Made by a program: the position numbers and the translations under genes. From positions 66,154,001-66,218,000 of the forward strand of contig OX597828.1 of the NCBI GenBank assembly GCA_951406725.2: 64,000 nt of DNA. Reading direction: 5' to 3'. This stretch comes from Octopus vulgaris (lineage: Eukaryota). Of the stretch, positions 1-64,000 are shown piece by piece; the first letter of the stretch is position 1, and the number at the start of each line of letters is the position of its first letter. The notes under the pieces are model-generated. The model was not told where the DNA came from, searched no databases, and was given only the letters and a program-made list of their open reading frames with translations.

Positions 1-34
<34 letters not shown>

Positions 35-409
35 AAGGGCAGTAGATTGTTGGAATTGTTAGAACATCGAACCAAATGTCTTACAGTATTTTCTTCTGGC
101 TCTTTATGCTCTGTGTTAAATTCCCACCACAAATTCATAGAATAAAGTACCATTCAAATAATGGAATCAATGTAATCAACTAGCCTCTCCCCAAAAATTT
201 TAGGCTTTGTACTTATATTAAAAATTAAAATTAAAATGATTACTACTACTACTACTACTACTACATTTTGAGTTCAAATTCCACCAAGGTCAACTTTGCC
301 TTTCATCTTTTCAAGGTCGATAAAATAAGTACCAGTCAAGCACTGGGGTTGATTTAATCAACTTGCCCCTTCCCCAAAATTTCAGGCTTTGTGCTTATAG
401 TAAGAAAAA

Positions 410-532
410 TTATTATTGGTATTATTATTATTATTATTATTATCATCATTGTTATTATTATTATTATTGTTATCATTATTATTATTATTGCTATTATTAT
501 TATTATTATTATTATTATTTTTTTTTTTTTTA
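410..532 (+). repeat. (TAT)n microsatellite plus poly-T; (TAT)n also at 1-33
   Basis: Direct reading. Confidence 0.95.
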
Positions 533-2179
533 TATTTTAATGTTAAAAATATGGTGAAAAAAAGGAAACTAATTTCAACGTTGTTTCAAATTTTTAACTA
601 AACTCTTCACTTTGATATTATTTATATATACTAGTGTATTTGAAATATCAACATCAAATTCTCAAAAGGAAATATTTATTTCTTAAAGAATGTTGGCACA
701 CTCAAATAAATATGATTTCATTCTTACACTCAGAAGTTTCTATTTTTTATGTTTTTTTTTTTCTTTCTGATAGTCTTAAAAAGTTAACATAAATTTTTGA
801 TGTCAAGAATTTTATAAACTTTTGGGAGAACATGAAATAATTCTTTTTTTTTGGAATAGTGGATCTTAAAGCACACATAAAAGGTAAAGATCCCACTTCG
901 GTCACGAATGACTATGGGATTACACGTAGAAAGTTATCCGCCAAGGTACAAGTCTGGGCAAGGTTGTTTACAGAAGGCCAGCAGTTGCCCATGCATACCA
1001 GCCTACCGTCTCCATGCCACCGATGTTACCCAAGGGAAAGGCAAAGGCTGGTACAGCTTGGCACCAGTGACGTCGTAACTCAATTCTTCAGCTAGGTGAA
1101 CTGGAACAACGTGAAATAAAGTGTCTTGCTGAAGAACACAACACACAGTCTAGTCCAGGAATTGAACTCACTACCTCATGATTGTAAGTCTGATGCTCTA
1201 ACCACTGAGCCATGTGCCTTCACACATAAAGCTATAAATAAAATAGAGAAATTTGAAGGATTGCTTTTGTCCAATGATAGGATGCTTGTCATGTCTTCAA
1301 GAGATGTAGGATTGAGTCTCACTGGCAGCTTTCAAATTTTCTCTCCAAAAGGGTTTTTCCATTCCATATTTACATGTTATTATTTATAGCTTTATATGTG
1401 CTTCGCGATCCACTATTCCAAAAAATAATTATTTCACATTCTCTCAAAAATTTATAAAATTTTCATGACATCAATGAAATACAATTCTTGCTGGTAAGAA
1501 ATAATGTTTCTAAAATGGACAGAAGAATTTGAAGGATTACTTTCATCCAAGGTAGGATGCTTGTCGTATCTACAGATGTAGGTATTTGTGCTATGGGCAG
1601 TCTTCAGATTTTCTACAAAAGAGTTTTTCAACCCAATATATCCATACTGTTATTTATAGCTTTATGTGTATTACAAGATACAAAAAATTCCAAAAAATGA
1701 ATTTATTTTACAAAGGAAGGCTGAAAAGTTCATAGGCTGACCAAGATGCTCTCATGGAATGTGACCAAGTGAGGTTTAGTTATCCCCCTTGCAGTCCATA
1801 TACTTCTTCCATCAGCCACTAGGCCATGCACCCTCACACACATACATGTGTGAAGATGCATGCCACCACTTGACCACCACTGCTGACTTGTTTATATCAC
1901 CATAACTTAAAGAGTCAGCAAAAGAAACCAATATTACAAAAAACAAACTTTAAGAAATAAGTACTGAGGGATGATTTATTCAACTAACCCTATTAAAGCA
2001 ATGCTCCAACATGGCCTTGAAACAAGTCTGAGAAAGAGAAAAAAAGGTATGAACTTTCATATAGTTTCCATAATTACTTTATATTATAAGGGTTGGCTAA
2101 AGAGTTCATAGGTTGAACAAGATACTCTCATGGAATGTGACCAAATGTGGCTGATCTTTCAACACAGTCCATGCACTTC

Positions 2180-2670
2180 CAGTGGTGTAAATTGCACAAT
2201 ACCCAATGCTTAATAGTTCTGACAGCTAATGAGTGCCATACATGTGGCAGCAGGATTCGGCTCCTTCCAATACCTATGGGTGGAGTCAGAAGTGGTTGTT
2301 GGAGAATTTCTACAACTTCACTAGCCCCAATTTCTGACCTTCTAATTTATCTGATTGTAATCCCATGGATCACTATGTGTAGAGCATGGTTGAGAAAGAC
2401 ACCAACCGCCCTGCTTGTAACACCAAGGCTGAGCTGGTGATTAAGATGAAGGATGGGTTTGAAGATCTCTCCAGGGACACAGTTAAGAATGCATCTCCCA
2501 GGTTTCAGAGCCATTTTGAGGCCATGGTGAAAGATGAGGGCAGCTACTTTGTGTAAACTGTTATCTCTTGGCCATTAGTTGATATGTTTGGATTTTTAAG
2601 ATACTTTTATTTTTGGATGAGATATTTTATCCCTTTTATGCAAACTGTCAAAGTTAGCTCAGAGACTCTG
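2180..2670 (+). mobile_element. Degenerate Tc1/mariner (maT-like) transposase C-terminal fragment with right end
   Basis: An alternative frame reads ...SDCNPMDHYV*SMVEKDTN...NTKAELV...RDTVKNASPRFQSHFEAMVKDEGSYF. Ends ...agactctg|ta. Confidence 0.6.
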
Positions 2671-2839
2671 TATGTGTGTGTGTCTGTTAATGATTCCTTG
2701 CCTTCACTTCATGTTATCATTGTAAACAAGGGTCATTATCATGCATGCAGTGTCCTTTCCAATCGTCTTTGAAAATGTGTCTGGTCATGGAGAATATAAC
2801 CTTATTTGGAAATAGAGCATCCTGCTGTAAGTATGAAAA

Positions 2840-3196
2840 TGTGGACAGGCAAGTGAAATCGAAATCAAAGTCGGTAAAAAATCAATGGAAATTGTAGTTG
2901 TGATGCCAGTGACAGGTAAAAGAACCATCTGAACGTGGTCATTGCCAGCGCCGCCCCAACTGGCCTCCGTGCCGGTGGCATGTAAAAAGTACCAACCGAT
3001 CATGGCCATTGCTAGCTTCACCTGGCACATAAAAAGCACCCACTACACTCACGGAGTGGTTGGCATTAGGAAGGGCATCCAGCTGTAGAAACTCTGCCAG
3101 ATCAGACTGGGCCTGATGCAGCCTCCTGGCTTCCCAGACCCCAGTCAAACTGTCCAACCCATGCTAGCATGAAAAGCGGCCGTTGATAGTGATGAT
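2840..3196 (+). mobile_element. Truncated RTE 3'-tail copy. Further copies at about 4643-5065(-), 5500-5828(+), 13150-13345(-), 14350-14630(-), 25810-26058(+), 26268-26452(+), 31580-31900(-), 34777-35283(-), 39737-40022(+), 43004-43185(+), 62716-62968(-)
   Basis: Shared core aaaaagcacccactacactc...ggaagggcatccagctgtagaaa...catgctagcatggaaa...(gat)n. This is the source of the many LQLDALPNANHS pseudo-ORFs. Confidence 0.9.
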
Positions 3197-5889
3197 ATAA
3201 TGTTAATGAGGATGATAGAGACAACAATGATGACAATGGTTAATTCTATGGAAATGTAGTCAACTAACACCGAATGACAGATAGTTTAGAAATGTGGAAT
3301 ATAGTTAATTGATTCAGAACAACATATTTGTATGGAAGTATAGTTAATTGAATTTAACTCATTTATCAAGCCTGGATGGTAAAACAATGTTGACCTCAGT
3401 GGTACTGAGCTCAGACAGTGCTGGAAGAAATGTCTTGCATTATTTAATTTAATCTCCCTACAATCTCAGTTGAGATCCAAGTGGGTTTGGTTTTTACTTT
3501 TAATCCTTTCACATCAATAAATAAGAGTTGATTCAATTGACTATAAAGTCTGCTCCTTGTGACTATACATGCTGGAGTAAGAAAACCATTATAGCTATTG
3601 AGGTGTGCTACTATGGGCATAGACATGTACAGAGATAAGTTGCATGCTTTATAGTATTTAGTAAGGCTTCACTGATATAAATTTCAGCTGGTGGTGGTTG
3701 ACTGTTCTTTCTCTTATTGCTAATAACACAAGTATGAATAAATGCACTAAAATTGATTCTCATCAACAACAAAATCCTTCCTTTACAAAACAGCCTTGTA
3801 CACTTGAAAGAAACCATCATCATCATCATGATCATCGTTCTTGGTAATTTCATAAATGACTTTCTGCTTCAAGCAGGATTGTAGTCATTGTTTAATAACA
3901 AAGAATTAAGGGAAAAAAATTACAAAGAAAAGGAAAAAGGAAATATTGTTGTGCATAAAAGTATTTGTTCTCCAACACTAGTTGTTTTCAGTGGCTGAAT
4001 GGAATATTGACGGAATAATACTGGCATAAAATAGGCTTTATTCCTTTGAGCTTTTATTAGGAACTGATTATTAATTATGCCGTGCTTGCTCATTATTAAG
4101 TATTAGTAAAATACTAAGGTAGAATAAGCAGTGGAAGAACCAGCTCAGGAACATAACTAATTCAGGAATATGACCAGCTCTGTATACTTCTATTTAAACA
4201 GCTGTGGTAAAAAGTTATCAAATTTTCTTTTTACCTACCTTATCTATAATAAACTAACTTCCTATTAACGAGGGTAATCTTTTATTTAATTAACAAAGCA
4301 ACAGCTTTATGAGAACCAATGCTTATTGAGATTTCATCATTGTTAAAATGTTGTTGTTGTTGTTGTTGTTTAACTGGCCATGTTAATCCCAATTGAGTTA
4401 CATTCCATTCACGACCACTTTGTGTTATATTGCCTTCCTTTTTTTAAAAATGGTGGGGAGTGATTTAAAGGAAATCTGCTGTTATTTCTAGCAGGTCAAG
4501 CAACCACTTGTAGGTTCTCTCATTGTTTTGCTATATTTAGAAAGTTGTAGAATGGCACTACTGATAGAGTATTATATTAAATACTTTACAATATTTATGT
4601 TCTACAACACTCATGTCCAAACCATACCAAGATCATCCCTTTCATCATCATCATCATCATCGTTTAACGTCCGCTTTCCATGCTAGCATGGGTTGGACGA
4701 TTTTGACTGAGGGCCGGCAAACCAGATGGCTGCACCAGGCTCCAATCTTGATCTGGCAGAGTTTCTACAGCTGGATGCCATTCCTAACGCCAACCACTCC
4801 GAGAGTGTAGTGGGTGCTTTTTATGTGCCACCGGCATGGGGGCCAGTCAGGCAGTACTGGCAATGACCTCACTCGAATCTTTTTATACATGCCACCGGCA
4901 CAGGTGCCAGTGAAGCGACGTTGGGAACGATCACACTCAAATGGTGCCCTAATACGTGCCATGGGTATGGAAGCCAGTTGGCTGCTCTGGCAATGATCAC
5001 GCTCGGATGGTGCTCTTGGCACCCTACTAACACAGGCATATGTGCCAGTAAGGCAACGCTGGTAGTGCCTTGTTGATATAATCCAGCCTTATTTGTGCCC
5101 AAATACCAATTAAATAGTTTACAATATTTATTTACATCCTTTTGTGTTCATGTTCAAGTTTCACCAGAGTTGACTTTTATTTTCAGCCTTCTGATGTCAG
5201 TAAAATGAGTGTCAGGTATTCAATTGACTCGTCATCTCCTTCAAATTTCTGACCGTTACCGTCCATATTTCTGTAGCAGCATAAATATATTCTTTTATTC
5301 TTTTACCGGTGTCAGTCACTGGACTGCAGCCATGCTGGAACACCATCTTTAGTCACTTATAGTGACTCCGGTGTTTATTTCAGTGTCGTACTTATTTTAT
5401 TGTCGTAAATTTTACCAACTGTCTTTGTCAGCACTAGTCTTATCATAAACACATACAGAGGGTCAAGAAAGAAAAAGAGATTAATGACTCAAAAATAAGA
5501 ACTAGATGGAAATTGTAGTTGTGATACCAGTGCAACGTAAAAGAGCCATCCGAACGTGGCCGTTGCCAGCGCCACCCTGACTGGCCTCTGTGCCGGTGGC
5601 ACATAAAAAGCACCAACCGATTGTGGCCGTTGCCAGCTTCGCTTGGCACGTAAAAAGCACCCACTACACTCACGGAGTGGTTGGTGTTAGGAAGGGCATC
5701 CAGCTGTAAAAACACTGCTAGATCAGACTGGGCTTGGTGCAGCCTCCTGGCTTCCCAGACCCCAGTTGAACCGTCCAACCCATGCTAGCATGGAAAGTGG
5801 ACGTTAAACGATGATGATGATGATGATGAACTCAGAAGAAAGGAAGTTTGGAGAAGGAAAATATGAAAGTTTGAGTATCAAGCAGCCAG

Positions 5890-6700
5890 ATTTTCAGTGA
5901 AGTACTAGTAGAAGTACAGGTTTTGCTAATTAGTAAAGAATGCAGGACAGAACACCAGCAAACTGTCTGTCTTTGGTGTACTAAAATGGAGCAGATAGAT
6001 ACTCAATACCATGTGCCCAGTGCAAATAATGGACATACTAAAGGTGTAGTGGAATCACAGGCAGGCTAACAGAAAAGGTAACCTTCATATGCAGCAAGTG
6101 CACAGGGGCTTTAATTATGAAGTAGTTCATAATTTCTGTTACTTAGGTGACCAAATTAGCAATAGAGGTTGGTGTTCCGTAAGCAAAGTAACCAGAATAA
6201 CAAGTTGGAAAAAGTTCAAGGAATTATCACCAAAGGGCCTCTCACACAGAGTGAAAGGTAGATTATATGATGCTTGTGTACAAAGTGTGTAACTGCCTTG
6301 GTAGTGAGTTAAAGGCCTTGAATGCAGATGATTTGTGTAGACTAGAAAGAAATTAAGTAAGCATACTTTGATGAGTGTGTAATGTTACTGTGTATGTATG
6401 TGTGAACAATGGAATACAAATGAAGTGAAAGAAAGAAAATCTGGACATAAGAAGAACCAGATGCAGTATGCAAGAGAGGAGACAATAATGGTATGGGCAC
6501 ATGATATATATGGCTTATGGTAGTTATAAGCCAAGTTCTCAAAATAGATGGAACCTGTGGAAGAGGAGGACTTAAGAAAGCATAGTGTGATTTGGTAAAG
6601 ACTGATCTAAAGATACACAATAAATAACAAAAGACCACAACAATTGGTGATTGTGGTGCTGAAGAAAACTGAGCATTTGTGCAAGAACAGGAAAAAAAAA
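5890..6700 (+). mobile_element. Degenerate RTE LINE fragment
   Basis: FCYLGDQI...WKKFKEL...VKGRLYDACVQS peptide relic. Confidence 0.7.
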
Positions 6701-7814
6701 ACAATGCTAAAACAGAAATAGTTGTGGTGGCTGAGATGCTCTTACGGCACACATCTTCTCCCTCACTTCTTATCTCTATGACACGCTCCTGACTCTTTCT
6801 TTCAGTTTCTCCTCCTCCCTCCTCAACATCCTCTTGTCCCCACAGTTTCTCTTCCTCCCTCCTTTGGCTAGTTTTAATCCTAAAGGGTTAAGTGAATAAA
6901 ATTCACCATATTTCTTGCAGTTATTTTGTCAACCTCCAGGGGACGAATTCAATAGTATCAACTGGGAATGATCAGCACAGCACTACAAATTAAGTGTTTG
7001 TTTCTCTCCCCACAGTTTCTCCTCCTCTCTCCTCAACATCCTCTTGTCTTTGCAACGTGATTACAAAATGAGCCTCTTAACCACACACTAACAACCACAT
7101 CAGTACAAACATATTTATGTATCAATAGCTTTCTCAGACATCTGACTGTTTTACTCATTGACTTGTTCTCTTGCAACAGTTCAATGATGAACATTTAAAG
7201 CCTTAGATTCGGTTTTAACGACTTCGTTTCAATGTACTCGGCTTCTTTTGTATTGTTTTAATGTTCAATTCATGTTAGCCTAATGTTAAGTAAGCATGTC
7301 AAAACAACTGCCTCCAGGAGTAAATAGAAAATCATGTTGATAAATTATTATGGACCCATTGTGTGTTAAAAATTATACACACTGGAATTATTTTATAGTC
7401 AAATCATTGTTGCTTTTATTGTTGTTAGTTTGTAATTAATACATATGATTAACCGGTTTTCTTTTGATAAATTAATTCCTCCAAATATATGCTCTAGTTC
7501 AATAACCATTTAATGTAGTTTTATTTTCTCTTTTATCTTCAAAAATTGCCATAAGAAATAAATATAATAAATGAATAAAGGGGAAAAAAACCATTGTATG
7601 AGAAATCAATTGAAACTGAATGTTTCTGAGCTAAATGATAATTGATACCTTAATGTAACATTGTTTCTAAAGTTAAGCACTGGACTTCAACTGGTCATGT
7701 ATATTGATCTTGTCAGAAGGCAGCCGATAGGGCTCCTTAGTGTCAGCAGAGTACAAAATATTGTCATTGTTAGGAAGGAAAGCAGATTGAAAAATTCCAT
7801 TAAGGTTGTGCAGT

Positions 7815-8042
7815 TTAACACTTTAGTGTTCAGATTATTCTGTCAAATGTGATGTTTGTTTATTTAAAATGGTTTTAATTAATCATGCATTATCTTGTAT
7901 TTTAGATATTTCAATGATGTGATTTTTTAGTTTTAGAATGACATGGTAGGGCTGAGGTGAGAGGCGAGATCTGGTCAGTTTCAATATAAAACAGGTTAAG
8001 TATTTTGGCCAGATATGGCTGGTTTGAATGCTAAAGGGTTAA
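7815..8042 (+). mobile_element. piggyBac-like MITE of about 225 bp. Copies at about 9622-9838, 11475-11670, 13435-13872 (tandem pair), 33128-33350, 44717-44925, 46612-46785, 61785-61972
   Basis: Termini ttaa|ccctttagcatt...aatgctaaaggg|ttaa (CCC ends, TTAA target) with a shared internal sequence. Confidence 0.8.
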
Positions 8043-8179
8043 TAAGTGTATCATTAGCAAAGCTAATGGGAATTTGTTTCAGGGATTATATCACTTCTAG
8101 AAAATGTTACAGGGGGCGAGAGTATTTTTGTGTCAATCTTACAGCAACTGCTGGTGGTAGGTCATATAACTTTTTTTTT

Positions 8180-8478
8180 TGTTCCTTCTCGAGCCATGCC
8201 TGGCTCATAAGGGCCGGTTTCCTGGTTTCCTTGGTGTATAGGTTCCTCACCTGGACGGGATGCCGGTCCGTCGCAGGTGAGCTGCTAGATGCAGGAGGAA
8301 AGAGTGAGAGAAAGTTGTGGCGAAAGAGTCAGCAGAAGTTCGCCATTACCTTCTGCCGGAGCCATGTGGAGCTTAAGTGTTTCGCTCATAAACACACACA
8401 TCGGCCGGTCTGAGATTCGAACCCATGATCCCTCGACCGCGAGTCCGCTGCTCTAACCACTAGGCCATGTGCCTCCAC
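8180..8478 (-). mobile_element. Young tRNA-derived SINE family C. Related heads at 26770-26940(+) and 885-1225(-)
   Basis: A box tggcctagtggttagagc and B box ggttcgaatctc, CpG-rich, A-rich tail. Confidence 0.8.
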
Positions 8479-10654
8479 TTCATGTAACTTTGTAACCAGT
8501 TGATTGCATAAGACTTAATTTGTGAGCTCAGCTCATATCTCTTCTTCTAACTATGGGGTACACCTGGCTGAAAGGTGTGTGTGTGTAGTAGGTATTCTGT
8601 AAGTAAGGAAGGTAGCATTTAAACTTTGTGTAAATGTATCTTACCCTAAGTAAGATACATTTACACACACACGTGTGTGTGTGTGATTTTACATTCATTT
8701 TTTTTTTTCATGGTATGATACAAGTTCAATGTTCCTCACAATTTTGAACATTTACATATTGTCTAAACAACAGGTTTTACAAGTGAATTCTGTTTTCATT
8801 AAATCATATTACATTGAAACAAGAGCGGAATCTGTAGTTAGCACAATAAACTGGGACAAACAGAATTATTTTTATGGTATAGTTGAAAAAAGAAGAGCAG
8901 TGCCATGAACTTCTAGCAGGGCTCGTAAGCCTGGTTGGAAGGAAATTAGAGAAAAGGCCTCACAGGTTATTGCAATAAGAAATATCAAATCAAAACATCA
9001 AATCATCTCCTGATCCAAAATCTGGCCCAAATGCCAACAACAAAATGTACTCTGCTATGGTCAGGTTGAAGTGTTAAAGCAGGTGATGGATTAGAGCCAC
9101 CACATGAGAATGGAGACAGTCAGCACAGTTGTTCTTTGGTCATTCTGCAGTTATGGTAGAAGTTACTTGCCAAGGTGCCATGCAATGATTTCATCAAACC
9201 AGAACCATGTGAATGTAAAGCAAATTAGTCAGCAACACTCCATCATTGCACCTATACATGTGCAATGAAGGATTGAGCTCAGAAACGGCAGTGCATCAGC
9301 ATGGCCGCAGCTCTGAGCTGAAACTACAGGGGGAAAAAAAACATTATAAAGTGTATAGGTGAAAGTAAGATTTGAATTCATAGTGAAGGTATTAATAATC
9401 CAGTACTTTGACCTTGTAGCTACATTCTACATAATGGTTTTGAGAATTTTGGACAAATACAACCTTTGGCATGGAGAGTAGATAAGTTCTACTTGGTTGG
9501 GAAATGCCCAAATAAACACTTAATTTGTAGTGCTGCACTGATCATTCCCAGTTGACACTATTGAATTCGTCCCCTGGAGGTTGACAAAATAACTGCAAGA
9601 AATATGGCGAATTTTATTCACTTAAGCCTTTAGGATTAAAACTAGCCACATCCAGCCCAAATATTCTATGTTTTGCATTCAAACTGGCTATACGAAACCT
9701 CTCACATCTAACCTACTAAAAATAAGAAATCACGTCAATGAAACCTCAAAGCTATAAGATAATGCATGATTAATTCAAAACAATTTGAATTTAAAAAGCA
9801 TTACATTTGACAGTGTAATCTGAATGCTAAAGGGTTAATGATACTTCCCCTTCTTTGGCCCCCAGTGGGTAATAAAGAAATTGATACTTCCCCTTCTTAA
9901 AAAGTCTGCTGTATTAAAACAAATGATTTTTTTTTCATTCATCTCATACAAGTTAGAATAATGATAAATACGCTGGGTAATTCTCACTGCTTTCAACCAA
10001 AAAGAGTGACCTTTGACTCGATTTTACAGAACCCTCCACTCATCACTCATCAATCAACACAGCTCCATTAGCAGTATTTCTGCTGAAAAGAGCTCCTCAA
10101 TTTATTACTTGCCTCACACAAAACACGCTTAATGAAACTCTTATGATATGAGGCTTTCATTGTCCAGACTCCCAGTTTTACCTCTACATACACACAGTTG
10201 CCACATGCAAAATCTTCTCCGTGTCTCCAAAGTATAGTCCAAAGCTGACTCTCATCTTTGCCAAACTCTTCACATCCTGTATTCCCTCTCCAAATTTGAC
10301 AATTTCTTTGACCTTGCCAGATACTCACATCTCACATTCACTTCCAACATCTCAAAGATAGCACTAGCAATAACTATAGGTACAGGCATGGCTGTGTGGT
10401 AAGAAGCTTGCTTCCCAAACACATGGTCACAGGTTCAGTCCCACTGCATAGAACCTTGGGCAAGTGTCTTCCACTATAGCCCTGGGCCGACCAAAGCCTT
10501 ATGAGTAGATTTGGTAGATAGAAACTGAAAGAAGCCCATCATATATATGTGTATGTGTGTATACATATATATAAATATATATATAAGAAGAAGAAAAAGA
10601 AAATGGAGATTGGGAAGTTAATTGTTTATTATTATTAACAACAAATCAATCTCA

Positions 10655-10738
10655 TCCCTTACAGCTGTTTCAGTTAATGCTCAGTGAATTAATTAGAAAT
10701 TAAATTCATATGCCCTGAGCATAATATCTTCAGAGGGA
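10655..10738 (-). ncRNA. Type I hammerhead ribozyme motif
   Basis: TCCCT-CTGAAGA-(atgctcag...ctgagcat)-GAAAC-AGCT-GTA-AGGGA. The base of stem II is mismatched. Confidence 0.65.
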
Positions 10739-13700
10739 AAGAAATAAACACAGAGGGGACAGACACACGGATTAAGTCAATTACATCGACCCCAGTGCGT
10801 AACTGGTACTTAATTTATCGACCCCGAAAGGATGAAAGGCAAAGTCGACCTCGGCAGAATTTGAACTCGGAACATAACGCCTGGCATGCTAACGTTTCTG
10901 CCAGCTCGCCGCCTTATCAGATGGGATAGCTTGCAGTATCTATTCTAGCTCTGTACATTCTAAGATACAAAAAAATCCCACCTTGACCATTATCAAAGTG
11001 AATTAACTTCTGAAAGAAAAATGTACCAAAACCAAAAGAGTTTACATCCTTACTGAGTAGGGATGATATAGGAGTGCAAAGTAGTCAATAGATGATGATG
11101 ATGATGATGGGGTGGGGTGGGGTGATGATGATGATGATGATGATCCTATCTGAGACATTAGTAATTTTACCAATTCACTACCTTAACCCTTTGGAGGCAG
11201 AGCCTCATTTGGAGTTTCAGTGCCAAGAAGACGGAGCCCTTTTCACAAGTCCTACAGAGGGCATGCACTTATTTTTCAAAAAACAATTATAGAAAATAAA
11301 GTAATTACTTTACATATATAAAACTATATGTAGGAAAATGAATGAACTAATACAATCTTCGTCTTTCAACTTTTTGGCCAAGAGATTGACCTTGTTATCT
11401 CCTAAGGATTAAAACTATTAGCTTAAACTAGAACACCAAAGAAGACTGTTGGTTCTACTAGTGATTTAAGTGCTAACCCTTTAACATCCAGATTTCTTTG
11501 TCAAATGTATTATATATTTAAAATTGTAGCCTTGAGATTTTGATGATGTGATTGTCTATTTTTAGAATGACATTGTAGGGTAGGTTTGAGAAACCAGATC
11601 CAGTCAGTTTTAACATAAAACAAGTAGAATATTTGGGTCGGATATGGCTGGTTTAAATGCTAAAGGGTCGAAAGTGCTGAGTTGATGATCTGTTATTTAT
11701 GAAGTGCCCCCACCCCTATTATTATCACAATTGTGGTCACTTCAAAATCTGCTATATATCCTCAAATAAAATACCTTTTTTAGAAAAATTCTAATAAGCC
11801 ATTTCTATGAAGAAATAGTTTACATGAAGGAGTACACTGCTGTAAAATTCTTAAATTTGTCTTCTCAATCCAACACTTGAAAACAGGTGTAGAAAACAAA
11901 CAAAAAAAAAGCAAAAGTGAAAGAAAGAAACAAAAAAAAATATCCTATCTTATCAATCTATTGAACTAAATCCCATTAATATTTTCTTTCAGCAATTTTA
12001 TCATGTGTCAGATTTACTGAGATATTCAGTAAATCAGGTTTAACTCACTTTTCAACATTGTTCATTGTTTAGACTGAACAGTCAGGATGTACAGCCCCAA
12101 CACCTCACTTCGTTGCATGTAAGAACTTGTAACAACACATCTATGAGATTTCATTTGAACATTCAAGTAATATTTGGGGCCCATTATTTTGCTACATTGT
12201 ATCGAATTACCAGACTTAATGACACTAGGGATAGTTAACTCTTTCAAGCCAAGAGTTCCTAAAATTTTATTGCAGTAGATCAGAGTTTACAAAGTATCTT
12301 AAAATAGTTATATCCAAATTGTCTTCAACACATGCTTTTATTTCTTATTTATTTATTGCTTTCTCACTTTCTAATGAAATCGGATTACTTTTATGGTAGC
12401 TATTAGAAGTAATCTTAATCTTAAAAGGGTTAAATTATTTACAGCTGATCATGGTATGATGAGCTAGTGATTAATGTCAGACTATTGTTCCAAAGGTCAG
12501 GTGGTGGTGGTGGTGGCAGTGGCGTCTTAGATATTTCATGTCAATTTTCTCTTTTACATGGAGTGCAAATTTATATAGTTTATATAGTCGAGATATGGTC
12601 TTTCGATCATCAAGGAGGGCAATAACCCCGATTCAGAACTAAATCAGTTCATGATAATCCATCTAACCCATGCCAGCATGGAAAGCAGATATAAAAATTA
12701 TGATGATAAAGATTAAGATTACTTTATGATGTAAAATCTTAAAAACCAGTCCAAAGAATGACAAAATATTTTGGATTAATATTTTCTTTTAATAAGGAAC
12801 AAAGCCTAATTTTTATTGGGAATATATACCTATTTCTTTACTACCCACAAGGGGCTAAACACAGAAGGGACAAACAAGGACAGACAAACGGATTAAGTCG
12901 ATTATATCGACCCCAGTACGTAACTGGTACTTAGTTCATCGACCCCGAAAGGATGAAAGGTAAAGTCGACCTTGGTGGAATTTGAACTCAGAACATAAAA
13001 ACGTAAAGACAGACAAAATACCACTAAGCATTTCACCTGGCGAGCTAGCGTCTCTGCCAGCTCAGCGCCTTATTGGGAATATATACCATCAATTAAATTA
13101 GCTCCAATATGTTACTGAATAAAAGGCAAAGCAAATCCAAGCAGAATCAACATCCTCCTCCTCATCATCATCGTTTAACGTCTGCTTTCCATGCTAGCAT
13201 GGGTTGGACAGTTCGACTGGGGTGTGGGAAGCCAGGAGGCTGTACCAGGCTCCAGTCTGATCTGGCAGTGTTTCTACAGCTGGATGCTCTTCCTAACACC
13301 AACCACTCCATGAGTGTAGTGGGTGCTTTTTACGTGCCACCGGCAAGAACATTGAGGAATAGAACTAGATCATGTCCAGTGATTTTTATTCAATTCCTGC
13401 TACCTTCACTGCTTTAATTTGTGGTTAATATCCTTTAACCTTTTAACAAATTGATCACTCTGTCAAATGTAATGCTTTTTTCTTCACATTGTTTTGAATT
13501 AATCATGCATTATCTCGTAGCTTTCAGATTTTGATGATGTAACAGTTTATTTTTAGGATGGCCTTGTAGGGTAGGTGTGAGAAGCCAGATCTGATTAGCT
13601 TGAACATAAAACAGGTTGAAAATCTGTATCGGATCTGGCCTATTTAACTCTTTAGCATTCAGGTTACTCTATCAAATGTAATGCTTATATATTTACATTA

Positions 13701-16312
13701 TTTTGAATTGCCCACACATTGTCTTCTAGCTATGAGATCTCAATGATGTGACTCTTTACTTTAGGAATAACATTGTAGGGTAGGTGTAAGAGGTCAGATA
13801 TGGCTAGTTTGAGCATAAAACAGGAAAATATTTTGGGCTTGATATAGCTGATTTAAATGCCAAAGGTTTAAAGAATTTACAAAATATTTACATGTAGGAT
13901 AATGATATTTTAACTGGGCAGGGGTTCAAGGAGTACACTTTGAATAATAAGTAAAGGTGTTCGACAGAAATTTTTGCTGTTTTAAATTTTTATCCAAACT
14001 ACAAAACTATATTTTGTTGGTTATCCTTTTTAACACAATCATGAATCCAAACACTGAGTCTGGATTTGCTTCTGTTGTCCATTTCTGTGCTGAACACTAA
14101 AACAATTCTTCCCTCCACGTCTTTCCTTTACTCTAAGCTGCATTAGATTAAAACAGTGTTCTTTTGTCTACAGGAATATAAGAAGATACCGCAAGGTAAA
14201 AATGTCAAACATCTCATCCTACTAAAATTGTATCAAGCTAACAATGATAGCAAATCACCCTCAAACTTCACCTTCTTTAGAAATGAAGGACACATTGGAT
14301 GATACAGTCTGAGATAAACTGTCTCTGGTGGGATGGTCAAAGTTAAAACATCATCATCATCATCATCGTTTAACGTCCGTTTTCCATGCTAGCATGGGTT
14401 AGACAGTTCAACTGGGGTCTGGGAAGCCAGGAGGCTGCACCAGGCCCAGTCTGATCTGGCAGTGTTTCTACAGCTGATGCCCTTCCTAACGCCAACCACT
14501 CCAAGAGTGTAGTGGGTGCTTTTTACGTGCCACCGGCACAGGCGAAGGCAAGGCTGGCAATGGCCACGATCAGTTGGTGCTTTTTATGTGCCACCAGCAC
14601 AGAGGCCAGTCGGGGCGGCACTGGCAATCGTCAAAACACCTTTGATTATAGATCTGTAGAAGCAGAGGTGTCCTGAATGGTGAACAACAACAGCTAAAAT
14701 TGTATTTTGCTTATTGAAAACTGTCCATTTTCCTAATGTTAAAATGGAAAAGATATTACTGAAACTATTTCTTTTTATAATCAATAATAGAGATGGTTCT
14801 TGATTACAATCTCATTATTTATATGCAATGACCTGTTTAGGTTCTAAACAGCTGACATTTGAATTCAGAAGTTCATTAATCTATTTACCTCAGTTGACCA
14901 AACTGGATATAATTTCTTATTACCAAGTGACATTTAGTCACTTGCTATCAGATGGCATACCTGAGATTTGAATCAATGAGTTATAGAAAAGTCTGAATTC
15001 TAAATCGATCTTTCTGGTATAGGAAAACCTTTCTAAAGCTTGAAAAAAATATATCCAACTTCAAGTTATAAACATTATAAATCTCAGTGAAATATAACGG
15101 ATCCCCTTGTATTAAGTGGATATGAAATGAGACAATAGCTGAGCAGTATCTGAATGGAGATTGGTTGATTTTTTCGTATTTTTTTATTGAACGTGTTTTG
15201 TGGCTCCAAGTAGCTTGCTTGAACTGGAAAGTGATAAGATGACAGGATAAGGTTACTATGGCTAATGCTGGGTTTGAATTATTGTAGGCTAGGGAATGTT
15301 TGAATAGGAAAACATAGGTGGAGCAGAAGTCATAAAGAATTGTTATAGTGAGGAAACAATTTGGCAAAGTAATGTATCTGGGTGCAAGATATGTTTCTTT
15401 ATTAGCCACACGGGGCTGCACACAGACGGGACAGATTACAAAGTAGAGCTTTTCTTTTTGGGGGAGAGAGAAAAAAAAAAGTGGGTTAGGTTTTCGATCA
15501 AAAGGGATCGTAAAAGGGAAAGAAGGAAAGAAAGAAAAAACGATCAATAGGGATCATGTATCACAGCGTCAGAAGATATGTGACAGCTGCAATAGACTGA
15601 TTAAAAAGGTATAGAGCAAGCAAGGGCAGTTGAGCAATAATAAATATACATGTGGGACATGGAAAATACAGCTGAATAATGGACAGGAGATTGGAGAGAA
15701 CTGGTGATTGGACTTATCAGACAAGTGGCTTTCTCTACTACATAGAATTTTTTTTTTTTCAGGATAAAAAGATGAAAAATTCAGTTCAAAGTTAAATCAA
15801 TAAATCTTCCCCCTGCTAAATCTTCAGACTCACCTGTGCCACATTTTTTACCCAACTTCTTTCTGAATAACAACGAAAGAGTGAATATTGAGGTATGTTC
15901 AAAATAACCGCATACCCTAGATAAAAAAATATGATAAATAAATTTGACAGAAGCAGTATTATTACAGAATGGCAATCTTTATATCCCACTTAATGTAGAT
16001 ATATTGTTGGAAAACCATATTATCATAGCATCCACCCATGTTAGATGGTTCTTGTATGTCTGTGCTTCTAAGCACTTTACATCTATTTGAGAGGATCTCT
16101 CAAGGTGAATACTGCAGTAATATGGTGTTTAACAAAAGGTCCACATTAAATAGGATACAAAGGTTACCATTCTGTATAAATACTGCATCTGTGATTTATA
16201 TTTATTTTTTAAAGAGCCTGCTGGTTAGTTGCAACATCAGTGACTGAATAGTCACTGTTTTTCTATAAATCAGTGGCAGTGAGATTTGGTTGGCATGCAG
16301 TGAGCAGATGCT

Positions 16313-16357
16313 TGTTACTGATGAAGTGCGTGTACACTGAAATCACATGATGTAGCA
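16313..16357 (+). ncRNA. Minimal type I hammerhead motif, probably inactive (G at the cleavage position)
   Basis: TGTTA-CTGATGA-AGTGcgtgtaCACT-GAAA-TCACATGA-T-G-TAGCA, next to inverted repeats at 15925-16035 / 16100-16210. Confidence 0.55.
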
Positions 16358-18429
16358 GTTCTGCCACTCATGCTAGATGATTCTCATCTGCTAACAATAT
16401 GTCTGTGCTTTTAATAGTGCATGTCTATATGGCAGGATTAATCGAGATGAATACCACAGGAACACAACATGCTAATAATACGCTAATGTTATGTAGAATA
16501 TAAAGATTGCTGTTCTATATTATAATAGATTTGGGACAATGAGCCATGGTTCAATACTAACTTTTGGTTATGAACAATGAATCACCCAAATGTATTCTCA
16601 ACCTGATTTATCTTACATAAAGTGAAATATTTCATTAGTGTTGATGAAAGATTCACTTAATATCTGTACGTTACCAAATTGTAGTTGTGGAGGCGGGAAA
16701 GACAGAGAAGTAATGTTTATGTATAACTGTCCATAAATATGTGTTTATACAAAGCTAACTGCACAAAGCTGTCTACAAATTGAAAGAAAATATTAAGTAA
16801 TGTGTGCGTGTATGTACCTGTTTGTGAATTGGAAAAAGCTAAAGTACGCTCGACAGTATTTATGATGAAGGTACAAAACTAAGTGAAATAATATTGAATA
16901 CAAGAGAACATCTCATTGAGTATAAAAATAAAATCATTTAAACTCATAGTGAAATTACAGTTTAAGAACATGTCAAGAGATTTTGGAGAAAATTGAAAGA
17001 TTATAAATGTGATGTAAATGCTAAAAAAAGCAGCGGAAGTTTGTATTTATACTTAACTGTAGAATGTCCAAGTTCACCGATGCAGGGTATGTTTATTTAT
17101 CTCTTAATAGTGAATGCCAAACTTCTGCTGAAGCTAGGATGAATGCAAAATTTGATGAAGTTTACCTCAGCATGTAGTTGAAGTGGGTGAGAGAAAGATA
17201 TGAATTCAGTCTCTATTGAAGTTAATCTCAGTATTTGATAGAAGCAAATGAGATAGAGAAGAGGAAGAAAAGAGAGGAAGTGAGAAGCATTTTTTATGTC
17301 TGGCCAAGAATGATGATCTGTGGTCTGGCAACAGAACTTTTCTCTAAAGAAAGTTAATCCTAATGTCCTTGTAGCAGAATAATGAAAATGATTTGAGGGT
17401 TGTGTAATTACTAGGGTTGTGTCTTGTGACACGAAGATGACACTCCATGGGGTCATCCAGAATCAGAGAGGAGGTTGTGATGTCATGGTTTGTCTTGGTT
17501 CTCCAGATGCCTGCAGCTATCAACACGTAATAGAAGGAGATTGAATAGAAAGTTCAAAACACTAGGTGCATTGTTGACCATAGTAGTGAGTTTAGAAAGT
17601 TCTTTCAAGGCATGGGTCATACAATAAAAGAGCAATAAAAAAATCATGAGATGCAACTTTTATTGTGCAACTTTTATTGTGCAAGGGTTAAAAACAAACT
17701 GTAGAAAACGCACCACTTTTGTAAAAATATGCTCAGAGCAAGTGGTTCCTCCATTGCCTTCCTTTCTAAATACACTACTGACAAAGAAATTTGCTGTAAA
17801 GTGGTATGCTAGATAGCTTATATCTGTATGTCCATAATTTGGCTCTATGGACTGCTTCCAGTCTTATGAAAGCTGTCTCAATGCTTTGAGTTTACCAAAG
17901 TAGAACTGTTTAACACAACACTTCATGTACCACGGCACATCTAAACAGACAATCAGTCAGAAATTATGTCACCAATAATTGTCTAATTTCTATTAATGGA
18001 AATATATTTTTTTGTCATTGTATTTGATAACAGGAAATGCATTGCCTGGTAAAAATCTTTCAGTTAAACCTTATACAATATCTTGTGGCCATAAATGCTA
18101 GACCCTGTCTCAACAAATCCAGTATAGGTTACATAGAATAAAAAAATCTTGAAAAGAAGTTTGAGTCGAACTGAAAATATCGAACCTGATGAAGCAGAAT
18201 GATGCTGAAAAGAATATATGGAAAGCTGAGCTATCATCTTAGAAATGTTTGCAACATCTGCTAGTATGGAGAAATGGACACAAAACTGAAGATTATAATG
18301 ATTGTTAGAAGCAATGGCAAAGACAACTCATTAAAAAAATAACTTTAGATTTATTATAATTTGCACATCCAACTTAACTTGGATAAGTTGTTTTAAACAC
18401 TGGATATATAATCTGTGCTTTTTTGCACT

Positions 18430-19242
18430 CAGCATCTATACACGACAGAGTGTAAGTGCCCTGAGAGAAAAGTTGGGCATAAGAAGCATCAAATGTGGTG
18501 TACAAGAGAGACGTCTGTGCTAGTATGGTCATGTGTTATGTATGAATGAAGACAGCTGAGTGAGGAAGTGCCACTCCCTAACTGTAGAAGGAACCTGTAG
18601 AAGAGGTAGACCCAGGAAGACATGGGATGAGGTGGTGAAGCATGACCTTCAAACATTGGGCCTCACAGAGACAATGACAGGAGATCGGATCCTTTGGAGA
18701 TATGCTGTGATTGAGAAGACCCGGCAACTAAAGTGAGATTGCAGCCGCCCATGTCCGGCCCTGTTAAGAATACCCCTGATGCATTGGGTGATATGATATG
18801 CTTGAGAAGACCTGTTGAGTCAAGTAAAACCAATATCACAGGTGAGACCAGTGCCCCCCCTGACTGGCTTCCATGTTGGTGGCACATAAAAAGCACCAAC
18901 CAAACGTAGTCAATGTCAGGTCTGGCTGACTGGCTCCAATGCCAGTGGCATGTAAAAATGACCAACCAGTTGTGGCCAATACCAGTATCTACTGATTGGC
19001 TCTTGTGCTGGTGGCACATAAAAAGCACCATCTGAATGTAATCAATGCCAGGCCTGCCTGACTGGCTCCTGTGCCGGTGGCACGTAAAAAGGACCCACTA
19101 CACTCTCAGAGTGGTTGGCATTAGGAAGAGGATCCAGCTGTAGAAACATTGCCAGATCAGATTGGAGCTTGGTGCAGCTGCTGGCTCTCCAGACCATCCA
19201 ACCCATGGTAGCATGGAAAACGGACATTAAACGATGATGATG

Positions 19243-19243
<1 letters not shown>
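18430..19243 (+). mobile_element. RTE LINE 3' end (same family as 45786-46543)
   Basis: agaggtagacccaggaagacatgggatgaggtggtgaagcatgacc followed by the same 3' UTR and (GAT)n tail. Confidence 0.85.
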
Positions 19244-19278
<35 letters not shown>

Positions 19279-21836
19279 CAAGCTTCTTTCAGTTTCCGTC
19301 TACCATATCCACTCACAAGGCTTTGTTCAGTCCAAGGTGCCATGCCATGAAGTGGGACTGAACCCAGAATCATGTGGTTGGGAGGCAAGCTTCTCATCAC
19401 AAGCCATGTGTCTATGTTTGCATTTAAAATTTCATTGCTTCATTTCTTAAGATTTGTACTACTAAAGAACACTCATTAGTTTAATGAGGCTATTTTCTCT
19501 TTTTGGAGAGACATTTTTGGGGCCACATATTCTTTGATGCTTATCACTGATTAGTAGTGTTATGTGTATGTAAATTATGCCCTCTGTGATTACTGGATTA
19601 TGATCAGTACATAGTAAAAAACACTAGTTATTAGCTGGTGTTTTTGTGTACATGACTCCCTGTAATGGTGGCTACAATATTTTAGTTAGTATTTTAACAT
19701 GGTGTTCTTTGGAAGCTAGATGTTTCTTGTGTTTGCATTTGTAAAATCAGTTCATAACACCAAATGATTTGTAACAGTCCTTGAAACTGCCTAGTGGGCA
19801 GTGAATGTTTGATGGAAAGTATTGTCTACGTACCAAGTTAACAGTGAACAGGGCAACTGTATCAGATTGATTGAAAACTTTCTTTAAAACTTCTACCTAC
19901 AATGCAGCAGCAGCTTCCGATTAATCAGACCATGAAAGCTTTGTTGAAATGCATTGGCACATGAAAGGAGAAAGGGGGTGGTTGGTTATAAATTCTGTTA
20001 ACTAAAAATTTTAAGAAGTGTGTGTAACTTATGTCTGGGTATAAAATATCATGTATTAACACGACTCTGTGAAACTCTCATCAAAAGATAGTATTGGTTT
20101 CTGTATGCAGATACAGAAACAAATTCGATCTAAATATAACAAAACTAATCAAAAATTGCTACATTTGTTTACCATATGCATAATGATACTCAGCAGTGAT
20201 AAGAGCCATTAAAATTTAAAGGTTGCAAAATGCATCATTTATACATGCAGACCTCCGGAACGTCTGTCTTTGTTGGGCCTCAAAAACCATGGGAGCAGAA
20301 AAAATCTAATCTGTTAAGATTTCAAAAAGAAGTTCCCTCTTTAATACACTGCTGGCTCTCAAAAAATAACATCAACATTTAAATATTTTGATGCAAAAAT
20401 AACAAAAGTGAATTTCATTAAAATCAAGTATTTTTCCCAAACATAAAGCTAAATGCATGGAATCAGATACAGATTCTTAAGAGCCAATGTTTAACTCTTA
20501 CATAGTTCTGATATCTTGATGAAACACTGTATACTAAAGCAATAGTGTACCATAGTGTACAACGTAAAGTACTATATCAATAATATATTGCATAGTGTGC
20601 AACAAAATGTACTATATTAGTAGTGTACTACATATATCAATCAATATAAAAGACGTTAAAATTCTATAATTTACAAAGGCCTTATTGAGAAGACATTTGA
20701 AATCATTTTATCATGCACAACAGCTGGGAAAGACATCACATAGAACACAGCACTGAAATAGCATAATCTATTTGAAAGATTTGTAATAAAAGAAGGAAAC
20801 AGAAAACCAAGAAATATTTATTTCTTTATTGCCCACAGGGGGCTAAACATAGAGGGGATAAACAAGGACAGACAAAGTTGATTACATCGACTCCAGTGCA
20901 TAACTGGTACTTAATTTTTTGACCCCGAAAGGACGAAAGGCAAAGTCGACTTCGGCAGAATTTGAACACAGAACGTAACGGCAGCCTAAATACCGCTAAG
21001 CATTTCGCCCAACGTGCTAACGATTCTGCCAGCTCACCACCCTATATCCAAGAAATATTGTTCCAACTGACATCACATCAGTTCACCTTCATCATGGTCC
21101 ACCTCACCACGAACACTAAAAACGGGAGTCTGAACACACATCGACCCGAAGTATGTTATCAAGGTTTTTATAAAGTACTGAGAACCTTGCTGATAAGCAA
21201 GATCAAACACTGATGAACAACATCATTTGACTTCATGTGCAGTGAGCCGTATCAAAGCCGGATATTGATGTATATGAAAATGATATTGTATTACAGAAGC
21301 AGATATTTCCAGACTCTGCACACTATCACAGTTTTTGCTTTCAGCAAGTTTTTTAACAAATATGTAAGCAAATATTTCATATATATATAAAAGAATTTTA
21401 ATATGAGAAAGAAGATAGAATGAACAGGCTTTATAGTAAATCACTACAATTGTTTCAGCTCATCAGTATCACCTTGTAAAGCTGAATGTAATGTTACATA
21501 TATTATACATATTATTGCATTAATAGTGTCCAACAATAGCTGTATACATGCACATCTTCAGATGAGTAGGGTCCAAAGAACTGCTGGATCTTCTTTAGTT
21601 TCTCTGTTCTAAACCCACAGCATTTTACTATTTTTAGCATTCCATTGACAAAGGAGAACACAGAAATACAAAGAGATACAGATGTGAAAAAAATACCAAA
21701 AATAAATTATTGGAAATAAAAAAATTAAAAAAACCCTTATTCACTCCATCCTTTGCCACAGATTTGTCTCAGCATTTTGAAAAATAAATGACCATTCTAA
21801 TATGATCATGTCATAAAATGATAGACCTGAAATAAT

Positions 21837-22165
21837 TATCAGGTCATCCCATAAGTTCTGTCCGAACTTTTTAAAAATTGAATGAAATCTGATAGTATTT
21901 TAGAATGTCTAATGGAATTTAAAATTATTTTTATGCCTTTGTGTACATTTAAACTAATTAAATATTATGTTACGGAATAATAAAATTAAAATTTCTTTGA
22001 TGAAAACCCTTTCTAACACAGAAGTATCCAAAGAGCATTTGATGCACATAATGCTTTATGAGTACAAAAGAGGAAACTCTGCAGCCAAAGCGACTCAAAA
22101 CATGCACTCAGTTTATGGGAAAGAGTGCTTGAATGAAAGAAATTGCAGAAGATGGTTTGCAAAAA
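21837..22165 (+). mobile_element. Mariner (Mos1/SETMAR-like) 5' fragment
   Basis: TIR-like tatcaggtcatcccataagttctgtccg followed by the HTH peptide EHLMHIMLYEYKRGNSAAKATQNMHSVYGKECLNERNCRRWF. Confidence 0.8.
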
Positions 22166-22199
22166 GATCCAACCAAATCAAGTAATAAACCCAAATACT

Positions 22200-22608
22200 A
22201 AGTGAACAAAGATGACCCATCCCACTTCCATTGCATGCACACACACACGCACACACACATTCACATACCCACTCCTTTTACACACACACACATATATTCA
22301 CACAGAGTTGAAACACTGTTTGATTTATTTTTTTCAGCATACACTTTCCATCATCCCACTACCAAGTATGACATCACTCCTTCCTTCCTTATTCATCTAT
22401 CACCCGTTTCTTTCTCATTCATAAACACAAGAGTATCATTATGGTAGATTATCTCGGTAACCATGGGAGCTATGAAAAAAATACAAAGCCCAACATCACT
22501 ACCGGATCATTCTACACATCTGCGTAATTTTTTGCGCAATTCCACCCAGCCGTTTGACTGAATCCCAAGACAAGAAAGAATCGTTCATGTCAAATGTATA
22601 TGTATAGA
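22200..22608 (-). mobile_element. Probable Helitron-like element 5' part
   Basis: The minus strand starts A|TCTATACATATA followed by aaacggctgggtggaattg, typical of non-autonomous Helitron 5' ends. Confidence 0.4.
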
Positions 22609-22904
22609 TATATACACACACAAATATATGTATACAAACATATGTATATAGATAGATATGTGTGTATGTGTGTGTATATACTCTTATTCTATTTTATCCC
22701 TACTTGTTTCAGTCATTTGAATGTGGCCATGCTGGAGCACCACATTATAGAGATCTTTACTTTCAAAAAATCCCCCCAGCATTTATTCCTTGTAAGCCTA
22801 GTACTTATTCTATCGGTCTCTTTTGCCAAACCACTAAGCCATGGAGACATAAACACACCAACATCAGTCAAGTGATGGCGAGGAGGGGGACAAACTTAGA
22901 TACA

Positions 22905-23485
<581 letters not shown>

Positions 23486-24799
23486 TTCTCTATCACTTTC
23501 ACATGTTACTGTTATGACTCCAGACATAATTCGTTATATTATCTTTGCTAAACAGATTACAGAGATATCATTTACTTAGGTAAATACCCACTGAGCCCTG
23601 TCATCGAAAACAGGCCAAAACTTGTCAGAATACACTAGATTTCAGGATAATGCACCCAATGTAGGCCAAGAATTTTTAAAGACAGATTCTTATTATGTGC
23701 TAGTAAGACATTCGTAACCTCAACTAAGAAACACTGCCAATCTGGTGTAATCAGAAGAACTGTGAAGAATACCAGACATTGAAGCTTGTCAGTGCTTGCT
23801 TAATTTAAAACCCTCTGAAAATATTACTTTATTGCTGTGTATTGTTTTCTGTTTTTATTTATGTCTATACTATTCATGAATGATCAGTCTTTCTTTTTAT
23901 ATTGCCATTAATCTTCTGCTAGTTTCAAGTCATTTCAGTTACTGCTGGAAAGAGTTGCTGTTAGTTATAAGGCAAACGTTTAACATATTAATGTTAGCGT
24001 AAGAATGAATATGGAAGTGTGTGATTGAATTGTTACAATATCTGGTCTAATACATAATTCCAGATTAAATCCGACAATAGCCTTGGGAGTGGATTTGGTA
24101 GGCAGAAACTGAAAGAAACCTGTTGTGTTTAAGAAGTACACGTGTGTGTGTGTGTGTGTGTGTGTGCGCACGTGCATGCACATGCATGTGGGTGTTTATT
24201 GCTTCCTCCATGTGGCATTGCATGATGGCTGTGTAAATGGGGGCAACATTCGTACAAGTGATATCGTTCGTTTCCAATCTTCCATGGAAACTTGTCCAGT
24301 CACGAGGAAATACTACCTTATTGAGAAATAAGTGGGGTTGCAGGACAGGAAGGGCAGCCAGCTGTAGGAAATTTGCCTTAACAAATTCCATCTGGCCCCT
24401 GCAAGCTAAGAAAAGCCGATGTTAAAATGATAATGGTGGTGAAGAGGATGTGTGTGTGGTAAGAAGCTTTCTTCCCAACCACATGGTTCCTGGTTCAGTC
24501 CCACTGCATGGCACTTTGGACAAGTGTCTTCTACTATAACCCCAGGCTGACCAAAGCCTTGTGAGTGGATTCGGCAGACGGAGACTGAAAGAAGCCTGTC
24601 ATATATGTATGTATATATTTATGTGTCTGTGTTGCTTCACCACCATCGCTTGGCAACCAATGTTGGTGTGTTTATGCCCCTGTAACTTAGCATAGGTATT
24701 TTTTAATGAAATTTTATACAAATACCTTTCAAATGGCATAGATTATGATTACAAAGAAATTTTTAGGCAAAATTTTTGGAAGGGGGACAGGGTAGGAGT

Positions 24800-25425
24800 T
24801 TCTAGAAAACAGAGTAGTGGTCTCTGAGGAAGCTAGGGATCAATGAACAGATTGTGAAATCAGTACAGGTCATGTACAGTGGTACTGTTAGTAAGGTAAG
24901 AGTTGGCCATGGGTACAGTGATGAATTTAGTGTATAGGTAGGTGTCCACCAGGGGTCAGTCCTCATCCCCTTCCTATTCATCATCATCCTCTAGGCTATA
25001 ACAGAGGAATTTAAGCATGGAAGCCCATGGGAACTACTATATGCCTATGATTTTGCTTTCATAGCAGAATCTGTAACAATATTATTAGAGGTGTGGAAAC
25101 AGAACCTGAAATCAAAGGGTCTTGAAGTAAACTTAGCAAAGACCAAGGTTCTAGTAAGCAAGAAATCAGGCAGGACCCTTCTTACTCTTCTGGTAAGTGG
25201 CCCTGCTTGATATGTAGAAAGGATATAGGTAGAAATTCCATTTGGTGTACCCAGTGCAAATTAGAAACACACAAGAAGTGCAGTGGAATAGTAGGAAGGT
25301 TGATGCAGAAGGATAAGGACAGTTGCATAAATAAGTGCCAATCACTTAAATTGGAGGGAAGTTGTAGAGGGAGACCCAGGAAGACATGGAACAAAGCATT
25401 GAAGGCCAATCGCAGGACACTAAAT
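24800..25425 (+). mobile_element. Degenerate RTE LINE RT fragment
   Basis: GVHQGSVLIPFLF, PWELLYAYD (a YADD relic), CxxC and RGRPRKTW segments. Confidence 0.8.
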
Positions 25426-25426
25426 C

Positions 25427-25660
25427 TGGCACTGTCATGCCTTTAGTTGTCAGGAGGAAAGTACAAAAAGTGTGACGTCAAAATGACGTCACACTTTTTC
25501 TCGTCCACCTTCGTTTCTTTCCGTCATGCCTTTAGTTGTCAGGAGGAAAGTAAAGTAAATAAACGAAGGTATAAACTTGACGACATAAATACACGAAGTT
25601 GACGTCTGACATCAGATTTTTCTACTTTCACTTCTGACAACTAAAGGCATGACAGTGCCA
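25427..25660. mobile_element. MITE with about 38-bp terminal inverted repeats
   Basis: tggcactgtcatgcctttagttgtcag...ctgacaactaaaggcatgacagtgcca, with an internal partial TIR copy and a palindrome. Confidence 0.8.
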
Positions 25661-27336
25661 ATATTTTTACATACTTGTATTGTAGAGTGCTCAACAGTGC
25701 TAGCTGAACATTGCCAATCTTAAAGAGACAGGGAACTGAGATATGTTGCTCATTGCTGTACTTGTGAAGATTCAACACATAGCAGAGCACTTAGACACAA
25801 AAACCAAGGTACCACATAAAAAGCAATGGTGTGGGTGCTGGTGCCACGTAAAAAGTACTGATGATGGTACCATGTAGAAAGCATCCATACAGTCTGTGAA
25901 GTGGTTGGCATTAGGAAGGGCATCCAGCTGTAGAAACCATGCCAAAACAGACTATGGAACCTGCTGTGGCCCCTGGCCCAGCCAGTTCATGTCAAGCCAT
26001 CCAGTCCATACCATCATGGAAAACAGATGTTAAATGTTGATGATGATGATAATGATGATATATGTGTGAAAAAGATACAGCATGGAATTAAATACTTGTA
26101 TTGTAGAGTGCTCAACAGTGCTAGCTGAACATTGCCAATCTTAAAGAGAATTTGTGGTTGTCATAAATCTGTGTGGTATGAAATTCAACACATAGCAGAG
26201 CACTTAGACACAAACATGACAGGCTTTGACACAGTTTCTATATACTAAACTTTATTTACAAAACATTGTGCCGGTGGCACTTAAAAAGCACCCACTACAC
26301 TCTCAGAGTGATTGGCATTAGGAAGGGCATCCAGCTGTAGAAACTCTGCAAGATCAAGATTGGAGCCTGGTGCAGCCATCTGGTTTGCCAGCCCTCAGTC
26401 AAAATCGTCCAACCCATTCTAGCATGGAAAGCGGACGTTAAATGATGATGATCATCATCATCAAGAAGAAGGAGGAGGAGGAGGAAGAGGAAGAAGAAGA
26501 AGTTGAAGTTGAGGCTATGCTAGTAGATACTTATTCAAGGGATCAATCAGTTGAATTATTCTCAGAAACACAAGGTTGCAAAGCAAAACCTCTTAACGAC
26601 ACACAAACATGCTTAACACTACAATTTAGCTACTTGAAAAATTTCAAAACATTTTAGCCTCAGGTCAATTCTAGCAACATATTGTGTACAGAATCATTTA
26701 CAAATGAATTCATTTCAGTCACCTGATCAATCAGCATATAGGATTGGTTTTTCAATTGACATAGCGTGGTGGAGGTGCAATGGCCCAGTGGTTAGGGTAG
26801 CGGACTCACGGTTGTAGGATCGCGGTTTCAATTCCGAGACCGGGTGTTGCGAGTGTTTATTGAGCGAAAACACCTAAAGCTCCACGAGGCTCCAGCAGGG
26901 GGTGATGGCGATGCCTGCTGTACTCTTTTGCCACAACTTAATTTCCATCCAACCCATGCTAGCATGGAAAACGGACGTTAAACAATGATGATGATAGCAC
27001 TTGTCAATGACCCTGAATTAGCCATCTGATAATAGTAAGCTATCAATTGTAATTTTCTTTTAAGTGCAGCAATTGATATAGTTGATCACAACATCACATC
27101 CTTATTCCTTGTCTTCAATCACACTTTGGCTTTCACAATGTCTTGGGTATTTGCTTCTGATCTTCCCATACAGGAAAATGTCAGTTGTACATGTTGATGC
27201 CTCTTCTGCATTCCTTATATATTACTTCATTATCAAATGGACTCATTCGTGAATACACAAGCACAATGAAGAAAATGAATGAAGAGCCCAAGATGGTAAC
27301 AGATGGATTTGAAATCTCTAAAGAATTCGGGTACTA

Positions 27337-27830
27337 TGTAAGAAGAGTGATCCCGGTGCGCGTACTCGCGCTAGTTAGTCGTGACTAGTCGATCCTACAC
27401 CGACTACCTAGCAAAGTAAATAAAACAAAAAATAAATAATTTTTTTAAAACAAAGTAAATAAAACATAAAAACACAAAGTAAGGATATGTTTGAATGAAA
27501 CAGACAGCACTCCCAACTAAAGGCGACCGACAACAGTTCAGTTAGTTCAGTTTCAACCTTGAAATGAATCTGGAACTGGTTATTACATATGCTCAACGGG
27601 AAAGATCACCCGACTGAGGACTAACAGCATCCCCTTGACTTGCTATGAACAAACTCAGTTACCTGCAAATTCAAAGAGTCAGCCAGGGGTTAGCGAAGAT
27701 GACAAGGTGCTGATCTAAGGTTCAAGGGGAAAGAAGGTGAGAATTGATATGTTGCGATATGTTTCAATGGAACAGACAGCACTCTCAACTAAAAGCGACC
27801 GACAACAGTTCAGTTAGTTCAGTTTCAACG
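27337..27830. repeat. Unclassified CpG-rich repeat, possibly an LTR fragment, with an internal 73-bp direct repeat
   Basis: TGTAA...TTACA (27337-27587). gatatgttt...cagtttcaac is repeated at 27485-27557 and 27756-27829. No TSD found. Confidence 0.3.
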
Positions 27831-28959
27831 ATATTTCTTGAAAAGAAAAAAATGGAGAAATGTTTTGCGAAAAAAAAAAAAAGAAACAGTGGATCTTTTC
27901 ACTTTGACCAGCACATTTAAAAAATAGTTATTTGTAACTAAACACTTTTAAACTTCATATACTGGTAGAATGTGTTACATAAAACATCTTTTATTGAAAA
28001 GATCCGAAACAGCAAGCCTTAAAATCGGTTTTGGTTTTACTGATCATAATATAAAACCGGTTTTAACTGGTTTTGATGCCTAATCTCATCCAAAGGAGCA
28101 TTTGAGGGTATGTATAGATTACTGACTTTGATTCTTGCTGCATTGCATTCCAATGCTTGGAAAGGTGTTCTTTACATGCCACCAGCACGGGTGCACTTGG
28201 CTTGATGGGTCCTCTCAAGCACAGCACATCGCCAAAGGTCTGTCACTAGTCATTGCTTCTGTGAGTCTCAAAGTTCAAATCATGCTTCACCAACTCGTTC
28301 CATATCTTCCTGGGCCAATCTCAACCACAGGTTGCCTCCACAGTTAGAGATTGGCACTTCTTTACACAGCTGACTTTGTCCACCTTCACTACTAACTTGG
28401 TCACCTAGATAACAGAAGCTATCTACCACCTCTAGCTTGTCCCCCTGGCAGTTGATGGAGTCTATTTTCTGCTCATTTTCAGCATGTTGATGGAGTCTAA
28501 TATTTTCTTAACTTCTGTCAATCAGCATATTTGAATTCTGAAATAAATATCTAACACTATTTATTTTACATTATCACCTCTGCTTTTATTTTTTTCTTGC
28601 TCTAACCATTTTTCTACATTATCATTTAATTGTTTTCTACCAGTTAATAATGTGATAAAAAATATAATTTTAAAAATAATCCTATTTTTGAGTAGTGGAT
28701 CTCAAAGCACACATAAAACTATAAATAATAACATGTAAATATGGAGTTGAAAAGTCTTTTGGGAAAGAAAACGTCAAAGGCTGCACGTGACTTTTACTAC
28801 AGGAAAAGTTTTTCAAAGTATTTATATGTTGTTATTTATAGCTTGATATGTGCTTTGAGATTCACTATTCCGAAAAAGAATTATATCATATTCTCTCAAT
28901 AGTTTATAAAAATTCTTATAAAGTCAAAAATTTCAGAATCTTTCCTAACAATTTTTTTA

Positions 28960-31092
28960 CTTCTTTCGAATTTTATGCCTCTGGAGATGTGAACACTATA
29001 CTTCAGAACATTCTGAATTCAATATGGGCGGCATGTGCAGCATCGGTACCACGCAAGCACAAAAAACCACCCAATAGTGCAATTTGGGAGACTGCAGCAG
29101 TCCGACTTGCTAGGAAAGAACGCCGTAATACTGAACAAGAATACAAAATGCACAAATCAGAGATCAACAGGAAAAAGTGCAATAGATCAGCCAACCATCT
29201 CAAGCAGGTGACAAAAAAGGCAGTGCTTGAATTCAAACAGTGCATAGCAACCAACCCTGACAGCAAAGTGTTCTGGAAGTATCTACATTCAAAGCAGAGA
29301 CCCCACTCTCCAGTTGGTCCCCTTCACAATCCCCACACAGGGCAGATTACTGACAATCTCAAAGAATGTGCAGAAATTATTGCTGGATGCTATGCAGGCA
29401 TCTTTATTATCAAAGATCAAAATGTTCCATCTCCATCACCTCTAACACGGGACTCTATAACTACTATGAAATTTGCACCAGCAATTCTACAACGCCACCT
29501 TAAGAATAAACGTAACTATGCCTCTCCTGGTTTCAATGGTATTACATACCTACTTCTCAAACGCGGTGGGTACTTTCTTCTGAACCAACTTTCATTATTC
29601 TTTCAATTCTGTCTTGACAATGGTGTTACTCCAGAGCAGTGGAAAACTGCCAGTGTTATCCCTCTGTTCAAAAAAGGTGACCGCACATCGCCCCGTTAGT
29701 CTTACTAGCTGCATCGCCAAACTGATGGAATCCTGTGTCAGAGAAACCCTCTGGAAGTCTCACAGCCTCATCCAGCCGTCACAATTTGGTTTTATTCCTA
29801 ACTCCAGCTGCTGTAATCAACTCATTGAGTTTCTTGAGGACATTACCTGAATCACTGATCGCGGATCCTGGGTGGATGTTGTTTACCTGGACTTTGCTAA
29901 GGCTTTTAATTCTGTGCCACACAAAAGACTTATGGTGAAACTCTCTGCAATGGGCATAAGAGATGATCTCTATAACTGGTTGAAGTCCTTTATTATCAGC
30001 CAAAAAGAGGTTGTCACAGTCCTAGGACAGAACTCTTCACCCTATGAGATGACATCTGGTGTACCACAGGGATCTATTCTTGGCCCCCTTTTATTTGTTG
30101 CATATGTTAATGACATAGATGCCAACTTAAAGAATGCCACAGTGCTGAAATATGCAGATGACATCAAGCTGTACCTCAAAATAAAGAGGACAGATCCTGT
30201 ACACTATAGATCTCTATTGCAATCAAACCTGGACACAATGCAGCAATGGATCATGGACTGGCAACTCAAGCTGGCTGTGGACAAATGTACCACCATGCAT
30301 TTTTACTCCCTCCACAACACTAATCTCAAAAAGTCTTCTTGTGAACATGACCTAGGTGTTATTGTTGACAGCGATTTGCATTGGACAAAACACATCTCTA
30401 AAATTGCCAAGAAGGCTGAGGGTGTCTTGGCATCACTCACCAAGTCCTTTGTGAGCCGCTCTCTGGCTATCTATCTGTGGCTTTATATAGCTATGGTACG
30501 ACCGCACCTGGAATTTGCATCACCGGTCTGGAACCCCTATCTTGCCCAGGATATTAATCGTCTGGAAGCCGTTTAGCGGCGTGCAACCAAAAGAATACCC
30601 TCCATCAGGTATTTGCCATATTCTGAACGCCTTACTTCCCTGGGTATGGATACATTGAAACTCCAACGTCTGGCAGCTGACTTGGCAGACACCCATAAAA
30701 TTATTAACCATTTTACAAACAGTAACTGAGCACCTTTTCAAATTCCACCCATCTAACACCCATGGACATGTTTACAAAGTCAGAAAACAGCACAGCTCCC
30801 ACGACTTTAGGAAACATTTTTTTCACGCTGAGAGTTGCTGAAGCATGGAACAAACTGCCAGCATCAGTTGTTAGTTGTCGGAGCACTGCATCCTTCAAAA
30901 CTTCCATGCTTCCTGAGATTTGCCAACACTACACCTGATTTTCTCCCCTCCATACACACGCAAGCATGTATCTGACTCATACACTGTTCGCTTTCCAGAC
31001 ATTTGTACATTACTGCATATACTTTATACGCACTTTTGACAAGTTGTGGTGCACCTGAGTACTGTATACAATAATTTCATTATTTTTATTAT
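28960..31092 (+). mobile_element. 5'-truncated CR1-type LINE, ORF2 reverse transcriptase broken by frameshifts and stops
   Basis: ORFs 28848-29699, 29614-29850 and 29872-30576 contain PVSLTSCIAKLME, YLDFAKAFNSVPH, GVPQGSILGPLLF, YADD and VRPHLEFASPVWNPY. Ends in an ATT-rich tail. Confidence 0.92.
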
Positions 31093-32106
31093 AAAAATTC
31101 AGTGTAACAAATTCCATAACAATATTAATTGAATATAAGGTGGTGAACTGGTGGAATTGTTAGCACACCAGGTAAACTGCTTAGTGGTATTTCATCTGTT
31201 TTCACATTCTGAGTTCAAATTCCACCAAGGTCAACTTTACCTTTCATCTTTTTGATGATAAAATAAATGCTAGTTGAACACTGAGGTCTATTTAATTGAC
31301 TTAGCCCCTCCCTCCCCAAAACTAGCTGGCCTTATGCCTAAATTTGAATCCAATATTAATTGAACATCACAATTTCAAAAACTATTTAATTGATTGTATA
31401 CCAAGATTTTAAAAGACACTGCTACAGAGGTTTCACTAAAAATATCAATGTTTGATGTCAAGTCAATAATTCATTTGATTTCTATCTAAAATAGAAACTT
31501 AGGAATTAAGTTGATGTCAGGTTTACCAACAAAGCTTCAACTCACAGCACAGCTTTCAATCATGAGTCAACACTCACAACATCATCATCATCATCATCGT
31601 TTAACATCCGTTTTCCATGCTAGCACAGGTTGGACGGTTCAACCGGGGTCTGGGAAGCCAGGAGCCTGCACCAGGCTCCAGTCTGATCTGGCAGTGTTTC
31701 TACAGCTGGATGCCCTTCTTAACGCCAACCACTCCGTGAGTGTAGTGGGTGCTTTTTACGTGCCACTGGCACAGGTGTCAGGGGAGGCTGGCAACAGCCA
31801 TGATCGGTTGGTGCTTTTTACATGCCACCGGCACAGAAGCCAGTCAAGGTGGCGCTGGCATCGGCCATGTTCGGATGGTGCTTTTTACGTGCGACTGGCA
31901 CGGTCATGAATTAGTACTCACAGAACAGCTATGAATCACAAGTGAACACCCACAGACCAACTATTACTCAGTCAGTGTACAGTATTTCAATCACAAGCTA
32001 AATTTTCAGCTTTATAAAACTGCAGCTACATAAAAATATATATAATAACCAGTGATTCAACACAAAGTAATTTGTAAAATTAAAGCAAAAGTATAACATT
32101 TTCATA

Positions 32107-32112
32107 TTTATT
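32107..32112 (-). terminator. Putative polyadenylation signal of MRPL24
   Basis: AATAAA on the minus strand about 47 nt after the stop codon. Confidence 0.55.
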
Positions 32113-32158
32113 TTAAGAAGATCAAATATAAGTTTGCATCAACAAAATCAATTACTCT

Positions 32159-32295
32159 TCAATATCTATAAGTGGGAGCTCGCTTTCTATCGTCTTTAAT
32201 ACCATATTGTTGCATCAAATCTTCTTCAAAGGTCATCAATTTAGGTTGAAATGTAATTTTGGTTACAACGTCTTTGGTACAGTCCTTTGCAGTTT
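32159..32295 (-). CDS. MRPL24: MRPL24 terminal coding exon, (E)TAKDCTKDVVTKITFQPKLMTFEEDLMQQYGIKDDRKRAPTYRY*
   Basis: ttttttcttttacag acceptor, phase 1, TGA at 32161-32159. The C-terminus resembles human [25 protein letters not shown]. Confidence 0.94.
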
Positions 32296-32448
32296 CTGTA
32301 AAAGAAAAAATAAACATTACTATTTGTAAATCTCACAATGAGAGACATTCAGCAACAGTACTTTGGAGTAAAGATTGTTTGCCAACATAACATGGCAGTC
32401 CTGGTTTAGGATGTAATTTAGCCCCAGGAAACATCGTCTCCAGCTGGC

Positions 32449-32940
32449 TATACAACATGATCTGTGTCCTTCTATTTTCAAACAAGGGAATTTAGCACCC
32501 CCACTCAGCTCAAAACAATATCTGGGTTATTTCAATTCATCAGCACAGAATAATTGTTCGGCTAGAGGTGACGCTGCCAAATTCCAGTTCAAAATATATA
32601 GTTTTCAAAGTGACAACTAGTCACTGATCTATAAATTAGAAAAGTACTGTTGCTGAATATTTCTCATGAGATTTAAAAATAGTAATTTTCTAATTTATAG
32701 ATCAGTGACTAGTTGTCATTTTGAAAACTATATATTTCAAACTGGAATTTGGCAGCACAACCTCTAGCCGAACAATTATTCTGTGCTGATGAAGGGAAAT
32801 AACCTGGAAATTGCGATATACAGATATTGTTTTGAGCTGAGCAGGGGTGCTAGATTCCCTTGTTCGAAAATATAAGGACACAGATCGTGTTGTATACACA
32901 GATATTGTTATGAGCTGAGTGGGGGTGCTAGATTCTCTTG
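32449..32940. mobile_element. Penelope-like terminal-repeat remnant in inverted arrangement
   Basis: Inverted arms of about 200 bp (32449-32643 / 32686-32896) containing a hammerhead core. Confidence 0.6.
32781..32823 (+). ncRNA. Minimal type I hammerhead ribozyme motif (Penelope-like)
   Basis: CTGTG-CTGATGA-agggaaataacctg-GAAA-ttgcga-TA-TACAG. Confidence 0.55.
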
Positions 32941-33456
32941 ACCTGCTAGAGACACCAGCTAAATATCTGTGATTAGGACACATTGGAAAAAATGTAAGAT
33001 AGTGACGGATGGAATGTCTATAATCCTGATTATGTTAAACTATGGATGAGCAGAGGCTAAACAACATTAAGATTCACACAAGAGAATATTAAGAAACCTG
33101 AATATCAATATTTATAGGTCTTTGGTTTAACCCTTTAGCATTCAAACTGGCTATATCCTGCCTAAATATTCTAATAGTTTTATGCTAAAACTGGCCAGAT
33201 CTGGTCTTTCACACCTATCCTACAATGTCATTCTGAATGTGAGCAATCACATCATGAAAGTCTCTTAGCCACAAGATAATGCATGATTAATTCAAAGTAA
33301 TGTGAATAAATAAGCAATGCATTTGAGAGAGTAATCTCAATGCTAAGGGGCCAAGAGTTTCAGAGGAATTATTTTTCCATTGGTCCATTTTTCTTCTTTT
33401 TTTTTTTCGTTCTCTTGAATGATAATCAGGGAACGCTTGTTAAATAAGATACATAC

Positions 33457-33599
33457 CTTTATAATCAACTTTGATAACACCATCCTCAGGATCTTCATTC
33501 CGTGCTATACGAGACAATGGAATTATCCGACCAGTCCTTTCAGACACTCGAACTTGCTCTCCTTCTTCAGTATACCGCCAAAGCACTTTGGTAGGTTTC
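33457..33599 (-). CDS. MRPL24: MRPL24 internal coding exon, KPTKVLWRYTEEGEQVRVSERTGRIIPLSRIARNEDPEDGVIKVDYK
   Basis: 143 nt, phase 2/1, tttgcag acceptor and gtatgt donor. Matches human [27 protein letters not shown]. Confidence 0.95.
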
Positions 33600-33659
33600 C
33601 TGCAAATTCAGAGAACTTTTAAACAACTGGACAACATAAATAAATAAAATCATTCTTAC

Positions 33660-33828
33660 AACTCTTTTTTTTACTCTTTTACTTGTTTCAGTCATGTGAC
33701 TGTGGCCATGCTGGAGCACCGCCTTTAGTCGAGCAAATCGACCCCAGGACTTATCCTTTGTAAGCCTAGTACTTATTCTATCAGTCTCTTTTGCTGAACC
33801 ATTGAGTTACAGGCATGTAAACACACCA

Positions 33829-33875
<47 letters not shown>

Positions 33876-34050
33876 CATATACATATATACGACGGGCTTC
33901 TTTCAGTTTCCGTTTACCAAATCCACTCATAAGGCATTGGTTGGCCTGAGGCTATAGTAGAAGACACTTGCCCAAGGTGCCACACAGTGGGACTGAATCC
34001 GGAACCATGTGGTTTGTAAGCAAGCTACTTACCACACAGCCTATCCTGCA
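33660..34050 (-). mobile_element. tRNA-derived SINE family B with internal (TA)n. Other copies at about 10380-10545(+), 19280-19410(-), 22690-23325(-), 24455-24690(+), 41075-41450(+), 62970-63120(-), 63400-63750(+)
   Basis: Shared gctgtgtggtaagaagcttgcttcccaaccacatggttc...ggttcagtcccactg...ccttgggcaagtgtcttctactatag and 3' gcatggccgcagtc...tgactgaaacaagtaaaaga. Confidence 0.85.
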
Positions 34051-34775
34051 CCACTCCTGTTCACATATTTCAAATGTAAGACTACAGGATGAACCAAATG
34101 AGAACTTAAACTGAGGAAACACTAAAAAAAAAATGTTGTCTATACAGGACAATAATAATGATCCCCAATGTAACACAATAAGTATTTCACACAAAAATAT
34201 TTAATGAAGAGGAATTCCTCAACATTATTATCACATCATTTTAGTTTCCAAGATTGGTGGTTAGAATGGAACATATTTTGAATCTGTGCTTGCCAACCTT
34301 GCGAGCTGGCAGAAACGATGCACACCAGGCAAAATGCTTAGCGGTATTGGGTCTGCCATTATGTTGTGAGTTCAAATTCCACCAAGGTCAACTTTACCTT
34401 TCATCCTTTTGGGGTCGATAAATTAAGTAGCAGTTACGCACTGGGGTCGATGTAATCGACTTAATACCTATGTCTGTCCTTGTTTGTCCCCTCTATGTTT
34501 AGCCCCTTGTGGGTAATAAAGAAATAGGTAGTCAAAGATACAAGTGCTAAGTGTAATATATCAGAAATGCAAACAGTTTTGCTTTGTAGAATATTAAATG
34601 CCAAAGTATTTAGTGTTGAAATATATTCTAGTTTTGATGCAGAAATCTAAACATTTGATCTTGAATTTGGAAGGTTTTCTTATGCCTTTTCCAAAGATTG
34701 TATGTTGTAGCATTTATGAAGAGAGCAACATTTCTAAACTGCACTATTTACAAGTTTAGATGAAGTGGTAAAATT

Positions 34776-34811
<36 letters not shown>

Positions 34812-36101
34812 GTTTAACGTCCGCTTTCCATGCTAGCATGGGTTGGACAATTTTGACTGAGCGATGGCGAACCAGATGGCTGCACCAGGCTCCAATCTTG
34901 ATCTGGTAGAGTTTCTACAGCTGGATGCCCTTCCTAACGCCAACCACTCCGAGAGTGTAGTGGGTGCTTTTTATGTCCCACCGGCACGGGGGCCAGTCAG
35001 GTGGTACTGGCAACGACCTCGCTCAAATCTTTTTACACATGCCACCAGCACAGGTGCCCGTGCCACAGGTACGGAAGCCAGTTGGCTGCTCTGGCAACGA
35101 TCACGCTCGGATGGTGTTCTTGGCACCCTACTAGCACAGGCACAAGTGCCAGTAAGGTGACGCTAGTAACGATCATACTCGAATGGTGTCTTTTATGTGC
35201 CACTGCCATGGAAGCCGGTTAGCCGCTCTGTCAACAATCACACTCGTATGGTGCTCTTTGCACCTCACTAGCACGGATGCCAGAAAATTTTATTTTCTAG
35301 AAATGTTTAGCTTTAGTACAGTTGTAGTTGCAAGATTTTCTAAAAAAAAAAAACTAAGCAAGAAATAGTATCTGTATGTGAAAAGTAAGAAAATAATCTT
35401 GAAGTGATGTCATCAGAAAGTAGATACAGGCATAAACCTGAAGGAGTGAGAAAAGGTCACTAAGTTCTATGGTTTACCATCAACACAAACTGAAATGGAG
35501 TGACACGAAAGAAAACTTCTACTCAAGATCTAAATACAGTCTGCTGCTGCCAAATGGCTTGAAGATTCTCAGACACCATTGGAAACTGGTGCTAGGGGAA
35601 ACAACTTCGTTTCTCATAAAATTCACTAGAACAAAAGACATGTAACAGAATTAGCTTCCATTAGATAAATTGCTTTTCTTTTTAATTTTTAGGCTATCTA
35701 TTATTCATTCTTTCAATCCAATGATTCACAGAAGTGATTGGTCATTTGGTTTATCCTAAAGCGGTAACTAACTTCAAACTAGATTATATACCTTTTGAGA
35801 TAATATGGTATTCAATGAATAAAGAGATGAATATGTTGTGTATTTAGTCTTTTAGTGCTACACTCACTTCATGATTCAGTAGCTGGCATTAAAACACTAT
35901 AATAATTCATACCAAGTATTTACTTTTACAGACCCAATCAGACGAGAGAGGAGTTTTGTCAAGAAAGTAAAACCAAAGTATCCCCTAAGTTTTCACTAAG
36001 CTGAAAATAAACAGAATTTATCATGTTGACTTTGCTTATTTAATAAATTCAAACACAAATCCAACAGAAAATACGAGCAGTTGCAGCAGGAGATTACATA
36101 C

Positions 36102-36208
36102 TGGTCAGAGGGATCCACCAGGGATACTTCGGTCGTTACTAAAAGGGGCTGTTCTCTGCGGATTATACTTCCTGGGTTTTTTGCAGTTTTATACAGTTCT
36201 TCGTATTT
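36102..36208 (-). CDS. MRPL24: MRPL24 internal coding exon, KYEELYKTAKNPGSIIRREQPLLVTTEVSLVDPSD
   Basis: 107 nt, phase 0/2, ctcttttttatag acceptor and gtatgt donor. ExPL...V.LVDP motif of MRPL24. The frame joins both neighbouring exons. Confidence 0.93.
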
Positions 36209-36753
36209 CTATAAAAAAGAGGACAAATATAAAAGAGATGATTATATAGACACAGACACACATGATCGCATATACACAGACACATACATATATACACAGG
36301 ATGGGATTCCTTCAGTTTCCATTAACCAAATCCCCTCACAAAAGCTTTGGTTAGTTGAAAGCTACAGAAGACACTTGCCCAAGGTCCCATGCAGTGGGTT
36401 GAACATGAAATCACACAACCATACCTGTGCTCTACTACACCAGCACCTACTCTATATTGAAAAAAACCCAATAAAAAGTGTGGGGGGAGGGTAGGAGAAA
36501 TATGCACAAGGTAATTGGTATTAACATTTTAATTTATTAATGTATATATGGGATTGAATAAGTGCTGGCTAAGTTCATGTTAACTAATTAAGTGTCGGTT
36601 CATTCACTGGTGCAATACTATCTTCCTAACAGGTTATTTAACTTCACAATAAATAATATTTTGTTTATAAAAGCACAGCCAATTACTGTATAATTGACAC
36701 TATTTTCATAGCCCTTGAGACTGAGCTTGAAAATATATATTATAATGCAAGTA

Positions 36754-37127
36754 TCTATATCTCTTATTATAAAAGGCAAAATGTCTGTCTGTGTGTGTGT
36801 CCTTTATACAAATCCACAATTTTTCAGTTAGAGGGCTCACACTTTCTATGGTCATTCAAAACCGTCCAAGGGTGGTCGTGCACATCTTTACATTTCCCCA
36901 GTCACCCCGCAAAGCCATTAAAAAAAATCAATAGAAGTGACTTTTTTGTGAATTTTCTATCCAAAACCCAATTAAAATGCCTGAAACTTGATACGCCAAT
37001 TGGATGCCAGCTAGCTGTATGTGATTGTTCAGCGATTTGGACAGTACTCGTGTGTATGTGTGCACGCATGCAGCTGTATATGCATGCACTAGCACTATGA
37101 CCTGGCAACACCGGGTCATAGTGCTAG
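36754..37127 (+). mobile_element. Non-autonomous Helitron, copy 1
   Basis: A|TC 5' end, subterminal hairpin, CTAG|T 3' end. A near-identical copy lies at 40484-40825. Confidence 0.8.
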
Positions 37128-37440
37128 TATATATTATAATGTAAGTATAATATATATAATGCAGTAAGAAACCTCTCTAACATATCCAGCAACAGAAGTT
37201 GGTAATAATTTGCTATGTTCCATGTCAAATGCTGAATTCTTAGCTTCCTGTTTCATATAAAATTGAATAATGAATTCTTTCTTGGACAAGAAAAGACATA
37301 TGAAAGGTGTAACAACAAAATGACGTTTAATATAAAGCGATTGAATTTAAATGAATTCAATCAAGTTGTGAGAAAATTGAAGAATTCTTCATTTTATGAA
37401 GATTATTATAATTTTATAATTATATTAAGAGAATACTTAC

Positions 37441-37536
37441 ATAGTTAAGGCCTTCTACATAGCACCAATTACGTTCCTTTATAATTTGAGTCACAATGCC
37501 TTGCTTCCCTTTATCCTTCCCAGTTAAAATCTCCAC
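37441..37536 (-). CDS. MRPL24: MRPL24 internal coding exon (KOW motif), [32 protein letters not shown]
   Basis: Manual translation. 96 nt, phase 0/0, ctatccattttag acceptor and gtaagt donor. Matches the uL24 KOW motif (human VEILEGKDAGKQGKV...RNWVVVGGLN). Confidence 0.95.
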
Positions 37537-38354
37537 CTAAAATGGATAGAAAAAAAGAGACAAAGTTAAATAACAAAAATAACTTACATTAAAAAAAAAA
37601 AATTTGAGCAAAGTATCTTTTAAAATGTAAATTTTCAATTGAACAAAAATTATTTCAGCCAACTAAAATCCTAATATTAGTTTTTTAATCAAAAAATCAC
37701 AAGATGATTAAAATTTGAGAGAGTATTTTTCTTTATTAAAAAATATTTCAAATAAAGAATATTTTAGTTTGAAGTTAACAATAAAAATTTCTAGCTACCC
37801 AGAAATTAGTCAAGCAATGTTAACAAATATGTAACTGTCGTGATTATCAATGTAAGACAAATATATCAGCATTAGCTATATACAACTGAACAGATGTCAC
37901 TCTGATGCTTTTCATCTCAGTATACATACTTTTTTTTAAAGACCCAGTTAAAGTGTCCGATTCCATCAAACACTACATTATGATACATGTAATATGTATC
38001 CGAAAAAATATATATTATGAAACAAAAATAAACACAAAATTTATTACACGAATCTGTTACCACCACAACAGTCAACTATTTGACGCTGAACATGAGTTTG
38101 ATGTTGAATACATCCACAAATTTTCCACTCAGATAGCTTTTCCTAAGACTGCAAGACAGCGTAGAAGCATTGCCAGTCTATCTTTCTCACTAATTTGTTC
38201 ACCTTGCCTGCGAGCCATCTAAAGTTAATAATGATTCTGCTAATTCCACGTGTAAACATGTGTTGAATAGAACTCACTGAATAAATCTTAATTAACTGTG
38301 TTGTCAATTGTATGCACCTGACATATGCTAACGTGTATGCAGCCAGACTTTTCA

Positions 38355-38842
38355 CACAGAGGATACATAAGATCTGGTCATCAAATCTAAGTAGAGATTT
38401 CAAACTTAAAATCTTCAAAGACACAGTCGAACCAATTCTACAATATGGCTCAGAAACCTGGACGTTATCAAAGAAGCTTGAGAGGTGGTTAGATGGAACT
38501 TACACTTGTCTCCTTATGAGAGCTCAAAATCTCTCGTGGAAGCGTCATCCAACCAAAGTACAAATATATGGGAAATTACCACCTGTATCATCTCTTGTGA
38601 AAGGTAGAAGAGTCCAGTTTGCTGGACATTGTTGTAGAGCTGAAAACAAGGTAATTTCTACTCTTCTCCTCTGGAAGCCATCTGCTCGTGATACCAGCGG
38701 ATGCACACGCTCCTACCCTGATGTAATCTCCGGGGATACAGGCATCCAGCAACAGGACCTCCATAATGCTATGATGGACCGTGAAGTCTGGCGTAACATA
38801 GTAAATTCCATTGTCTCGACCACGGTCAAACAATGAATGAAT
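38355..38842 (+). mobile_element. RTE-clade LINE 3' end
   Basis: ORF 38312-38836 contains KLKIFKDTVEPILQYGSETWTL...RRVQFAGHC. Short ATGA-repeat tail. Confidence 0.85.
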
Positions 38843-39046
38843 AGTTTACACCCTTCCTGTGTACAAGCTATTATCTTCCAATTACAAGATATTCCACATC
38901 AGCAGGCAGACTATTCACTGCTGCTCCTGGCTCAAATATTTTTAACTGAACAAACAATTTCAAAATTTGAATATATAACCCCACCCCCGCTGCCCCTACG
39001 CTTCATAATGAAAACGTTGTCACATGTAGCATGAAAATATTATATA

Positions 39047-39700
39047 CTAGCAGAGATACCCGGCGTTGCCGTGTTACATGCAATTGAAGAATTAGACTTT
39101 TCTGTTATAAATAAATTTCATTCGCAAGATTATCTCCTGTTTTATATTAACTTTTGCTTCTTTTAAATAAAAGTTGATCAGTTTTAAAGTGACTTTCATG
39201 TACTTTAAATTGATGTTCGTTTGTTTTAAATAAAAGTTCATATGATTCAAATTAAAATTCATATAGTTTAAAATGCAGTTCGGTTGTTTAAATTCAAGAT
39301 TCATTTGTTTTAATTTGAGAGTGAAAAGGTGTAGATACACTCTCAGGAAGAAAAAAAAGATGGTTATTTATGTTTGAAAACTGATCAGAGGTCTGTTTGA
39401 CGTGTGACCTCTGCAGCTAATAATTATTTAAAAGTTCGTTTTAATAAAAAGATTTGCAATTAAGATGGTTTTTATATAGAAGCAAGAATTTTGAAAACAG
39501 TCAATATGAAGACAATCACGAAAGGTTGTCTCCCTTGTCTTATAATCCCACAAAAATGACAGTCGCAATTGGCCAAATTGATTGTATGGTGATGAAAATA
39601 TTGCATCTGAGGTGAACATATCTCACAGAACCACAGTGAGAGAGTACTGCGTAATTATTGTGTTTTTATTAGTTTTTCAGGGTTAAATTTTAATTCTGTG
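39047..39700 (-). mobile_element. Helitron 3' part containing a 21-bp degenerate minisatellite (39140-39320)
   Basis: The minus strand ends cacggcaacgccgggtatctctgCTAG|T. The far boundary is uncertain. Confidence 0.6.
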
Positions 39701-40483
39701 ATGGATAACTTAGGCTCAGTTTGTTTTACATTAGATGTTACCAACGTCGCCTTACTGGCCCCTGTGCTGGTGGCATGTGTAAAAAGATTTGAGCGAGGTC
39801 GTTGCCAGTACCACCTGACTGGCTCCCGTACCAGTGGCACGTAAAAAGCACCCACTACACTCTCGGAGTGGTTGGCGTTAGGAAGGGCATCCAGCTGTAG
39901 AAACTCTACCTGATCAAGATTGGAGTCTGGTGCAGCCATCTGGTTCGCCATCGCTCAGTCAAAATTGTCCAACCCATGCTAGCATGGAAAGCGGACGTTA
40001 AACGATGATGATGATGATGATGAAAATTTTACCACTTCATCTAAACTTGTAAATAGTGCAGTTTAGAAATGTTGCTCTCTTCATAAATGCTACAACATAC
40101 AATCTTTGGAAAAGGCATAAGAAAGCGGACGTTAAGTGATGATGATGATGATGATATCTTCAGAAGAGCCTTGACTATAGAATGGATGGAATCATCCACC
40201 CGACACACAAGTTCACAGTTTTATTCTTATCAAACGAAAATTTTGCAAATTAAGTCACTGAACATATGAAGACCACATTTTTTCCAGCATAAGACTTTAT
40301 GAAGACCACATTTTTTCCAGCATAAGACTTCATGAATACCAATATTTCCCAAATTTCTTCCTAGCATCATGAACTGCGGTTATGGGGATACGTAGAATTG
40401 AATCATCTAAGCGGGACAAACTGAAACTGTATTGATGGCCCAATACTTTACTTTACTTCTCTTTCTCTCACACAAATATGTAA

Positions 40484-40825
40484 TCTCTATATATATAAAC
40501 GGCAAAATGTCTGTCTGTGTCCTTTATACAGATCTACAATTTTTCAGTTAGAGGGCTCGCACTTTCTATGGTCATTCAAAACCGTCCAAGGGTGGTCGTG
40601 CACATCTTTACATTTCCCCAGTCACCCCGCAAAGCCATTAAAAAATCAATAGAAGTGACTTTTTTGTGAATTTTCTATCCAAAACCCAATCAAAATACCT
40701 GAAACTTGATACGCCAATTGAATGCCAGCTAGCTGTATGTGATTGGTCGGAGATTTGGACAGTACTCGCGTGTATGTGCGCATGCACTAGCACTATGACC
40801 CGGCAACGCAGGGTCATAGTGCTAG
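40484..40825 (+). mobile_element. Non-autonomous Helitron, copy 2
   Basis: A|TC start, gacccggcaacgcagggtc hairpin, CTAG|T end. Confidence 0.8.
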
Positions 40826-41823
40826 TTATATATATAATTATTATGGAAGATATGAAGAGTTTAGGTCAAGGTAACTCAAACTAAAAGGTATGCTTTCTGA
40901 GTGCTCCAACAGGTAATCCGCCAAAGTATAATTATGTGTATAGGTGCAGGTATGGCTCTGTGGTTAATGGAATTCACTTCAAAACCACATAATTTTAGGC
41001 TCAGTACTATTGCATGGTTGGTGCCTTTTACTATAGCCCTAGGCTAATTAAAGCCTTGTGAGTGTATCATAGGCACAAGGTGGCCTGTGTGGTAAGAAAC
41101 TTGTTTCCTAACCGCATGGTTCTGGGTTCAGTCCCACAGCATGGCACCTTGGGCAAGTGTCTTCTATTAGAGTCACAGCCTGACCAAAGCTTTGTGAGTG
41201 GATTTGGTAGGTAGAAACTAAAAGAAGCCGTGTGTATGTGTGTGTGTGTTTGCCCCCCTCCCCACCACCACTGCTTGATAATTGGTATTGGTGTGTTTGC
41301 ATCCCTGTAACATAGAAGTTTGGCAAAAGAGATTGATATAAGTACTGGGCTTTAAAAAGTAAGTCCTGAGGTTTATCTGTTCAACTAAGACCCTTCAAGG
41401 CAGTGCCCCAGCATGGCAACAGCCAAATGACAGAAACAAATAACAGATAAAAGGTAGGAAAAGTTATTGGCCAGCAGTTACAAGTGCTTCTCTCATGATC
41501 AACTGACCATATGTCGGATGCTCGAGAGAAGGAACACAATGTTTATAAAGAAGTATGGTAATTACTAATTTCAAATAAATGTTGTTTTTTTTTATTACAT
41601 GTGTTAATTTCTCTTGCCCCACATTCAGTCTCCTCACAGAATAATTTGCTGAAAATATTTTCCCATTTCAATTGGCTGGTCAAATTTTTAACCCATGCAA
41701 TACCAGGAAACTCTGCAATCCTCTGGTTGGCCAGTTCCTGTTGAACTATCCACCTCATGCCACAGACTTTAAATGATGATGATGACAATAATGACACATC
41801 TATATATAGATATATGTATAAAC

Positions 41824-42055
41824 AGCGGTGAGCTGGCAGACACGTTAGCACGGCGGGCAAAATACGTAGCCGTATTTCGTCTGTTGCTACGTTCCGAGTT
41901 CAAATTCCACCGAGGTTGACTTTGCCTTTCATCCTTTTGGGGTCGATAAATTAAGTACTAGTTACGCACTGGGGTCGATGTAATCGACTTAATCCTTTTG
42001 TCTGTCCTTGTTTGTCCCCTCTGTGTTTATCCCCTTGTGGGTAGTAAAGAAATAT
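41824..42055 (+). mobile_element. tRNA-derived SINE family A. Other copies at about 10745-10915(-), 12833-13072(-), 20820-21043(-), 31138-31350(+), 34300-34527(+)
   Basis: Head gagctggcaga with B-box gagttcaaattcc, core gactttgcctttcatcctttcggggtcgataaattaagtac, tail gtgggtagtaaagaaata. Confidence 0.85.
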
Positions 42056-42737
42056 ATATATACATATATGTATAAATATATACATAGACATGCAAATGTC
42101 CATGAATAAACATACCTATATTCATATATGTAAGTAAATTGTCATCATCCCCATTGTATTAACATTTACAGATGCCCTTCTTGACACCATCCCTAACCTG
42201 TTTCCAAGTAAGATAATAATTACCCAGTCTACTGAACAGTGAATAGCTCAAACAAGATATAGTGGACAACTTGAAACAAATGATACATTTTCGTATGAAT
42301 GGTGAGGTTTTGTTTACAGTCACGAGGTTGACTTTGCCTTTCATCCTTTTGGGGTCGATAAATTAAGTACTAGTTACACACTGGGGTCGATGTAATCGAC
42401 TTAATCCTTTTGTCTGTCCTTGTTTGTCCCCTCTGTGTTTATCCCCTTGTGGGTAGTAAAGAAATATATATATACACATATATGTATAAATATATACATA
42501 GACATACAAATGTCCATGAATAAACATACCTATATTCATATATGTAAGTAAATTGTCATCATCCCCATTGTATTAACATTTACAGATGCCCTTCTTGACA
42601 CCATCCCTAACCTGTTTCCAAGTAAGATAATAATTACCCAGTCTACTGAACAGTGAATAGCTCAAACAAGATATAGTGGACAACTTGAAACAAATGATAC
42701 ATTTTCGTATGAATGGTGAGGTTTTGTTTACAGTCAC
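41911..42737 (+). repeat. Near-perfect tandem duplication, unit about 412-414 bp
   Basis: 41911-42323 is repeated at 42323-42737 (SINE 3' half plus flanking sequence). Confidence 0.92.
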
Positions 42738-43214
42738 TGCACACATAACAAGAGTGAAAATATGTACTCACAGACACACACACATTCCATTTTTATATGT
42801 GGTTTGCAAGATGTGAACAAGTGTGTTGAAACAGATTTTGTTGTACCATGGGAGGGTCATTATACCAAAAATAAACATACACAGATTCAATTTCACTTCA
42901 TTATTATTATCATTTGTCAATTGGTTAGCTATTTAACCAATTGATTATTTGATTAATCATTCACTTAATCAATCCTGTTTGCCAAAGTCCTTTTGTTTCC
43001 ATATGCCGGTGGCACATAAAAAGCACCCACTACACTCTCGGAGTGGTTGGCGTTAGGAAGGGCATCAAGCTGTAGAATCACTGCCAAAATCAGACTGGAG
43101 CCTGGTGCAGCCAGTCTGGCTTCCCGGTCGAACTGTCCAACCCATGTTAGCATAGAAAATGGACATTAAACGATGATGATGATGATCTATTAATACAATA
43201 TTATTTTCGATGTA

Positions 43215-44413
43215 CAAGGGTTGGACAAAATAATGGAAACACCTTAAAATTTCACACTTGTACATACTTGTACAAAGTCTGAATTGTTTCCAAAGGAATT
43301 TTTGTCCATTCTTCAGCTAAAACAGTCTCCAGTTCTTGTAGTGATGATGGTGGAGGATATCGACTCCTTACTTGTTTTTCCAAAATGCACCATAAATGTT
43401 CAATAATATTAAGATCTGAGGACTGTGGTGGCCAGATAATATGTTCAACTTCACTAGAATGTTCCTCGTGCCATTCAGTAACAACTTTAGCTGTGTGAAT
43501 TGGTGCATTATCATCCTGAAAGATTGTGATTCCCTCCAGAAACAGTTCCGCAACCATAGGATGAATTTGATCAGATAAAATGCTTAAATAGTTTTGACTG
43601 TTAATTCTACCATGAAGGGAAACCATTGGGTTGGCGGATTTCCAAGATATAGCCCCTCAGATCATCACAGGTCCTCCTCCATGTTTAACAGTTGAAAGAA
43701 GGCAGTATGGGTCAAATGCTTCTTTTGGCTGTCTCCACATGTATACTCGGTTGGTGGTTGGAAATAAGGTAAAGGATGATTTGCCCGAGAAAATAACATT
43801 CTTCCACTGCTCTAGGGACTAATTCTATAGGTTTTTACTCCACTCTAAACGCTTTGCAATGTTTGTTTGGAAAACAGTAGGTTTCTGATTGCAGCCCTCC
43901 CCTGAAATCCAGCTTTGTGCAGCTCCCAGTGAACAGTTTTCATGGAAACTGGGTTCTCAAAGTGGTCATTAAGCTCTGCAGTAATTTTGGGAGCTGTACT
44001 TTTGTGATCCTTTCTAACAATTCGCATAAGAGTCCAACGGTCCCTATCTGAAAGTTTTGGTTTTCTTCCAGTGTCTTATTTCGACAAGGAGGTTTTCCCC
44101 TATTTCTCAAAGGCTGTTATTACTTTCGAGACAGTACTTCTTGATACACCAAACATTTCGGCTGTTTTCGTTACACTAGTGCCTGCCTTATGAGCATGAA
44201 CAATTTGATCTCTTTGAAAGTCCAATGGATCTGTCATTTTAATTACCTTTTTCTGATATCTGAAAAGAAACAGCAATTTTAGCAAAACATATTAAGTAAC
44301 ACTAATAATAAATCAAAAAACATAAAAATAAACAAGCTTTTGATGGTTTTATAGATATTTCAAAATTATGATGCTATGATGCTAGGTGTTTCCATTATTT
44401 TGTCCAACCCCTA
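43215..44413 (-). mobile_element. Tc1-like DNA transposon (about 1.2 kb, DD36E spacing), defective transposase
   Basis: About 30-bp TIRs (caagggttggacaaaataatggaaacacct / aggtgtttccattattttgtccaacccct) with TA flanks. Fragmented HTH and FQDDNAPIH...WPPQSSDLNIIE catalytic region. Confidence 0.92.
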
Positions 44414-45785
44414 TATATCTTCTGTGATGATTATTTTGCAATTCTCCTGCTCTTATTTTATGATATATAAATATATACTTATATATGTATGTATATATAC
44501 ATATATATATGCATGTATACATATATATGTATACATATACATATGTATATATACATATATATGTCGAAGAGCATAGGCTTGAAATGTATAAGACTTTCTC
44601 ACTTCCTGAGCATTAAACTAATACATCTGTTTGTTGTTTACACACCCGTCTTTGTCTTTTGTTAATTCTCACTATACACACACACACACACATATATAAG
44701 TGGCAAGTGAACTCCATAACCCTTTAGATTTCAGATTACTCTGTCAAATGTAATGCTTATTTATTCACACCATCTTGAATTAATCATGCATTATCTCAAA
44801 GCTCTATGAATTCAAAGATGTGATTATTTTTTGAATGATGTTGTAGAATAAATGTGGGAGGCCAGATCTGGCCTGTTCAAACATAAAACAAATTGAATAC
44901 GTGGGCTGGATATGGCCAGTTTAAATATATATGTATAAAATATGCATACATATATACATATAGAATTTGGTGAGACAGATTTTCTAAAACCAAATAACCT
45001 TCCCGTTACCAATTCTTACCTGTTTCCAAGCAAGGCAATATTTCCCCATCACCAAACATTTTCACAAAAGATAGGAAACAAAAATGATGATGATGGTGGT
45101 GTCAAGACAAGGAGATAGTGACAGACACACACAAATATATATATATATATATATATAGTGACAGACACACACAAATATATTATGATGGGCTTCTTTCAGT
45201 TTCTATCTACCATGTATGTGCCTGTGTTTGTCCCTCCACCATTGCAGTTCAGCAAAAGAGACTTACAAAGAATAAGTCCTGGGTTCAATTTGTTTGACTG
45301 ACAGGAGAATCTATCATTTTATATTCTATTACACACACACACACACACACACACATGTACTTGTTAGACTCATTGTCAGCAATATATTTTATGTATTTTA
45401 CTAGGTTTTGTTTCTGAGTTCAAATTTCCCTATTTGTTTCCTTAATGAGGTATGGCCTCTACATTATAGAATCTCTACAAAAAGACAGCCTCTTTTGATT
45501 TCTTAAAATTTATGAGACATAGAATCCAATACCTGCTACAAATCTAAATAGCCATAGTCGCAGTATTAATTAAAATATTTTCCCTTTATGTTTAAAGAAA
45601 GAAAAAGAATGGAAAGTACTGAATGGAAAATACCATCTGATAAAATGTTTTCGGAAATGACAATATCACAGATTATGATTTGTTGAAACTAACAAATAAA
45701 ATTAAAACATTTATTTGTAGTAATTCTTAATTTAGTTTAAAATTCAATATCTGTACAGAGTTAGAACAATTTTAATGATTTATTG

Positions 45786-46543
45786 GGAAGAGGTAGACCC
45801 AGGAAGACCTGGGATGAAGTGGTGAAGCACGACCTTCAAACATTAAGCCTCACCAAGGAAATGACTAGTGACCGAGACTTTTGGAAATATGCTGTGCTCG
45901 AGAAGACCCGGCAAGCCAAATGAGACCATAACCTGTGGCCTATGCCAGGAGCGTAACCAGCCCACTTATGCGTACCTTTCCTTCTTTGGTCACTAAACTC
46001 TGCTTGCGAAGACCTGTTGAGGCAAGTGAAATCAAAACCAAAATCAAATTCGATGACTGGCATTCGTGCTAGCGGGGTGCAAAGAGCACCATACGAGTGC
46101 GATCGTTGACAGAGCAGCTATTTGAGTATGATCATTACCAGTGTCGCCTTACTGGCACTTATGCCTGTGCTAGTAGAGTGCCAAGAGCACCATCCAAGTG
46201 TGATCGTTACCAGAGCAGCCAACTGGCTTCCATACCCGTGACACATAAAAGGGCACCATTCGAGCGTGATCGTTACCAACGTCACTTCACTGGCACTTGT
46301 AAAAAGATTCGAGCGAAGTCATTGCCAGTGCCGCCTGACTGGCCCCCGTGCTGGTGGCACGTAAAAAGCACCCACTACACTCTCGGAGTGGTTGGCGTTA
46401 GGAAAGGCATCCGGCTGTAGAAACTCTGCCAGATCAAGATTGGAGCCTGGTGCAGTCATCTGGCTCGCCAGCCCTCAGTCAAAATCTCCAACCCATGCTA
46501 GCATGGAAAGCGGACGTTAAACGTTGATGATGAATGATGATGA
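45786..46543 (+). mobile_element. RTE LINE 3' end: ORF C-terminus plus repeat-containing 3' UTR and (GAT)n tail
   Basis: GRGRPRKTWDEVVKHDLQTL...WKYAVLEKTRQAK* runs directly into the abundant ...ccaacccatgctagcatggaaagcggacgttaaac(gat)n tail. Confidence 0.85.
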
Positions 46544-49500
46544 TTGGGACTAAATTCTAATAGATTTTTTTCTCTCTAGCTAAGACACACATCATTTATT
46601 TGCAAAATACTTTAACCCTTTAGGATCCAGAACATTGTTTTGAACCAACATGAAATTTCACTGACATGATTATTCATTTTTAGAATGATATTATAAAAAG
46701 TAGAGGCCAGATCTGGTCAGTTTAAATATAAAACTGGTGGAATAATTTGGGCCAGACAAGGCCACTTTAAATGGTAAAGGGTCAATGACTAGTGTCAACT
46801 TTAAAAGTGATACTAAAAGTTTTACAAGCTTATGACTAGTGCCAGCAACTGCAACTATTATTACAGTACAACATTATTAATCCTAACTTCAAAGAGAAAA
46901 ATGAATCTGAAGACTATACTTGGACCTCATCCTGACAAAAACTCAAGGATGGATTTTGATTTCTATTGTAGGTTTCATGTCAGTAGCTGTTATGGCTGTT
47001 AAAATGGTGAAAATAAGAAGTAGGGTCCTGACTGACTTGAACAATTCAATCTTTGTTCTTAGTTTTCATTTTTCTTTTTTAACTTAATCAGCAGCAAGTA
47101 TAATAGGAATGGAAAATAATAAAACATTTTAATTATTGGTAAAAAAAAAAATGACTTTCCATTTTCACAAACTTTTGTGAGCAAACTAAAAATATTACAG
47201 CACATCAATTAATCAAAGCTGTCATGTTGAAGGTTATGTGTTAAATACAGAACTAGAATTAAATGTACCAAATTTTAGCAAGTTTTCTTTGACTTGATAT
47301 GAAATTACTAAGCAAAATAATATAAGCTGACATGCGATGCATCACATGTGAATAGAACCAGATGAGTGACTATTCCATGAATTAATCTGAGGTAGATCCA
47401 TTAATACAATAGAGATTTATTTTCAAATTTGCCTTTAAACATCTTAAAATACCACACAAAGCACCAAATAGAAAAGTGGGGTCAAATTTTTAAGGTTTCT
47501 CTTATTTTATTCATTTATAAACATTAAAAGATTCAATATAAACACAAATAATCATATATACTTTGAAAAAAAAAACAAAAGAAAGGCTTTTTAATATTAC
47601 TAATACTTATTCAGTAAGAGACTGAAAGTTAATAGTTACATAAATATATTCATGTATTTTACATTTAAAAAAATGGTATATATATCTTTTAAAAGTTCCA
47701 AGTTCTCAGAAAATAATTACATCATGTTTATATTGAAGTTTCAAAACCCAAAAAAAAAAAAAAAAAAAGAAAGATATATAACTATGAATTAAAGCTGGAA
47801 AAACACATGAGTAATTTGGTTTTCCATGCTAGCATGGCTTAAATGTTACATTGTGGGTAGGAGTGTAATTTTGCTTCCCACATTATCCATCATAAAGTCA
47901 GTTAAGTGGCAACCATAAATGATACCTCCATCTGTCAGTAGATGTAACAAAATTATCACCTCAAATTGAAGCTTGTCTTAACATTTACTTTATCAATTAA
48001 CTCCAAATTAAAAATGCATAATGAAATGTATTTTCTAAGTTAATAGTAAGAAAGTTGTCAAATGAAAATGACTAAAAATGTTTACCAGCCAGAGCACAGT
48101 CATCCACCTCTTTTATTTGAAGACAACTATCAAGAATTACATTTAATTTTAGTTTCAGCAATCAAAATGCTTTTATGAAGACAAAATCACAAAGTCAGCT
48201 TTGTTAATTAAACAAAACAGCAACAACATGAATAACAACAGTATACAGATAAAAAATTTGTTTCAAATACAAATATTAATTTATAAGGAAATGTGATGAA
48301 ACAACCAAAATACAACATTAAATACAAAAATTTGTTGAGCTGATGGAAAAAAAAAATGTTTTGAAGTCGGAACTACATAACTAAAACAATGCTTTCACTT
48401 CCACTTAAGAGAAACATCAGCATATTTCAAACATTCACTATCTCAGATTATCAGCTTAACCATTCTACTTTGTGTAATGATCTTTCAAAATATAACAGAT
48501 GTCAACTACTTTCTAATGGTTGTAAGAAGTATTCAAGATAACATCACTGTATACAACCAAAAGATCAGACTCGAACGTTCTCAGGTGAACTGCCTACACA
48601 TAGTCGAAGAAATTAAATCACAATAATCATAATAATTACTATTGAGGATATTCATGAGAAAACCATTATAGAAGAATTTAAATTACATATGCTGACACGT
48701 ACAAGCACACACACATGCACACGCGCACACACAAGCTCAAATATAAAGCAGATACTTCAATCATAAATCACACACAATTTTAGTACAATATAGTTAAGTC
48801 AAAGTTATAAATATATCATAGCAGCTCAAAGATAAAGACAATCAGATATTGAATATAAGATGCCAGCAGTAAAGACAAACACGTTTTATCAACTATAATG
48901 GTTGAATTAAAAAATTCCATGAATAATGTATCAAAAGACAGTTCAAATGATCCAAGTAATGGATATTTCAATATATATTTACAGTCATTGGTATCCACTG
49001 TGTGTGAATGTAGTTCAACTTGGAAAGAACAGAGGGGGGTCAGTTGGGTAAAAATTAGACAGTAAGAAACACTCAATTGTGTAATGAGTGGGTTGCTTCA
49101 CTTAAGTGTAGAACATAGTGAAGCGAGGGGGAGGGGGGTTGGCAGGGGCGCGGGGGGGAGGGAGAACACACACAACCTTTTCAGTCAGTGCTATACAATA
49201 TGCTGCCTTGCGAGCTGATCAACATCAAGAGAGCCCCCCACCCTGTACACCTTATGGTAGGAGAGGGTCATGACAAACAAAGTGTACCTTTCAATGGTAA
49301 CACAATTCAGATTAACAAGGTACTTTATGGTGTTATGAATAACAAAAATAACAATACAGAGAAAGAAGTAAACAACAACCTGAATAGACAACAAAGTCAA
49401 CTTGATTAACCAAGCCCAGAATCATGAAAGATGAGAGGAACCGAACAGGTAGCCCCTCACAAATCAAACACATTAACACACATATATACTAACATACATG

Positions 49501-50658
49501 CACAGATACAGACACACACATAAGGCCCAAAAGTTAAAATAAAATTGTGAAGTAGCATGAGATTTCAAAGGGTAATAAAAAGCATGTTTTGTTTATATTA
49601 TAATGCTGTTACTGTTTTCATAGTATTATTCCATTTGAAATATCATTGATTAAATTTTGATTAGAATTTAATTAAATAGAATCCTTACACTGTTATTACA
49701 TGTAGAATTATTAAGTATCGACTTACTGAGAATAAAACTAAGAATCCCTACACTATTTTCAATATCAGTCTCTGATGTGATTAGTGTTTCACCAACTGTG
49801 ATCCTTCAGACAAGTTATATAAAAAAAAATTTTAAAAACACGGTGAAATGGTTGAGGTAACCAAGGTAAACTGATTGAGTTATTTTATATGGAGGAGCTT
49901 GTTACTTTTGGGTCATATTTTGTGTGCATGTTTTTAAAAAAATATTAAATAAAATAGAAAAAAAAGATAAATGATTTGTACAAAGGGAGGAGAAAGTTAT
50001 GGAAGACTAGGACCCCTTTACCAATTGGAAATTACACGAATAAATGTGACAACATATTGAATACATTTATAAAGTGGCAGTGATACTACATATGAAAACT
50101 ATCCCTTTTTGGCTGAAAGGAAACCTTGAATGCATTAGCAAACATTACATTAAATAGACAAGAACCAATTGATAAATACATAAATTTGAAACAGTTTACA
50201 TAAGAAAAATATATCAGTAACACCTTACTGAGAAGAAATTTGTGATGTATTTGTATTTTAAAACTAAAAAAAAAAAAAACACAAACCCCTAAAATGCTGA
50301 AAAATTATATATATATATACTGTATATTTATGCTACACACACATGTGAATCATACATATAACATACATCCAAATATGCACACACAGAAGTAAAAAGGTAG
50401 TTAAACACAAGAGAAATAAAGAATATGATCTCCAACCAGCCTGGTGCTAGTCACATCCTTGCCCTTATAAATGTACTTTACTATTCTTTTCTCTGGTTAT
50501 CATCAGCTGATGTTTCCTAGTACTTTAGTTACCTCTCCCTTCTCTCATTTTCCTTTTAACCCCTCCCCCACTAATTTCCACTCTACCCCCATCAATGTGC
50601 ACCCTTTTACAGCTTGTATATTTGTAAACACTGCTGTGAAATATGCTTTAAATCACAT

Positions 50659-50792
50659 TCTTCTGATGAAGGTGACATGACAACCTTATGGATCTATAAG
50701 AACTTGTGTTATTCTATACACCTACAATACTATTGGTCTTTTATGCTGTGGTTATAGCATAAGACATGGTTCACCTGAAACAGCTGTCAAGA
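50659..50792 (+). ncRNA. Type I hammerhead ribozyme motif, intact core, extended stem II
   Basis: TCTT-CTGATGA-AGGTGA...TCACCT-GAAAC-AGCT-GTC-AAGA. Stems I, II and III pair and the cleavage triplet is GUC. Confidence 0.75.
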
Positions 50793-51044
50793 TTACATAA
50801 CTCTTGTTGTTTGTTTTGTATTCTATGTAAATATACTTATCAAGCTTACTTGTGTTTATCTGCCTTTTTACTTCCATACATACTCAACAGGGATTGTTCT
50901 TATAACCGACTTTTTACACTGGAAATACCTGTCCAGGATAAAAGAGTCGGAATATGAGCTCTTATTTATCTGAACACTAGTTTGTGAATATTTATACCGT
51001 GCTTGCTTTAGCATTGTCCAATAACTACTCTCTCTTTCTCATAA

Positions 51045-51085
51045 ATATATACACACACATACACATAATACACACATGCATATGC

Positions 51086-51139
<54 letters not shown>

Positions 51140-51214
51140 TAAATATACATACATGCATATGCATTTTATATATATATATATATATATATACACATAAATA
51201 TACATACATGCATA

Positions 51215-51254
<40 letters not shown>

Positions 51255-51340
51255 AATATACATACATGCATATGCATTATATATATATATATACATACAT
51301 ACATGTGTGTACATATATAACATGCATATATACATACATT
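51045..51340. repeat. Higher-order tandem repeat of (TA)n plus acacataaatatacatacatgcatatgcat
   Basis: The unit recurs 3-4 times with variable TA length. Confidence 0.9.
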
Positions 51341-53176
51341 ATGAAAACAAAGAGAAAGATCTCTTGTTGAATAGTTTGTACATATCTTTTTTTATTAAAG
51401 AGGATTACTGGAATGTAGAAAAGAACATTTTTTCTTTGATTGAATAAACTGCTAAAATTTATTTATAGTGATCAGTTCATTAGTAAAATAGTAATTAATA
51501 TCAGAATCATCACATGATAGGAAAACCAATATTACAACATAACATCCTTAATTACTGCACTACAAGTTCATAACTAACTGCGGTCTAATGTCTAAAGCCA
51601 AAAAGGAAAGTGTATGAAGAAGTTTTATCTGCTTTGTTTGTTGGGTGGATGATCAAAATGTTATACAATAAACAATGAAAATGGTTGTGAAACAAAACCT
51701 AAAAATGGAATTAAAATAAACAATAAAGACACAGAAACAGGAGGAAGTTGACAGGTGTACAATGGATAGCTTTCTTGAAATCTCAGACAAGAAAATCTGA
51801 AAGCATTGTGCTATATACAGAGCTGTCAGATATATATTATTATCTGCAGCAAATTCAAGTGAAACATTTCAAGCACATACAATTTGAGACCTTCCTTTTT
51901 ACCATAACTCAGATCTTAGTGCAACTTCAGTTTTAATACATTAGAATTTCTAATGGGTTTAATACAGAAACCAAGCCTTGTTTCTTTATATTTACACAGA
52001 TTCAAAGATTTCAAAGAGAAATTCTTTACAAAATGTAATTCATATAATCTTGCTGTATATACCAAATATACCCCTCACCAATTACAGAATAATTATGTTA
52101 AGTTATAAACACTACACTACAAGTTTTACTGAAGAACTCAAATATATATTTTAATGTCTACATATATTTAATTATTAAGGAAATTAACTTAATATGACAA
52201 CACAATTCAAATATTTTCCAGCCCCTTTCCAAAATGCTAAAAATATGAACTTAATGTCAAAATTATACCACCCCATCTTGTAATATAAGAATTAATATAT
52301 CTTATACATTTCCAGATACTCGAAAATCTTACATGAAATTGTTAGATTCACCACTTCAGACTCAAACATGAATTTCCCTACTACAATGTTAGCAGATTTA
52401 AATAGGGGAAGAGGAGGAAATCTTTCTCTGGTAAAGGCGCCCTGTGAATGCTGACTGGACAGTTTAGGGTTCCACAAACAATTGAAATTTGTGTTTTTAA
52501 GACATCTATTCATTTCAGGTTTTGTTTTTGCTTTGTTTTTTTGCTTCCTTCTTTGGAAAGAAAAAAGACTTAATTTTTTTCAAATAATTAGTATTCTCTA
52601 ATGCTGTTTTAATAGTAAGTTTTTCAAATCATCAGAGAAAATATCTAATTTATAAATGGACATTTCCAACAGATGAAATTTATTGAACTAATATTTATCA
52701 AGGTTCAAAGTTGTGTCTTTAGGGCTTTTTGCAAAGTAAAAACAGATTACTTTGTTAAATTAGAAATAATACTTTATAAGTTAAACGATAATCTACTTAG
52801 GATAGTTCTGACATGTTCAGTCATTTAGGTTAAAAACTGCACCAATAAATCAATTTAACAGCTTATAAAAAGAATCATAACAAAGAGACTTTTTGCTGAA
52901 TATGCTTTAGAGTCATAATAATTTGTTTAAAAAATTGTAAAACAAATTTCCCTTGAAAAACAAATTTTTAAAGTTATTGAAGAGTTGGTAAATATTATTA
53001 CATCTCAGTTATTATTCAAAAGAGACACACATGAAATAAAATTATAATAGATATAAAGTTGTGTAATTGAAGTGATTAAAATGTGGTAAAAAGAATCCTA
53101 CATTTTCATAACTGCATATTACAAGCAACTTGTAATCAAAGAAAATTTCAGGCAATTTCTTAATGCTAAAGAGATC

Positions 53177-53210
<34 letters not shown>

Positions 53211-56200
53211 TACAATTATAAAACGGGGAAAAACAAAGATGTAATTGAAGTATCAATCATGACTAGATTTGTTGCCATGGAATAAATTTAAAAAATAGAC
53301 CTTGTAAGTATTTTCAGCAAAGTTCGAAGTGTCTTACTGAGGTATTGAATGGTTGAAACAAAGCCCTATCACCAATAACATTTGAAACAGTCAACAAATC
53401 TAAGTCAATAATTATTGAACTAGCACCTTAATAGGTTGCTTCAGATGAAAGAGAAACTGTGAAAACTTGAGGCACAATATTAGATCCATTTGAATGCAAG
53501 ATATAACTAAACAAAAGAAGTGAATAAAAACCCTTCTAAAATGCAGGAAAGGAATAATTCTATTGATACCATTTTAATCCACTCAGAAGAGGAATCAGCC
53601 TAAGTCACTTACCCCAAAAAAATTTGTAAAAAAAAAATTTTTTAAAAATCAAAAAAAAATCAAAATGAAACTAGTTGAAAAGAAAACTTCAGAAAGATAT
53701 ATGGAAAAGAACTTGACAGGTTTAACTTTAAAACAAAATAATTTCAGGTTAATACCACTATAATAGATCTATATAAAAAATACTTGTGATATTGAATAAC
53801 AAAGATATTTAGTTAGCTATTTTCTTTTTCACTTAAATTCAACAACAGTAAAAGGTTTAAAGTAATTGAAAGATATTTCAAATATCTGTTGAAGGCTGTA
53901 TAAATAACTTTACCACATTAACCAAATTGACAGTCAAGCCCAGATCTTATTATATTCACAACAGTCAAACCTTTTCGCAGGGTATTATCATCACTGAATT
54001 GAAAATACATTATTTTTCTCTAAGAATAACAGCATTCTCCAAATTGAAAGAAAAGCTTTTACAAAAGCATGAAGGTATATCGTAGTGGGAAGAGTGTAAT
54101 AAGGTTATACAACTGTAGAAGACAAATTGAAGAAAATGATAACCTCGATCTGTGTTGGACTGGAGTGTTACTTCAAACCCTATACAACATCAATCAGTTG
54201 ATGACTAACACATGAAAAATCACACAAATAGCATAACTCAGTTTAGAAAATGTTGACAAAAGGAGTGAAAGATATTTTCCCTATGTTAATATTCCAAACA
54301 GGAAGTTACAAGAGCCATATCATACACATAAAGCTGGAAGAAGGATGAAATAGTATAAATATCAATGAATTAGATTAGAATTTACTAACAGACATGAAAG
54401 ATACATATGCTATATCAAAGTTTACGAGTTGGTTCATAAAAATACCATTATATGAATAATTGATAATAAAACTAAATATAAAAATGTACAACTGTAATCA
54501 CCGGGATGTACCATCATTTAGTTTTTATCATGTTATTTTTTTAAGTATGCACAAAAAAAAAAAAAAATTAAATAAAAAGCTAAAAATGCTTTTCTAAACA
54601 GTGCATGTTGATATTGAGCTTGGATTCTGGACATTCCATAGGGTTTTGTGTGTGTGTGTGTGAAATTTTTTATTTAATTATGTACAAGGATAAAGATAAA
54701 ACCTTGTAAATTGCCCATTCTTCTCATCTTTTGTGTGCATGGATCATTAGAATACTTTAAAGTCTTACAGTGGAATGCAGCTTCAGAAATATGATTTTCA
54801 AACTTTACATCTTGTTCTTGTTGCTCTGTCTTCTAAATTTTATCTCATAACTAAATTTGCTGCAAGTGTTTTTAGAACAACTTGCCCCTAGTGTAACCTA
54901 TCAGTAAATCCATCATATATATACAATCAATTGAAGCATATGATAAACAAAAGACAATAATATCAGGAAAAATGTACAAAGAATATATACTAAATTTTAG
55001 TGTGTGTGTGTGTTATTTAATATATCATACAAAAATTGAGTCTTAGACTGCTTGATTTTTGCAAAAAAACATCTTTAACTTCACTAAGATGTAACTGTAT
55101 TAACATAAGATTTTCTAATACAACTTTCATGGGTGAATTTCATATAAAAAGTGGCTCCATTACAATTACTTGCTGCAGCAAGAGGTGAATTAGCAGAAAA
55201 TCACATAGAATATGGTGAGGTATTTGGTCTGGATCTCTGTACTCAGAGTACAAATTTTGCCAAAATGCTAATGATGAAGGTGAATCATCTGACCACTGGA
55301 CTACTTTGACCACCTTGTAATAGGCCAGCATGGACAAGTAGGCCTACAACTAGAGAAGAAAATATGGCAATGGCTTGATGAGACTTCATTTAGCAGTAAG
55401 TCAAAAATGACAATGGAAACAGCATGTATTCTGTATACAGACAAGATGAAGATTTTATGCAATCTAGGCTTATTTGCCAAGAAGAAATAATCAGCAACAT
55501 CACATTACTCCTGGCTCTCTGTTCTGGCAGTGAATGAGCTTACTACAAAATCATAGGACCCAAATACTAATATCAACCTTAACGTTTAGAATCAACACCA
55601 ATATCCAAAATACAGGTAACCTCAAAATCAGGAAATGGCTTTTATGCAGCAAATTCCAGCTAACCAATTTCATTGCAGCAGTGTAGCTCACAAATGATGT
55701 ATCTCACACATACACAAAGTTAGTTTGTGATTTATTCAGAAAGAAGTTTCATAAAAAGAAACAAAAATATTTATACACACACACACACACTCACACACAA
55801 ACAGATCATATCCATTTAAAATAGATCAATATTTTACAATAAGGGAGAGCTGGTTTGATGGCCATGACAACATCGTAGTTGTTGATTACATAAATATTAA
55901 TGAGATGAAGGCATGAAATGAGAGCAGAGGAGGAGACACTTGACAAAAATGATTTCCTCTTCTATATTTCTTATGTTTTGTTGCAACATTTACAGGAAGT
56001 TAGCAGCTTAGTAAGAAAATTCTATTAACTACCCCATTGCATCTTTAGCACAGCATAAAGAGGTTGTAATAGATTTCAAAACCACAAAGGTACTAACCAG
56101 CAACTTTATTGAAACTAGCTGTATATAAACTACAAGATTAGTTTACAGAGAGGGAAAAAAAAAGTTATTCTCCTATTCACATTCAAGAAGAATATCCAAC

Positions 56201-56529
56201 TTTTAATAATACAAGATGTATTTATCTTATTTGATTGCATTCCACAATTTTATAGTGCTACTGAATTAGGAATGTGTTCTATCATACATAACACATACAT
56301 AACATTTAGACTGAATACAACCAGAACGATGAGAGAGAAAAACAACCAAGGAAAATCTCAAACAACATCAATATGAAAGAATGAAAGCTCAAAATAAATT
56401 AAAATTTCTAATCAATAACAAATAATACTGGAAATTAGCAGTTGTAAACAACTATTTTATACAAAAAAAAGGATTTCTATATTTGATGAATGAAATGAAT
56501 GTAAGAGTGCGATGAGAGACAACCAATAC

Positions 56530-56560
<31 letters not shown>

Positions 56561-57834
56561 CTTCAATATATAGAGCATTGCAATGTTCTAGATTCAAATG
56601 AAAGTAAGAATGATGGGAAACAGTCGATATATGTGTGCACTATGGTACTTCAATGTTCTAGGTTCAAATGCTGTCAGGGTTAACATTGCTACCAAAATTT
56701 TGAAAGATTGATAATATATAAGAGTCACTATTGGAATTGATTCAATAGACTATGTACACCACATCCTGGCCAAACATTGGCCTTCTGATATCTATTATCT
56801 ATCACAAATAGGAAAACATTTAAGGAATTGGTACTATAAATTCTTTCAAGAAATAAAAATGAGAAGTAAAACTAACTTCCTAAATTATATGCAATCTGAA
56901 TTTCTAAAATTTTACATATCTAGCAATGAAAAAATAAATTAACAAACAAGTGAAATATAAACAACCCGGGGGCAGTTCATTATCATAATTATCTCTGCAA
57001 ATGCTGTAACCAAATATAAACTACTGCACAAGGCAGAAATAAATTGAAAACAGATGTCATTTATAGAAAATTACTAATTATATATATATAGTTACTAAAG
57101 TTACATTTAAGAATTTCTCCATCTAAAGGACCCATAAGAATTTAAGTACCACAATTGAGAAATTAAAAATATATATAGATATATTGAGAATCAATTTAAA
57201 ATGGAATTTCTAAGTGGAAGGAAAAAGAAATTTCAACACATGAACAGGAACATGAGAATGTACATAATCTCTAACTTACAGAGCTGTGATGGAATTTCAA
57301 TAAACACAAATTCAATGAAACAACAGTCATTTGTATATAAATTGAAAATGTATATTCTTACAAATGATAAATCATGCACTTGAAAATCTAAAGTATGGAA
57401 CACAGATGAAATTTTTTTAAATCCCTATTTTCTCTTTTGTCAACCAACTGTCCAAGAAAAAGAAAAAAAATTTCAACAGAAATGACGCTATTTTATTACT
57501 TTCATGCTAACCACATATCAAGTCTTTTAGAGTCATATAATTTTAAGAAACATTTAAGATGCTTATAATTATATAAAATCAAAAGCAATATGTATGTGAG
57601 GTATTTGACATGCCATATCATTATAATTAGTAAATAAGCATGAGAAACTTTTAATGCTTTGCTCAAAAATTAGACAAATAGGGAAAAATCGAGTTATCCA
57701 TTATAGTTCCATAAATACAAACAAAAAGTCACTTCTTTGAATTTTATCCTTAATTGTTAAGTAATTTAAAAAAGAAGCCTCTGAGGGCTTCTGACCATCT
57801 CAAAAAAGCAATAATCTCATAAGAAGGAGGATGT

Positions 57835-58872
57835 TTAAACAAAATTTGGTTTAGCTGGATATTGGCAACCATAGTGCTGAATGACAACTTTGGCAGCATA
57901 AAAACCACACCTGACACAATCCTGTACTGAGCGGCCAAGAACCCATTGGGACAAGAACCCACCAACAAAAGAATCCCCACAACCATTTGTATCTTTAATA
58001 AGATCATGGTCTACAGTTTCCACTGGATATTCAGATACTTTTCCTCCTTGTGCTACTATAGTGGGGTCCCTGCCCTGGGTGAAAACAACAATGCGCTCTC
58101 TTTCTGAATTAACTTTTGGCAATGCTGCCACCTGTAGCGCCATTTGCTTCAAGTCCTTATTTGGGAATCCCATTATAGAACAAAATTCAGCAGCTTCGTC
58201 ACTGTTACCAAAAAGAATATCTATGTAAGGTAAGATATTTATTTTGGGGTCAGCAAACATACTGCAGAGGAAAGTCGCATGCAAGTTTATAACCATAGTC
58301 TTTTTATTCTCAGTACTATGATGTGCTAGGGCAAGAACTGATTCTTTACTAACAGGGAGAATAAACCCGCCAGCATAATAACACTGAGCAGCTTCTACTA
58401 ACTTCCAGTTCTCAGGTTTTTTCAAGAAATCAACGCAGAAGTGTTGGGCAGCCCCCAATTCTGTCACGAGCGATCGGTCTTCTCCAGTTATTATTGCCCC
58501 ACAAACACCAGTTTGAACATCACTGTGGACTTGATAGCGCACATTCACACCAACATCAATAGACTTCTTTTTCAAAATCTCAGCATATTTATCCTGGCCT
58601 ACACCACCAAAAAATGTGGTAGCATTTGGTTTCTGCAGAAGCCACTGTGCTACACGCACACTATTAAGGGTGGCACCTCCAGGTAAATATTCCGGTTTGT
58701 AATTTTTCACCATCTCCTCATAGAGAGGATGGTGAACTTCTGCAGCTATGATAGCATTGTTAGCTAGTAAACCATATTTATCGAGTAATGCGTTGTCTGG
58801 GCAAACAACAGTAATGTCAAGAAGAGGATTTCCAAGCCCAAGGAGAATTCCTTCGGATACAGTGTCAGCCAT
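57835..58872 (-). CDS. ADK: Adenosine kinase (PfkB/ribokinase family), single coding exon, 345 aa
   Basis: The ORF carries ADK motifs GLGNPLLD, PGGATLNS, GEDRSLV, LFGNxxEA, VFTQGRD, DTNGCGDSFVGGF and C-terminal GCQYPAKP. It is the same length as the short vertebrate ADK isoform. A splice acceptor (tttttctctctattttcag, AG at 58889-58888) lies 15 nt before the ATG. Confidence 0.97.
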   Translation of the reverse strand: MADTVSEGILLGLGNPLLDITVVCPDNALLDKYGLLANNAIIAAEVHHPLYEEMVKNYKPEYLPGGATLNSVRVAQWLLQKPNATTFFGGVGQDKYAEILKKKSIDVGVNVRYQVHSDVQTGVCGAIITGEDRSLVTELGAAQHFCVDFLKKPENWKLVEAAQCYYAGGFILPVSKESVLALAHHSTENKKTMVINLHATFLCSMFADPKINILPYIDILFGNSDEAAEFCSIMGFPNKDLKQMALQVAALPKVNSERERIVVFTQGRDPTIVAQGGKVSEYPVETVDHDLIKDTNGCGDSFVGGFLSQWVLGRSVQDCVRCGFYAAKVVIQHYGCQYPAKPNFV

Positions 58873-59737
58873 TTTGGTGGAGAAATTCTGAAAATAGAGA
58901 GAAAAATATTATATGATAAACAGAATTAAGTATTACATCTACTTTGTACAATGTATATATATAATTCAAAAGTACAAAAACTTCCAACATATCCTTTTAC
59001 CAGTCACATAACTGTGGCCATGCTGGGGCACCACCTTTAAAGGTTTAATTGACTGTATTAACCCCTGGTCATTAATTTACCAACGTTTGTTGAGCCACTA
59101 AGTTATAGAAAGATGTACAACATAATCACAGGCATACAGACATATACATATTTTATGAGCTTCTTTACTATTTCAGTCTAATAATTTCCACCCACAAGGT
59201 ATGGGTTAACTTGAGGCTATGGGAAAGACATTTGTCCAACTTTTTAATGACTAAAAGAAAAAAAAACGCATGCACTCTTCCTCCAATATGTAGAGATACT
59301 CATCTATTGCACAAACCGTATGCATTTGCATGAAATGCATAGCAAGGTTCTAAAATAGTAAAGACAAAAACAAAACAGTCTGAAATAGCTACCTTACAAC
59401 AACCTACATAATGAGAACCAGATTCTGGTATAATGTAACATGGTAAGAAATACTCCTTTAGCTATACTATACGTTGAAGAAACTGGTTCATTATATTTAG
59501 AATAAAAGGCTGGTAAAATGTCTTGTCATGCACACAGTTGTTCCCATTTCCTAGCTCTTGTCATTTGTAATGAAAACAAATTAAAAACTGAACTGAATGC
59601 AAACTAAAAAATAGACAATTCAAACGGAAATGTTTTTGAAATTTAACAGGTCATAAAATTGGCTTCCTTACGTATAACAGTTTCAAATTTCCTGTGTTCA
59701 AATACAGCATAGTTACTACTACAACTGATATGTCAAA

Positions 59738-59965
59738 CATTATATAATCAACATAAAATAAATCTAAAGGGAAAAAAAATCTACAACGAGATTTATGTGT
59801 GTATATACATATACACATTATGTAATCAACATAAAATGAATCTAAAGGGAAAAATCTACAACGAAATTTATGTGTGTATATAGATATACACATTATGTAA
59901 TCAACATAAACTGAATCTAAAGGGATTTAATCAACAGTGAACTTTCTGTGTGTAAATACATATAC
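59738..59965. repeat. Minisatellite, about 75-bp unit, about 3 copies
   Basis: cattatgtaatcaacataaaatgaatctaaaggg...tgtgtgtatata repeated. Confidence 0.85.
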
Positions 59966-60714
59966 ATCCATAAATAGATGTATGTATTGTATGTATACAA
60001 TATACTGCATATATATTTTACATAGAAGAGATTACATGCAAAAATAAACATTATGTAACAATATTAGATTATGGACAGCAAAGTTAGTTAAACACGCTTC
60101 ACGGTGAGTGTTATAAAGGATGAGAAGCATTAAAAAGTTACTTCAATAAAATTATGCAGTAAGAAAAAAACAATACTCATCAATGACTAATTAATTATTC
60201 TAACAATTATAGGAGACACTTCCCCAGCCAGACAGGTTTCGGATTTATTTCACCTTTTCAGTGAATTAAATAAATATTTCTCCAAAACCTATCAGCATAG
60301 AAACAAATATAGATGAACTATATAACAACAATTTTGGATGAAAGGCTTAAATCACAGTCAGAATTATTCTACATATAACTTAAATATATTGCTATTATAA
60401 AAAAATTATTAACATTTAACTATTTTTAAATATCTTGAACCTAACTTTTTGAAATTAATCCTTGAATATCAACTGAAATTTTGAATTTTGTTCTTTACAT
60501 AAATTTTTGCTTATATATTGCCTGTTCTTGAATATATATCTTAAAAATCAAACTAAAATTTTCAGAAGCAGCATTTCCAATAACTTAGGAATCTAGGAAA
60601 GTTAAAGATTATCCTAAACTAAAGAAACCAAATTTGATGGATTGCAAAATGGATATGTATTTTGAATATGAAGGAAAAAGGTAGATGGTAAAAGAAAGAA
60701 AGCAAAACATTTAC

Positions 60715-60857
60715 CCGCAAACTTCAACAGATAACTTGTTTTGAGTTGACAAACGTTCTAACTAAACTTGCAGTGACTGCAAAACTATCATCGTCATCTA
60801 AGGAACTGTTATTGGATACATCTATCACAGTAACAGCAGTTGGAGATAAAAGACTAC
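60715..60857 (-). other. Putative upstream exon of the ADK transcript
   Basis: ttacttaatag acceptor and CGG|gtaaat donor. One frame is open for 43 codons, then TGA 9 nt before the donor. The acceptor polypyrimidine tract is weak. Confidence 0.4.
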
Positions 60858-61329
60858 CTATTAAGTAAATAGCTTTCACTTATTTCATAAAGTAATAAGT
60901 TGTATGCTACAGAGTTCAGCAGCTGCTTTGTCAAATTACAGGGAGGGAAAAAAAAATCTATTTTAAGCTTGGAGAAGTTTTAAATGTCAGTAGCCTTACT
61001 CCAATAATGTTGTCATGCAGTTAAGTAATATAATTCTTTAAATATAGAATAACTAATGAATTGAGAGGAGGACTAAATGAAAAAATTAAAAGTGTAGATA
61101 AACTATTTCTAGTCAGCAGTATTAAGATATAAGATTACAGCAGGTCGGATGTACTTCAGCTTTTTTAAATTTTAATTTTGAAGTTGTCTCCCTTACCTTT
61201 GGAAAAAGAATTCTCATTATACTTTTCTTCCTTTCTTTATGAGTAAAATTTTGATTAAATATATATATTTTTTAATTCACTTCATTAAGTATGTTAAGTA
61301 CCCACTTATGTCTGTGTTATTCATGCTGA

Positions 61330-61720
61330 AAGCATCCCAAGGAAATTTTCCCACGTTGTTATTGATCCATCATTCTTAACTGCCAACATCTCAAAGATGC
61401 AAGCATGGTTAGCAATTACTGTCTCACTACTTTAAACCTCTATCTCTTCTTGGTAACCATCAAGTTCTGTAGAGGACTTCAGTGGAAACAGCGTTGTTCT
61501 CTGTGACATCAGCAAATCTTGGCATGAGTATCTACTAGTTCAGCTTACCATTTCTTAGATGAAATGCCCAATTAAACTTCACTGTTGTATGTGCTACAAA
61601 GACCTCTATATTTCAAATTGTTAACTTTGTGATGCAATGTGGTTTGGTTGTGCCTCCAACACTAATACTGTCCTACATTAACGAGCTTCTTACTGCTACC
61701 TCTAATACATACTCCTATAC
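61330..61720 (+). mobile_element. Highly decayed LINE RT relic
   Basis: Weak resemblance to RT segments (DISK, SYTD). No ORF. Confidence 0.3.
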
Positions 61721-63123
61721 AGATACAAGACTGACTTCATCCCTAACGTAACACGAGATTCAGGCAACATCCAGATGCTACCCATTTAACCTTTTAGCAT
61801 TCAAATTACTTTGTCAAATGTAATGCATATTTATACACATTGCCTTGAATTACTCATGCATATCCTGTAACTATTTTTAGAATGACACTGTAGGGTAGGT
61901 ATGAGGGGCTGAATCTAGTAATTTTGCATGTAAAAATAGAATATTTTGGATCAGATATGGCCAGTTTAAATTCATCCAAAAATAACAGAATTTATGCCAC
62001 TCTAAAGATGTTAATTTGAAAATTAATTCTTAATCTTAAAAGTTTGAGATGATTTAAGTGTCAAAAAATTTTAACATTATAGAAATGGTACAGTCAATAG
62101 AATTCACAGTAGTACAAGACTAATATATATTTTATTGATTACAGGAGGATAAAAGGCAAGGTTGATTCAGCTGGCATTTCAACACAATGGTAAATGGACA
62201 TAGCTGGAGAAAAGATTAGTGTTGAGAGAGGGCGAGAGAGAGAATGTGTGTGTGAGAGAAAGTTAAGTAGGTAGGTACTGTTGTCACCATAATTACTAAC
62301 AAGTTTGGATTAAAAAAAATGGAATTTTAAGTGCAAGTTAATACAATGGAACACAAACTTCAAAAAATGACAATATGTATATATATGATACATGGTTATT
62401 TGTGTGTGTGTGTGTATTTATTTATACATAATTAGGATAAAGTCATAATTTAATTATTTATCAATGGCCAGCATACTAACAAGACCTTAATGGGTTAATT
62501 TATATCTAAATATAATTTTATTTGTTTCAGTCATTTAACTGCAGCCATGCTGGAGCACCGCCTTTTAGTCAAACAAATCAAATCCAAGATTTATTCTTTG
62601 TAAACTTGGTACTTATTCCATTGGTGTCTTTTGTTGAACCACTAAGTTATGAGGACATAAACACATCAACATCGGCTGTCAAGCAATAGTGGGGAGCCAA
62701 ACACAGACACACATAATCATCATCATCATCGTTTAACGTTGGTTTTTCCATGCTGTCATAGGTTGGACGGTTTGACTGGGGACTGGCAAGCCAGGAGGCT
62801 GCACCAGGCTAGAGTCTGACCTGGCAATGTTTCTACAGCTGGATGCCCTTCCTAAAGCCAACCATTCCAAGAGTGTAGTGGGTGCTTTTTATGTGCCACC
62901 AGCACGGGAGCCAGTCAGGCGGAACAGGCATCGGCCACGTTCAGATGGTGCTTTTTACATGCCACCAGTGGGCTTCTTTCAGTTTCCATCAACCAAATCC
63001 ACTCACAAAGCTTTGGTCGGCCTCACGCTATAGTAAAAAGACACTTGCCCAAGGTTCCACGCAGTGGGACTCAACCTAGAACCACGTGGTTGGGAAACAA
63101 GCTTCTTACCATACAGCCACATT

Positions 63124-63165
<42 letters not shown>

Positions 63166-64000
63166 TTTATTTTCTATTATTAATGTTCATCAAGAAAGTC
63201 AATCTAAACATTATTTGCACAATTTATGAAGGTACATGCATGATTTAGAAATATTTTTAGCTGGAAGCATAGCAATGAATTTGAACAAGTAATTATAATA
63301 TTACAGAAGTGAACAGAAAAGTAACGTAGCTCTATGCATTAGGACTATATCAAATTTTTATGCTCCAGCATGGCTGCAGTCTGAAACAAGTAAAAGAATA
63401 TATGGTTCTAGGTTCAGTCCCACCTTGGGCAGGTGTCTTCTACTATAGCTTCAGGCCAACCAAAGCCTCATGAGTGGATTTGGTAGACATAAATTGAAAG
63501 AAGCCCATCGTATATATACATATTTATCTCTGTGTGTGTCTTTGTGTCTGTGCTTGCTCCTCACCATCACCACTTGACAATGGTGTTGATGTGTTTATGT
63601 CTAAGTTAGCAGTTCAGCAAAAGAGACTGATAGAATAAGTACTACACTTAAAAACATAAGTCCAGGGATCATTTTATTCAACTAAAACACCTCAAGGTGG
63701 TGCTCTAGCATGGCCGCAGTCAGATGACTGAAACAAGTAAAAGAATAAAAGAATATATATATATATATATATCCAATTTCCATCTGTACATTGCACAAGT
63801 GGAAAGGTGCATAATTTTGTGAAGCTATGAACAGATTTACAGAGACATGTTTCAAACATTGAAAGAAGCAACAGTAATGTTCGTATGTATTGCCAAAGTT
63901 TTCCAATAAAAGATTTGAATATAATAAGTATGCCTGTCTTCTAAGATGTATTTAAGAGAGGAAATAAATAGGCTCCAGCAATAAAGAGAAAAAACTTAAC

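What the first reader, a model, noticed from the sequence alone, without database searches (positions are those of the whole stretch)
37537..64000. Adenosine kinase appears nested in an MRPL24 intron, with a splice acceptor in phase for an MRPL24-ADK fusion
Seen: the MRPL24 KOW exon starts at VEIL in phase 0, and I found no exon encoding the missing N-terminus (expected to end ...W..F.GDx) between 37537 and 64000. The same-strand ADK therefore seems to sit inside a >26 kb intron. Seen: the ADK exon has a strong acceptor at 58888, followed by AAT TTC TCC ACC AAA ATG, which is phase 0, stop-free and in frame with ADK. Known: MRPL24 is imported into mitochondria and normally begins with a targeting presequence, while described ADK isoforms are cytosolic or nuclear. 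Inference: the upstream MRPL24 donor could splice either to the KOW exon or to the ADK exon. That would give mutually exclusive products from one promoter and possibly a mitochondrially targeted adenosine kinase. Phase agreement alone has a 1-in-3 chance probability.
Basis: partly seen in the sequence, partly recalled or inferred. Interest (0 to 1): 0.75.

Follow-up and report, generated by a model that had tools for sequence, protein, structure and literature searches.

The report
Kinase retrogene inside mitoribosomal protein gene
In octopus an intron-free adenosine kinase gene sits inside an intron of the mitochondrial ribosomal protein gene MRPL24, a pairing that appears kept across molluscs; it is likely read mostly from its own upstream exons, but a minor splice form likely borrows MRPL24's first coding exon and would send the enzyme into mitochondria, where adenosine kinase has not been described in the papers searched.

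Summary
The nesting is real. MRPL24's missing 88-codon exon lies 23 kb beyond the window. Transcript-type contigs splice it to the KOW exon across a 49,422-nt intron (4 of 4 runs) that holds an intact, intron-free ADK. This ADK belongs to a lophotrochozoan paralogue group; the canonical multi-exon ADK is on another chromosome. ADK and MRPL24 records are neighbours in a chiton, gastropods, bivalves and a nemertean.

'One promoter' is not the main mode. Both ADK junctions I could read come from ADK-specific 5′ exons inside the intron, each with an in-frame stop, and no contig showed the fusion.

The fusion does exist as gene models: RefSeq in two Octopus species and an abalone, and GenBank in four more molluscs. 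It is open (438 aa) and recreates a textbook mitochondrial cleavage motif (R-N-F|S-T). Bivalve orthologues carry presequence-like leaders of their own.

Verdict: an ancient nested retrogene with a likely minor host-exon fusion, built like grass sdh2–rps14. Mitochondrial import is untested.

The parts
32159..32296 (-). MRPL24 last coding exon (start approximate; ETAKD...TYRY stop)
   Evidence: tblastn of P0159
33457..33599 (-). MRPL24 coding exon (boundaries approximate)
36101..36208 (-). MRPL24 coding exon KYEELY...DPSDQ
37441..37536 (-). MRPL24 KOW exon (VEIL...GLNY), phase-0 acceptor
   Evidence: joined to the N-terminal exon in 4 of 4 runs
37537..64000 (-). In-window part of MRPL24 intron 2 (49,422 nt in all, to extended position 86958). 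Beyond the window, in extended coordinates: ADK-specific exon A at 74537 to about 74875 (donor AAAAAG|GTAAGT, in-frame stop, in a 7-kb CpG-retaining region; likely ADK's own first exon); MRPL24 exon 2 at 86959-87239 (ATG 87222, 88 codons ending GDR, phase-0 donor); MRPL24 non-coding exon 1 with donor at 91633
57227..57834 (-). ADK 3' UTR as far as contigs reach (ends 57227-57600); ATTAAA at 57655, AATAAA at 57497
57835..58872 (-). Intron-free ADK ORF, 345 aa, short (likely cytosolic) form
58873..58887 (-). Open in-frame leader NFSTK between acceptor and Met; with the preceding Arg of the MRPL24 exon it gives R-N-F|S-T
58888..58905 (-). ADK splice acceptor (pyrimidine tract + CAG)
59672..59710 (-). 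Exon C: coding part of an alternative 5' exon in RefSeq O. sinensis isoform X3; no contig cover seen
60715..60734 (-). Exon B: short ADK 5'-UTR exon (5' edge inferred), in-frame stop three codons before its donor
   Evidence: GT-AG joint 58887-60715 in run X8

Best explanation
An intron-free adenosine kinase gene, likely an ancient retrocopy, lies on the same strand inside intron 2 of MRPL24 and is likely read mainly from its own 5' exons within that intron, while a minor splice from the MRPL24 coding exon likely yields a 438-aa fusion that would be imported into mitochondria and trimmed at R-N-F|S-T. SHOWN: nesting, exon junctions of MRPL24, two ADK-specific junctions, open fusion frame, motif. 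INFERRED: retroposition before molluscs and nemerteans split; exon A as ADK's own promoter; the 345-aa form as the cytosolic main product; the phase-0 acceptor and open leader being kept because the ADK exon accepts an upstream targeting exon (a private one in mussels and oysters, the host's exon in octopus and abalone). Because the ADK exon has its own stop and 3' end, each fusion mRNA would be made in place of an MRPL24 mRNA. UNTESTED: fusion junction in reads, import, cleavage, activity.
For: Nesting. Paralogue status: in a tree of 116 ADKs the window's gene groups with mollusc and nemertean sequences, and a 17-member canonical clade is set apart by a 0.40 branch with SH-aLRT 100. The other Octopus ADK (C29) has at least 9 coding exons and its top 17 BLAST hits are exactly those 17. 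Conserved linkage, from consecutive accessions of ADK and uL24m: Aplysia, Liolophura, Littorina, Haliotis rufescens, Biomphalaria pfeifferi, Lineus. Merged models in Mytilus edulis and Batillaria put ADK ahead of the KOW exon, in Batillaria between GDR and KOW. Fusion models: RefSeq XP_036365859-61, XP_014786114, XP_052829198, XP_071103973; GenBank Pinctada, Bulinus, Biomphalaria glabrata, Batillaria. RefSeq numbers uL24m as an isoform of the ADK locus in both octopuses and H. cracherodii. Targeting features: the first 15 residues of 12 of 12 MRPL24-type N-termini I picked (one of them the Pinctada fusion) have 2-4 R/K and no D/E. Ten of 29 long non-MRPL24 leaders, from mussel, oyster and Mactra orthologues, are 50-63 aa with 9-14 R/K and 0-2 D/E. 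The published motif RX[FYIL][SA][ST] (PMC8847149) occurs in 8 of 46 leaders against 0 of 1069 catalytic-core windows and a shuffle mean of 0.57, 0 of 2000 shuffles reaching 8 (about five lineages, not eight independent ones).
Against: 0 of 4 runs laid on the MRPL24 donor showed a contig going to ADK; all four ran unbroken into KOW. Both readable ADK junctions are ADK-specific. All 4 fusion-type rows among 52 hits are genome-derived models; none comes from a Logan transcript assembly, and 0 of 9 members of the nearest non-Octopus cluster are fusions. Gene predictors evidently stitch these two genes together wrongly (Mytilus edulis, Batillaria), so GenBank fusions are weak evidence. Only 1 of 8 fusion junctions (Octopus X2) has the strict motif at the junction. 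The extra Lys in RefSeq X1 (GDR-K-NFST) is not explained by this genome. The second half of the 88-aa exon matches mature uL24m sequence (residues 45 on align to solved uL24m), so it is longer than a presequence.
Confidence: 0.55

Rival explanations
1. Ordinary nested retrogene: ADK is fully independent, with its own promoter. The fusion models are splicing leakage or annotation stitching and make no useful protein.
For: (no fusion contig; ADK-specific exons with in-frame stops). CpG o/e 0.98 at 71-78 kb against 0.30-0.35 elsewhere in the intron. Clearly mis-merged models exist. Junction sequences of fusion models are not conserved.
Against: The fusion recurs in RefSeq for three species, twice for O. 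bimaculoides. The leader stays open and in phase 0: by eye 15 of 32 non-NCBI leaders of 11 aa or more show a hydrophobic run ending in an in-frame Gln, as an unspliced CAG acceptor would; a crude script rule gave 12 of 17 with visible errors both ways. A post hoc [FY][ST][STAKN] motif is in 27 of 51 leaders against 41 of 1091 core windows.
Confidence: 0.33
2. One reading: one MRPL24 promoter drives both genes and the fusion is ADK's main product.
For: Open 438-aa frame; RefSeq treats the two as one locus.
Against: a separate promoter-like region inside the intron.
Confidence: 0.04
3. The fusion is real and functional but not mitochondrial: the basic 88-aa uL24m segment acts as an RNA-binding or nuclear tag (a counterpart of mammalian ADK-L), or the splice mainly serves to lower MRPL24 output.
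For: The exon has 19 R/K against 9 D/E. Mammalian ADK uses an alternative form for nuclear location (PMC8160517).
Against: The same N-terminus must deliver uL24m to mitochondria (established for the family; recalled). Bivalve leaders look like presequences.
Confidence: 0.08

Closest known systems
Grass sdh2-rps14 locus (PMC1543663, passages read; Kubo 1999 and Figueroa 1999 seen only in its reference list)
   Same: A gene inserted in an intron of a nuclear gene for a mitochondrial protein; alternative splicing joins the host's first coding exon to the guest; shared targeting peptide; long conservation.
   Different: Here the guest is a copy of a normally cytosolic enzyme, not a transferred mitochondrial gene. 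It has its own 5' exons, so it does not depend on the host promoter. The fusion is at most minor and is unproven. The lineage is animal and older.
Chimeric retrogenes in host genes: TRIM5-CypA, jingwei, Taf9 in Ak6 (PMC5470649, PMC4772013, passages read)
   Same: Retrocopy in a host gene, spliced to upstream host exons; older retrogenes gain new 5' exons.
   Different: The host gene stays intact and is the main user of the donor; the borrowed exon would supply a location signal and not a functional domain.
Mammalian ADK-S / ADK-L (PMC8160517, passage read)
   Same: One catalytic core with alternative forms in different compartments.
   Different: Described forms are cytoplasmic and nuclear; the form proposed here is mitochondrial and comes from a separate lophotrochozoan paralogue.
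GLUD2 retrogene (PMC5470649, passage read)
   Same: Retrogene with changed mitochondrial targeting.
   Different: GLUD2 changed by substitutions in an inherited signal, not by borrowing a host exon.

Membership tests
Adenosine kinase (PfkB family) | PfkB domain above cut-off and full-length match to solved ADKs | tested here: met
   PF00294 193.8 bits, cut-off 25.8, for P0003 (99.4% identical to the window ORF). Residues 4-344 match the best solved ADKs at E 2e-116 to 5e-104.
Adenosine kinase (PfkB family) | Substrate Asp (GNPLLD), GG switch, NxxE, anion-hole GxGD | tested here: met
   GNPLLD, PGGAT, NSDE and DTNGCGD are in the sequence. Motif roles are recalled.
Adenosine kinase (PfkB family) | Adenosine + ATP to AMP activity | not testable with these tools
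   Needs an assay.
uL24m (MRPL24) | KOW and L24 domains, N-terminal extension, match to mitoribosomal uL24m | tested here: met
   PF00467 and PF17136 above cut-off; E 2.7e-44 to 4ce4_Y; all coding exons mapped.
Retrogene | Intron-free coding sequence with a multi-exon paralogue elsewhere | tested here: met
Retrogene | Poly(A) remnant and target-site duplication | not tested
   Not expected to survive at this age (inference). DNA duplication followed by intron loss is not excluded.
sdh2-rps14-type shared-presequence locus | Guest gene inside the host's intron, same strand, behind the first coding exon | tested here: met
sdh2-rps14-type shared-presequence locus | Host first coding exon spliced to the guest in mRNA | tested here: inconclusive
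   RefSeq models in three species; 0 of 4 runs' contigs show it; raw reads not available.
sdh2-rps14-type shared-presequence locus | Guest depends on the host's promoter and exon for expression | tested here: not met
   ADK-specific 5' exons A and B.
sdh2-rps14-type shared-presequence locus | Borrowed exon carries a working mitochondrial targeting signal | tested here: inconclusive
   Composition, hydrophobic moment 0.71 and -3R motif only; no targeting predictor on hand; atlas hits under 0.9.
sdh2-rps14-type shared-presequence locus | Chimeric product imported and processed | not testable with these tools
   Needs import assay or N-terminomics.

The most novel reading that the evidence does not exclude
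Lophotrochozoans own a mitochondrial-matrix adenosine kinase, born over 500 million years ago when an ADK retrocopy landed behind the targeting exon of MRPL24. Octopus and abalone still make it by sharing that exon, bivalves replaced it with a private presequence, and one splice choice trades a mitoribosomal subunit for a matrix adenosine-salvage enzyme.
Probability: 0.3. Interest if true: 0.8.

Novelty: new variant of a known kind. Interest (0 to 1): 0.58.

Why it matters
If true it adds a third compartment for adenosine kinase, beside the cytoplasmic and nuclear forms described in mammals. It would also be an animal counterpart of the grass sdh2-rps14 shared-presequence locus. A matrix ADK could refill the organelle's adenine-nucleotide pool from adenosine (inference), which would bear on how molluscs cope with low oxygen. 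Even without the fusion, an ADK-MRPL24 pairing kept from chitons to cephalopods and nemerteans is a useful synteny marker and explains recurring mis-merged gene models. The fusion already stands in RefSeq as a predicted isoform. Five searches of the held library found no paper on it; that library lacks most subscription journals.

Tried and rejected
- Run search: no RNA holder listed on record; the runs laid are guessed RNA or of unknown kind. Their GT-AG exon joins are what I rely on.
- The donor and the ADK acceptor are 28 kb apart, beyond the 20-kb limit of one lay, so a short junction contig could not be seen as a joint. Loose ends of runs X2 and X5 were not printed (279 and 275 letters). 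Their lengths fit exon A ending at its TA tract, but a Lys-type fusion ending in AG is not excluded.
- Exon C had no contig cover; not used as evidence.
- Origin of the Lys in RefSeq X1: 3 weak AG|AAR|GT candidates and no YAG|GTRAG ratchet site between donor and ADK. Rejected as explanations; a tandem acceptor in the other species could not be checked.
- Profile search of 1.84 billion representatives: 106 hits, one fusion already known (P0048), no new one.
- Protein atlas: no usable hit for the mussel leader; only scores of 0.76-0.78 to small mitoribosomal proteins for the fusion N-terminus. Leads only.
- Linkage could not be checked for Lingula, Owenia, Tubulanus or Lamellibrachia, because no uL24m record of theirs came up among the ones looked up.
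- Scripted count of unspliced acceptors was noisy.
- Young repeats as the cause of the CpG signal: rejected within the region tested (178 of 7001 nt match elsewhere in the 184 kb; o/e 0.98 without them). Genome-wide repeats were not screened.
- Earlier findings of the scan: none.
- No structure or complex prediction was run; neither would decide splicing or import.
Full report
The locus. The window is G000:C15:66,154,001-66,218,000 of a 2.8-Gb genome. The ADK is 99.4% identical to an Octopus sinensis protein, so the animal is an Octopus. I added the next 120 kb and use extended coordinates (C15 position minus 66,154,000) for what lies beyond 64,000. Everything below is on the minus strand.

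The KOW exon begins at 37536 in phase 0. The ADK ORF runs 58872-57835 without an intron, behind an acceptor with 14 of 15 pyrimidines and an open leader NFSTK. The missing MRPL24 N-terminus is one exon at 87239-86959, with ATG at 87222 and 88 codons ending GDR at a phase-0 donor. A profile search in six frames over 184 kb found no second copy. The remaining coding exons map at about 36208-36101, 33599-33457 and 32296-32159. Contigs of 4 of 4 public runs (three studies) join exon 2 straight to the KOW exon, and 3 of 4 reach a non-coding exon 1 at 91633. The intron is therefore 49,422 nt and ADK lies inside it. The runs are guessed RNA or of unknown kind; their spliced joins are the evidence.

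What the ADK is. It matches solved adenosine kinases along its whole length and keeps the family motifs. The genome has a second ADK on C29 with at least 9 coding exons. In a tree of 116 ADKs (quick method, SH-aLRT only, midpoint root; 2 rows skipped by the parser, 3 left out beforehand) the window's gene sits in a 67-row clade (99) whose named rows are all molluscs, next to nemertean sequences. A 17-row canonical clade, holding second copies from gastropods together with echinoderm, hemichordate, cnidarian and plant ADKs, is set apart at 100. The C29 gene's best 17 BLAST hits are those 17 rows, and the window's ADK ranks 41st. So the nested gene is a lophotrochozoan duplicate, and loss of all introns points to retroposition (inference).

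The pairing is old. ADK and uL24m have consecutive accessions in Aplysia (XP_005096570/571), the chiton Liolophura (XP_064607913/914), Littorina (KAK7115891/892), Haliotis rufescens (XP_046370694-698/699), Biomphalaria pfeifferi (KAK0058006/007) and the nemertean Lineus (XP_064618867-872/873-874). In Physella they share a scaffold length but the numbers are 35 apart. Adjacent numbers show neighbourhood, not nesting. Nesting itself shows in merged models: Batillaria reads N-terminus, ADK, KOW, and Mytilus edulis reads ADK, KOW. Many short unnamed ORF calls, some like fish or insect uL24m, run into non-matching sequence right after GDR-V or similar, which suggests the host intron is older than the guest (inference).

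How ADK is mostly read. Four runs from four studies were laid on 56500-64000. In X1 the contig leaves the acceptor for exon A at 74537 (donor AAAAAG|GTAAGT). In X8 a GT-AG joint links 58887 to exon B at 60715. In X2 and X5 the contigs leave at the acceptor but the letters were not printed. Exons A and B each carry a stop in the ADK frame, so they give the 345-aa protein. Exon A lies in a 7-kb stretch with CpG o/e 0.98, against 0.30-0.35 in the rest of the intron and 0.78 at the MRPL24 start, as expected of an unmethylated promoter (inference).

The case for the fusion. Exon 2 joined to the ADK exon gives an open 438-aa frame. That protein is on record: RefSeq has three accessions for O. sinensis, two for O. 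bimaculoides and one for H. cracherodii, and in these species uL24m is numbered as an isoform of the same locus. GenBank models of Pinctada, Bulinus, Biomphalaria glabrata and Batillaria also fuse the two. I could not see the read support behind any model.

The case against. All four contigs at the donor ran unbroken into KOW. All 4 fusion rows among 52 profile hits are genome-derived models. The 106 hits among cluster representatives added no new fusion. Predictors plainly mis-merge these genes in Mytilus edulis and Batillaria. The Lys in RefSeq X1 (GDR-K-NFST) has no clear source in this genome. I put its existence at about 0.65 and its being a working mitochondrial enzyme at about 0.3.

Why a mitochondrial form is plausible. 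The first 15 residues of 12 of 12 MRPL24-type N-termini that I picked are basic and free of acid; the octopus one has hydrophobic moment 0.71. The octopus junction reads R-N-F|S-T, which fits the MPP-plus-ICP55 motif RX(F/Y/I/L)|(S/A)(S/T) (PMC8847149, passages read). Taken as given from that paper, the motif occurs in 8 of 46 leaders of the nested group, 0 of 1069 catalytic-core windows, and 0 of 2000 shuffles reach 8. The eight rows stand for about five lineages, and only 1 of 8 fusion junctions has it. Ten of 29 long leaders unrelated to MRPL24, from mussel, oyster and Mactra orthologues and several from Logan assemblies, are 50-63 residues with 9-14 basic and 0-2 acidic residues; the other 19 are mixed. 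By eye 15 of 32 non-NCBI leaders show an unspliced phase-0 acceptor ahead of a short open leader; a script rule gave a noisy 12 of 17. A purely non-coding leader would have no reason to keep frame. The simplest reading is that this ADK exon accepts an upstream targeting exon, private in bivalves and borrowed from the host in octopus and abalone. This is inference from composition; no targeting predictor was available, and the atlas gave only sub-threshold leads.

Comparison with what is known. The layout works like grass sdh2-rps14, where a gene in the host's intron shares the host's first exon and targeting peptide (PMC1543663, passages read). It fails one defining feature, dependence on the host promoter, and others are open, so it is not filed as a member. 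Retrocopies spliced to host exons are a known kind (PMC5470649, PMC4772013, passages read). Described ADK forms are cytoplasmic and nuclear (PMC8160517, passage read). Searches for 'adenosine kinase + MRPL24 + intron' (2 unrelated papers), 'mitochondrial adenosine kinase' (0), 'octopus + adenosine kinase' (3 unrelated) and two wider ones (20 of 53 and 15 of 23 listed) showed nothing on this locus, judged from listings and abstract starts. Supplements of genome papers were not read and could list it.

Verdict. Nesting about 0.99; own promoter as main source about 0.85; minor fusion about 0.65; best explanation as a whole 0.55; working matrix ADK by the shared exon 0.3. Novelty: new variant of a known kind. 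Interest 0.58, or 0.8 if the mitochondrial enzyme is shown.

Noticed in passing
window 58263: All 4 runs' contigs read C where the genome has T, that is A to G on the mRNA strand, turning Ser204 into Gly. O. sinensis models have Gly and O. bimaculoides Ser, so an allele is likelier than A-to-I editing; it needs DNA of the same animal.
   Followed up: no
RefSeq X1 proteins P0123, P0124, P0128; window 58887: An extra Lys sits between the MRPL24 exon and the ADK leader in both other octopuses. Exon A ends in an in-frame AAG, but no acceptor precedes it here.
   Followed up: partly
extended 74646-74537 (L006:537-646): Exon A holds several upstream ATGs; an out-of-frame one opens a 77-codon frame overlapping the ADK start, which could damp translation.
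   Followed up: no
L017-L020 (G000:C29:5,333,753-5,361,836): Canonical multi-exon ADK; a diverged duplicate of one exon lies about 150 nt upstream of it.
   Followed up: partly
window 28842-30576 (+) and 38285-38836 (+): Broken LINE-like pieces; 29851-30573 matches RVT_1, the other two frames gave no Pfam hit.
   Followed up: partly
window 43252-43656 (-): DDE_3 transposase fragment inside the MRPL24 intron.
   Followed up: partly
P0114 (Hydractinia), P0085 (Lineus), P0323 (Tubulanus): Short basic, acid-free N-terminal extensions, one of them on a canonical-clade ADK; organelle-targeted ADK forms may be wider than this paralogue.
   Followed up: no
P0192 (Physella): A piece of MRPL24 N-terminus and KOW start fused behind a BAR-domain protein model.
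   Followed up: no
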